From: a virus
Taxonomy: Duplodnaviria; Heunggongvirae; Uroviricota; Caudoviricetes
IMG/VR virus record: IMGVR_UViG_3300021256_000075
Span: 64,001-100,263 of that record
Reading direction: 5' to 3' (one strand)
DNA length: 36,263 nt
In this document: positions 1-36,263 of the stretch, one piece after another
Layout: every line of letters starts with the position of its first letter
Position numbering within the stretch: position 1 is the stretch's first letter
Position numbers and translations under genes: made by a program
Notes under the pieces: generated by a model
What the model was told of the DNA's origin: nothing
The model's database searches: none
Seen by the model: the letters and a program-made list of their open reading frames with translations, nothing else

Positions 1-1055
1 TTAAAAACTTTTCTGCTATCAGAACGAGGAGAATTATTGATATAGCGCAGAAATGCAAATATAGAATGATTCTAAACGGCACACCGATAAGCAGGAATGA
101 AGCGGACTTGTTTAGTCAATGGTTCATTCTGGATTGGAGAATACTCGGATACAGATCATTCTGGTCATTCGCCGCGAATCATATAGAGTATGACGAAGAT
201 ACGCATAAAATAAGAAGAACATTAAATACGGATTATCTGATTGAAAAGATCGCGCCATACTCCTATCAGATTTCAAGGCAGGAATGCTTTGAAATGCCAA
301 AGAAAAGGTATTACGAAGAACAAACTTTTATGAGCGATGAGCAGGAAAGGCATTATAATGATGTTGTAAATACCATGCTCGAACAATTGGATGAGTGTAT
401 CCCGGAAACAGTATACAGAATGTTTTCAGCCGCGCAAGCTGTTATCAGTGGGCTATATGTTACCGAAAGGAACAGGCATTTTACAACAAAACCCATGTAC
501 AAAAATCCGCATGACAATCCAAGAATTGAAACATTGCTTGGAATCATCAAAAGATTAGATTACGGAGAAAAAGCAATTATATTCTGTAAATACACGCATG
601 AGATAGAAAGCATATGTTCGGTATTAGAGAATGCAGTGCCATTCTACGGAAAACTGAGTCACAAAGCACGGCAGGACAATCTGGAACAGTTCAAGGCAGG
701 TAAGCGATTCTTAGTAGCGAACAAAACTTGTGCCGGATATGGGTTGAATCTTCAGTTCTGCCATGTAGTTATCTATTTCTCAAACGATTGGGACTATGCA
801 ACGCGGATACAGTCCGAAGATAGAGTGTACAGACTCGGACAGTCTGAAGAAGTTGAAATATATGATATTGTTGCTCAAGGTTGCTTGGACAGAAAAATAA
901 TAAGATGCCTTCAGCGAAAAGAAGGGCTTGAAGAAACGATTAAACGAGAATTAAAATCAAATAATGAGAAAGCGGCAAAAGGCAAATTTAAAAGATGGTT
1001 GAAGGGAGATATAGAAGATGACAGAGAAGATGTACATCAAAAAGAATGTGTATGA
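1..1055 (+). CDS. SNF2/DEAD-like helicase, 5' truncated by the window edge
   Basis: Frame is open from position 3 (KNFSAIRTRRIIDIAQKCKYRMILNGTP); helicase motifs GTP, GYGLNLQ, YFSNDWD, QSEDRVYRLGQ. Confidence 0.9.
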   Translation, partial: KNFSAIRTRRIIDIAQKCKYRMILNGTPISRNEADLFSQWFILDWRILGYRSFWSFAANHIEYDEDTHKIRRTLNTDYLIEKIAPYSYQISRQECFEMPKKRYYEEQTFMSDEQERHYNDVVNTMLEQLDECIPETVYRMFSAAQAVISGLYVTERNRHFTTKPMYKNPHDNPRIETLLGIIKRLDYGEKAIIFCKYTHEIESICSVLENAVPFYGKLSHKARQDNLEQFKAGKRFLVANKTCAGYGLNLQFCHVVIYFSNDWDYATRIQSEDRVYRLGQSEEVEIYDIVAQGCLDRKIIRCLQRKEGLEETIKRELKSNNEKAAKGKFKRWLKGDIEDDREDVHQKECV

Positions 1056-2343
1056 AGCTACGTTAGGACGCTTTGATTACATATTATCCGAATTTGATAA
1101 CATCTATGTTAGTTTTTCTGGAGGAAAAGATTCCGGCTTGCTCTTAAATCTAATGATGGATTACGTAAAAGAAAGGAAAATAACAAAAAGAATAGGGCTT
1201 TTCCATCAAGATTTTGAGGCGCAGTACGAGAAGACAACGGAATTTGTTACACGAATGTTTGAAAAGTATGGTGATATCTGCGAATCTTTCTGGTGCTGTC
1301 TGCCGATGGGAAGCAAAACGAATCTGAGCAATTACCAATTGTATTGGTATCCTTGGAATCCAGAAGAAAAAGATATCTGGGTACGAGAAATGCCGGATAA
1401 CAAGTATGTAGTAAATCTGGAAAACAATCCTTTTGATTTCTACAAGCCTCTGATGTTGCAGGAAGATCTGTACAAGCAGTTTGGAAAATGGTACAGAGAT
1501 CATTGCGGAGGCGGTAAAACAATTGCTCTGATTGGTATGAGAGCAGATGAGAGCTTGCACCGCTATTCGGCGATAATCAACAAGCGGCATCCGTATAAAG
1601 ATGCCATGTGGATATCAAATAATTTCAAGGACGTTTGGACTGGCGCACCGCTATATGATTGGAGCACCGAGGATATCTGGATAGCAAATGCAATGTTTGG
1701 CTATGATTACAATCGCCTTTATGATCTGTTTTACAAAGCAGGTATAAGCATAGATCAGATGCGCGTTGCATCCCCATTTAATGAGTGGGCATCACAGAGT
1801 TTAAATCTGTACAGGGTTATTGAGCCGAAGACGTGGGCAAAACTTGTTGGCCGGATACAGGGCGCGAATTTCGGAGCAATTTACGGCGGTACAAAAGCAA
1901 TGGGATACAAGCAAGTAACACTGCCGAAAGGCCATACGTGGCAATCATATACGATGTTTCTTCTTTCCACATTACCGGAAGAACTAAGAAATAATTATCT
2001 GGAGAAATTTAACTTTTCTATCGATTTCTGGCACAAAACTGGTGGTGGTTTCGCGGATAGTGTTATATCTGAAATTAAGGATAGAGGATACAATATCAAG
2101 GAAAATGGCATAAGCAATTATTCCAAGGATGGAAAAAAGAGGATTGTTTTTGAAGGGGAAATACCAGATAATACTGATGATGTAACAAGTACGATTGATA
2201 TTCCATCATGGAAAAGAATGTGCTATTGCATCTTGAAAAATGATCATTTGTGCAGATTCATGGGATTCGGCCCGAACAAGGAGCAACAAGCAAAAATAGA
2301 TGCAATTAAGCGTAAATACAAAGCAGTAATGAAAGGGGAATGA
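1018..2343 (+). CDS. DUF3440 / PAPS-reductase-family protein (IbrA/YbdN-like)
   Basis: PP-loop SFSGGKDS, IGMRADES, PLYDWSTEDIW, C-terminal WKRMCYCILKNDHLC..MGF. Confidence 0.88.
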   Translation: MTEKMYIKKNVYEATLGRFDYILSEFDNIYVSFSGGKDSGLLLNLMMDYVKERKITKRIGLFHQDFEAQYEKTTEFVTRMFEKYGDICESFWCCLPMGSKTNLSNYQLYWYPWNPEEKDIWVREMPDNKYVVNLENNPFDFYKPLMLQEDLYKQFGKWYRDHCGGGKTIALIGMRADESLHRYSAIINKRHPYKDAMWISNNFKDVWTGAPLYDWSTEDIWIANAMFGYDYNRLYDLFYKAGISIDQMRVASPFNEWASQSLNLYRVIEPKTWAKLVGRIQGANFGAIYGGTKAMGYKQVTLPKGHTWQSYTMFLLSTLPEELRNNYLEKFNFSIDFWHKTGGGFADSVISEIKDRGYNIKENGISNYSKDGKKRIVFEGEIPDNTDDVTSTIDIPSWKRMCYCILKNDHLCRFMGFGPNKEQQAKIDAIKRKYKAVMKGE

Positions 2344-2347
2344 AACA

Positions 2348-2650
2348 ATGAAACTGGAAGAAATACTGAGAGATATAGGTGGCAGGAAGGCCACAGGAAG
2401 AAATGTTCCTGTAGAGCTTGCAGATTATGTGTGTTATGTGCCGGATAGCGGATATTGTATCATGTGCATACCAGAGGTTTTTTCAAAAGAAGGAGAAACG
2501 CAGGCGGAAATGTATTGCGTACCTCTTCCAGAAAAGTATGTATTGGAAAAAGGATGGAGATTTCTGAATAACGGTTTTCCATGCGTGAATGTGCCGTATG
2601 ATGATATGCTTGGCGCAGTTGTCGATGAAAAGTATGAATCTTGGAGGTAA
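2348..2650 (+). CDS. Hypothetical protein
   Basis: 100-aa ORF tightly packed between the DUF3440 and ParB-like genes. Confidence 0.65.
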   Translation: MKLEEILRDIGGRKATGRNVPVELADYVCYVPDSGYCIMCIPEVFSKEGETQAEMYCVPLPEKYVLEKGWRFLNNGFPCVNVPYDDMLGAVVDEKYESWR

Positions 2651-2652
2651 GT

Positions 2653-3183
2653 ATGTATAAATCACCTGTTTACGGAATCAGATGTGTTCCGATTGAAAAA
2701 ATATGCCCGAATGAGTACAACCCGAACAGCGTTGCTCCTCCAGAAATGAAACTGCTGTATGATTCCATCAAGTGTGATGGATATACAATGCCTATCGTGT
2801 GCGTGTATGATGCTGAAAATGATAAATACCACATTGTTGATGGATTTCACCGTTACAGGGTTATGCTCGATCATAAGGATATTTATGATCGGGAAGGCGG
2901 TTGTCTCCCGGTATCTGTGATTGATAAGCCAATAGATGAACGAATGGCATCAACAATCAGACACAACCGGGCAAGAGGAACTCATGACGTTGATTTAATG
3001 GGAAATATAATTGCAGAACTTCATAACATAGGCCGCTCAGATGGATGGATTTCAAAACACTTAGGCATGGACAAGGATGAAATTTTGAGGCTCAAACAGA
3101 TAACAGGACTTGCAGAGCTTTTCAAGGATAAAGATTTTTCAAACTCGTGGATTCCTGTGGATATTGGTGATTCTGTTGTTTGA
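2653..3183 (+). CDS. ParB/Sulfiredoxin-like nuclease-domain protein (IbrB/YbdM-like)
   Basis: NEYNPNSVAPPEMKLLYDSI..DGYTMPIV and IVDGFHRY motifs; GGAGG RBS before ATG 2653. Confidence 0.88.
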   Translation: MYKSPVYGIRCVPIEKICPNEYNPNSVAPPEMKLLYDSIKCDGYTMPIVCVYDAENDKYHIVDGFHRYRVMLDHKDIYDREGGCLPVSVIDKPIDERMASTIRHNRARGTHDVDLMGNIIAELHNIGRSDGWISKHLGMDKDEILRLKQITGLAELFKDKDFSNSWIPVDIGDSVV

Positions 3184-3214
3184 TTCCGTGCAGTATTCCG
3201 TGCAGTATTTGCAC
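3184..3214 (+). repeat. Left arm repeats of att site 1
   Basis: TTCCGTGCAGTA twice in tandem (3184-3207); GTGCA-N5-TGCAC palindrome at 3200-3214. Confidence 0.75.
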
Positions 3215-3291
3215 GTAACATATTACGCTGAACGAGAAATATTTATTGAAAAGAATAAGAAAACAAAAATGGAAAAGTAAGAATACAAAAG

Positions 3292-3325
3292 AAAAAAGCA
3301 GTGATTCAAACAATCACTGCTTTTT
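3292..3325. terminator. Bidirectional intrinsic terminator behind the tRNA 3' fragment
   Basis: AAAAAGCAGTGATT-caaac-AATCACTGCTTTTT perfect inverted repeat with A/T tails. Confidence 0.85.
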
Positions 3326-3330
3326 CTGTA

Positions 3331-3360
3331 TGGTGCGGTAGATGGGACTTGAACCCATAC
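3331..3360 (-). other. att core: 3' fragment of a tRNA gene, probably tRNA-Leu (not a full tRNA)
   Basis: Minus strand GTATGGGTTCAAGTCCCATCTACCGCACCA = T-arm, acceptor 3' strand, discriminator A and CCA; no D-arm or anticodon arm upstream; about 60 bp from the integrase stop. Confidence 0.85.
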
Positions 3361-3393
3361 AAAAACGAACTATTACTTCATTTTTTTAACATA

Positions 3394-3433
3394 TGCAGTA
3401 TTTCGTGCAGTAAATGCACTATTCCGTGTACAG
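3394..3433 (+). repeat. Right arm repeats of att site 1
   Basis: TGCAGTATTTCGTGCAGTAAATGCAC (3394-3419) matches 3189-3214 at 23 of 26 positions; a further TTCCGTG at 3422. Confidence 0.75.
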
Positions 3434-4573
3434 CCCCCTTGTTTTTGATGCCAAAGAGGTGTTGATCTTGTGCTGACGATCCGCAAATAACTCCACGTAA
3501 ACGGCGTGGCTAAATGCTGAAGTGCTATGGCCCATTCTGGATGCAAGTTCGTCTTCCGTTGCTCCAGATGTGGCGACCATTGTGGCATAATAGTGCCGTA
3601 AATCGTAAAAGCGCATCTGTTCCGGCAATTCAAGCGCTTTCCTAGTTCTTCGCCAGTACTTACAAATCATGCTTGGTTTAGTGGCTACTATCCTTGCGTT
3701 TTCTACGCGTTTTTTAAGCGTGTAGAGCTTCTGGAAGAATGCCCAGTCAACAGTAAGGGTTCTTACTCCGGCTTCTGTTTTAGGGGCTTTATTCACGTAT
3801 TTTCGCGTTTCGTCGCGCACTGTTGCTTTTGATACATCTATTATGCCGTATTCGTATGTTTCCCCATTCACGGAAATTGAAATAGGCTTTTCTGAAATGT
3901 CCTCCCAAGTGAGCGCATACACCTCAGACGGCCTCAGCCCTGCGGAAATCGTGAATGAACAGTATATGTAGAAGTCGGTGCATTCGTGTTGTTCTGCGTA
4001 CTCTAGAACGCGTTTGGCGAGGTCTTCTTGGAAAACGAGTTTTCCTTTCTTTTTCTGCTTGGCAATAGTGATGGCAGAAAGGTTCAATTCCGGGCAGTGT
4101 ATCGCCATAACCTTTTTAAGCAAAAAGTACTCGTTCCGCACTGTTTTCACGCTATGTGTTTTCGATCTGTAGTTTATCGCTGTCTGAATGTCAGTAACGG
4201 TTATTCCTTCAATGGGCCTTTCCATCAATTCTGGAAAGGCGTTTTTTCTTATAGAAATGTATGCCGGAATTGTGGATGGGGAATAGTTCTGCGTTCTGCA
4301 AGTTTCCACGAACATGTCAATAGCGTCTCCAAGTGTGATGGAGTTTTTCCAGTTTGTTTCTCCCTGCTCGTGTTTCGGTATCTGGTCAACTGGCATTCCC
4401 ATCTGTTTATATAGTTTCAAGCGTGTTCTGAATTCGGATGCCATTGCTTCTGCTTCCGTTGCCGTTGGGGCTACAAACGCCTCGTATCTTTTTCGCCCAT
4501 CTTCCCTGTATCCCACAAATACTGTTCTGCGTACACTGCCGGAAGGAAGCTCGCCTTTTTTCTTTCTACCCAT
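3419..4573 (-). CDS. int: Tyrosine integrase A
   Basis: GLRPSE (R), KAPKT (K), YDLRH, MGH, AVY catalytic motifs; N-terminal arm-binding-type segment. Confidence 0.95.
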   Translation of the reverse strand: MGRKKKGELPSGSVRRTVFVGYREDGRKRYEAFVAPTATEAEAMASEFRTRLKLYKQMGMPVDQIPKHEQGETNWKNSITLGDAIDMFVETCRTQNYSPSTIPAYISIRKNAFPELMERPIEGITVTDIQTAINYRSKTHSVKTVRNEYFLLKKVMAIHCPELNLSAITIAKQKKKGKLVFQEDLAKRVLEYAEQHECTDFYIYCSFTISAGLRPSEVYALTWEDISEKPISISVNGETYEYGIIDVSKATVRDETRKYVNKAPKTEAGVRTLTVDWAFFQKLYTLKKRVENARIVATKPSMICKYWRRTRKALELPEQMRFYDLRHYYATMVATSGATEDELASRMGHSTSAFSHAVYVELFADRQHKINTSLASKTRGLYTE

Positions 4574-5036
4574 TCAGATCTTCCTCCTTTGGAAGAAGCC
4601 CCGCTGTTTCGTAGTACTCAAAAGCCTCTTTCACGAATGATTCCGGCAAATCCGCTTCCTCTGCGAATTCCCAGTAATAGTGCAGTCCGTTCTTTAACTG
4701 TTCCCGAATCCATGCAATCGGGAGCAGTTTTTTTATTGCCCATTTCGTTGCCTTTCGTTCTGCAATCTCAATTCGATCATAGGGAGAATAACGATTGTAA
4801 AACCCTCCATACAGGCAATGCCCCAGTTCATGCGCTAGAGCGGCTTTTTCCTGCCTTCTTGGCAAGTTAGGAGCAAGAGCTATATAACACCTACCCTCTC
4901 CGTCTTCGATGCTTAGAGCGGCATTTTTCCGTAAATTAAAGGTATCTATCTGCACTCCTTTCCTTTCTGCTAGTTCGTATAAATCAGAGGTTTTTACGGA
5001 TTTTGAGATATCTGGCATAGCGCTTAACTTCTTCAT
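4566..5036 (-). CDS. ImmA/IrrE-family metallopeptidase (anti-repressor); start may be 5018
   Basis: LAHELGH (HExxH) and E..A..WA motif; sits between repressor and integrase. Confidence 0.88.
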   Translation of the reverse strand: MKKLSAMPDISKSVKTSDLYELAERKGVQIDTFNLRKNAALSIEDGEGRCYIALAPNLPRRQEKAALAHELGHCLYGGFYNRYSPYDRIEIAERKATKWAIKKLLPIAWIREQLKNGLHYYWEFAEEADLPESFVKEAFEYYETAGLLPKEEDLNG

Positions 5037-5310
5037 AGTCTTCGTCCGTTACTCCGTCAAGTCCGTTAAAAAGTGCAAATTTTATGTCGTCTTCGCTAAC
5101 TTCTCCCTTTGGCGTATCTATTGGTTCATAGCAAAGCACCGTCCCCGGGGACACGTTAAAAAAATCAGCTAACTTGCGCAAACGGTCGCCAGTCGGGTCT
5201 TTCTTCTGGTGCTCCCACTCGCTCACGGTAGGGTGTGACACGCCTATTTGAAGCGCCAGTTCTTTTTGTTGCAAACAGGCTCTTTCCCGTAGTTCCTTCA
5301 CTCTATTCAT
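4984..5310 (-). CDS. XRE-family phage repressor (ImmR-like)
   Basis: HTH LQQKELALQIGVSHPTVSEWEHQKKDP; short, no S24 peptidase domain. Confidence 0.9.
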   Translation of the reverse strand: MNRVKELRERACLQQKELALQIGVSHPTVSEWEHQKKDPTGDRLRKLADFFNVSPGTVLCYEPIDTPKGEVSEDDIKFALFNGLDGVTDEDYEEVKRYARYLKIRKNL

Positions 5311-5330
5311 AGTAGCACCTCCTCGCTCAC

Positions 5331-5451
5331 ATTATAGCATAAGCTAATTAGCTATATCAACAAAAACAATGTCGCTGTATTTATAGTGTTTTACTAAATT
5401 TAAAGTTTTCGAAAAATAGGGCTTTAAATTCAGCTAAGTTTATGCTATACT
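5331..5451. promoter_or_regulatory. Divergent promoters and operators of switch A
   Basis: Leftward TGcTATAAT (5331-5339) with TTGATA; rightward TGcTATACT (5443-5451); inverted pair TATAGCATAARCTWA at 5333-5347 and 5435-5449. Confidence 0.7.
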
Positions 5452-5478
5452 ATCTCACGTACGAGGGAGGTGAAATAA

Positions 5479-5706
5479 TTGAACAGATTACGAGAAGTTC
5501 GCATTGAAAAGAAAATGACTCAGAAAGATTTGGCTACCAAGGTTCACATTTCTATCCCGTATGTCTCCGACATTGAGAAGGGTAATAGAAGCGGAAGCTA
5601 TAAAACTCAGCTAAAAATTGCAAAAGCCCTTGGAGTAAAAAGAAGAGAAATATTCAAGGACGAGGACGAAGAGGAAGACGAAGATGGAATTAAGCAGGTT
5701 GGATGA
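5479..5706 (+). CDS. Cro-like XRE HTH protein
   Basis: MTQKDLATKVHISIPYVSDIEKGNR HTH, divergent from the repressor; TTG start after GGAGG. Confidence 0.85.
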   Translation: MNRLREVRIEKKMTQKDLATKVHISIPYVSDIEKGNRSGSYKTQLKIAKALGVKRREIFKDEDEEEDEDGIKQVG

Positions 5707-5896
5707 ACAATTGCTGATTCTCCGCAAAAGAGCAGGAATGACCGTTCCTCAGTTCGCAAAGTTGATAGACATGAACAGCGGAACACTTCAATACCGCTTG
5801 AACCACATTTCAACCTTTCGGCTTTCTGAGCTGTTGAGAATAGAAAAGGTTGGAAAAAAGTATGGCTTATCAGTGCTTCAAGCACTGGTTGCATAG
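5684..5896 (+). CDS. Small HTH protein
   Basis: RKRAGMTVPQFAKLIDMNSGTLQYRL HTH-like segment. Confidence 0.7.
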   Translation: MELSRLDEQLLILRKRAGMTVPQFAKLIDMNSGTLQYRLNHISTFRLSELLRIEKVGKKYGLSVLQALVA

Positions 5897-5918
5897 ATCA
5901 AAAAGAGGAGGAAGAAAC

Positions 5919-6254
5919 ATGGAAAAGTTTTCTTATCACGTCATGTCCACCTTCAAAAACGGCATTGAAACTGACCATTTCAAGGCCCGTGTGAAGTATC
6001 CCGAAGGGATTGAAAATCCCTACAGCATCGAGCTTACGATGAAGCCTACAGTTGCTCGTGATGGAAAAGTGAATGTCACCGATTTCGGCGATGGCTATGA
6101 TTACAACGACTTTTACAGCAACGATACAAACGAGAGGTTGAACAGAACGCTCATTGAGGAGTTGAACGTGCTGTACGCCAAAATTTCCAGTTTTACGATG
6201 GAAGTTTACAGTGAGAACGAGGCGAATAAGAAGCAGATGCGGAGGGCAAGCTGA
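5919..6254 (+). CDS. Hypothetical phage protein
   Basis: Strong RBS GAGGAGG before ATG 5919; coupled to the next gene. Confidence 0.7.
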   Translation: MEKFSYHVMSTFKNGIETDHFKARVKYPEGIENPYSIELTMKPTVARDGKVNVTDFGDGYDYNDFYSNDTNERLNRTLIEELNVLYAKISSFTMEVYSENEANKKQMRRAS

Positions 6255-6742
6255 TGACACTTTACGAGATTGACGAGGCAATAGAAAGCTGTTGGTTTCA
6301 AGCAACCGACAGAGAAACAGGGGAAATCAAGCTCGAAGCTCTTGACACCGACATGCTCGACCATCTGGAGATGGAGAGAGACAAGAAAATCGAGAATGTA
6401 GGCAAGTGGGTTAAGAGCCTTACGGCAGAACAGACCGCGCTTGAAAAAGAAGCAAGCGCACTGAAAGCAAGAGCGGCTTTGAACGAGAAGAAAATTGATA
6501 GTTTGAAGAAATGGCTTGCAATTGCACTGAACGGCAAGAAAGGGAAATTCGGAACTGTAAGCATTTCCTTCCGATCTTCCGAAAGCACCGTGATTGATGA
6601 TGAAAGCAGAATTCCAGATGCATTTATGAATATCAAAACGGTTAAAACGCCGAATAAAACTGCCATCAAAGAGGCGATTTGTTCTGGCGCAAGGATTGAA
6701 GGTGCTCACATTCAGTCGAATCTATCGACCATTATCAAGTAG
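6254..6742 (+). CDS. Siphovirus Gp157-like protein
   Basis: MTLYEI start, coiled coil, C-terminal P.KTAIKEAI..G..IEGAHI pattern; position before the SSAP. Confidence 0.8.
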   Translation: MTLYEIDEAIESCWFQATDRETGEIKLEALDTDMLDHLEMERDKKIENVGKWVKSLTAEQTALEKEASALKARAALNEKKIDSLKKWLAIALNGKKGKFGTVSISFRSSESTVIDDESRIPDAFMNIKTVKTPNKTAIKEAICSGARIEGAHIQSNLSTIIK

Positions 6743-6756
6743 GAGGAGGAAGAAAC

Positions 6757-7428
6757 GTGGTAACTCTTATTTACGGCAAGAGCGGCTCTGGGAAAAGCCG
6801 CTCAATGAAAAACTTAAACCCGGACGAGGTCCTTTTGATCAATGTGCAGAAGAAGCCCCTGCCCTTCCGGGGAAAATTAAGCCATGTGTTTGTTCCCGTT
6901 GCAAAAGAAAACATGAGTGTTGTTGACAACATTATCTGGTGCATTAACAAGGCTCTGCCGAAGTATCCGAGCATCAAGGTTATCGTGATAGACGACGCCG
7001 GGTATCTGATGACTCAGATATTTATGGCAAAGCACAAACAGAAGCAGGGGAGCGCAAGTTTCGACTTGTACAACGAAATTGGAGACGATTTCTGGAAGCT
7101 GTTCAACTACCTCAACACTTTGCCGGAAGCAGTAAACACATACGTGCTTATGCACGAAGATGTGTCCGACTACGGCGATGTTAAGTTACGGACTATCGGG
7201 AAACTGCTTGACCAGAAAGTTTCCCTTGAAGGAATGGTTACGGTGTGTTTGAGGTGTATGACGGATGGCAAAACACACTGGTTTCAGACTCAGAACACAG
7301 GAAACGATATCTCAAAAAGCCCGGAAGAAATGTTTCCTTCAGACAAAATAGACAACGATCTTCAGTATGTAGATACAACAATTCGAGAGTATTACGGAAT
7401 GAACAACAGTACAAAGGAGAGTGCATAA
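6757..7428 (+). CDS. Phage AAA ATPase, Sak4-like single-strand annealing protein
   Basis: Walker A GKSGSGKS, IVIDDAGYL Walker B, GKLLDQKVSLEG. Confidence 0.8.
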   Translation: MVTLIYGKSGSGKSRSMKNLNPDEVLLINVQKKPLPFRGKLSHVFVPVAKENMSVVDNIIWCINKALPKYPSIKVIVIDDAGYLMTQIFMAKHKQKQGSASFDLYNEIGDDFWKLFNYLNTLPEAVNTYVLMHEDVSDYGDVKLRTIGKLLDQKVSLEGMVTVCLRCMTDGKTHWFQTQNTGNDISKSPEEMFPSDKIDNDLQYVDTTIREYYGMNNSTKESA

Positions 7429-7429
7429 A

Positions 7430-8035
7430 ATGTTTTTACCAAGCGACTATGACAAGGCGCAGGCGTACCAGTACGGCAGTAACTCCAACAGGCTTCCAGT
7501 TGGTGGCTACGTTTGCAACATTCTGAATGTGGAAGAAAAACCCACGCAGAGCGGTTCGATGATGGTTGTTGTGAGCTACGACATTGCGGAAGGTGAGTAC
7601 GCCGGATTCTTCCGCAAGCGTTACGAGGCTGACAAGAAGGACAACCCTTACGGAGCAAAATGGCGCGGCACGTATACGCTGTTCGTATGCAACAAGGACG
7701 GAAGCACAAACGGATGGTTCAAGGGGTTCATGACCAACTGGGAAAAATCAAATAACAGGCCGCTCAACAAAAATGCTGATTACTCCCAGATGAAAAACAC
7801 GCAAATTGGCTTGATTGTACGGGAGGAAGAATTCGAGTCTCAAAGTGGTGCAATCATGACTACTACACGCGCATGTAATTCTCTCCCGGTTGAAGCGGTG
7901 AGACTTGGAAAGTTCGAACTTCCGCAGAAGCGCACACTTCAGAGCAACAATTCAAGCACTGCTACTTCTTCCAATGTTACTGCAAGTTCGTTTGAAACTA
8001 CTGTTGTAGATGATGATAGCGATCTGCCGTTCTAA
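7430..8035 (+). CDS. Phage single-stranded DNA-binding protein (DUF669-like)
   Basis: LPVGGYVCNI start, acidic DDDSDLPF C-terminal tip, position after Sak4. Confidence 0.75.
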   Translation: MFLPSDYDKAQAYQYGSNSNRLPVGGYVCNILNVEEKPTQSGSMMVVVSYDIAEGEYAGFFRKRYEADKKDNPYGAKWRGTYTLFVCNKDGSTNGWFKGFMTNWEKSNNRPLNKNADYSQMKNTQIGLIVREEEFESQSGAIMTTTRACNSLPVEAVRLGKFELPQKRTLQSNNSSTATSSNVTASSFETTVVDDDSDLPF

Positions 8036-8036
8036 G

Positions 8037-8064
8037 GGGATAGGGCGAAAGCCCTTCCCTGTTT
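8037..8064 (+). terminator. GC-rich GAAA-loop hairpin, possible weak terminator
   Basis: GGGATAGGGC-GAAA-GCCCTTCCC followed by TGTTT. Confidence 0.45.
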
Positions 8065-8076
8065 AAGGAGGATTCT

Positions 8077-8919
8077 ATGGAATGGTTCAAGATGCGGATG
8101 ATCTGGGGTAAGTCAGTCAAACGCCTTTCCGATGCCGAAGCCGGAAGATTTATTAAAGCCATTTATGAATTCATGGATGACGGCAAAGAATACGATGGAA
8201 GCGGACGAGAAGAGCTGATGATTATTCAAGCCTTGGAAACTCTGCGCCAAGAGCGTGATGAATTCCAGATGGAAGAAGAACTGCAAAAGCAGAAGAAAGA
8301 AAAGCTTTCCGAAACCAGAAGACAAGCCGTGATGAAGCGATGGGAAAAGCAGAAAACCGATACAAATACGGATACAAATACGGATACAAATGTAATACAA
8401 AAAAATACAAAAGATACAAACGATACAAATTGTAACTTTTGTAATACAAACGAAAATTTGTATGATTTTGTAAGACAGAATAAGAATAAGAATAAGAAAG
8501 AGATATATGAAAAAGAAGAAGAAGAAAAACGCGCGCGCGAGGGAACACCTTCATTCGGTTACGGATTGGGAAGCATGCTGAAGGATGAGGACTTGCAGAA
8601 GGGCATTGAGGAGCAACAAGCCGTTGACCGTATAACAGTTACGTGGGAGGACTGCGGATGCAGATTCAACGCCACGGAAGAAAGAGAGATGCATGAGCTT
8701 CTCACAAAATACACAGAAGAACAGATAAAAAAGGCGATTGAAACAGCAAACGGTTGTAACGCTCGGGGAAATTGGGGAATGAACTATGTAAAAGCAATAT
8801 TGGAGGGAAGAAACGCATATGGACGAGGTAGTAGAACTGCTCAAGGCAGGGGATGTGCACCAAGCTATGGCTTTGGCAATGGAGAAAAGCCGGACTGGTA
8901 TCCAGAAGAAATCGGATGA
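8077..8919 (+). CDS. Phage replication initiator (DUF6291-like N-terminus, DnaD-like C-terminus)
   Basis: LSDAEAGRFIKAIYEF N-domain; central low-complexity iteron region; IKKAIETA...NYVKAIL C-terminus. Confidence 0.8.
   Translation: MEWFKMRMIWGKSVKRLSDAEAGRFIKAIYEFMDDGKEYDGSGREELMIIQALETLRQERDEFQMEEELQKQKKEKLSETRRQAVMKRWEKQKTDTNTDTNTDTNVIQKNTKDTNDTNCNFCNTNENLYDFVRQNKNKNKKEIYEKEEEEKRAREGTPSFGYGLGSMLKDEDLQKGIEEQQAVDRITVTWEDCGCRFNATEEREMHELLTKYTEEQIKKAIETANGCNARGNWGMNYVKAILEGRNAYGRGSRTAQGRGCAPSYGFGNGEKPDWYPEEIG
8359..8500 (+). repeat. Iterons / putative replication origin inside the initiator gene
   Basis: Eight ATACAAA copies (GATACAAATACG tandem), an inverted TTTGTAT at about 8457, then AATAAG x3 in an AT-rich tract. 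Confidence 0.7.
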
Positions 8920-9745
8920 TGAGCAGGAAACAGAAGAAGAACGGTTTGCACGCACAAAAGCTATGGCACAGTTCAAAGCTGAAAGGGAAGCACAGAGATA
9001 TAACGAGTTGGAAGAAGTTTCCACTGATGGCATTGAATGCCCGAAATGCAAAAATAAGGGCATGATCTGTGTTATTGATACTGCTTATAACAACATTCCG
9101 AGTACGCGGTATGTTAAATGCAGTTGCTCAGAAGCAAGAATGAATCTGAGGCGCATAAAGGCATCCGGCTTGGAGGATGAATTGAAGCGGTGCACATTTG
9201 AAAATTTCCACACAGAAGAACCGTATCAGAAAATGATGCTAGAAAAGGTGAAAGAGTTTCTGAACGATCAAGAGCCGTCGTGGTTGTTCCTTGGAGGGCA
9301 AGTCGGCGCAGGGAAAACACATCTTTGTACAGCGGTTTGCGGTGTTCTGCTGATGGAAAGGCAGATTCCAGTAAAGTACATGCTTTGGAAGGAAGAAAGC
9401 ACAAGACTGAAAGCTTTGATAAATTCAGAAGATTACGCGGAAGAAGTAAACAAATATAAAACCGTTCCTGTTCTGTATATCGATGACTTCTTCAAAAAAC
9501 AGCGGAGCTTGGATAAGAGTTCAATTCCAACAGAAGCGGATGTAAATCTGGCGTTTGAAATCATCAACGCTAGGTATTTAGATAAATCGAAAATAACAAT
9601 TATCTCATGCGAATGGACACTTGAAGACCTTCTTTCATTTGACGAAGCTACAGCTTCAAGAATTTATGAGAGAGCAAAAAAGCACTGGATATCAATAAAA
9701 AGAGACCCGAAATTTAACTACAGGATAAGGAGAGAACCTGCATGA
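8819..9745 (+). CDS. DnaC/IstB-like helicase loader ATPase
   Basis: CPKC...CSC zinc motif, Walker A GQVGAGKTH, Walker B LYIDDFFK, IINARY. Confidence 0.9.
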   Translation: MDEVVELLKAGDVHQAMALAMEKSRTGIQKKSDDEQETEEERFARTKAMAQFKAEREAQRYNELEEVSTDGIECPKCKNKGMICVIDTAYNNIPSTRYVKCSCSEARMNLRRIKASGLEDELKRCTFENFHTEEPYQKMMLEKVKEFLNDQEPSWLFLGGQVGAGKTHLCTAVCGVLLMERQIPVKYMLWKEESTRLKALINSEDYAEEVNKYKTVPVLYIDDFFKKQRSLDKSSIPTEADVNLAFEIINARYLDKSKITIISCEWTLEDLLSFDEATASRIYERAKKHWISIKRDPKFNYRIRREPA

Positions 9746-10236
9746 ATGTTTTTGAAATTCCCGGCAAGCCGCGTGGAAAACAGCGGACTATCCCCAATCC
9801 AAACGGGGGTAGACCGTTCACGCCGGAGCAAACAATCGAGTATGAGAAACTAGTTCGGTTGATGTTCCGTTCAGCAAATCCGGGAGTAAAGCCCTATGAA
9901 AAAGGCGTTCCTGTTCGGATTACTATCAAAGCGATGTTTAAAACGCCAAAGTCAGCAAGCGAAAGACAAAGAAAGCTGATGGTGGCGGACGAGCTACGGC
10001 CCACAAAAAAGCCGGATGCAGACAATATCGAGAAAATCATCTGGGATGCTCTGAAAGGTGTTGCGTGGGAGGATGATGCGCAAATCGTGGAAAGTCACTG
10101 CGCGAAATACTGGAGCAGTGAAGACTATGTAACGGTGATGATAGACGAGGCGGATATGCACGAAGTAGAGAAAGCACTCGAAGAGTATTACAAGAATCAT
10201 CCAGAGGATGAGGAGGAGGAAAAATATGATTGGTGA
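9742..10236 (+). CDS. rusA: RusA-family Holliday junction resolvase
   Basis: IPGKPRGKQR, KPDADNIEKIIWDALKGVAWEDDAQIV. Confidence 0.92.
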   Translation: MNVFEIPGKPRGKQRTIPNPNGGRPFTPEQTIEYEKLVRLMFRSANPGVKPYEKGVPVRITIKAMFKTPKSASERQRKLMVADELRPTKKPDADNIEKIIWDALKGVAWEDDAQIVESHCAKYWSSEDYVTVMIDEADMHEVEKALEEYYKNHPEDEEEEKYDW

Positions 10237-10399
10237 GTTTATCGAGAGTATCAAAGCACTTTGGGCCTTGAAAGCATTCCGGCCTATTGTGGCACTGGAT
10301 TTGGTGCTGATGGTTTTATTCAGCTTGTATGTACTGCTGATTGGTTACGCTTTCATTGTGGGATATGTGCAGGACTTGAAGACAAAGAAAAACCAGTGA
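10226..10399 (+). CDS. Small membrane protein
   Basis: Hydrophobic stretch IVALDLVLMVLFSLYVLLIGYAFIVGY; strong RBS. Confidence 0.65.
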   Translation: MIGEFIESIKALWALKAFRPIVALDLVLMVLFSLYVLLIGYAFIVGYVQDLKTKKNQ

Positions 10400-10404
10400 G
10401 GAAA

Positions 10405-10842
10405 ATGATGACTGAAGAACAGATGAGGCAAGCAAAGGCAGTCCTTTCCGAGTATAGGACGATACTGATACGGATACAGGCCAAAGAGCGGAGAATAAAA
10501 GAGCTAGATGATATTGCCACTGGCGCGACCTCAAAATTTGAGGCTACCAGAACGTCAGGCACAAGCGCAAAATCGAAGCTTGAATATGCCACAATCAAAA
10601 AAATTGACTTGGTACAGCAAATTGAGGAGTCGCGAAACGATCTGCTAGAAAAGCGGTTACGAATTGAAACCGCAATCGACCAAATAGAAGATCAAGATCA
10701 AGCTATGCTGTTGGAAAGCAGATACATTGACGGATATCGTTGGGAACAGGTAAACGATATCATGCATGTATCCGAAACGACTTCAAGGCGCATCTTCAAA
10801 AACGCGTTAGAAGCCTTCTGGGCGCATTATCAAGCCGTATAG
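10405..10842 (+). CDS. ArpU/RinA-like (sigma-70 region 4 type) transcription regulator
   Basis: AK..LSEYR N-terminus, coiled coil, LLESRYIDGYRWEQV..IMHVSETTSRRIFKNAL C-terminal HTH. Confidence 0.8.
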   Translation: MMTEEQMRQAKAVLSEYRTILIRIQAKERRIKELDDIATGATSKFEATRTSGTSAKSKLEYATIKKIDLVQQIEESRNDLLEKRLRIETAIDQIEDQDQAMLLESRYIDGYRWEQVNDIMHVSETTSRRIFKNALEAFWAHYQAV

Positions 10843-10869
10843 ATAGAATGTAAGGGGAGGAAGAAAAAA

Positions 10870-11352
10870 TTGACTGAGGACGCAAAAGAACGCGAAATTC
10901 CACTACTCCCGTCGAGGAGCTACGATGTTGACACGTTTTTCCGCTTTTCAACGGCGGTAGAGAACCTTTTTGAGTCTGTTGACTACATGGAAAACAGACT
11001 GGAGGCAACGGGGCATCTGGAAGATGTGAAACGGATAGCGGCAGAAACGAAGCAAATTCTCTTGGATATTTCAAAAACGTTTTATCCAGAAAAGCGCGAA
11101 GTACTCGCGAAGATGTCAAAGTCTGCACAGACGCGGATTGTCTTCCGAAAATCGGTAACGCCAGAGCCGGATGCCGTTTGGATTTTCTCGAAGGAGCTTC
11201 AGACACTGATAAGTAAGGCACACGAGGAATGCAAATTGTGCATGCATCCAGAGCGGTGTAAGTCCTGTGATCTAGGAAAGGCTTTTGATAGATGCATATC
11301 AATCGACAGGGAAAAAACCAGTTGGCAGAACATTGATGTAGATGAATTTTAA
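10870..11352 (+). CDS. Hypothetical protein with C-terminal Cys cluster
   Basis: 160-aa ORF with RBS; ECKLC...CKSC motif. Confidence 0.7.
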   Translation: MTEDAKEREIPLLPSRSYDVDTFFRFSTAVENLFESVDYMENRLEATGHLEDVKRIAAETKQILLDISKTFYPEKREVLAKMSKSAQTRIVFRKSVTPEPDAVWIFSKELQTLISKAHEECKLCMHPERCKSCDLGKAFDRCISIDREKTSWQNIDVDEF

Positions 11353-11367
11353 AAAGGGGGAAGAAAC

Positions 11368-11847
11368 TTGAAAACTCGTCTTACTGCAATCACTGTTTTT
11401 ATTGCATTCGTTGCCATTCTGCTTTCTGTTGCAAATTACGCATTGGCGGATACAACATTCGTCTGCGTTGTAAGGCAGGATGAATGGGTGTGGGTGCGTT
11501 CTGCTCCGTCTCCGAATGCGTCCAAAATCGAAAAACTGAGATACGGTTACGAAGTGAACGTAACGGAGATCGTAAATGGTTACGCCCACATTAACTGGGT
11601 CAAGGGCGAAGGATGGGCAGACGCTTCATATCTGGAACTTCCGGCCAAAGAAGAAATATACGTTGTGAACACTGCGGATGGGCCACTTGCAAAACGGGAG
11701 ACTCCAGACGGGCGGCTCATGTGTTGGATAAAAAAAGGCTCTCGAATTTCGGTTTTAGGTTGGCGCTATTCGAAAACTGGCGAACTTTGGGCAAAGGTGT
11801 GGCATGGAGGCTATTGCAAGGCTGAATTTCTGGCAAAGGCGGAGTGA
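11368..11847 (+). CDS. Secreted protein with two bacterial SH3-like domains
   Basis: Signal peptide ending NYALA-D; VRSAPS...GW..ASYL and a second KRETP...GY..AEFL repeat; no catalytic domain seen. Confidence 0.75.
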   Translation: MKTRLTAITVFIAFVAILLSVANYALADTTFVCVVRQDEWVWVRSAPSPNASKIEKLRYGYEVNVTEIVNGYAHINWVKGEGWADASYLELPAKEEIYVVNTADGPLAKRETPDGRLMCWIKKGSRISVLGWRYSKTGELWAKVWHGGYCKAEFLAKAE

Positions 11848-11859
11848 AAGGAGAACAGC

Positions 11860-12021
11860 ATGAAAGTTTACTGCGACAATTGCGAAAAAGAAGTGAATGT
11901 TTCCAAGCGTGATTTCATGGAGCTGATCGAGCCTTTTGATGAATCTTTCAAGGTTTGTACATGCCCAGAATGTGGAGGAACAATCATCATTTCAAAAACA
12001 AACAAAAAGCGTTGTGCATGA
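11860..12021 (+). CDS. Zinc-ribbon microprotein (not in ORF track)
   Basis: MKVYCDNCEKEV...CTCPECGG; AAGGAG RBS. Confidence 0.7.
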   Translation: MKVYCDNCEKEVNVSKRDFMELIEPFDESFKVCTCPECGGTIIISKTNKKRCA

Positions 12022-12033
12022 GGAGAAACAAAG

Positions 12034-12450
12034 ATGGGAATCAGAGTAAAACTGGACAAAGAGGCATTCCTGCCGGAAAGAGCGCATTACGAAGATGCCG
12101 GATGGGACATTAGAACCCCGTATGATTTTGAAATCGAGGCCGGAGGTTCTGCGACAATTGACACTGGCGTGCATGTTGAGATTCCGTATAGCTATGTTGG
12201 CATGCTTAAAAGTAAGTCGGGGCTGAATGTTAAGTGCGGCATTACAAGCGAAGGCGTGATTGACTGCGGATACACTGGAGCAGTGATCGCAAAGCTTTAC
12301 AACCACGGGGATAAAGCAGTTGCGTTCAAACGTGGAGACAAAATTACACAGCTTGTTGTTGTACCGATCAACACGGACTCAATCGAGGAAGTTTCAGAAA
12401 TCAGCGGAGGGAGAAGAGGAAATGCAGGATTCGGGAGCACAGGGAGATAA
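12034..12450 (+). CDS. dut: Trimeric dUTPase 1
   Basis: AGWD, KSGL, GVIDCGYTG, KITQLVV, RGNAGFGSTG motifs. Confidence 0.93.
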   Translation: MGIRVKLDKEAFLPERAHYEDAGWDIRTPYDFEIEAGGSATIDTGVHVEIPYSYVGMLKSKSGLNVKCGITSEGVIDCGYTGAVIAKLYNHGDKAVAFKRGDKITQLVVVPINTDSIEEVSEISGGRRGNAGFGSTGR

Positions 12451-12613
12451 GATTCCAGTTTCATGGATTGTAGAATACATCCGGGAAATTGAGAGGAAAC
12501 GGGATGGATTCCAGTACAATTCCGGGAAGTACTTATATTGGGACGATACTGTAGGACACTTGGCATTAATGTTGGGAACATGGCAGAAAGAACAGATGGA
12601 GGCTAAAAAATGA
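12422..12613 (+). CDS. Hypothetical protein (start uncertain)
   Basis: GAGGA RBS and ATG at 12422 in the 12320-12613 frame; fills the gap to the next gene. Confidence 0.5.
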   Translation: MQDSGAQGDKIPVSWIVEYIREIERKRDGFQYNSGKYLYWDDTVGHLALMLGTWQKEQMEAKK

Positions 12614-12957
12614 ATTCAAACTACATTCTCTTTGATGGTGAACAGTTTCGGAAAGACGTGGCGGACAAATGCATGACACTTTCAGAAGCATCCAGAAGAA
12701 TCGGCAGAAGCGATGGCTTCTTGCAGAAGAAAGTTTCTGCCGGATATATCAGCAGAGCAGATACCAAAGCGATACAGTTTGAGCTTGGTATTACGGTAAA
12801 AGAGATCAAAGCGGAAGATAACACGGCAACGGAAGAAAAACAGGGCATTACTCCGATAGAAAAAGCCGTTGTGCGTGATGAAATAGAAACGGCCTGTAAG
12901 GCACTTGAAAATGCTGTAAGTGAAATATGCACAGCACTGCGGAAAATAAGCTTGTAG
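12610..12957 (+). CDS. Hypothetical protein, possible HTH
   Basis: MTLSEASRRIGRSDGFLQ HTH-like segment; overlapping start/stop. Confidence 0.6.
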   Translation: MNSNYILFDGEQFRKDVADKCMTLSEASRRIGRSDGFLQKKVSAGYISRADTKAIQFELGITVKEIKAEDNTATEEKQGITPIEKAVVRDEIETACKALENAVSEICTALRKISL

Positions 12958-12966
12958 GTGGCAAAA

Positions 12967-13359
12967 ATGGCGAATATGAGCAAGTACAGAGTCGGCGATA
13001 GGTTTGTGGTAAGGCTGAGAGCAAAAACGGAATCGGGAAATTATATTCTCGATTCCGAGCACAAATCATTAAAAGATGATTTTCTGGTTGTTTCCGAAGA
13101 GTATTTGGATAACTGTTATCGTTTTGATATTTACGGAAGCAATAAGCGTGTTAAATCGCCGGAATTGAAAGATTGTCCTTTCTGCGGATGCAAAATGCAG
13201 ATGGTTGAGTGCCAAATGATCGATGGCAGAACACTACGATATGAACCGCGAGGAAGGCACAAACATGGGTGCGCATTGGAGCATGCAACGTATGTTGGAT
13301 GGCCTACAAAGGTTGAGAATTCAGCGAAAAAATGGAACAGGCGCAAGTTATGCGTTTAA
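12967..13359 (+). CDS. Protein with C-terminal Lar (restriction-alleviation)-like Zn domain
   Basis: LKDCPFCG motif and terminal KKWNRR. Confidence 0.6.
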   Translation: MANMSKYRVGDRFVVRLRAKTESGNYILDSEHKSLKDDFLVVSEEYLDNCYRFDIYGSNKRVKSPELKDCPFCGCKMQMVECQMIDGRTLRYEPRGRHKHGCALEHATYVGWPTKVENSAKKWNRRKLCV

Positions 13360-13378
13360 TAAAAAGGGGAAGAAGAAA

Positions 13379-13966
13379 ATGACTGGACTGGAAGTAATGA
13401 GGGCTGAGCTTTTGAAGCGCGGATATAACAAGGCTCAAACTGAATCAAAAGTTGTTATAGGTGTTCTTGAAATTGTTTCTGGAAACAAAGGCTTTTACAC
13501 TGATGAAGAAAAGATTTTGAAATATATTGACGAACTTAAAAAAGACAAGGAAATCGCTTACAACGATTACGAAAAAATACTCAGAAAAAAGAATGCTCTA
13601 GAAACAGAATACGAAGAAATTATGAGCACCATTAAATCAGAAGCGCATAAAAGATACTTTGGAATAAAAGAATACATTGATCAATTTTTAAAGGCACTGG
13701 AAGAATGCGAAACAAAGGATGGAAAAGACGCGCTAAAACTGGCACAGATGTTTGTAAATACGGTGAATGTTGATACAACGTATGATAACTATGCCTTTAT
13801 TAAAGGGTTGGCGGAAATTCTTTCCAGAGGAGGAGGATGCACGTTAGATAAGCTTAATAAGGTCACTGATGATGTGCCGGAACTAGATTTTGAAGCTGAA
13901 CTAGGGATAACGTATGGTTACGGGCAAAAGGAATGGAACGTAAAAGAGAAGAGGAAAAAATTTTGA
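13379..13966 (+). CDS. Hypothetical coiled-coil phage protein
   Basis: RBS GGGGA before ATG 13379 in the 13223-13966 frame. Confidence 0.7.
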   Translation: MTGLEVMRAELLKRGYNKAQTESKVVIGVLEIVSGNKGFYTDEEKILKYIDELKKDKEIAYNDYEKILRKKNALETEYEEIMSTIKSEAHKRYFGIKEYIDQFLKALEECETKDGKDALKLAQMFVNTVNVDTTYDNYAFIKGLAEILSRGGGCTLDKLNKVTDDVPELDFEAELGITYGYGQKEWNVKEKRKKF

Positions 13967-14166
13967 AAAGCAATAAAATAATAGATAAGCTTTTGGAAGT
14001 GCTTGAGAACACGGAAAACGATATGCCATGTGATGAGTTTTTTGATATATGGAAGGAGCAGGAAAAGTGCGCGAATGAATGCAAATTTGATCATCCGACG
14101 AAAGAGTGTTGGCTACGGTGGGCAAAGATGAAGGTAAAAAATGAAAGAGGCAAAAAGGATGGTTAA
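13963..14166 (+). CDS. Cys-rich small protein, paralog 1
   Basis: TTG start after GAGGA; PC...KCA.EC...CWLRW. Confidence 0.65.
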   Translation: MKSNKIIDKLLEVLENTENDMPCDEFFDIWKEQEKCANECKFDHPTKECWLRWAKMKVKNERGKKDG

Positions 14167-14382
14167 ATGAAAACTTCAAAAACAGTTGATCAACTGATTG
14201 AAATGCTTATGAAAACGGAAGGCGACATTCCATGCGGTGACTTTTTACAGTTACCACTGGAAGAACGGAAATGCGCGGAATTGTGTTCTCCAGATGGGCC
14301 GCGAAGGGATTGTTGGCTGAGATGGGTAAAGCTTAAGGGCATAAAGAAAAAGAGGAGTAAGCCGGGAGAGAAGATAAAATGA
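14167..14382 (+). CDS. Cys-rich small protein, paralog 2
   Basis: PC...KCA.LC...CWLRW, same pattern as the upstream gene. Confidence 0.65.
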   Translation: MKTSKTVDQLIEMLMKTEGDIPCGDFLQLPLEERKCAELCSPDGPRRDCWLRWVKLKGIKKKRSKPGEKIK

Positions 14383-14738
14383 AAGAATTTGAGAAAAAGC
14401 CTACTGGTTATTTAACGGAAAATGATAATGTACGCAAGGTAATTTTAGAAAATCCGGATTTGCCACTGATTTTTGTAGCATGGGAGAATGGTTGTTCATG
14501 CATCTGTTGTAGTGTCTCCGCTTATGTCGGCGAAGTTTTGGACTGCGAACAAGAAGTAAAAAATGGATACTTTTTTATAGATAGGGAAGAATTCATGGAC
14601 GCAATTGACGAAAACATTTATGAGCTTACAGGCTACAATGACCGCTCTGAGGAATGGTATGAATCCGAAGTAAAGCGCATAGCGGCAGAGTATGAACCAT
14701 ACTGGAAGAAGGCAATCATCATAACTGTAGGAAATTAA
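14379..14738 (+). CDS. Hypothetical phage protein
   Basis: 119-aa ORF with overlapping start/stop. Confidence 0.65.
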   Translation: MKEFEKKPTGYLTENDNVRKVILENPDLPLIFVAWENGCSCICCSVSAYVGEVLDCEQEVKNGYFFIDREEFMDAIDENIYELTGYNDRSEEWYESEVKRIAAEYEPYWKKAIIITVGN

Positions 14739-14753
14739 AAAACAGGAGTTGAA

Positions 14754-14927
14754 ATGGGAATGAAGATGGTTCGTGTAGAAATGGTTGTGTACTATGAAGC
14801 CCAAGATGCGACAACCGTTGAAGAAGCGAAAAATGTTGTAGTTGATCTGGCTGAAATGAACGGACTGAATATCCAATTCAGCAAAGCTGAGCTTATATGG
14901 GACAAGCCAGACGACGACAGTATGTAA
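14754..14927 (+). CDS. Hypothetical microprotein (not in ORF track)
   Basis: 57-aa ORF after an AGGAG RBS. Confidence 0.55.
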   Translation: MGMKMVRVEMVVYYEAQDATTVEEAKNVVVDLAEMNGLNIQFSKAELIWDKPDDDSM

Positions 14928-14941
14928 GGCGGTGAAATGGA

Positions 14942-15109
14942 ATGATTGTGATAACGACAATTGATGCACTTCCTGATTATTGCTATGAATGCCCGTGTCA
15001 CGATGGCGAAAGTGGTTATTGTCAGGCTGACAAATACCGGAGATATTCTGAGTACAGACCATATTGGTGTCCATTGAAAGAAATTCATGATAATCATGAA
15101 GAACGGTGA
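14942..15109 (+). CDS. Cys-rich microprotein, PxxCxxCP...PxWCPL family (not in ORF track)
   Basis: LPDYCYECPCH...YCQ...RPYWCPL. Confidence 0.65.
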   Translation: MIVITTIDALPDYCYECPCHDGESGYCQADKYRRYSEYRPYWCPLKEIHDNHEER

Positions 15110-15115
15110 AGTAGA

Positions 15116-15190
15116 ATGACAGCTTTAATTCTTTCAATTATTGCAATTATTTTGTCAATTCTTGGAGCTATTATTAACTCAAGGCGGTGA
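15116..15190 (+). CDS. 24-aa single-helix membrane peptide
   Basis: MTALILSIIAIILSILGAIINSRR fills the gap between two genes exactly. Confidence 0.45.
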   Translation: MTALILSIIAIILSILGAIINSRR

Positions 15191-15197
15191 AAATGTA

Positions 15198-15689
15198 GTG
15201 AGCGAAACAATGGAAATAATACGCAAGCCAATTAAAGGCTACGAAGGTTTGTATGAAGTAGACAATCTCGCAAGAGTGTTTTCTGTGGACAGAGTTGTGA
15301 CTGTCAACGATAACGGGCGAATCTATGACAAACCGCTAATGGGCAAGAAAATTAAGCAAGGGATGCACTCAAAAGGTTATAAAGTTGTGACTCTTACAAA
15401 GGACGGGAAAATGAAAACATTCTTTGTTCATCGTATTGTAGCAGAAGCATTTATCCAGAATCCGAATAATCTGCCAATAATAAATCACATTGACGAAGAC
15501 AAGACGAACAACCTACCGGAAAATCTTGAATGGTGCGACAACTATTACAATATGATGTATGGTCATGCAAGACAAAAACAAGCGAAGAAGATTAGAGGAC
15601 GAAAGCATACTGAAGAACATAATAGGCATATTTCCGAAGGGATAAGAAGGCGGTTATGTGCTGACGGAGAAAGGAAAGCGAGCAAATGA
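15198..15689 (+). CDS. NUMOD4-HNH-NUMOD3 homing-type endonuclease
   Basis: KPIKGYEGLYEVDN (NUMOD4), VHRIVAEAF...INHIDEDKTNNLPENLEWC (HNH), GRKHTEEH (NUMOD3). Confidence 0.9.
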   Translation: MSETMEIIRKPIKGYEGLYEVDNLARVFSVDRVVTVNDNGRIYDKPLMGKKIKQGMHSKGYKVVTLTKDGKMKTFFVHRIVAEAFIQNPNNLPIINHIDEDKTNNLPENLEWCDNYYNMMYGHARQKQAKKIRGRKHTEEHNRHISEGIRRRLCADGERKASK

Positions 15690-15949
15690 AGAAGATTGTT
15701 TTTATTATACTAATGGTAATTCTGTTGTTGACGTTGTGTGGTTGTGGCACGGTAAGCAAAATGAATGACATGTCATCTGAGAATAAAGTCGAAAGAACCA
15801 GATTTATGCAAATTGAAGACTATGGGTTTGGGAGCATTGTTGTTGACAGTGAAACAAACGTTGAATACTGGATGTCGAAAGGTACATACAATTGGGGGAC
15901 ATTAACAATGCTCGTTGATAAAAGCGGAAGTCCAAAGGTAAGGAAATAG
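15686..15949 (+). CDS. Phage lipoprotein (DUF6440-like)
   Basis: Lipobox LCGC after a hydrophobic leader; IVVDSETNVEY...TMLVDKSGSP. Confidence 0.7.
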   Translation: MKKIVFIILMVILLLTLCGCGTVSKMNDMSSENKVERTRFMQIEDYGFGSIVVDSETNVEYWMSKGTYNWGTLTMLVDKSGSPKVRK

Positions 15950-15982
15950 AAGTATTGAGAATGGAAAAGGCGGTGAAGTGGA

Positions 15983-16297
15983 ATGATTAACAGAGATAAA
16001 GTAATCAATGGGTTGCAATGCATTATTGATGGGACTGTACGATGTGAAAGTTGTGGATATTCAATAGACAAGCACGGACATCATTCGTGCCAACAGAATT
16101 GTGCATCAGATGCCATTGCTATATTGAAAGAGCAGGAAGCGGTTAAGCCAAAACTTGTCGGTCCGAGTATGTGGAGATGTGGTAATTGTGATGCGTTACT
16201 CGGATGGGAAGATTTTACACCGTCAGGAGTGGAATTGGTAGAATACAAGTTCTGCCCGGAGTGCGGACATGAGGTTAAATGGGATGATTGCAGATGA
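15983..16297 (+). CDS. Cys-rich protein with C-terminal zinc ribbon
   Basis: CESC...SDAIAILKEQE...CGNC...FCPECG..VKW. Confidence 0.7.
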   Translation: MINRDKVINGLQCIIDGTVRCESCGYSIDKHGHHSCQQNCASDAIAILKEQEAVKPKLVGPSMWRCGNCDALLGWEDFTPSGVELVEYKFCPECGHEVKWDDCR

Positions 16298-16781
16298 GTC
16301 AAAAAAGATACTGGATGTAACTTGTGGGGCCAGAACAATCTGGTTCAACAAAGATCATCCAGCAGCTGTGTTTTGTGATAAACGGAAAGAACAGTACAAG
16401 CACATATGGAAGAATTCGTTGAACTGCAAGCTTGATATAAATCCGGACGTGCTGTGCGATTTTACAGATCTTCCATTTCCTGATGAAAGTTTTCCACTTG
16501 TGGTATTTGATCCGCCACATTTGACAGGAGCTAAGGAAACATCCTGGCTTGTGAAGAAATACGGCAAACTGGATGAGACCTGGCCGGTAATGCTGCATGA
16601 CGGCTTTACTGAATGTATGAGAGTACTTAAACCAGATGGTGTGCTGATATTCAAATGGTCCGAATATGACATTCCTGCCGAAAAGGTATGGAAGGCCATC
16701 GGACAAAAGCCGCTATTCGGTCATCATAGTGGCAAAAAGAGCAATACGTTCTGGGGCTGTTTTATGAAAGGAGTAGTGTGA
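16284..16781 (+). CDS. Orphan SAM-dependent methyltransferase, probably an amino (N4C/N6A) DNA MTase
   Basis: Motif I ILDVTCG, catalytic-type FDPPH, RVLKPDGVLIFKW. Confidence 0.8.
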   Translation: MIADESKKILDVTCGARTIWFNKDHPAAVFCDKRKEQYKHIWKNSLNCKLDINPDVLCDFTDLPFPDESFPLVVFDPPHLTGAKETSWLVKKYGKLDETWPVMLHDGFTECMRVLKPDGVLIFKWSEYDIPAEKVWKAIGQKPLFGHHSGKKSNTFWGCFMKGVV

Positions 16782-16794
16782 AACATGACCGCTG

Positions 16795-16971
16795 ATGAAA
16801 GAATCGAGATTTGTGCAAGTCAGGATCTGGGTTAGTACTGACATTGTCGGAAGTACCATAGAAGATGTAATAGATCTGGATGATAATTTGAATGATGAAG
16901 AAATAGAGAAAGAAGCCTACGATGCTGTCATGGATCATGTTGAATGGGGCTATGAGAGGGTGAAAGAATGA
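16795..16971 (+). CDS. Small acidic phage protein (not in ORF track)
   Basis: 58-aa ORF MKESRFVQVRIWVSTDIVGST...EWGYERVKE overlapping the next start. Confidence 0.6.
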   Translation: MKESRFVQVRIWVSTDIVGSTIEDVIDLDDNLNDEEIEKEAYDAVMDHVEWGYERVKE

Positions 16972-17264
16972 CATCGACAAAACGAATTGAGGAACTCCTT
17001 GCTTGCTACGGTGAGACGCTCAGTGACCTTCCTAAACCGAAATCTGTTGATAATTACGATGAGAACTATGTAGTCATGGCGTATAAGTCGAGCCACCGTC
17101 ATAACGCGGGAAATATGGCCCTGCAATGGCATGAAATGGAAGCAGCAGATTCAGATATGCAGTCTGAAACGATAGTCCAGATCTGCCTGAAGGATTTTGT
17201 ATGTCACCAGTCGGATGTCATCGAAAAACTGGTGAAAGCGTTGGAGAAGTCGGTGGAGAAATGA
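16968..17264 (+). CDS. Hypothetical protein
   Basis: 98-aa ORF in the co-oriented array. Confidence 0.6.
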   Translation: MTSTKRIEELLACYGETLSDLPKPKSVDNYDENYVVMAYKSSHRHNAGNMALQWHEMEAADSDMQSETIVQICLKDFVCHQSDVIEKLVKALEKSVEK

Positions 17265-17296
17265 CCGACTGATAATGGGATGGATGTGAAAGAAGC

Positions 17297-17596
17297 ATGA
17301 AAGCCAAAGAGTATTTTGAAAAGTATGGAAGCGACATCATGAATGAGGGATTCAGGGGTGAAGCCTTAGGTGGTGGATTTATGGCCAGGCTCTACATTGA
17401 AATGTTTTATGAATTAAAAGAGATGGTCGATAAACGCCATATACAAAGGGACGACAGTTTTATGGCTCTCGTTGAGGAACAGAATGATAAGTGGAATGCA
17501 ATCGAGCGTTTATTTATCAAGAAATACGGAGTATCGCCGATTGCTCACAACGGATTCATGGCCGGGGTTAAAATTGAGCTGAATGAAAACCGTTAG
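17297..17596 (+). CDS. Hypothetical protein
   Basis: 99-aa ORF in the array. Confidence 0.65.
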   Translation: MKAKEYFEKYGSDIMNEGFRGEALGGGFMARLYIEMFYELKEMVDKRHIQRDDSFMALVEEQNDKWNAIERLFIKKYGVSPIAHNGFMAGVKIELNENR

Positions 17597-17632
17597 TTTG
17601 TGGTTGCGGAGATGAAAGCTAGGTGACAGAAA

Positions 17633-17926
17633 ATGGTAAGAATGAATATTGAGATCCCGAAAACCTGTGACGATTGCCCGTGCTTTAGAGACTCTGGGTT
17701 TTGGGGGACGTTTTGCTGGCGGTCTGGCGTAGTGTATGATATATGGCCTGAAAAAGGGATCCGTAATGATGGCTGTTTGATTTATACAGGTGTCAAACGT
17801 GACTGCCTCTTATGCTCCAATTCGTACTCGTCCGATGACGATAACGGAAGTCAGATATTGGTATGTGGCAAACATGGAGACAGCATTGTTGATCCGGAAT
17901 CTCCAGCCTGTGATGATTTTAATTAA
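17633..17926 (+). CDS. Cys-rich protein (PxxCxxCP family N-terminus fused to a second Cys module)
   Basis: IPKTCDDCPCF...FC and CLLC...LVC...ACDDF. Confidence 0.65.
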   Translation: MVRMNIEIPKTCDDCPCFRDSGFWGTFCWRSGVVYDIWPEKGIRNDGCLIYTGVKRDCLLCSNSYSSDDDNGSQILVCGKHGDSIVDPESPACDDFN

Positions 17927-17934
17927 AAGGCGAC

Positions 17935-18279
17935 ATGACAGAAAGAAAAACACCGTATAAAAAGGGGGAAATAAGATTGCGTCCTGTCAGAATGAGCAAA
18001 GATTTATTGATGAGTATACATCATTGGCTGAAAGAAAATAGGATAGACGAAATTTGGTTCGAAACCGTTGGCGACAATCATCTTAATGTGAGCTTGATTA
18101 AGAAGTTCGATGGGGAATTACCACTTGATAAGTCTGTATTAATTGACGTCATGAATTTTCCGGATTCCACACATCCATATTTCGAGTATAAGGCTGCAGA
18201 AATGAATCGTGATACAAAAAATACGTGTATGGAAAATGCAGGTTACAAACTGGTTGACCGTAAAATTCATTTATTGTAA
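17935..18279 (+). CDS. Hypothetical protein
   Basis: 114-aa ORF in the array. Confidence 0.6.
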   Translation: MTERKTPYKKGEIRLRPVRMSKDLLMSIHHWLKENRIDEIWFETVGDNHLNVSLIKKFDGELPLDKSVLIDVMNFPDSTHPYFEYKAAEMNRDTKNTCMENAGYKLVDRKIHLL

Positions 18280-18290
18280 GGAGAAATTGT

Positions 18291-18623
18291 ATGATCAAGG
18301 ATTCCAGGGCGTTTTCAAACGGCACAGAGTATGAGTGGTTTTGCGAACAATTCTGCGACAGGTGCAGACATTATAAGGAAAGAGATGACGGGTTTCCGGC
18401 GTTTGTGGAAGATGGAGGTTGTCCGATCAGAGACAAGGTCGAGTATGCCAGGCTTGGTGAGCCGTTCCCTTCTGAGTGTTTTGCAGATTTGTTTACCCCA
18501 GAAGGAAAGGCTATTGCTTTCAATGTCTGCCGCCATTTCTGGGCAGAGAATGACGATGATCAGTACAAGTATTTTCGGCTTTTCATGGATGCGATCTGCG
18601 GAAAGGGAAAAGACAAAAAATGA
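18291..18623 (+). CDS. Cys-rich hypothetical phage protein
   Basis: FSNGTEYEWFCEQFCDRC...GCPI; AAGGAG RBS. Confidence 0.7.
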   Translation: MIKDSRAFSNGTEYEWFCEQFCDRCRHYKERDDGFPAFVEDGGCPIRDKVEYARLGEPFPSECFADLFTPEGKAIAFNVCRHFWAENDDDQYKYFRLFMDAICGKGKDKK

Positions 18624-18829
18624 TCACCTATAGAGATTTCGTTGTCAGGCTCGAGATTAAAGAAGAAAATGGTCATGAAGATGCAACGATATATTCAGAC
18701 CAAGAGCTGGTACGCTGCCGTGAGTGCAAGTTCCGACATTGTTGCGAAACTGTCGATGGATTTGGAAAATCCGATCAGTGGTATTGTGCGGATGGAGTAA
18801 AGGCAGATCCGGAACAACAGCAGGCATAA
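18620..18829 (+). CDS. Cys-rich small phage protein
   Basis: ELVRCRECK...WYCADG motif. Confidence 0.65.
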   Translation: MITYRDFVVRLEIKEENGHEDATIYSDQELVRCRECKFRHCCETVDGFGKSDQWYCADGVKADPEQQQA

Positions 18830-18856
18830 AACTGCAAGACAGAAAGGAGATATACA

Positions 18857-19027
18857 ATGACGGTAGGAGAACTTATCGAAATTTTAAGAGGTTTGAATAG
18901 CCCTGACAGGCCAATCTACTATATCAATGGTGACGATATCACCGGCGTAAAAATAATAACCAATCTTTTAAAAGACGGGAAGAAGGAAACAGAGCTTTTC
19001 ATCACTGGGATACATTTTGAACTGTAA
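18857..19027 (+). CDS. Hypothetical microprotein (not in ORF track)
   Basis: MTVGELIEIL start after AAAGGAG. Confidence 0.6.
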   Translation: MTVGELIEILRGLNSPDRPIYYINGDDITGVKIITNLLKDGKKETELFITGIHFEL

Positions 19028-19041
19028 AACGAGGGTGAGAC

Positions 19042-19449
19042 ATGGAGATAAAAAGAATCATTGAGCTCCTGAAAATCGAACGGGAGTGCGTAAAGAGGAA
19101 TGCCAAAAAAGAGTGTGACAGGAACTGCGAGAAGTGCGATATCGTGCAGGATGAACGGGATCTGTACCGGATGTATACGGAGACGATCAAATTCATCAAG
19201 GCAAATACACCGCATCTCCTGACGCTCGAAGAGTCGCTTGATGCACCGTATGTATGGATGGAGGCGAATCCGAGCGGGCTGGGTGTCCGGAAGATCCGCA
19301 GATCAGCCGATGATGAATCGATCATCTACATCGAGTCCTTCATGGCGAGACCGTCCATGGCGGATGCGGATATGTTCGGGAAGATGTATCGGTGCTGGTC
19401 CGCAAAGCCGAGTGACGAACAGCGGAAGGAAACCCCGTGGGTTCCGTGA
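19042..19449 (+). CDS. Hypothetical protein with N-terminal Cys module
   Basis: CDRNCEKC; C-terminal YRCWSAKPSDEQRKETPW. Confidence 0.7.
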   Translation: MEIKRIIELLKIERECVKRNAKKECDRNCEKCDIVQDERDLYRMYTETIKFIKANTPHLLTLEESLDAPYVWMEANPSGLGVRKIRRSADDESIIYIESFMARPSMADADMFGKMYRCWSAKPSDEQRKETPWVP

Positions 19450-20135
19450 TGAAAGGTGTAGGTGCGAGGATGGATGAGATAAGACTGATCACGAAGGATA
19501 CGGATCTGTCAGGAGTCAAGCCGTTTGACTGGGATCTGGTCATCGGCGGGAAGCCGTACTACGTGTGCCGGATCGATGGATATTCCCATAGCTATGCGTG
19601 GAATGGCGGAATGGAAACAAAGCAGGATCTATGGTGCTACCCAAGAAACGAGAAGCCTTCCTGTGACAACCTGATCGAGTACAGTCTTAAGTCTCCTGTG
19701 GCGTGGGGGATCGAGTACAGGGAAGAACCGTGCATCGTGTCGAAGTACGGTGAAACGGAGACACGCGAGAATCGGTTTACGGTTATTACAAGAAATGGGG
19801 AGAAATTTTATACCGTTGGCGGTGGAAAAGAATATTCCATCATAAAGGCAATGTATCTCCTGCATGAAATTCAGGATCATCCGCTTGAATTCGATGCCAT
19901 AGACTACGACCTGAAGGCTGTGGGGCGGCGTATCTGGTACAGGGGACAGAAAGCGGTAATCACAAGATTTGTGCATGGACAGTGCTGCATTATGATTGCC
20001 AGGGAAGACGGGCTGCATTTCCAGTGTCCTGAGGAATACAAAAATGAGCCGTGGATTGAGGCTTCATATCGGGATGAGAAGGAACTGAAAATTGACTGCC
20101 TTGTTGCTGGGCATGTCAACTGGTTCAGAGATTAA
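19449..20135 (+). CDS. Hypothetical phage protein
   Basis: About 228-aa ORF, longest in the array, coupled to the upstream stop. Confidence 0.75.
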   Translation: MKGVGARMDEIRLITKDTDLSGVKPFDWDLVIGGKPYYVCRIDGYSHSYAWNGGMETKQDLWCYPRNEKPSCDNLIEYSLKSPVAWGIEYREEPCIVSKYGETETRENRFTVITRNGEKFYTVGGGKEYSIIKAMYLLHEIQDHPLEFDAIDYDLKAVGRRIWYRGQKAVITRFVHGQCCIMIAREDGLHFQCPEEYKNEPWIEASYRDEKELKIDCLVAGHVNWFRD

Positions 20136-20151
20136 GAAAGGGAAAGAAACA

Positions 20152-20283
20152 ATGGATAAAGAGATGCAGGAACTCATTCACCTTCTGCTGCATACGGTGC
20201 CGGATGACAAAACGATGGAGGATGCCATCGAGAAGGTATTCGGGAAGATTGCAAAAGATGAGAAACTCAAAAAAACCGTTTGA
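20152..20283 (+). CDS. Hypothetical microprotein
   Basis: 43-aa ORF after a purine-rich RBS. Confidence 0.45.
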   Translation: MDKEMQELIHLLLHTVPDDKTMEDAIEKVFGKIAKDEKLKKTV

Positions 20284-20307
20284 TAATTATCTTATTTCTG
20301 ATATAAT
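20280..20307 (+). promoter_or_regulatory. sigmaA-type promoter
   Basis: TTGATA, 16-nt spacer, TGaTATAAT (extended -10); GATAATTATC palindrome over the -35. Confidence 0.7.
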
Positions 20308-20326
20308 CGATAAGCGAGGTGATTAA

Positions 20327-20668
20327 ATGCAGAGAGTAATGATTGTTTACCCAAATGGAAAGACTACATACGGGATGTTTGAAGACGATAAGGACAGCCC
20401 GTGCTTCTGGTTTTCCGGTGCCAGGTATGAGATAAAAGATGTTGTGGATACCGGCGTTCAGATCAAAACAAATAATGATGCCCTTTATAACCGTTTCAGT
20501 GAGCTGGGGATTCCGGTGAGCCGAACGGAAAAGCAGCATACCATAACGATCTCCGTGCAGGAGGATACAAAGACCCGTCTTCAGACCGCATCAAAGGCCA
20601 CCGGAAGATCCGTGTCAAACATCCTTGAGGAGCAGGGACGGATCTGGCTGAAAAAGAATGGATACTGA
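20327..20668 (+). CDS. Protein with C-terminal ribbon-helix-helix (CopG/Arc-like) domain
   Basis: HTITISVQEDTKTRLQTASKATGRSVSNILEE strand-helix-helix pattern. Confidence 0.65.
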   Translation: MQRVMIVYPNGKTTYGMFEDDKDSPCFWFSGARYEIKDVVDTGVQIKTNNDALYNRFSELGIPVSRTEKQHTITISVQEDTKTRLQTASKATGRSVSNILEEQGRIWLKKNGY

Positions 20669-20673
20669 AACTG

Positions 20674-20707
20674 GACAGGTCAACAAATGACCTGTCTTCA
20701 TTTTTTT
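20674..20707 (+). terminator. Intrinsic terminator
   Basis: GACAGGTCA-acaaa-TGACCTGTC then TTCATTTTTTT. Confidence 0.75.
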
Positions 20708-20726
20708 GAAGTTCTGAGAGGAGAAG

Positions 20727-21947
20727 GTGAAAATTAAAATGACGGATGAGATTCGAAAAGTGTTCCCGTTTTTTGAACACAACCCGGACGTGACGTACCT
20801 GGATAACTCTGCGACATCCCTGGTGCCTTCCTGCGTGGTTGAACGGATGAATCGTTATGACCTTCTGGAAAAGGCATCTCCCTATCGGGGAATGTATCTG
20901 GGATCCGTTCAGGCAACCGAAGACTATGAGCACGCCAGGGATCTTGTGAGGGAGTACATCCATGCAGCCTCCAGCAGAGAAATCATCTTTACCAGAAACG
21001 CCACGGAGTCGCTCAACCTGGTCGCTTATTCCATCGAACCTATGATTCAGCCGGGAGATGAAATCATTGTCGGGATCGCAGAGCATCACAGCAATATGAT
21101 TCCGTGGCAGCAGCTGGCAAAGCGTACAGGTGCAAAGATCCGGTATGCTCAGATGCACGGCGAAGGTGCGGAGAGACGGTTCTCCCAGATCATCAATATG
21201 CATACGAGGATTGTAGCTCTAACTCACATGTCCAATGTGTATGGACAGCTGGAAGATGTTTCGTCCATTGCAAAGATGGCTCACGAGAGAAAAATATTTG
21301 TAGTTGCGGACGGATGCCAGAGTGTTCCGCATGTTCCAGTGAACGTTCAGGAACTGGGCGTTGACTTTCTGGCATTCTCCGGACATAAGATGCTCTGCCC
21401 GATGGGAATCGGTGTTCTTTACGGAAGGGAAGAACTGCTGCAACAAATGAGACCGTTCCTGTATGGCGGTGAAATGATCGAAAACGTGTCCCTGGATGGA
21501 GCAACCTGGGCACAGCTCCCGCAGAAGTTCGAAGCGGGAACGGTGAATGTAGGTGGTGCCATTGCTCTCGGCAAAGCCATCAAGTTTTATATTCGGAACG
21601 GACGGAATGCCATCATGAAACGTGAGGAGGATCTGACCAAACGGATGATGGACGGGATGCTATCCATGAAGCATGTAAATATCATTGGATCTCAGAAGCC
21701 GGAAGATCATTACGGCATCGTATCCTTCACGGTGGATGATGTCCATCCGCATGATGTTGCTGCGGTTATGTCTGCATCCGGCATCGCCATACGTGCAGGC
21801 CATCACTGTGCAAAGCCGCTGCATGACCACCTTGGAATCACGGCATCCAGCCGTGCCAGCGTGATGTTTTACAATACAGAGGCCGAGATAGACAAGTTTC
21901 TGGACGTGCTGTCCGGAGTACGGGGGGCGATGGGATATGCTGACTAA
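20727..21947 (+). CDS. sufS: SufS-type (group II) cysteine desulfurase
   Basis: YLDNSAT, EIIFTRNATESLN, DGCQ, FSGHKM (PLP lysine), GGEMI, FEAGT, RAGHHCA (catalytic Cys). Confidence 0.95.
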   Translation: MKIKMTDEIRKVFPFFEHNPDVTYLDNSATSLVPSCVVERMNRYDLLEKASPYRGMYLGSVQATEDYEHARDLVREYIHAASSREIIFTRNATESLNLVAYSIEPMIQPGDEIIVGIAEHHSNMIPWQQLAKRTGAKIRYAQMHGEGAERRFSQIINMHTRIVALTHMSNVYGQLEDVSSIAKMAHERKIFVVADGCQSVPHVPVNVQELGVDFLAFSGHKMLCPMGIGVLYGREELLQQMRPFLYGGEMIENVSLDGATWAQLPQKFEAGTVNVGGAIALGKAIKFYIRNGRNAIMKREEDLTKRMMDGMLSMKHVNIIGSQKPEDHYGIVSFTVDDVHPHDVAAVMSASGIAIRAGHHCAKPLHDHLGITASSRASVMFYNTEAEIDKFLDVLSGVRGAMGYAD

Positions 21948-22374
21948 GCCGTTTTACAGCGAGGAGATCATCCGGCACTGGCATAATCCGACCCATAAAA
22001 AAACGCTCCCAGGTGCAAACCTGACGCTGGAATGGGAGAACCCGAACTGCGGTGACAGGATTGTGCTGCATCTTCTGGTAAATGAATCCGGGATTATTGA
22101 GGACGGATCCTTTACGGGGGATGGGTGTGCGGTATCCCAGGCAAGCACAGACATGATGCTGGATCTGATCACAGGGAAAAGCACCGAGGAAGCGCTGCGG
22201 ATCTACGAAGCGTTTGTGCGGATGTGCCGCGGAAACGCAGATGAGACAGATCTGGATCTCCTTGGCGAAGTGGCTTCCATTGAAGCAATCTCCCGGACTC
22301 CTGCCAGGGTGAAATGCGCAGTGCTTGGATGGAGGACGATGAAAGCGTGTCTGGACGAAGAAAGCCGGTGCTGA
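21937..22374 (+). CDS. sufU: SufU sulfur-acceptor/scaffold protein
   Basis: NPNCGD, GDGCAVSQAS, RVKCA; overlaps the sufS stop. Confidence 0.93.
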   Translation: MLTKPFYSEEIIRHWHNPTHKKTLPGANLTLEWENPNCGDRIVLHLLVNESGIIEDGSFTGDGCAVSQASTDMMLDLITGKSTEEALRIYEAFVRMCRGNADETDLDLLGEVASIEAISRTPARVKCAVLGWRTMKACLDEESRC

Positions 22375-22404
22375 CGGTCATCTTAAAATGAAATTGAGAA
22401 AATC

Positions 22405-22454
22405 AAAATTTTTTATAAAAACCTATTTACAATTATCCCATAATGGTATATAAT
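22405..22454 (+). promoter_or_regulatory. sigmaA promoter, twin copy 1
   Basis: AT-rich UP tract, TTTACA-17-TATAAT, ATTAT-N3-ATAAT palindrome in the spacer; near-identical to 33566-33616. Confidence 0.8.
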
Positions 22455-22523
22455 CTAATCACGGTTTGAAAAGAAACCAACCACACAAAAAATTCTCGTA
22501 GATGCGAGAAACGGAGGTACAAA

Positions 22524-22823
22524 ATGACGATAAAGACATCCTATATCTGCGATAAATGCGGCAAAGTGTACGATAACTATGATGATGTGTATGCGTGCGA
22601 AAATTCTCATTTTGAGCCAGAGGGATATAATGAGGTGACGTGGAAGTCCCTCAGATACGAGAAGGGAGAGAAATTCCCGGCCTCCCTGATTATACGACTG
22701 GAAAAATCCGATGATTACGGCCATAAGGCATATGCCTTGTACAGACTTGTTAAGGGCTTTACAGACGATGAGGCCAAAGATCTTGAAGAAAAAGCAAAAG
22801 CCAAAGAGGGGGAAGACGAATGA
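22524..22823 (+). CDS. Hypothetical phage protein with CxxC...CxxxH motif
   Basis: YICDKCGKVY...ACENSH; GGAGG RBS. Confidence 0.75.
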   Translation: MTIKTSYICDKCGKVYDNYDDVYACENSHFEPEGYNEVTWKSLRYEKGEKFPASLIIRLEKSDDYGHKAYALYRLVKGFTDDEAKDLEEKAKAKEGEDE

Positions 22824-23197
22824 AAGATGTTGTTCTCCGGCACCGGTGCGCCACATGCCGGAGAACTTTCTTTACAGGAGTGTCGGCAGAGGTGTGGGGG
22901 TGGGCGATGCAGGACAGCCCGACCTCCCACCGAAAGCTCTTTTGCAGTTACAGTTGCATGAGGGCGTACGAAAAGCCACGGCTGGAAAAGGAACAGCGGA
23001 AGATGCAAAAGGAAATTATAAAGGCAATAGAGGAGGAAAACGATGGGGAGAGCGGACCGCAGGAGACTGATGCGGGAGCAGCTGAAAAAAAGCCGGGATC
23101 TCAAAGAAAAGTACGATCAGAACACACTGATGGAGAGGCTCACACAAAATGGGATCTCTCCCAGCGATCTGAAAACATCGTACAAAGAGGGGTTTGA
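22820..23197 (+). CDS. Zinc-finger (TRASH/MYM-like) protein
   Basis: CATC...FCSYSC; the C-terminal part overlaps the next gene. Confidence 0.6.
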   Translation: MKDVVLRHRCATCRRTFFTGVSAEVWGWAMQDSPTSHRKLFCSYSCMRAYEKPRLEKEQRKMQKEIIKAIEEENDGESGPQETDAGAAEKKPGSQRKVRSEHTDGEAHTKWDLSQRSENIVQRGV

Positions 23198-23456
23198 TGA
23201 GGGCCTGAAGGTGGCGGCGCGGCCGATCCTGAAGACAACGTACGGAGCCCTGTGCATCCTTCTGAACGAGAAGTACGGGTTCCCGCCGGAGAAGTGCCTG
23301 GAAGCCCTGGTTGCGTTCGACCAGAAGGTGACGTACGCAATCAATGAGGATGAGTATGTCGGGGAGACGTTTGATAAGCTGGGACTGGAGATAGATTTCA
23401 GCGGTGCTACTGACAGAGTAATCGCACCGGACAGCTTTGGTGTCCAGCTGGATTAA
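23043..23456 (+). CDS. Hypothetical phage protein
   Basis: MGRADRRR start after GGAGG; 137 aa. Confidence 0.7.
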   Translation: MGRADRRRLMREQLKKSRDLKEKYDQNTLMERLTQNGISPSDLKTSYKEGFDEGLKVAARPILKTTYGALCILLNEKYGFPPEKCLEALVAFDQKVTYAINEDEYVGETFDKLGLEIDFSGATDRVIAPDSFGVQLD

Positions 23457-23505
23457 AAACGACAACTGCCGAGTATTTCTCGGATGTTGGATGAGGAGTG
23501 AAGTT

Positions 23506-23733
23506 ATGGAGATACGTGTAAACCCAAAATGGACGGCGATCAAGCTGGAGAATGAGCGGGTTGCCCGCAAACTAACACAGCAGGATGTAGCTAATGCGAT
23601 TGGCGTGTCGATGCAGTCGGTCAGCAACTGGGAAAATGGGAAGATGCCGTCCGTATGGAATCTGATGGCCCTGTCGGTGCTGTATGACACACCGATAAAC
23701 GAGTTTCTTATGTATAGAGGTGTTGCGGGATGA
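23506..23733 (+). CDS. XRE HTH regulator
   Basis: LTQQDVANAIGVSMQSVSNWENGKMP. Confidence 0.85.
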   Translation: MEIRVNPKWTAIKLENERVARKLTQQDVANAIGVSMQSVSNWENGKMPSVWNLMALSVLYDTPINEFLMYRGVAG

Positions 23734-23951
23734 CTTTAGTGAACAGGCTGAAGGATCTCCGCATGAGAATCGTGAGGGAAGATCCGTTTTCCTGTGATGA
23801 GGAACGTGCCGCAGCCGCAGAGACACTTGAAAAAGCGGAGCAGCTGATACGGATGCAGAAGATTACAATCAACAAGCTGTCAAAGACTCTGAGGGAGGCA
23901 GCAGTTCTGAGCGAAATGCAGAGGAATGGTATGAAATGGTTTACAGAATAG
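23730..23951 (+). CDS. Hypothetical protein
   Basis: LVNRL..LR...AAETLE...coiled coil; overlapping start. Confidence 0.6.
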   Translation: MTLVNRLKDLRMRIVREDPFSCDEERAAAAETLEKAEQLIRMQKITINKLSKTLREAAVLSEMQRNGMKWFTE

Positions 23952-24100
23952 CAATGTATCTGGATAACCGCCATGTTTATGGTGAGACGATGCGACATTT
24001 GCTTCCGGCGCTCTTCAAGGCACTGCACCTGATGCTGAAGTACCACAGGAGAAAGGCAATCATAAGCTTCGCTACGATTAATACAAAAGCGCTGGGATGA
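23936..24100 (+). CDS. Hypothetical microprotein (not in ORF track)
   Basis: 54-aa ORF MVYRIAMYLDNRHVYG... filling the gap. Confidence 0.45.
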   Translation: MVYRIAMYLDNRHVYGETMRHLLPALFKALHLMLKYHRRKAIISFATINTKALG

Positions 24101-24143
24101 TAGATAAAAAACGACCGTACCGAAACAAGAAGGAGAAAAAAGA

Positions 24144-24587
24144 ATGGATAATTCAACGATTGAGACTGTATTGAGGGGTTTGCTGAAGGAGCTGATCGAC
24201 GAAGAGAAGATCACAATGATTATTGAGAGAGAAGTTGGTGAACGATTTGAATATCATTTTGAGCGGGCACTTGAAAGCAAGGCAGCAGAGATGGTTGAAA
24301 AGTTCAGCGCCGATGTGATTGCTGACAAACTGGATGAAGTCCTCGGAAAAAGAGTCCTGGTGAATGACGGATTTGGCTCTCGAAAAGAGTATGCTGATTT
24401 CAACACGTTTGTGACCGATTACATTGGTCGCCAGGTGAAAAGCTCCTATGATCTGGAACGCAAGGTTGCCGATATTGTAAGAAAGCGGCTCGATCAGTAC
24501 TGCAAAGAAGTGGTTGCTGAGTCAAACAGCGAGTTGGCGAATAAGGTCATTGAAAAGATCGCTGCCGACAAAGGCAAACACTTTTAA
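24144..24587 (+). CDS. Hypothetical helical protein
   Basis: 147-aa ORF with AAGGAG RBS. Confidence 0.7.
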   Translation: MDNSTIETVLRGLLKELIDEEKITMIIEREVGERFEYHFERALESKAAEMVEKFSADVIADKLDEVLGKRVLVNDGFGSRKEYADFNTFVTDYIGRQVKSSYDLERKVADIVRKRLDQYCKEVVAESNSELANKVIEKIAADKGKHF

Positions 24588-24645
24588 TAATCAAATAAGG
24601 AGGGCAGGATCGTTCCTGCTCTCCGATTGAAGGGGGAAAGAAAAC

Positions 24646-24873
24646 ATGTTGAGCTATCATTCGATGGCAATTACAAACCAGGGAACACAGCTTGCATATC
24701 ATGGATTTGATTCTGCTGAAGAAGCCTTGCATCAGTTTGAAGTCTGGAATAATGAGTTCGGAATCATTTTTCGAAGCACATGGATTGATGTTTATGATGA
24801 ATCTGGGAAGAAAGTAAAAAGGTTGTCCGTTGCCCAAAAGTGGGTACTGGAATCTGAAGATGACATAACCTGA
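24646..24873 (+). CDS. Hypothetical protein
   Basis: 75-aa ORF with RBS. Confidence 0.6.
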   Translation: MLSYHSMAITNQGTQLAYHGFDSAEEALHQFEVWNNEFGIIFRSTWIDVYDESGKKVKRLSVAQKWVLESEDDIT

Positions 24874-24891
24874 TGGGAGGAAGAGAACCGG

Positions 24892-25140
24892 ATGACAGAT
24901 TGTATACCGATTCACCCCACAGCGGAATGGAGTAAATCGAAGTTTTGTATGTGCACAGCTTGCCACAAAGAGGATTATGTCCTCATGGTAGAGTGGCAGG
25001 AGACCGGATATTGGCTGAAGGAAGACGGTACAAGACCACTAAGTCAAAAAAGGAAATCATTGTGGCTTTGTGACGAGTGCCGGAAGAAAATGCTGGAATG
25101 TCTGAACGAGGAGAGAAAAGAGAATAATGAAGTGCGATAA
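24892..25140 (+). CDS. Cys-rich hypothetical protein
   Basis: CMCTAC...LCDEC. Confidence 0.6.
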   Translation: MTDCIPIHPTAEWSKSKFCMCTACHKEDYVLMVEWQETGYWLKEDGTRPLSQKRKSLWLCDECRKKMLECLNEERKENNEVR

Positions 25141-25396
25141 ATGCCCGTTGTATTCTTACTGGAACAATGAAAACGATCGTGGGGAAAGCTGTGGTCTTTT
25201 CGGCGATGCCTGGGACAGCCGCTTTCAGTACGAAGACAAGCTCGGAAATGTGGTGGGATGTTATATCGACAGGCATCTTATCGAAAAAGCTGATGAAGAG
25301 TATTTATCGACTCTGGAGGTAACGGAAGATAGAGTCGATTCGGCAATTGCTGATCTGGAGGAAATTGCAGAACTTTTTCATAAGGAGGAACTATGA
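25127..25396 (+). CDS. Cys-rich hypothetical protein
   Basis: MKCDKCPLY...ESCGLFG...GCY. Confidence 0.65.
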   Translation: MKCDKCPLYSYWNNENDRGESCGLFGDAWDSRFQYEDKLGNVVGCYIDRHLIEKADEEYLSTLEVTEDRVDSAIADLEEIAELFHKEEL

Positions 25397-25674
25397 AAGA
25401 ACGACCAAATTTGGATGAAGTAATTGCAGATATTCAGAAAATAATAGATGAAAACCAGAGAAGTTATATTCGATGTATTCATGTCGGAACACTGATGGAT
25501 ATACTTCATCTTCTGAAAGAGAAAAAACCAAAGCCGATAGCGATTACGACAAACGAATACGGGACAAGGTCCTACCATTGTCCGAATTGCAACAGGACCT
25601 TTTTTGGGCCGTTTGATGCGTATAAGGATTATTGCTATAGGTGCGGGCAGGCGCTTAACTGGGAAGGAGAATAA
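25393..25674 (+). CDS. Zinc-ribbon protein
   Basis: LLKEKKPKP...CPNC...YCYRCGQALNW. Confidence 0.7.
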   Translation: MKERPNLDEVIADIQKIIDENQRSYIRCIHVGTLMDILHLLKEKKPKPIAITTNEYGTRSYHCPNCNRTFFGPFDAYKDYCYRCGQALNWEGE

Positions 25675-25749
25675 CTGATGCCAGTTTGACATAGATGTCG
25701 GGAAGCGTGAGGCACACTGCCAGCTTGTCATTCAAGGAGAAAGCGACGT

Positions 25750-25980
25750 ATGAATAAAATAAAGGAAGTAGAGCCGAAACTAGACTACAACGGCAGAACC
25801 GTCTGGAGATGTGGAGAGTGTGGGAATGTAATATTTCATCCGGTAGGAAACGATAGCGATGAAAACAATATGAACCACTATAAATATTGTTCTCATTGCG
25901 GAAAACCGATTAAATGGACAGCGTGGCCTTATGCCCATGAGCGAAAAATGGTGTTCGCTTTTGAGCATGGACTGATGTAA
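25750..25980 (+). CDS. Zinc-ribbon protein
   Basis: WRCGECG...YCSHCGKPIKW. Confidence 0.7.
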   Translation: MNKIKEVEPKLDYNGRTVWRCGECGNVIFHPVGNDSDENNMNHYKYCSHCGKPIKWTAWPYAHERKMVFAFEHGLM

Positions 25981-25989
25981 CAATCGAAA

Positions 25990-26277
25990 GTGTGTTTTAT
26001 GGAGAAAGAAAAATTTAAACTGAATATTCCGGAAAAATTGAATGAAATGATTCTAAAATGCTTCATATCTCACCAATTTGATGTAATTGATCAGCTGTTG
26101 GATGTTTTTATAACAAGCGAAAGGGACAACCAGATGAACGACATCGAGAAAATGCCGCCTAAATGCCATGATTGCCCGTACTGGGAATGGGCGGAATATC
26201 CGTATTTCTGCGACTGTAAAGAACGGTATGAAAACAATATTCTACCGAATAATTCAAATCGGGGTGAAACAATTTGA
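25990..26277 (+). CDS. Hypothetical protein with PxxCxxCP module
   Basis: MPPKCHDCPYW...FCDC. Confidence 0.55.
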   Translation: MCFMEKEKFKLNIPEKLNEMILKCFISHQFDVIDQLLDVFITSERDNQMNDIEKMPPKCHDCPYWEWAEYPYFCDCKERYENNILPNNSNRGETI

Positions 26278-26447
26278 AAATAACTTTCACGTGTAAACTG
26301 ACAATGACGGATGAATTTGAAGATTCAGAAGGAGAAAAAGCTTATCCGGTTGATGTGATTGTAAAAGGCCTGATGAAAGATTTGAAATACGGTCTGTCTG
26401 AAAAAGGCAGTGTAGACATTTCAGATTATTCAGTCAGCGTTAATTAA
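26274..26447 (+). CDS. Hypothetical microprotein (not in ORF track)
   Basis: TTG start after GGGGTG, 57 aa. Confidence 0.5.
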   Translation: MKITFTCKLTMTDEFEDSEGEKAYPVDVIVKGLMKDLKYGLSEKGSVDISDYSVSVN

Positions 26448-26501
26448 CAATCGAAAGGGGTTACAAACATAAAGCATGATATGAAAGGAGATTGGAGATA
26501 C

Positions 26502-26636
26502 GTGATTAGCGAATGCGATGAATGCATGAAGGATGCTCCATATACCTTCTGTTGTAGAATTGAATGCGGAGAGCATGAGTTTTGTCGAGGTTGCGAAGCT
26601 GAAGCAAGAAAGCAACCTGAAAAGGATTGTCATTAA
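26502..26636 (+). CDS. Cys-rich microprotein (not in ORF track)
   Basis: 44 aa with 8 Cys (CDEC, FCC, C, FCRGC, C); GGAG RBS. Confidence 0.55.
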   Translation: MISECDECMKDAPYTFCCRIECGEHEFCRGCEAEARKQPEKDCH

Positions 26637-26673
26637 CTGACCTAATTCAAATGCGGACAGGAGGTAAAGTGGG

Positions 26674-26892
26674 ATGAATGATCGGGAGAATGTTATCACG
26701 GGGCTGGAATGCTGTCAGCATTCTTCAAAATCGTATTGCGATAGATGCCCATATTTGAGCAGCACCAATGATTGTACTGCTGATTTAGCAAGCGATGCAA
26801 TTGCCCTACTTAAAGAGCAGGAAGAACGAATCAATAAATTTGAGTTGGAAAGAAGTTGGGATGAATATCCAGACAGGATGGGAAAGTGGTGA
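26674..26892 (+). CDS. Cys-rich small protein, paralog of the N-half of 15983-16297
   Basis: MNDRENVITGLECC...CDRCPY...ASDAIALLKEQE. Confidence 0.7.
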   Translation: MNDRENVITGLECCQHSSKSYCDRCPYLSSTNDCTADLASDAIALLKEQEERINKFELERSWDEYPDRMGKW

Positions 26893-26899
26893 AGCTGGA

Positions 26900-27124
26900 A
26901 TGATTAAATCAAAAAATAAATGTCAGAAATGCGGAGGACGCTTAGTCGCTGAATATATCGGAAGCTATGGCGACGTTTTCCTCTTGAATTCAAAAGGCGA
27001 GCCATGCAAAAGCCGACTAAAACGACACATATATGAGCACGATGGAGAACTACCGATGATTTATTGCAATGATTGCAGGAGCGGGTATGAGAAATGCGGA
27101 TATGAGGCGGAGTGGCATGAATGA
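26900..27124 (+). CDS. Zinc-ribbon protein
   Basis: CQKCGG...YCNDC. Confidence 0.65.
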   Translation: MIKSKNKCQKCGGRLVAEYIGSYGDVFLLNSKGEPCKSRLKRHIYEHDGELPMIYCNDCRSGYEKCGYEAEWHE

Positions 27125-27413
27125 AAAAAATAGTTATGACTATGTTGCAGATGCGGTTAGGACATATTGGAACAATACTTTTCCACGAGACGTAGTAGCA
27201 TTTTTTCGGCAAAAATATAGTTTTAATGACAAATGGGAATACCTCGAAGAAGTTGTTTTTTGCAAAAGTGATTCCGATTATGAAACTGTAACTTTTTTGA
27301 ATGATTTTTGCGAGGGACAAACGTGTGTGGAAAACATCATAATTGTTCCGTTGTGTGAAGTGCTGGAATATTATGGTGAGAATGCATTGGTGAAAGACGG
27401 TGAAGTGGGATGA
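27117..27413 (+). CDS. Hypothetical protein
   Basis: 98-aa ORF with overlapping start/stop. Confidence 0.6.
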   Translation: MNEKNSYDYVADAVRTYWNNTFPRDVVAFFRQKYSFNDKWEYLEEVVFCKSDSDYETVTFLNDFCEGQTCVENIIIVPLCEVLEYYGENALVKDGEVG

Positions 27414-27685
27414 ATGAACTGTATCAGCCTAAATGTTGCGCCGAATGTGTTTATATAAGGTCATATGACTGCTATAAGGTTTGCTCGTATCCGTTTTTTC
27501 CGGCAGAGATGTCGATACTGGATATCTCATCATTCAAGGTTAATCCGGATGCAGTTCCGGATTGGTGTCCACTTATACAAAGAAATGATGAAATCGCTTC
27601 AATGCCGGAAGAAAAACGGAATGCTCTGAATGAAATATGTAAGGGATTAGCAATTCTGCTTGGGTGGTCTGAATCGAAGGAATAG
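27410..27685 (+). CDS. Cys-rich protein, PxxCxxC...PxWCPL family
   Basis: QPKCCAEC...VC...VPDWCPL. Confidence 0.65.
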   Translation: MNELYQPKCCAECVYIRSYDCYKVCSYPFFPAEMSILDISSFKVNPDAVPDWCPLIQRNDEIASMPEEKRNALNEICKGLAILLGWSESKE

Positions 27686-27752
27686 GAAATGCTCCAAACA
27701 GGCACAGGACGTAAGGAGACGTAAAAAGTGCGGAAAATGGCAGTGATGAAAG

Positions 27753-27995
27753 ATGAGTAAAAATTATCCGATTGTTCTTGGACATAAATTCAGGAAGGGC
27801 CTCCTCGCTTTTCGAATCCCTGAAGGTGGATTCAGATTGTTGGTATGTCGATTAAAGAAAGAATATCGAACTGGCGATAAGTTTGAGCTTGAAGATGTTG
27901 AGAGTGTGGAAAAAGAGATCTGGTTTGCAGACCGAAAAACACTTGAACTGACCGCTGGGGTAATGAATAAAGTGTTGAAAGATTGGAAAGAATGA
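27753..27995 (+). CDS. Hypothetical protein
   Basis: 80-aa ORF in the array. Confidence 0.6.
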   Translation: MSKNYPIVLGHKFRKGLLAFRIPEGGFRLLVCRLKKEYRTGDKFELEDVESVEKEIWFADRKTLELTAGVMNKVLKDWKE

Positions 27996-28135
27996 CATGG
28001 AAACACCTGAGGAACGACAACGAACCATGCAACATTATGGAATAAAGAAAGGATGGTAAGCATATGAAGTTTGGACGAAAGCGGTTGCCGAAGGGAAGAC
28101 GTAAGGGGTGGATGATATGGTGATGTGGGAAAGAG

Positions 28136-28663
28136 GTGAAAAATATGACTGCTGATAAGAAGATAATCTGCAAAGACTGCCGTTGGTGGCGGCCTGGCTT
28201 CATAGAAGGTGAAGATAATTTTAATCCTCCGCGGTGTACTTTACACGATGCACCGATGGAACATGATCGTACATGTTCTGATGCAAAGGAGAAAGCCAAA
28301 ACGGCTGCTGACGAAAGGATCGAGAAGCTGCTGAACCGCTTCGGGCAGACGATATCAAACCTGCCAGATTATTATCCACCTTCAGACAGAGACAGTGCAT
28401 CTCGTGCTGCATTCGATTTTTATACCCAAAATGGTATGCCGGAGAGACCTTGGTTACCGTTAATGGTAAACCAGATTTTTATCTGTCATCTCTGTGACGT
28501 GATCGACAGGTTGGAGATTGCGCTGGAAACCGCCTCCAGGTGGATGCCGTGCTATCTCTGCAAAAATGCGAGCGAGTGCAGCAAGAAGGGGATGGAAGAT
28601 CTGCACTGCGTAAGACCGTGTGAGGAGAAGACAATCAATGATTACATGCTTCACGACCAGTGA
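28136..28663 (+). CDS. Hypothetical protein with Cys modules at both ends
   Basis: ICKDCRWW...RC...TCS and MPCYLCKNASEC...C. Confidence 0.65.
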   Translation: MKNMTADKKIICKDCRWWRPGFIEGEDNFNPPRCTLHDAPMEHDRTCSDAKEKAKTAADERIEKLLNRFGQTISNLPDYYPPSDRDSASRAAFDFYTQNGMPERPWLPLMVNQIFICHLCDVIDRLEIALETASRWMPCYLCKNASECSKKGMEDLHCVRPCEEKTINDYMLHDQ

Positions 28664-28682
28664 AGAAGGGAGTGGATCTTAA

Positions 28683-28988
28683 GTGCAGGTATTTATCTCG
28701 CAGCCGATGAGAAACCGCAGCGATGAGGAGATCAGAGCTGAACGCAGGAAGATCATGGAGTATGTGCAAAAATTCTATCCGGATGAAAAAGTCGAAGAGA
28801 TCAAAAGCTTTTTCGACATGGATATCCAGAGTAAGAATACACCGCTCAAAATGCTGGGGATGAGCCTGGAACTGCTTGCCGAGGCAGATGTGGCGGTGTT
28901 TGCGGATGGATGGTCCATTGCCCGAGGATGTAGGATCGAGCATGAGGTGTCAGAACTGTACGGCATCCGTATTTTCGATCTGGAGTAA
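28683..28988 (+). CDS. DUF4406 / nucleoside 2-deoxyribosyltransferase-like protein
   Basis: VFISQPM, ELLAEADVAVFADGWSIARGCRIEHEVSELYG. Confidence 0.75.
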   Translation: MQVFISQPMRNRSDEEIRAERRKIMEYVQKFYPDEKVEEIKSFFDMDIQSKNTPLKMLGMSLELLAEADVAVFADGWSIARGCRIEHEVSELYGIRIFDLE

Positions 28989-28999
28989 AGGAGAAACGA

Positions 29000-29419
29000 A
29001 TGAAACTGAAATGCAAACTGGATGATGGTGCAAAAGCACCGGTGCGGGCGTATCCGACAGATGCCGGGCTGGATCTCTTTTCCAGGCAGATCCACGTCAT
29101 CCGTCCGAGGCAGTGGAGAAATTTTAAGACCGGCGTGCACGTGGAGATCCCTGCAGGCTATTACGGCAAGCTGGAGTCAAAGAGCGGACTGATGTCAAAG
29201 TCCGGAATCATCTGTCCTGGGGGAATCATCGACAGCGGATACTCTGGGGAGATCTCGGTCACGCTGTACAACCTATCGGATCAGCCGTATCGGATCTCCA
29301 TCGGGGACAAGGTCTGTCAGCTGCTGATCCTCCCCTGTGAGCTGCCTGAGGTAGATGTGGTGGAAGAAATTGATTCCGGCGAGCGGGGAGACGCCGGATT
29401 CGGAAGCACCGGAAAATAA
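29000..29419 (+). CDS. dut: Trimeric dUTPase 2
   Basis: AGLD, KSGL, GIIDSGYSG, KVCQLLI, RGDAGFGSTG. Confidence 0.93.
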   Translation: MKLKCKLDDGAKAPVRAYPTDAGLDLFSRQIHVIRPRQWRNFKTGVHVEIPAGYYGKLESKSGLMSKSGIICPGGIIDSGYSGEISVTLYNLSDQPYRISIGDKVCQLLILPCELPEVDVVEEIDSGERGDAGFGSTGK

Positions 29420-29453
29420 AAAAAGTCGCCTTCATTTCGGAGGCGATTTTTTT
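29417..29453. terminator. Intrinsic terminator ending the accessory array
   Basis: AAAAAAAG-TCGCCT...AGGCGA-TTTTTTT. Confidence 0.8.
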
Positions 29454-29501
29454 GTTGTCGAGCATGCGGAAACGAATGCTGAAACGGGATAAAATTGCCT
29501 T

Positions 29502-29522
29502 GACGTGGTCAAAACGTGGTCA
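29502..29522 (+). repeat. Left arm repeats of att-like site 2
   Basis: ACGTGGTCA at 29503 and 29514. Confidence 0.75.
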
Positions 29523-29775
29523 GATGGTTTCTGCGGAGACGATTATGCATTGATTCGGATGCATTTATACATCGAAGAATATAGATATTCTCGGACATGT
29601 GTCACAGGGCTCTGTAAGATTATACACTTCCGCGCTGTTTTCAGATGAGAACTTCCCTGAAGTTGGAAAACGGATAGATTTTAAAAGGAATGCTTGAAAG
29701 AAGCCGCTTGTTGCCTGCCTTTGTCGGCTTCCTGAGTGCGCAGAAAACGCATGAAAATAACCATGATGCATCCCA

Positions 29776-29806
29776 GACGTGGTCAAAACGTGGTCAAACG
29801 TGGTCA
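29776..29806 (+). repeat. Right arm repeats of att-like site 2
   Basis: ACGTGGTCA at 29777, 29788 and 29798; the 21-mer GACGTGGTCAAAACGTGGTCA is identical to 29502-29522. Confidence 0.75.
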
Positions 29807-29853
29807 GCTCCGGGCCCAGACCGGCATCTGGCAGCACCGTATCGTTATGGCAT

Positions 29854-29888
29854 AAAAGAAAAGAGACTGTACAAAGTACAGCCTCTTT
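29854..29888 (-). terminator. Probable terminator of the integrase B transcript
   Basis: Minus strand AAAGAGGCTGTAC-ttt-GTACAGTCTCTTTTCTTTT. Confidence 0.65.
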
Positions 29889-29999
29889 CCCCAGGAGTTC
29901 TCAAATGAAGAAAAGGATACACATGACGCACCACTACCAATCCCTACACCGCCATTATTATAATAGTTAATCTCTTTTACGTCAAGTGTCTCGTAAAAA

Positions 30000-31187
30000 T
30001 TATATTTTCCACTTATCCAGAAATGAAACGATTTTTTCACGCTGTTCGGCCGCACGCTCGTTTGAGATATGCGCGTAAAGCTCGATGGTCATCCGGATGT
30101 CTGTATGCCCCATAAAGTACTGCGCTGATTTGATATCGACATCTGCATCATAAAGAGCGGTGGCAAATGTGTGCCGGAGATCGTGTGCACGAATGGAAAA
30201 AATTTTCCTTTCCGTTTCTTCTTCGCTTGACGCATTATTCTTCTTTTTTTCGGTATCGGTTCTTCTCCCTCTCTGATTCACAGGCTCGTTGTTCATAATC
30301 CGGGTCATTGCTGTGTTGAAGCCAGTTATTCCATCGACAAACCCATGCTCTGTAAGCAGTTTTCCTTTGGCACTGACACAGATGTATCCGGATCTCTTTT
30401 CTTCCGGGATGGTACACAGTGCCTCATAAAGTGCGTCACAAATCGGGATGGTACGTATGCCGGCACTTGTTTTTGCCCGGCCTTCAATATATGTCTGGTT
30501 GTTTATAAGTACAGCGACCTGTCTGACGTAGACGTTGCGTTTGACGAGATCGATATTTTTCCAATCCAGGGCGATCATCTCTCCTCGTCTGAGACCGGTG
30601 TACAGCATGATTATAATCCACAGTCCAGCCCGATACTGCATCCAGTGTGCATTAATAAAGTCGATTTCTTCCCTGGATAACGCCCGGTGCGTTCCTCCCA
30701 GCTTGCCGCTTGGAATCTGCAAGCTGTCAGAAGGATCTGTCACGATCAGTTTGTTTTTACAGGCTTTCGAAAAAACCAGGTGGATTGCCCGATAATATTT
30801 TTTGATAGAAGCCTGCGTTTTGCCAGGAGCATAACTCACAAGGAGCTTCTGGAGATCCACTTCTTTTACGCTTGAAACCTTCATTTTTCCGATGTTGCTT
30901 TTTATCCAGTTATATGGGATGGCATCTCTTTTTTTATAGTGTTGATTGATGCTTGTCCTATATGTCACCAGGCAGTGATCAACCCATTCGTTAACAGTAA
31001 GTTTTTTGTCATCAGGAACAAGACCCTGATTCAGCTTGGCCTTGTATTCATCCCGTTTCTCTTTGGCCTCGGTTTTGGTCCTGCCATAGAAGGATTTGCG
31101 GATCGGCTTGCCGGAATCATCCATGCCGATCGTCAGCGTGACCTGCACCCGATTATCCGGCCGGGTGCCTTTTGATTTTTTAGCCAT
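30000..31187 (-). CDS. int: Tyrosine integrase B
   Basis: RKSFYGRTKTEA arm-binding N-terminus, TGLRRGE, KTSAG, HDLRHTFAT, MGH, ELYAH. Confidence 0.95.
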   Translation of the reverse strand: MAKKSKGTRPDNRVQVTLTIGMDDSGKPIRKSFYGRTKTEAKEKRDEYKAKLNQGLVPDDKKLTVNEWVDHCLVTYRTSINQHYKKRDAIPYNWIKSNIGKMKVSSVKEVDLQKLLVSYAPGKTQASIKKYYRAIHLVFSKACKNKLIVTDPSDSLQIPSGKLGGTHRALSREEIDFINAHWMQYRAGLWIIIMLYTGLRRGEMIALDWKNIDLVKRNVYVRQVAVLINNQTYIEGRAKTSAGIRTIPICDALYEALCTIPEEKRSGYICVSAKGKLLTEHGFVDGITGFNTAMTRIMNNEPVNQRGRRTDTEKKKNNASSEEETERKIFSIRAHDLRHTFATALYDADVDIKSAQYFMGHTDIRMTIELYAHISNERAAEQREKIVSFLDKWKI

Positions 31188-31374
31188 CGGTCATCCACTC
31201 CGGATGGTCGATGCAGAGGTTGAGTGCCTGATTGAGCATCTCGTGCTGGATGTCTGAGATCAGGACAACGCAGGTCCCATCCCTTCCGGCGATCCGGACA
31301 CTCTCTCCGTGGTGAGCCCTGTACATGTAGCTCCGCAGATCCAGTGCAAACTCTTCAGGTCTGATGGTCATCAT
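31180..31374 (-). CDS. Phd/YefM antitoxin-like small protein, no adjacent toxin
   Basis: GGAGG RBS then MMTIRPEEFALDLRSYMYRAHHGESVRIAGRDGTCVVLIS, matching the Phd/YefM pattern; stop overlaps the int B start. Confidence 0.55.
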   Translation of the reverse strand: MMTIRPEEFALDLRSYMYRAHHGESVRIAGRDGTCVVLISDIQHEMLNQALNLCIDHPEWMTDG

Positions 31375-31735
31375 TTTTATTTTCCTCCCTGTTCGTGTTT
31401 TTGCTGACAGATCCTTCACAGCGCTGCAGCTGCTGGTAAACGGTTCCCAGCACAACCGCCTTTCCCTGGTCATCAAGCTTTGCGTATGCCTGCACCAGAT
31501 CCTTGTACTCGGGATTTGCAACCGGATAGCGGTCATCCCGTTCGAGCAGCCAATCTGTCGATACGTTAAAGTAGTCGGCAATCTGAACAATCTTTTTGGT
31601 GGATGGGTTGGATCTCCCGGTTGACCAGTCGGAAAGGTTCCCGGATGAGATCCCGACTTTTTTTGAAAAGTCCAACTTGTTCATCCCGTGCTTCATAAGC
31701 AGCAACCAAATGCGGTCATACATAACAGTCGTCAC
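31355..31735 (-). CDS. XRE-family repressor B2
   Basis: HTH FSKKVGISSGNLSDWSTGRSNP...IADYFNVSTDWLL. Confidence 0.88.
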   Translation of the reverse strand: MTTVMYDRIWLLLMKHGMNKLDFSKKVGISSGNLSDWSTGRSNPSTKKIVQIADYFNVSTDWLLERDDRYPVANPEYKDLVQAYAKLDDQGKAVVLGTVYQQLQRCEGSVSKNTNREENKNDDHQT

Positions 31736-31765
31736 CTCTTCTTGTATTTTAAAAAATCAATGATG

Positions 31766-32137
31766 TTACACGGCAGTCTTTTTTTCCTCGGTCTGGAGCC
31801 ATTCCTGCTCCCGCCGCTGCTCCTGAATGAGCGTTCCGCGTATCAGGTCCTTCCCATCCTCAGAAAGAGAACGGTATTTTTCAATCAATCGAATTTCCTG
31901 CTCACTGAAATAGCGTTCATCTTCAAGTGGTTCTGGCGATTTTCTTCCAGTGCAGAGAAATTCAATGCTGACACCCAGGTACTCGGAAATGGCATCGAGA
32001 TACTTGGCGGGAGGATTGGTTCCCCGCCGTTTCCAGCCACTGATGATGCCTGAATCGATTTTCAGCTTTTTTGACAGACCGTAACCGGATTTCCCTTTTT
32101 CCTCCATAAGAGAAAACATACGCTCGCAGATGGTCAT
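31766..32137 (-). CDS. XRE-family repressor B1
   Basis: HTH LSKKLKIDSGIISGWKRRGTNP...ISEYLGVSIEFL. Confidence 0.88.
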   Translation of the reverse strand: MTICERMFSLMEEKGKSGYGLSKKLKIDSGIISGWKRRGTNPPAKYLDAISEYLGVSIEFLCTGRKSPEPLEDERYFSEQEIRLIEKYRSLSEDGKDLIRGTLIQEQRREQEWLQTEEKKTAV

Positions 32138-32180
32138 TAAATCACTTCCATTTACAACATAGAATAATGAGAATTTTGTC

Positions 32181-32238
32181 TTGACAGGCTCGTGAAATTG
32201 CTCTATAATACCGTCAATGATGATAATATTATTATCAT
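32181..32238 (+). promoter_or_regulatory. Rightward consensus promoter of switch B plus palindromic operator
   Basis: TTGACA-17-TATAAT (32181-32209); perfect ATGATAATA-T-TATTATCAT at 32220-32238. Confidence 0.85.
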
Positions 32239-32277
32239 TTTACCACAAAGCGGTTGAGCAAATCAACGGGAGGAAGC

Positions 32278-32523
32278 ATGGAAAAATTTGTAGAACTTGG
32301 TTTGAAAATGTTGACGGACGCACCGGATGCAGAGCGTTTTCACCGGCGGCATCTGCTGCTGATGACATGCCGGAAGTTTCTGAATGCATACGATGCGCTC
32401 ACGGAAGAAGAAAAGGAAATGGATGACGTAAAGGCGATATACGGGGGCGTATACGCCGCTCTCCTGCACTACAACCTCGGTGTGGTGATTTGCTCCGCAC
32501 GCAGAAAGGAGGGGTGGCATTGA
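32278..32523 (+). CDS. Hypothetical protein, first rightward gene of switch B
   Basis: GGAGG RBS before ATG 32278. Confidence 0.7.
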   Translation: MEKFVELGLKMLTDAPDAERFHRRHLLLMTCRKFLNAYDALTEEEKEMDDVKAIYGGVYAALLHYNLGVVICSARRKEGWH

Positions 32524-32723
32524 AAAGAGAAGAGTTGATTATCGCAAGGCGGAAGAATCTCCTGTCGCAGTTTGAGATTGCGCAGAAGCTGGGGATCTCC
32601 CAGGCAACCTATTCGCTGATCGAGAATGGATACCGGCAGCCGTCTACGCATGTAGCTTCTGAGCTGCACCGGCTGGTCGGCATCCCGGAGAATTACTTTG
32701 AGATTGAACCAAAGGTAGGATGA
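32520..32723 (+). CDS. Cro-like XRE HTH protein
   Basis: LSQFEIAQKLGISQATYSLIENGYRQPS; TTG start after GGAGG. Confidence 0.85.
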   Translation: MKREELIIARRKNLLSQFEIAQKLGISQATYSLIENGYRQPSTHVASELHRLVGIPENYFEIEPKVG

Positions 32724-32812
32724 ATTCTGCCGGTATCGGATCACGAAAAAACCGTTTATCTGCGAGTGGTGTTTATGTGTATACAGTATACAGCTGGTAT
32801 GGAGGGTTTGCT

Positions 32813-33247
32813 ATGGCGAACAACGCAGATAACGCCATTAAAGTATGGCGGAATGAAGCAAAAATGACAGCCGGAAGGCTTGCGGATGCTATCGGCTGTG
32901 ATGTGACCACGATATACCGATATGAAGCCGAAAAAATCAAGCCGACACCTGATGTGATGTATCAGATCTGCAAGGCACTCGGGAACCTGTCCCACTGGTG
33001 TACCTGGATGAGTCTGGAGTTCCCCGGATCCTATGGTATTGTCCATCCGCGCGTCCCGAATCTGGATGCAGCTGAAACCGTGCTGTCCCTGTATGCCGGG
33101 ATCATGGATGCGGAGAAAATGCGGCAGGATGTGTTTCGGGGATTTGCCGAGGGAGATCTGGAAGACGAAACAGAAAGCAGGCTGAAAGAAATCCTGGCGA
33201 AGCTGTCAGGGCTGTCACAGGCACTGCTGAATAAACTGAATGTGTAA
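32813..33247 (+). CDS. XRE HTH regulator with C-terminal extension
   Basis: MTAGRLADAIGCDVTTIYRYEAEKIKP; GGAGG RBS. Confidence 0.8.
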   Translation: MANNADNAIKVWRNEAKMTAGRLADAIGCDVTTIYRYEAEKIKPTPDVMYQICKALGNLSHWCTWMSLEFPGSYGIVHPRVPNLDAAETVLSLYAGIMDAEKMRQDVFRGFAEGDLEDETESRLKEILAKLSGLSQALLNKLNV

Positions 33248-33259
33248 GGAGAATAACCA

Positions 33260-33532
33260 ATGCCTGCACCAAAACTTTTTTTGACCAGCGCCGATATATC
33301 CGGCATCACAGGAATGAGCAAACGCTCGGCGCAGTATGTCCTTAACGCGCTCGACCGGAAGGGGATGACCGTCCACTACCAGCACGGAACGCGCAGCAAG
33401 CTGGTGGATGTAGATCTGTTTACGGCGTACCTCTGTGAGCAGGACGGACAGGATCCGGCGGTCCGGAAAAAAGGCATCATGGAGTATCTGAGAGAGGCCG
33501 GAAGCCGCCATACACGGAAAGAAATCAGCTGA
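33260..33532 (+). CDS. HTH protein, possible excisionase/directionality factor
   Basis: FLTSADISGITGMSKRSAQYVL (MerR/Xis-like winged HTH) in the early operon. Confidence 0.6.
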   Translation: MPAPKLFLTSADISGITGMSKRSAQYVLNALDRKGMTVHYQHGTRSKLVDVDLFTAYLCEQDGQDPAVRKKGIMEYLREAGSRHTRKEIS

Positions 33533-33565
33533 CTTCTTTTAATTTGCAGAAAATTCTCGTAATTT

Positions 33566-33616
33566 AAAATTTTTTTATAAAAACCAGTTGACAATTATCC
33601 TATAATGGTGTATCAT
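33566..33616 (+). promoter_or_regulatory. sigmaA promoter, twin copy 2
   Basis: TTGACA-17-TATCAT with ATTAT-N3-ATAAT in the spacer; near-identical to 22405-22454. Confidence 0.8.
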
Positions 33617-33670
33617 GTACCCATCAAGCAACGGAACACCAACCACGACAGATTTTTGAGGAGGTACACG

Positions 33671-33961
33671 ATGATGATGAATAAAAATGAATGGCTCGAC
33701 AGCCTGACCGATGAGAACTACGAGATCTACGATGATCTCAGATACCAGCTCAAGGATATTGAGGCTGAGATCGCTGAGAAAAATGAATTTCTCAGCAATC
33801 CGCTCGACTTCCTCAATGACGAGGACTGGGATACTCAGAGCGACATCAACCGTTACACCGATGCGGTTGAAGAAGAGATTTCCCACCTTGAAGATGAGGC
33901 GGATGAGATCTATCAAAAACTGCTCGACTTCGAGGCCGCCAACGGCTTCGAAGCGGCATAA
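33671..33961 (+). CDS. Very acidic small protein, candidate DNA mimic
   Basis: By manual count about 30 D/E and 6 K/R in 96 aa; GAGGAGG RBS; first gene after the twin promoter. Confidence 0.7.
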   Translation: MMMNKNEWLDSLTDENYEIYDDLRYQLKDIEAEIAEKNEFLSNPLDFLNDEDWDTQSDINRYTDAVEEEISHLEDEADEIYQKLLDFEAANGFEAA

Positions 33962-33974
33962 GAGGAGGGATACA

Positions 33975-34586
33975 ATGGAGCAGGTAAAGCTCCCACAGGC
34001 AGAGATTGATTTTGAAGAATCCGCCCATTTGTACACGATCAATGGGCGAATCCTTCCATCCGTGACCCAGATCATGTCACCGCTGTCAGCGATGATTTAC
34101 GGGAATGTCCCGTCACCGACACTGGCCGAAGCGGCCGACAGGGGAAGCCGGGTTCACGAACAGGTGGAACATATAGTCAAATACGGGATAGAAGAAACGG
34201 ACCCTGATACGGACGGGTATGTACAGGCGTTCAAGACGTTCTCGGCAGCTTACAGCCCGACATGGGCGGCATCCGAGTACAGGACCTATCACAAGATCCT
34301 CCTGTACGCCGGAACGCTGGATCTTATCGGGCATGTCACTCCGGATGACGGGACCGGCTTTGATGTGGTGGATCTGAAGACCACGTCCAAGCTATACAAG
34401 ATGATGCTGTCCACGCAGCTCGGTGCGTATGCGGAGGCCCTGAAATCCCATGGTCTGAAGGTCCGCAATGTTTACGGGCTGCAGCTGAAGCGGGACGGCA
34501 ATTATGTGCTGGAACATCTGGAACCGGATTACAAGCTGTTCCTTCACTGCATGGCGGTCTATAACGCTGCCAAGTATGATGGGTAA
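33975..34586 (+). CDS. PD-(D/E)XK exonuclease (Cas4/exonuclease VIII-like phage nuclease)
   Basis: HLY..NG..LPSVT, RGSRVH, YAGTLD, VDLKT, QLGAY. Confidence 0.85.
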   Translation: MEQVKLPQAEIDFEESAHLYTINGRILPSVTQIMSPLSAMIYGNVPSPTLAEAADRGSRVHEQVEHIVKYGIEETDPDTDGYVQAFKTFSAAYSPTWAASEYRTYHKILLYAGTLDLIGHVTPDDGTGFDVVDLKTTSKLYKMMLSTQLGAYAEALKSHGLKVRNVYGLQLKRDGNYVLEHLEPDYKLFLHCMAVYNAAKYDG

Positions 34587-34596
34587 GGAGAAAAAA

Positions 34597-35262
34597 ATGA
34601 CAGAACAGGAAAAGAGACTTGAAGAAAATGGCCAGCTGATGGTCAGACAGGCGGAAGAGCTGACTGTCCAGACAGATGAGGATTATGCCAGCGCAGGAAA
34701 GGTGCTGGTTGAGATCAAGACCCGAATCAAGCAGGTCCAAGACTACTGGAGCCCGCTGAAGAAGAACGCCTCGGAAGCGCACAAGGCGCTCTGCAACCGG
34801 GAAAAGGAGATGCTCCAGCCGCTGAAGAATGCGGAGACTGTCATCAAGAAGACGATGCTGGCCTATACGACAGAGGTCGAAAGGAAGCGGAGAGCCGAAG
34901 AGGAGGAGATCCGGCGGCGGCAGCAGGAAGAAGCGGAGCGGCTTCTGGCGGATGCGGTCCAGGCACAGGAAAGCGGCGATGAGATGTCCGCCCAGATGAA
35001 TCTCGCCATGGCCCAGATGGTTAACGAGATGACCCCGATGGATGTATCCTCCCCGGCACCAAAGGCATCCGGAACGTCCATCAAGAAGGTGTGGAAGGCA
35101 CGGGTGACAAATCCGACCGAAGTTCCCGCATACATCAACGGCATGGAAATCCGGCAGATCGACATAGCTGCCCTGAACCGGATCGCAAAGATGTCAGGCG
35201 GAAAGATGACGATTCCGGGCGTGGAATTTTATGAGGATTCCGTGATGACGGTAAGGACCTGA
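34597..35262 (+). CDS. Coiled-coil phage protein (Gp157/Gam-like position)
   Basis: Long coiled coil and C-terminal W.ARVTNP..VP...IPGVEFY. Confidence 0.7.
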   Translation: MTEQEKRLEENGQLMVRQAEELTVQTDEDYASAGKVLVEIKTRIKQVQDYWSPLKKNASEAHKALCNREKEMLQPLKNAETVIKKTMLAYTTEVERKRRAEEEEIRRRQQEEAERLLADAVQAQESGDEMSAQMNLAMAQMVNEMTPMDVSSPAPKASGTSIKKVWKARVTNPTEVPAYINGMEIRQIDIAALNRIAKMSGGKMTIPGVEFYEDSVMTVRT

Positions 35263-35401
35263 TTTTTTATTTACGCAGGATTCACGTAAACACGAAAAAA
35301 CGGGCCAAATTTACGTGATAATTTGTTGGTAGTGATTCTATCAACCAAAGTTTTAAAAACGCCACAGGGTGGCAAAGAATGATAATTTGGGGGTATCTGA
35401 T

Positions 35402-36263
35402 ATGTACGACGATTATGGCAACGATTACGGCGTGATGCCGACACCGGCACAGACGGTCCAGGAGCAGGGGTATCACCAGGGCGGCAACGCCCTCGCAGCA
35501 AACAGCGAAGCCCGGGTTGTAGCTGAAGTAAAGGCGCAGGTCCTGATGGCCCGGCAGTTTCCGCGTGATGTCATGTACGCACGGGACAGAATCCTGAGAG
35601 AGTGCCAGCGGCCCAGCCTCGCAGAAAAGGCGGTGTACAGCTTCGTACGTGGGAAGGACACGGTCAGCGGACCTTCCATCCGGCTGGCCGAAGTGCTGGC
35701 CAGAAACTGGGGCAACTGCACCTTCGGCTATGAAGTCCTCGACCGGAAGATCCCGCCTGAACCGGGTGCCGCCGGAACATCCATCCTCCGGGCGTATGCG
35801 TGGGATCTCGAAACGAACACATACATCTCAAGGCAGTTTGAGGTGAAGCACTGGCGGCAGACCAAATCAGGCGGATACGCCCTGAAAGAGGACAGGGACA
35901 TCTACGAGCTTGAATCCAACATGGCCTCCCGCCGGATGCGGGCATGCATCCTCCAGATGATCCCGGGAGATCTGACCAGTGATGCGGTCAAGGCATGCCG
36001 GATGACGGAATCCAGCGGACTGACAGAGCGCATGAAGGACAAGAATCAGCGGGAAGCCCTGATCAGCAAGACGGTTGCAATTTTTGAGAAGATGGGTGCA
36101 AGCCTTTCGGATCTCGAAGATCTGCTGCAGGCCAAGCGTGATGACTGGCAGGCCGACCAGATGCTCCGCCTCAAAGAGGTCATCAACGCCATCCGTGACA
36201 ACGTGACTCCGATCGGTGATTTCTTCCCGCGTCTCGCCTCACTTGAAAAGTCCAGCCTCGTCA
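35402..36263 (+). CDS. Phage protein, putative single-strand annealing/recombination protein, 3' truncated (not in ORF track)
   Basis: Frame open from ATG 35402 to the window end; ARQFPRD, VSGPSIRLAEVLARNWGN, AWDLETN motifs; follows an exonuclease. Confidence 0.7.
   Translation, partial: MYDDYGNDYGVMPTPAQTVQEQGYHQGGNALAANSEARVVAEVKAQVLMARQFPRDVMYARDRILRECQRPSLAEKAVYSFVRGKDTVSGPSIRLAEVLARNWGNCTFGYEVLDRKIPPEPGAAGTSILRAYAWDLETNTYISRQFEVKHWRQTKSGGYALKEDRDIYELESNMASRRMRACILQMIPGDLTSDAVKACRMTESSGLTERMKDKNQREALISKTVAIFEKMGASLSDLEDLLQAKRDDWQADQMLRLKEVINAIRDNVTPIGDFFPRLASLEKSSLV

Follow-up and report, generated by a model that had tools for sequence, protein, structure and literature searches.

Temperate siphophages of the Firmicutes with an int-ImmA-cI/Cro switch combine an integrase, a Peptidase_M78 anti-repressor protease, a divergent repressor/Cro pair, recombination and replication genes, RusA, an ArpU-like late regulator, and an attP that contains the 3' end of a tRNA. 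Lysogeny switches of the ImmR/ImmA type are found in ICEBs1 and in phi105-like phages. Free-standing HNH homing endonucleases of phages include I-HmuI of SPO1/SP82 and the products of the seg and mob genes of T-even phages. On the technical side, contigs that join different genomes through a shared repeat are a known artefact of short-read metagenome assembly.

The window analyzed here, a stretch of 36,263 nucleotides, forms the final 36 kb of a 100,263-bp viral contig from a sheep-rumen sample (record positions 64,001 to 100,263), and it carries two lysogeny modules, A and B. Both modules are real in sequence, and they are contiguous only by way of a repeat beyond the resolving power of short reads. 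We consider it probable that a repeat caused two ordinary temperate phages to be joined in the dual-module contig, likely as an assembly artefact. These appear from their sequence to be two complete temperate Clostridia phages, one with tRNA-Leu(GAG) as its predicted target. Coordinates below are those of the window unless given as contig coordinates, window 15114-15981 corresponding to contig 79114-79981. We distinguish four arms, namely, Z (contig 1-18.5 kb), Y (contig 19.4-67 kb), A (the window left of the repeat), and B (the window right of the repeat), and refer to the two proposed phages as Y/A and Z/B.

The left part of the window comprises the following features:

3 to 3183, plus strand: end of the phage Y/A accessory region, with the C-terminal part of an SNF2-type helicase, a PAPS-reductase/DUF3440 protein, and a 100-aa ORF (Pfam), and a ParB-like protein (PHROGs phrog_2159)
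3184 to 3424, minus strand: att1, attP-like, with putative arm units on both sides of a core, then a terminator hairpin (sequence, repeat count)
3419 to 4573, minus strand: intA, tyrosine recombinase (PF00589, E=2e-10)
4566 to 5036, minus strand: ImmA/Peptidase_M78 metallopeptidase (PF06114)
4984 to 5310, minus strand: HTH repressor of module A (PF01381)
5479 to 5706, plus strand: Cro-like HTH of module A (Pfam, PHROGs)
5479 to 15109, plus strand: phage Y/A early operon, with the Cro-like HTH, Gp157, AAA_24, an SSB-like protein, a replication initiator, a DnaC-like loader, RusA, an ArpU-like regulator, an SH3 protein, dUTPase 1, a Lar-like protein, and small ORFs (Pfam, PHROGs)

With intA, ImmA, and cI/Cro at 3.4-5.7 kb and recombination/replication genes after them (Pfam, PHROGs), module A is present as a first-pass annotation of the same DNA had described it, and it resembles the Firmicutes siphophage type in every component listed at the outset. 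It is unlike that type in its intA, in which box II reads YDLRH, with Tyr where the HxxR box normally has its first His (R, R, H, and Y are kept), and in nucleotide sequence, as neither half of the window had a megablast match among 50,697 phage records. The TTYCGTGCAGTA unit has three copies in the window, all within att1 (0.17 expected), and these arm units flank a 30-nt core at 3331-3360. The core matches more than 120 Clostridia genome loci exactly and is the 3' end of tRNA-Leu(GAG) in 6 of the 6 loci checked. Since ARAGORN finds no full tRNA in the window, att1 holds a 30-nt tRNA fragment only. An intA homologue adjoining tRNA-Leu(GAG) was found in 0 of 80 genome loci examined, no integrated relative came to light, and a search for relatives with a 247-aa A-side ORF as the query found none.

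To the right of the repeat lie the following:

15983 to 29419, plus strand: phage Z/B accessory region upstream of attP2, with a methyltransferase, small ORFs, SufS (20727-21947), SufU (21937-22374), and dUTPase 2 (29000-29419; paralogy and ENA Pfam) (Pfam)
29503 to 29806, no strand: att2, attP-like, with putative arm repeats round a core of ~250 bp (repeat count)
30000 to 31187, minus strand: intB, tyrosine recombinase (PF00589, E=1.3e-23)
31180 to 32137, minus strand: a 64-aa ORF, then two repressor-like HTH genes (31355-31735 and 31766-32137) (Pfam, PHROGs)
32217 to 36263, plus strand: phage Z/B early operon, with a small ORF, HTH genes at 32490-33247 (two HTH proteins), two exonucleases (33975-35262), and a phrog_3657 protein cut by the contig end (Pfam, PHROGs)

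Module B likewise holds up, with intB and the two repressors/Cro at 30-33 kb and exonucleases after them (Pfam, PHROGs); the "Phd-like" label once given to the 64-aa ORF does not, as this ORF has no family match in Pfam or PHROGs. The catalytic set of intB, R-H-R-H-Y, is complete (RRGE, HDLRH, GH, LYAH), so that the statement that both integrases keep their catalytic motifs is right for intB and has to be qualified for the replaced His of intA. In IMG/VR, intB has one relative only, 46% identical and on a short contig. The ACGTGGTCA repeat occurs five times, twice at 29503-29522 and three times at 29777-29806, and only there (0.19 expected).

Taken together, the modules have the same orientation, intA lying 26.6 kb upstream of intB in agreement with the ~26 kb given before, and the space between them is free of virion genes, as had been stated: at 5.4-30 kb, 0 ORFs match a virion family (Pfam, PHROGs), and a cysteine desulfurase is the sole ORF longer than 250 aa. 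The two-sided repeats are confirmed at both att regions, and att1 and att2 fit a lambda-type attP layout with putative arm repeats on both sides and an adjoining integrase. Module A and module B each come with a separate terminase and virion block elsewhere on a 149-kb re-assembly. The Z/B early operon runs on there into a replication organiser, a DnaC-like loader, RusA, a DNA methylase, a dCMP deaminase, ThyX, SSB, and its own terminase; this second large terminase lies ~26.5 kb downstream of intB, in a part of the re-assembly that is missing from the contig.

Between the two modules lies the repeat on which the contiguity depends:

15114 to 15981, plus strand: repeat R2, 868 bp, an HNH/NUMOD4 homing-endonuclease gene and an 87-aa DUF6440 ORF, 97% identical to contig 18518-19385
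15201 to 15658, plus strand: exact, ungapped 458-bp core of the repeat, identical to contig 18605-19062

The 868-bp HNH cassette is thus a direct repeat with two copies on the contig (18518-19385 and 79114-79981), and inside it the flanks of the core differ by 6-7% between the copies. The re-assembly, an ENA scaffold from the same BioSample as the contig (scaffold_165, 149,135 bp), contains both intA and intB. The 458 bp at either end of this scaffold match the core exactly, the core occurs once more in the middle, and since head and tail are the same core, the scaffold corresponds to a circle of 148,677 bp, or 60,596 + 88,081. A further assembly, NODE_140 (148,208 bp), has the same connection as the contig and scaffold_165 and is 100% identical over 16 kb. 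Among the Logan contigs of the source run, the A side (5500-15091) is a single contig with a depth of 16.4, the B side is a 31-kb contig from 15895 onward with a depth of 17.9, and the core is a separate 458-bp contig with a depth of 42.5, at least the sum of both arms. These contigs terminate at the core boundaries; the graph branches at the core, and the arm depths differ. The short-insert libraries of the study, SRR873596 being among its runs, are 2x150 bp with a tight 250-bp insert (PMC4158751). As this insert is shorter than the 458-bp core, no read or pair of the short-insert libraries bridges it, a statement that concerns these libraries only, two 8-kb mate-pair libraries having also been made in the study, which comprises 20 metagenomes (PMC4158751).

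Base composition divides the contig at the same places. GC is 0.484 in Z and 0.469 in B, as against 0.433 in Y and 0.432 in A; tetranucleotide profiles correlate at 0.94 within each pair (Z-B and Y-A) and at 0.66-0.77 between the groups. The first principal component flips its sign at ~15-18 kb and at 78-81 kb of the contig, the sites of both repeat copies. The intA side resembles the virion block at contig 26.7-50 kb in base composition, and the intB side resembles the first 18 kb. The families that are duplicated on the contig, namely, integrase, dUTPase, HNH, lysin, and a nine-gene end cassette (copies at contig 6-13.7 kb and 44.3-56.4 kb), amount to one copy per proposed phage.

Relatives in other assemblies provided us with an alternative connection. 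In both L037 (ERZ12302817) and L038 (BioSample SAMN02144231), the A-left flank leads through the cassette into the Y-right flank. The left flank of L038 is identical to window 14883-15103 at 215 of 221 positions and to the Z-side flank at 53 of 221, and that of L037 is identical to window 14958-15100 at 138 of 143. To the right, L037 is, in its alignable segments, 90-97% identical to contig 19.5-27.6 kb (Band 7, ThyX, terminase), and L038 is 97.9% identical to contig 20176-21822. At the columns that distinguish the repeat copies, both contigs show the R2 type on the left side of the core and the R1 type on its right side. In more distant relatives, whose large terminase shows 69-75% identity, the 10 kb preceding the terminase contain homologues of the A-side RusA, ArpU-like regulator, SH3 protein, and dUTPase and neither lysis nor end-cassette genes. 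Relatives found through the Band 7 protein are too mosaic for synteny across the repeat, and no independent sample with the Z/B phage in the alternative connection was found. Two runs of the same sample (X2 and X3) held fractions of 0.33 and 0.26 of the A-side words and were absent among the listed matches for the B-side stretch. We rejected them as proof of separate replicons: their contigs are patchy and many are 95-99% identical, which points to mosaic relatives, another phage.

These data fit the following scenario for the join. Phage Y/A would be a circle of ~60.6 kb made up of contig 19063-79200 and the core, carrying attP1 with its predicted tRNA-Leu target, intA, ImmA, cI/Cro, replication genes, and the virion block at contig 26.7-50 kb. 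Phage Z/B would be a circle of ~88.1 kb made up of window 15659 onward, ~48 kb absent from the contig, and contig 1-18604, carrying attP2, intB, two repressors, its own replication genes, and its own terminase. Because both share the exact 458-bp core, the circles would meet in one graph node as a figure-eight. An assembler that passes this node onto unused edges would switch from one circle to the other and put both phages into a single path, and after the switch at the core, intB would come 26.6 kb downstream of intA, separated from it by early and accessory genes only. We infer that the two were separate circles, not a cointegrate, in this sample.

The case resembles the known chimera artefact in that the repeat is longer than the insert, contigs break at it, the scaffold ends on the core, composition switches there, and relatives have the other connection. 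In other words, an exact repeat that could not be bridged, graph branching with summed depth, and a partition of composition are found together, and independent data (L037 and L038) give the alternative connection for Y/A. It is unlike the known artefact in that three assemblies share one path and the arm depths are nearly equal. Several observations speak against a join. The agreement of the contig, scaffold_165, and NODE_140 would be somewhat unlikely if their choices were random and independent, although it may rest on the same reads and similar heuristics and is then not independent. The arm depths, 16.4 and 17.9, are as similar as one molecule would give, and 8-kb mate-pair libraries exist in the study and were possibly used in the assembly. 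The perfect core inside divergent flanks, moreover, shows that the two phages exchanged DNA recently, so that a cointegrate by single crossover is mechanistically easy.

Such a cointegrate is the alternative that survives best, and we consider it unlikely. With both phages replicating in the same host cells, one crossover within the HNH cassette that they share would yield a 148.7-kb molecule with both modules, both attPs, and both virion sets. The connection given by all three assemblies and the like depths of the arms would follow from it, and an exact core within flanks that diverge by 6-7% bears the signature of recent recombination or of homing-associated gene conversion. Against it, no read or pair with a 250-bp insert can prove the connection; the scaffold ends exactly on the core boundaries, as expected of an unresolved graph node and not of a resolved circle; the arm depths differ by ~9%, which we estimate at ~3 sigma under plain Poisson counting; and in close relatives the connection is the other one. 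Capsids built for 60 or 88 kb would not hold a 149-kb molecule, and given this capsid size a cointegrate would be a transient intracellular form only. There is a small chance that the 148.7-kb circle is physical and persists in cells, carrying attP/integrase/immunity modules and virion genes in two sets each, the HNH cassette having recently moved between the phages.

Tandem or nested prophages in a chromosome, or a module A that is a virion-less satellite in a helper prophage, would account for integrases that point in the same direction with no virion genes between them, yet we regard this as very improbable. The att1 site, with its 30-nt tRNA 3' fragment only and its two-sided arm repeats, is in the attP state and not that of an attL or attR. 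No second copy of the att1 or att2 core is present on the 100-kb contig, so that the partner copies by which the first-pass annotation would have recognized two ordinary tandem prophages are absent. The annotated parts of the contig and the re-assembly contain 0 host genes. As to a satellite, no att repeat flanks module A in the manner of a PICI-like element, and its early region is a full phage replication module that continues into pre-terminase genes and the terminase in relatives; module A is thus not a satellite, and the proposal of a passenger lacking structural genes finds no support. The least probable reading, a stable temperate phage of ~149 kb with two evolved integration/immunity modules, could appeal to modules that both look intact, att sites that both have the attP layout, and host genes that were not seen, but it would need two terminases, two tail/lysis sets, and two replication modules, and it is at odds with two sharply different base compositions that switch at the repeat and with the single-module arrangement in relatives of one half.

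If true, a dual-module genome would be a phage that integrates at two loci under two immunity systems. The join via the 458-bp repeat, the composition switch, and the alternative connection in relatives leave that dual-integration, dual-immunity phage without support. The fallback readings offered with it fared better, as we too see two different phages, with chimeric assembly as the likeliest reason for their sharing one contig. Before the 100-kb record and the 148-149-kb re-assemblies are treated as one viral genome, they need to be cut at window 15201-15658 and at contig 18605-19062, as the join distorts size, gene counts, host prediction, and the count of "two integrases". What stays real is modest, namely, two temperate phages that share an HNH cassette.

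The cassette itself resembles free-standing HNH/NUMOD4 homing endonucleases of phages: a small HNH+NUMOD4 ORF, with predicted endonuclease activity, lies between unrelated genes; its copies in two co-occurring phages that are otherwise unrelated share 97% identity; and the flanks around a perfectly identical tract have diverged, the pattern that homing with co-conversion would leave. A 42-mer of the core had 0 matches in the viral and metagenome contig collections scanned, the window's own record excluded, and the nearest other HNH relatives in IMG/VR are at most 52% identical. A near-identical HNH cassette in both phages suggests that the two meet in the same host cells.

Our analysis confirmed the presence of two lysogeny modules, each with its own attP-like site and with no virion genes between them, as described in the first-pass annotation. 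The main features are listed below, in window coordinates unless noted otherwise; the window corresponds to positions 64001-100263 of one contig of 100,263 bp.

Features of the two modules and of the shared cassette
3184-3424: att1 of module A, with its core at 3331-3360
3419-4573, minus strand: integrase intA
4566-5036, minus strand: ImmA-like Peptidase_M78 protein
4984-5310, minus strand: HTH repressor
5479-5706, plus strand: Cro-like HTH protein
15114-15981: HNH cassette, second copy (R2); the first copy (R1) lies at contig 18518-19385
29503-29806: att2 of module B
30000-31187, minus strand: integrase intB

In module A, the Cro-like gene is followed by genes for Gp157, AAA_24, an SSB-like protein, a replication initiator, a DnaC-like loader, RusA, an ArpU-like regulator, and dUTPase. 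The att1 core equals the last 30 nt of tRNA-Leu(GAG) in many Clostridia, among them Christensenellales, Oscillospiraceae, and rumen MAGs; since arm repeats lie on either side of it and the full tRNA is absent, att1 has an attP layout. No tRNA genes were found in the window, and the att1 and att2 repeats are restricted to their own sites, far above chance. The statement that both integrases keep their catalytic motifs holds for intB, whose catalytic set is complete, but only in part for intA, which reads YDLRH where tyrosine recombinases usually read HxxR(H): Tyr replaces the first His of box II, while the remaining catalytic residues are present. In module B, intB is followed by a 64-aa ORF without a family match, two minus-strand repressor-like HTH genes, two plus-strand HTH genes, and two exonuclease genes. 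None of the ORFs between the modules matches a virion family, and the sole large ORF there encodes a cysteine desulfurase, with a NifU-like gene after it.

The headline proposal drawn from this arrangement, a phage with dual integration and dual immunity, is unsupported, given the split composition of the contig, the two virion and replication sets, and the different gene order in relatives. Together with a 458-bp repeat and the contig breaks, these data support what had been raised as a caveat, a chimeric assembly of two phages. Most probably, two ordinary temperate phages, Y/A (with intA) and Z/B (with intB), were fused by a repeat-induced join, a well-known kind of assembly artefact.

The repeat lies in a cassette of an HNH/NUMOD4 gene and its 87-aa neighbor (a DUF6440 ORF), present in two copies that are 97% identical over 868 bp, one for each of two phages that are otherwise unrelated. 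Within it, a core of 458 bp (contig 18605-19062, window 15201-15658) is perfectly identical in ungapped alignment, its flanks are 6 to 7% divergent, and the nearest other IMG/VR relatives of the cassette are at most 52% identical. Such a tract looks like the product of homing or gene conversion that took place recently between phages sharing a host, and the cassette would then behave as free-standing homing endonuclease genes do, with a co-converted tract.

The composition of the contig changes at the two cassette copies. Contig 1-18.5 kb and window 16-36 kb (Z/B) have GC contents of 0.48 and 0.47, contig 19.4-67 kb and window 3.2-15.1 kb (Y/A) have 0.43 each, and the tetranucleotide correlation is 0.94 within each pair, with cross-correlations of 0.66 to 0.77. 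The 26 kb between the integrases is therefore half A type and half B type. The contig starts with tail-fibre genes and a lysin, and a single complete block for packaging, head, and tail occupies 26.7-50 kb. A lysin-plus-end cassette is present twice (at 6-13.7 and 44.3-56.4 kb), in collinear order but diverged, with 40 to 80% protein identity between the copies. The contig also has two dUTPases and two integrases. Its annotated parts hold phage genes only, its plus strand is purine rich nearly end to end, and the window had no nucleotide match among 50,697 phage records.

When Logan contigs of the source run were placed on the window, they were found to break at the core: the A side is one contig (depth 16.4), the core a separate 458-bp contig (depth 42.5), and the B side a 31-kb contig (depth 17.9). 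The core is covered more deeply than both arms combined, so the sample contains the cassette in one or more additional genomes; the loose ends at window 14742 and 16151 have no counterpart on the contig. The study's short-insert libraries, SRR873596 among the runs, were sequenced as 2x150 bp from tightly sized inserts of 250 bp (PMC4158751), so that no read or pair from a library of this kind could bridge a 458-bp exact repeat. An ENA re-assembly scaffold of 149,135 bp from the same BioSample contains both integrases; its first and last 458 bp are the exact core, which also occurs mid-scaffold, and without the duplicated end it measures 148,677 bp, the sum of 60,596 bp (Y/A) and 88,081 bp (Z/B). 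This path would be expected if two circles shared one graph node: a walk entering the core would be forced out on an unused edge and switch circles, so that linear contigs would tend toward the concatenated order.

Two relatives from other assemblies, L037 and L038 (the latter from another BioSample within the same study), are 96 to 98% identical to Y/A and run from the A-side left flank through the cassette into the Y-side right flank. Both match the A-side left flank (215/221 positions in L038, 138/143 in L037), whereas L038 matches the Z-side flank at only 53/221. At columns separating the repeat copies, both are R2 type left of the core and R1 type right of it, and L037 extends via Band 7 and ThyX as far as the terminase. 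In more distant relatives (large terminase 69 to 75% identical), the 10 kb upstream of the terminase include homologs of four A-side proteins: RusA, the ArpU-like regulator, the SH3 protein, and dUTPase. These connections indicate a natural order of intA, early genes, HNH cassette, pre-terminase genes, and terminase, as in a normal temperate siphophage, here of 60.6 kb. Likewise, the phage with intB is complete: past the contig end, the re-assembly continues with a replication organiser, DnaC-like loader, RusA, DNA methylase, dCMP deaminase, ThyX, and SSB, and its own large terminase lies about 26.5 kb downstream of intB.

A true single-crossover cointegrate would have the same sequence as an artefactual join. 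In its favor, the same connection appears in three assemblies, arm depths are similar, and the perfect core within diverged flanks shows that the phages exchanged DNA recently. Nevertheless, we regard a cointegrate as improbable, as scaffold ends coincide with the core, arm depths are about 9% apart (an estimated 3 sigma or so under Poisson counting), and relatives show the other order; moreover, to our knowledge, neither phage could package a 149-kb molecule. Each of the remaining readings, be it a stable phage with dual lysogeny, tandem prophages, or a satellite (including the suggested passenger without structural genes), is unlikely, considering the two full virion and replication sets, the attP layout at att1, the absence of partner att cores and of visible host genes, and the continuation of the A early region into the terminase in relatives. 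The record should be split at the 458-bp core. In architecture, neither phage is unusual; one combines a switch of the ImmA/ImmR type with a tRNA-targeting attP.

Several further observations concern gene content. Directly upstream of attP1 (window 3-3183), genes for an SNF2-type helicase, a PAPS-reductase/DUF3440 protein, a small ORF, and a ParB-like protein may be DNA-modification or anti-defence cargo, and a 133-aa ORF (window 12958-13359) weakly matches Lar-like restriction alleviation proteins (phrog_599, E=1e-8). The desulfurase gene (Aminotran_5, E=1e-131), which looks intact, and the NifU-like scaffold gene (window 20727-22374) belong to the accessory region that precedes attP2 and stand without other suf or isc genes. 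Y/A encodes ThyX, a ParB-like protein, and a TAGT-type glucosyltransferase just ahead of the terminase (contig 23543-26289), and Z/B a 675-aa DNA methylase, dCMP deaminase, and ThyX (L044 10488-15105); each phage's own nucleotide-modification set may point to modified DNA bases. Finally, the gene-junction motif GGTGAAGTRGRATGA, a ribosome-binding site with overlapping stop and start, occurs six times (window 14931, 15105, 15972, 16273, 26663, and 27399; 0.41 expected). Since copies of it flank the HNH cassette at either end, insertion or recombination may occur preferentially at this motif.

Follow-up and report, generated by a model that had tools for sequence, protein, structure and literature searches.

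Why would a tailed phage carry sufS and sufU, the genes of a cysteine desulfurase and its sulfur acceptor, next to none of the scaffold genes with which they are usually found? The question is raised by a stretch of 36,263 nucleotides, here called the window, which corresponds to positions 64,001 to 100,263 of IMG/VR virus record IMGVR_UViG_3300021256_000075 (Caudoviricetes). The initial annotation, made from the letters alone, had described an intact sufS–sufU pair in this window and considered it an auxiliary sulfur-relay module. We therefore asked whether the genes are what they seem, whether they belong to a phage, where they came from and what they might do.

Identity of the gene pair

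SufS and SufU form a textbook pair with solved homologues. The two genes of the window are:

20739–21947, + strand: sufS, type II (SufS-family) PLP-dependent cysteine desulfurase, 402 aa
21937–22374, + strand: sufU, zinc-dependent sulfur-transfer protein, 145 aa, its ORF overlapping that of sufS by 11 nt

The sufS ORF was intact where it had first been placed, but the start assigned to it, GTG 20727 (406 aa), has to yield to ATG 20739 as the more likely one, since the gene callers, the orthologue in a related contig and an AAGGTGA Shine–Dalgarno sequence 9 nt upstream point to the ATG. The database copy of SufS starts at ATG 20739, and the orthologue just mentioned starts two codons upstream of it. 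SufS matched PF00266 (Aminotran_5) from end to end (E 1e-131; 439.5 bits, cut-off 21.5) and cleared the NCBIfam SufS model TIGR01979 only just (479.8 bits, cut-off 475.1). Its top solved relative was SufS of B. subtilis (full length, E 1e-107). We aligned the window protein with its 120 best database relatives (121 sequences; residues are given in 406-aa numbering). The active-site set, consisting of the PLP-binding K221, C361, H120/H121, D195, Q198, H220, R356 and R376, was invariant in 121/121 sequences, with the PLP-binding lysine in an SGHK motif and the catalytic cysteine in RAGHHCA. The VHPHD motif was conserved as well, and H342 aligned with H342 of B. subtilis SufS, which, in the work on structure 5XT5, reportedly swaps into the zinc site of SufU.

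SufU scored 138.5 bits against the SufU equivalog model TIGR01994 (cut-off 92.5), while the IscU (49 bits) and NifU_clost (52.6 bits) scores were far under their cut-offs. Its top solved relative was again the B. subtilis protein (E 2e-26). Residues C38, D40, C64 and C127 aligned to the zinc ligands Cys41, Asp43, Cys66 and Cys128 of the latter, and the SufU-specific insert before the last cysteine (residues ~91–126) could be aligned to 1XJS and 5XT5 with hardly a gap. The corresponding motif read TPARVKC, and an LPPVK motif was not present. With the SufS active-site residues and the SufU zinc ligands in place, both genes retain all catalytic motifs, as originally proposed. The phage pair thus has the two-protein architecture of B. 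subtilis SufS–SufU (PDB 5XT5, 5J8Q, 1XJS), including PLP-Lys, Cys361, His342, the Cys/Asp/Cys/Cys ligands of SufU and the insert. It differs from the B. subtilis system in having no sufC, sufD or sufB and in the replacement of the HRG histidine by tyrosine, at a position where its Clostridia clade has L/F/M/Y.

N-terminal motifs and substrate specificity

The replaced histidine belongs to a pair of motifs, ATSLVP and ASPYRG in place of (S/T)QKP and xxHRG, that had been read correctly at the outset and taken as a hint of altered specificity. The readings hold, but the hint does not, for the same departures occur in housekeeping SufS copies. The histidine column of xxHRG was L/F/M/Y in 121/121 of the nearest SufS sequences, including copies within housekeeping sufCBDSU operons, and the lysine column of (S/T)QKP varied across the 121. 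The change from Q to L occurred in five aligned sequences, among them P0018 and its close homologue P0019; P0018 was confirmed to lie within a cellular sufC-B-D-S-U operon. The unusual motifs thus appear to be mostly lineage traits rather than features that define a family.

Substitutions private to the phage SufS clade were Y53, M56, G59, R242, Y329, V347 and K363, none of them at a known catalytic position. One might still suppose that the enzyme has shifted its substrate or role, e.g., towards a selenocysteine lyase or towards cysteine catabolism with release of H2S as a means of host takeover. In favour of this supposition, one could cite the private change Q363K, close to the Cys loop, and those at positions 32, 53, 56, 59, 242 and 329, as well as the selenocysteine lyase activity that type II desulfurases have in vitro. 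However, the SclA model (NF040779) gave 185.9 bits against a cut-off of 525, the catalytic residues were all unchanged, and the intact, co-translated SufU points to a persulfide relay and away from free sulfide release. A literature search on SufS His55/Arg56 returned nothing relevant. Since the motifs are common to the clade, the private changes are non-catalytic, and both the SclA score and that of the DndA model (116.7 bits, cut-off 480) are far under their cut-offs, sequence evidence for altered specificity is absent, and we regard a shifted role as very unlikely.

The carrier phage

To which genome the pair belongs depends on how the record was assembled. The features that matter are:

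15104–15986, + strand: HNH homing-endonuclease repeat, with a second copy at contig positions 18507–19391
15987–29419, + strand: accessory array of phage Y, which holds sufSU together with a methyltransferase (16269–16781), ~35 small ORFs and a dUTPase (29000–29419)
29418–29806, no strand assigned: dUTPase terminator and five ACGTGGTCA repeats (29503–29806), an attP-like region adjoining integrase 2
30000–31187, − strand: tyrosine integrase 2, which belongs to phage Y, the phage that bears sufSU; in L007, too, it lies downstream of sufSU

The two HNH copies share an exactly identical core of 458 bp (window 15201–15658 and contig 18605–19062), which is the probable assembly join of two phages, X (window 1–15.1 kb) and Y (15.99–36.26 kb). 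In scaffold_165 (149,135 bp), low coordinates correspond to window +15,200 and high coordinates to window −133,477, offsets from which it follows that the scaffold closes into a circle, its period being ~148.7 kb. Both of its ends are exactly the 458-bp HNH-identical stretch, and one Logan contig also breaks within this repeat. The repeat can be resolved either as a single 148.7-kb circle (a cointegrate) or as two separate ones, of 60.6 and 88.1 kb. A decision was provided by L007, an 87,484-bp contig from another sample: the DNA upstream of its sufSU array matched contig positions 12.2–17.9 kb at 93–95%, and it had no HNH gene. This match, the missing HNH gene and a length that fits the 88-kb loop favour two circles over a real cointegrate in this one sample. 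Two phages that share an HNH gene have thus probably been joined within it to give the window, a figure-eight assembly. Because the window contains a tRNA-fragment att site and two integrases that are not related to each other, we had at first read the record as a tandem prophage array, in which sufSU would sit behind integrase 1 on an element devoid of virion genes; that reading was dropped after the circular closure and the comparison with L007. The IMG/VR record and two scaffolds of ~148 kb are probably figure-eight joins, which bears on any inference of gene co-occurrence drawn from this record.

The carrier of sufSU is probably phage Y, a temperate tailed phage of ~88 kb from uncultured ruminant/gut Clostridia, which is equipped with a terminase, tail fibres, an amidase and an integrase (integrase 2) of its own. 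Its gene order begins with integrase 2 and regulators, followed by recombination and replication genes with RusA, and continues with genes for a DNA methylase, dCMP deaminase, ThyX and SSB, together with small ORFs. Next come the terminase and other late genes, then tail fibres and an amidase, and after them a post-lysis region. A promoter-punctuated array of small ORFs of ~20 kb (with HNH, methyltransferase, sufSU and dUTPase) follows, and last come the attP-like repeats next to integrase 2. This genome was reconstructed across the assembly repeat, and ~25 kb of its late genes, which might encode a scaffold or a client protein, lie outside the sequence examined. Phage X contributes to the window an SNF2 helicase, an IbrA-like PAPS_reduct/DUF3440 protein, ParB and an att site, followed by integrase 1, Sak4, SSB, DnaC and RusA.

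A window that is itself probably chimeric at the HNH repeat invites the suspicion that sufSU is host DNA that was joined to a viral contig in error, the more so as the other sufS–sufU matches that we checked in phage databases were all full cellular suf operons. The pair lies, however, on the phage Y side, 4.75 kb from the join, and phage ORFs extend for more than 5 kb on either side of it in four assemblies and in the diverged L007. Furthermore, no cellular SufS exceeded 69% identity, and in the one pair with a cellular contig that was compared, nucleotide similarity was confined to sufSU. An artefact of this kind is therefore extremely improbable. What was found instead is what one expects of auxiliary metabolic genes: a genome with virion genes, phage genes on both sides of the pair and a locus that is kept in L007.

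Gene neighbourhood and expression signals

The neighbours of sufSU were all phage-type ORFs. SufB, sufC and sufD were not found by tblastn in the window or in L007, nor did the SufB/D core (PF01458) have a match across the whole 100,263-bp virus record. The description of the pair as set between phage ORFs and lacking sufB/C/D was therefore confirmed. What the 100-kb record holds is SufS without the SufB/SufD scaffold and the SufC ATPase, and hence an incomplete SUF system. Many of the small ORFs in the accessory array of phage Y were Cys-rich, and a Pfam search of the Cys-rich neighbours and the nucleases recognised no Fe–S client protein in the phage.

Three signals are relevant to the expression of the pair:

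20280–20307, + strand: promoter-like site TTGATA-16-TGnTATAAT, preceding orf113 (20327–20668)
20673–20709, + strand: terminator-like hairpin (20673–20697) with a T-run, 10-bp stem and 5-nt loop, ~30 nt before the sufS start
22426–22454, + strand: strong sigma70-type promoter of the type TTGACA-17-TGnTATAAT, inside a repeat of ~53 bp

Flanking phage promoters had been claimed for the pair. This was borne out on one side only, by the strong promoter after sufU; none lies directly before sufS, no promoter-like sequence was found between orf113 and sufS, and the site at 20280–20307 is the nearest upstream candidate for read-through into sufSU. The hairpin stood out against shuffled sequences (z = −2.7) and was 100% conserved in L007, a relative of 88–90% nucleotide identity in which nearby bases differ. 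The ~53-bp promoter repeat recurs at window 33567–33619 and contig positions 13852–13894; besides the copy just after sufU, there is one heading the accessory array and one within the early operon of phage Y. We infer that sufSU would be transcribed by read-through from the 20280 promoter across the terminator hairpin. Read-through across a conserved hairpin in turn implies that expression of the pair is probably attenuated or dependent on antitermination.

Origin and selection

The nearest SufS proteins outside the phage lineage were 64–69% identical and came from MAGs of ruminant-gut Clostridia, one of them labelled Christensenella sp. UBA4263; an order-level search around genome G004 revealed no SufS that was closer. 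Of these nearest copies, most of those checked were encoded in sufCBDSU operons. The closest operons were those of RUG11251, RGIG8456, Christensenella sp. UBA4263 and RGIG3625 (SufS 64–69%, SufU 49–56% identity). Such Clostridia sufC-B-D-S-U operons share with the phage pair the 11-nt overlap, which was present in every near-clade locus with gene calls, and the signatures ASP(F/Y)RG and ADGCQS. The phage copy differs from them by the absence of the three scaffold genes, a long branch (0.42) and a lower GC content. In Bacillota relatives, sufS–sufU almost always follows sufC-sufB-sufD. Likewise, sufB/C/D lay just upstream in 41/41 evaluable loci of a background metagenome sample, which comprised relatives at ≤55% identity among the matches listed. 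In a maximum-likelihood tree, the SufS proteins of the window and L007 formed one clade (100/100 support) on a long stem of 0.42, nested inside ruminant-gut Clostridia SufS with 98/90 support. The GC and GC3 values of sufSU were between those of the phage background and those of cellular copies. On the strength of the identities, the operon context of the relatives, the tree and the intermediate GC and GC3, the pair was captured, and not recently, from the 3′ end of a suf operon of the host type.

An identical sufSU locus occurred in three further assemblies, probably from the same sample series. In L007, the pair was collinear and in the same place, with 85% identity for SufS and 93% for SufU. 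The dN/dS values between the window and L007 were 0.27 for sufS (dS 0.39) and 0.16 for sufU (dS 0.21), compared with 0.06–0.39 for eight neighbouring phage genes. SufS evolved faster than most neighbours (amino-acid identity 85% versus 93–98%), and its long stem could reflect relaxed or shifted constraint. Both genes have nonetheless been kept intact by purifying selection. A recent transduced fragment, nearly identical to the host and missing from related phages, is not what we observed: identity to cellular SufS is at most 69% and the pair is present in L007. The phylogeny, the related phage and purifying selection all support this view of the initial annotation.

Could the pair still be neutral or decaying cargo from a host suf operon that brings the phage no benefit? 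It has no promoter of its own and a terminator upstream, no gene of the compared block evolves faster than sufS, which has several private substitutions where its relatives are conserved, and the SufS lineage is rare (two 90% clusters in 5.8 billion proteins). Yet both ORFs have stayed intact in two lineages at the synonymous divergences given above, with dN/dS well below 1. Retention of all catalytic and zinc residues, conservation of the upstream hairpin and the gene overlap, and a second, independent capture that suggests a recurring advantage argue against decay as well. We therefore consider neutral cargo unlikely.

A second capture and database surveys

The second capture was found in L021, a MAG contig with prophage genes for an integrase, DUF669, a DUF6291/DnaB_2 replication protein, a DnaC-like loader, an SH3_3 protein and small ORFs. 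After these, L021 carries sufS–sufU. Its SufS was 89–90% identical to the housekeeping copies of two genomes (L018/L019) but only 64% identical to that of the window, and nucleotide similarity to the L018/L019 genomes was limited to sufSU. This is an independent, younger capture by a different prophage. An orphan pair also occurs in a cellular genome (locus L017 in G002), where it provides the only SufS, while the single match to the SufB/D core lies on another contig. Since sufSU is unlinked from the SufB/D-like gene in this close cellular relative, action in trans would be natural.

When 20 kb of the window was compared with GenBank phages for near-identical sequence, no match was obtained, and exact SufS peptides were not found in IMG/VR either. 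The alignment-based scan of IMG/VR for SufS yielded nine loci, six of which were host suf operons at prophage edges; the other three were two distant lone aminotransferases and one short fragment. The corresponding scan for SufU found nothing. Two GenBank 'phage' matches, MaAM05 and MT835488, were considered as precedents for an orphan sufSU and rejected, as both contain sufBCD and MaAM05 also panC. In PHROGs, the pair matched the families phrog_12787 and phrog_8429.

Possible coupling to nucleic-acid thio-modification

At positions 1–3183, the window encodes an SNF2 helicase, a PAPS_reduct/DUF3440 protein (IbrA-like, with the DndC fold) and a ParB-like (DndB-like) protein. The pair might thus be a dedicated sulfur donor, similar to DndA or SspA, for a phage thio-modification system, an option that had been raised for DNA from the start. 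As in Dnd/Ssp systems, the record combines a desulfurase with a PAPS-reductase-fold protein and a ParB-like one, and the three are again close together in the independent contig L115, where a different sufSU and a module of this kind are convergent and 2.7 kb apart. In addition, iscS and PAPS reductase were the two auxiliary metabolic genes found on the largest numbers of rumen virome contigs (PMC5704599).

Several observations weaken the connection. An att site, an integrase and the exact 458-bp repeat at which assemblies break separate sufSU from the module, so that their linkage is probably an assembly join, and in L007 the region upstream of the sufSU array is the post-lysis region of phage Y, not the IbrA element. 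Among 80 IbrA-like loci in IMG/VR viral contigs (1.03 Mb), ParB was present in 76 and SNF2 in 53, whereas a SufS-like desulfurase or SufU within 10 kb was found in 0/80. Comparison with DndA, DndC and DndB revealed further differences: SufS fell far below the DndA cut-off (see above), and the DUF3440 domain marks the PAPS_reduct protein as IbrA type rather than DndC. Moreover, SufU-coupled SufS enzymes of B. subtilis are dedicated to SUF. With the module across an assembly repeat and no desulfurase near its relatives, the DNA thio-modification option has lost support, and a dedicated donor role is now quite improbable.

Proposed role and relation to known systems

We consider it fairly probable that sufSU is an auxiliary sulfur-mobilising module on the phage that feeds the host SufBCD by ordinary enzymology. 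According to this proposal, which draws on homology and conserved residues, SufS would form a persulfide on Cys361, and SufU would receive the sulfur on Cys38 after a zinc-ligand exchange with SufS His342. Expression of the pair in an infected or lysogenic cell would increase the flux of cysteine-derived persulfide sulfur into host SufBCD; the compatibility of the phage pair with host SufBCD is an assumption here. The larger flux of sulfur into SufBCD would sustain the maturation of Fe–S enzymes needed by fermentative anaerobes and by phage DNA synthesis. The sulfur-relay idea of the initial annotation thus survives in part: a phage-borne, intact pair under purifying selection fits it, and its additions of altered specificity and DNA thio-modification do not.

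A bolder version, which we put forward with little confidence, would be that persulfide supply rather than the capacity of the scaffold limits phage production in these strictly anaerobic, Fe–S-rich Clostridia and that sufSU has been captured repeatedly for this reason, or else that the pair forms a private sulfur relay. In the latter variant, the pair would serve a phage-specific need for sulfur or metal clusters, such as the maturation of some of the unusually Cys-rich small early proteins (3.4% Cys) or nucleic-acid thio-modification. If this were true, it would not be a booster of host SUF.

Genes for viral cysteine desulfurases and Fe–S assembly have been reported from rumen, gut and marine viromes (PMC5704599; PMC8940887; PMC12911398), including iscS in bovine rumen viromes (PMC5704599) and sufE and nifU in marine viromes (PMC8940887). 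They belong to the same functional class as sufSU, the same role has been proposed for them (more host Fe–S supply), and the rumen setting matches. The sufSU phage hence adds an example to the already known class of viral Fe–S auxiliary metabolic genes and does not represent a novel type of system. The earlier reports are annotation counts on virome contigs; beyond counts, the present pair offers a complete SufS and SufU relay in a temperate phage genome, together with phylogeny, selection and a second capture. A literature search found no paper that describes a SufS–SufU pair in a phage.

That sufSU was captured twice independently hints that the desulfurase step is targeted repeatedly. Fermentation and hydrogen output of gut and rumen Clostridia are driven by Fe–S enzymes, namely hydrogenases, ferredoxin-linked oxidoreductases and radical-SAM enzymes. 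Behind the counts of 'iscS-like AMGs' in rumen viromes, the locus provides a testable example, and sulfur mobilisation supplied by the phage could alter the physiology of the host during infection or lysogeny.

Probable assembly join at the HNH repeat

An HNH endonuclease gene and its neighboring DUF6440 ORF occur in two copies:
Window 15104–15986: HNH endonuclease gene and DUF6440 ORF
Contig C1 (viral contig L001) 18507–19391: second copy of both

The copies share 96.8% identity with an exact core of 458 bp, and both ends of scaffold_165, the 149,135-bp scaffold overlapping the window, fall exactly on this core. A figure-eight join of two phages, one of 60.6 kb and one of 88.1 kb, is the probable origin of both the 100-kb IMG/VR record and the ~148-kb scaffolds.

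Candidate attachment sites, promoters and small ORFs

The following elements were located in phage X (window 1–15.1 kb), in phage Y (15.99–36.26 kb, the sufSU carrier) and on contig C1:
Window 3297–3360, minus strand: tRNA 3′-end fragment (T-arm, acceptor stem, CCA), then a terminator hairpin
Contig C1 24593–24667 (locus L002 4593–4667): tRNA-Gln(TTG) gene in the phage X accessory region, upstream of the terminase
Window 22405–22457 and 33567–33619; contig C1 13852–13894: conserved ~53-bp promoter element
Window 29503–29806: five ACGTGGTCA repeats, grouped into two clusters, in the interval separating integrase 2 from the dUTPase terminator

Integrase 1 (window 3419–4573) directly adjoins the tRNA fragment and its hairpin. 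The fragment looks like an att core of phage X; neither a second copy nor a matching full tRNA was found within the contig. In phage Y, the ACGTGGTCA repeats may represent attP arm sites for the integrase. The promoter element, built of TTGACA/TTTACA, a 17-nt spacing and an extended –10, recurs where three early-type operons begin.

Small early and accessory ORFs (window 10870–29419; contig C1 14.4–26.3 kb) were unusually rich in cysteine (2.9–3.4%), whereas virion genes reached 0.9–1.1%. At least four cysteines within fewer than 150 residues, often arranged as CxxC pairs, were present in 22 of 51 such ORFs. Most of the Cys-rich ORFs lacked a family match, and a few gave weak zinc-ribbon matches.

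The IbrA-like module and sufSU in other records

The window opens with a module that was found again in L115 and in 80 IMG/VR contigs, of which 76 had ParB and 53 had SNF2; sufS-sufU was located in L115 and in L021:
Window 1–3183: SNF2-type helicase, PAPS_reduct+DUF3440 (IbrA-like) protein, 100-aa ORF, ParB-like protein
L115 245–10246: sufS-sufU, convergent with a ParB–IbrA-like–SNF2 module
L021 (contig of MAG RUG14246) 2–9336: early region of a different prophage, with sufS-sufU

Both systems occur at locus L115, whose contig begins 244 bp 5′ of sufS; genes for a Y-family polymerase and an HTH/Peptidase_S24 repressor adjoin this region.

Two GenBank 'phage' records, L107 (MW495066, Microcystis phage MaAM05, 265.5–273.9 kb) and L108 (MT835488), contain or terminate in panC plus a full sufBCDS-iscU operon, or sufCBDSU; these stretches are likely cellular DNA. 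In MAG RGIG4336 (L008/L017), a cellular sufSU stands alone among glycosidase genes and encodes the only SufS of that genome, with the single SufB/D-core match on a different contig. The longer SufS relative P0003 (599 aa, 49% identity) carries an additional precomputed Pfam match to PF03841, which might be a sign of fusion. The sufS-sufU pair of the L021 prophage shows 89–90% identity to housekeeping copies and is an independent, more recent capture.
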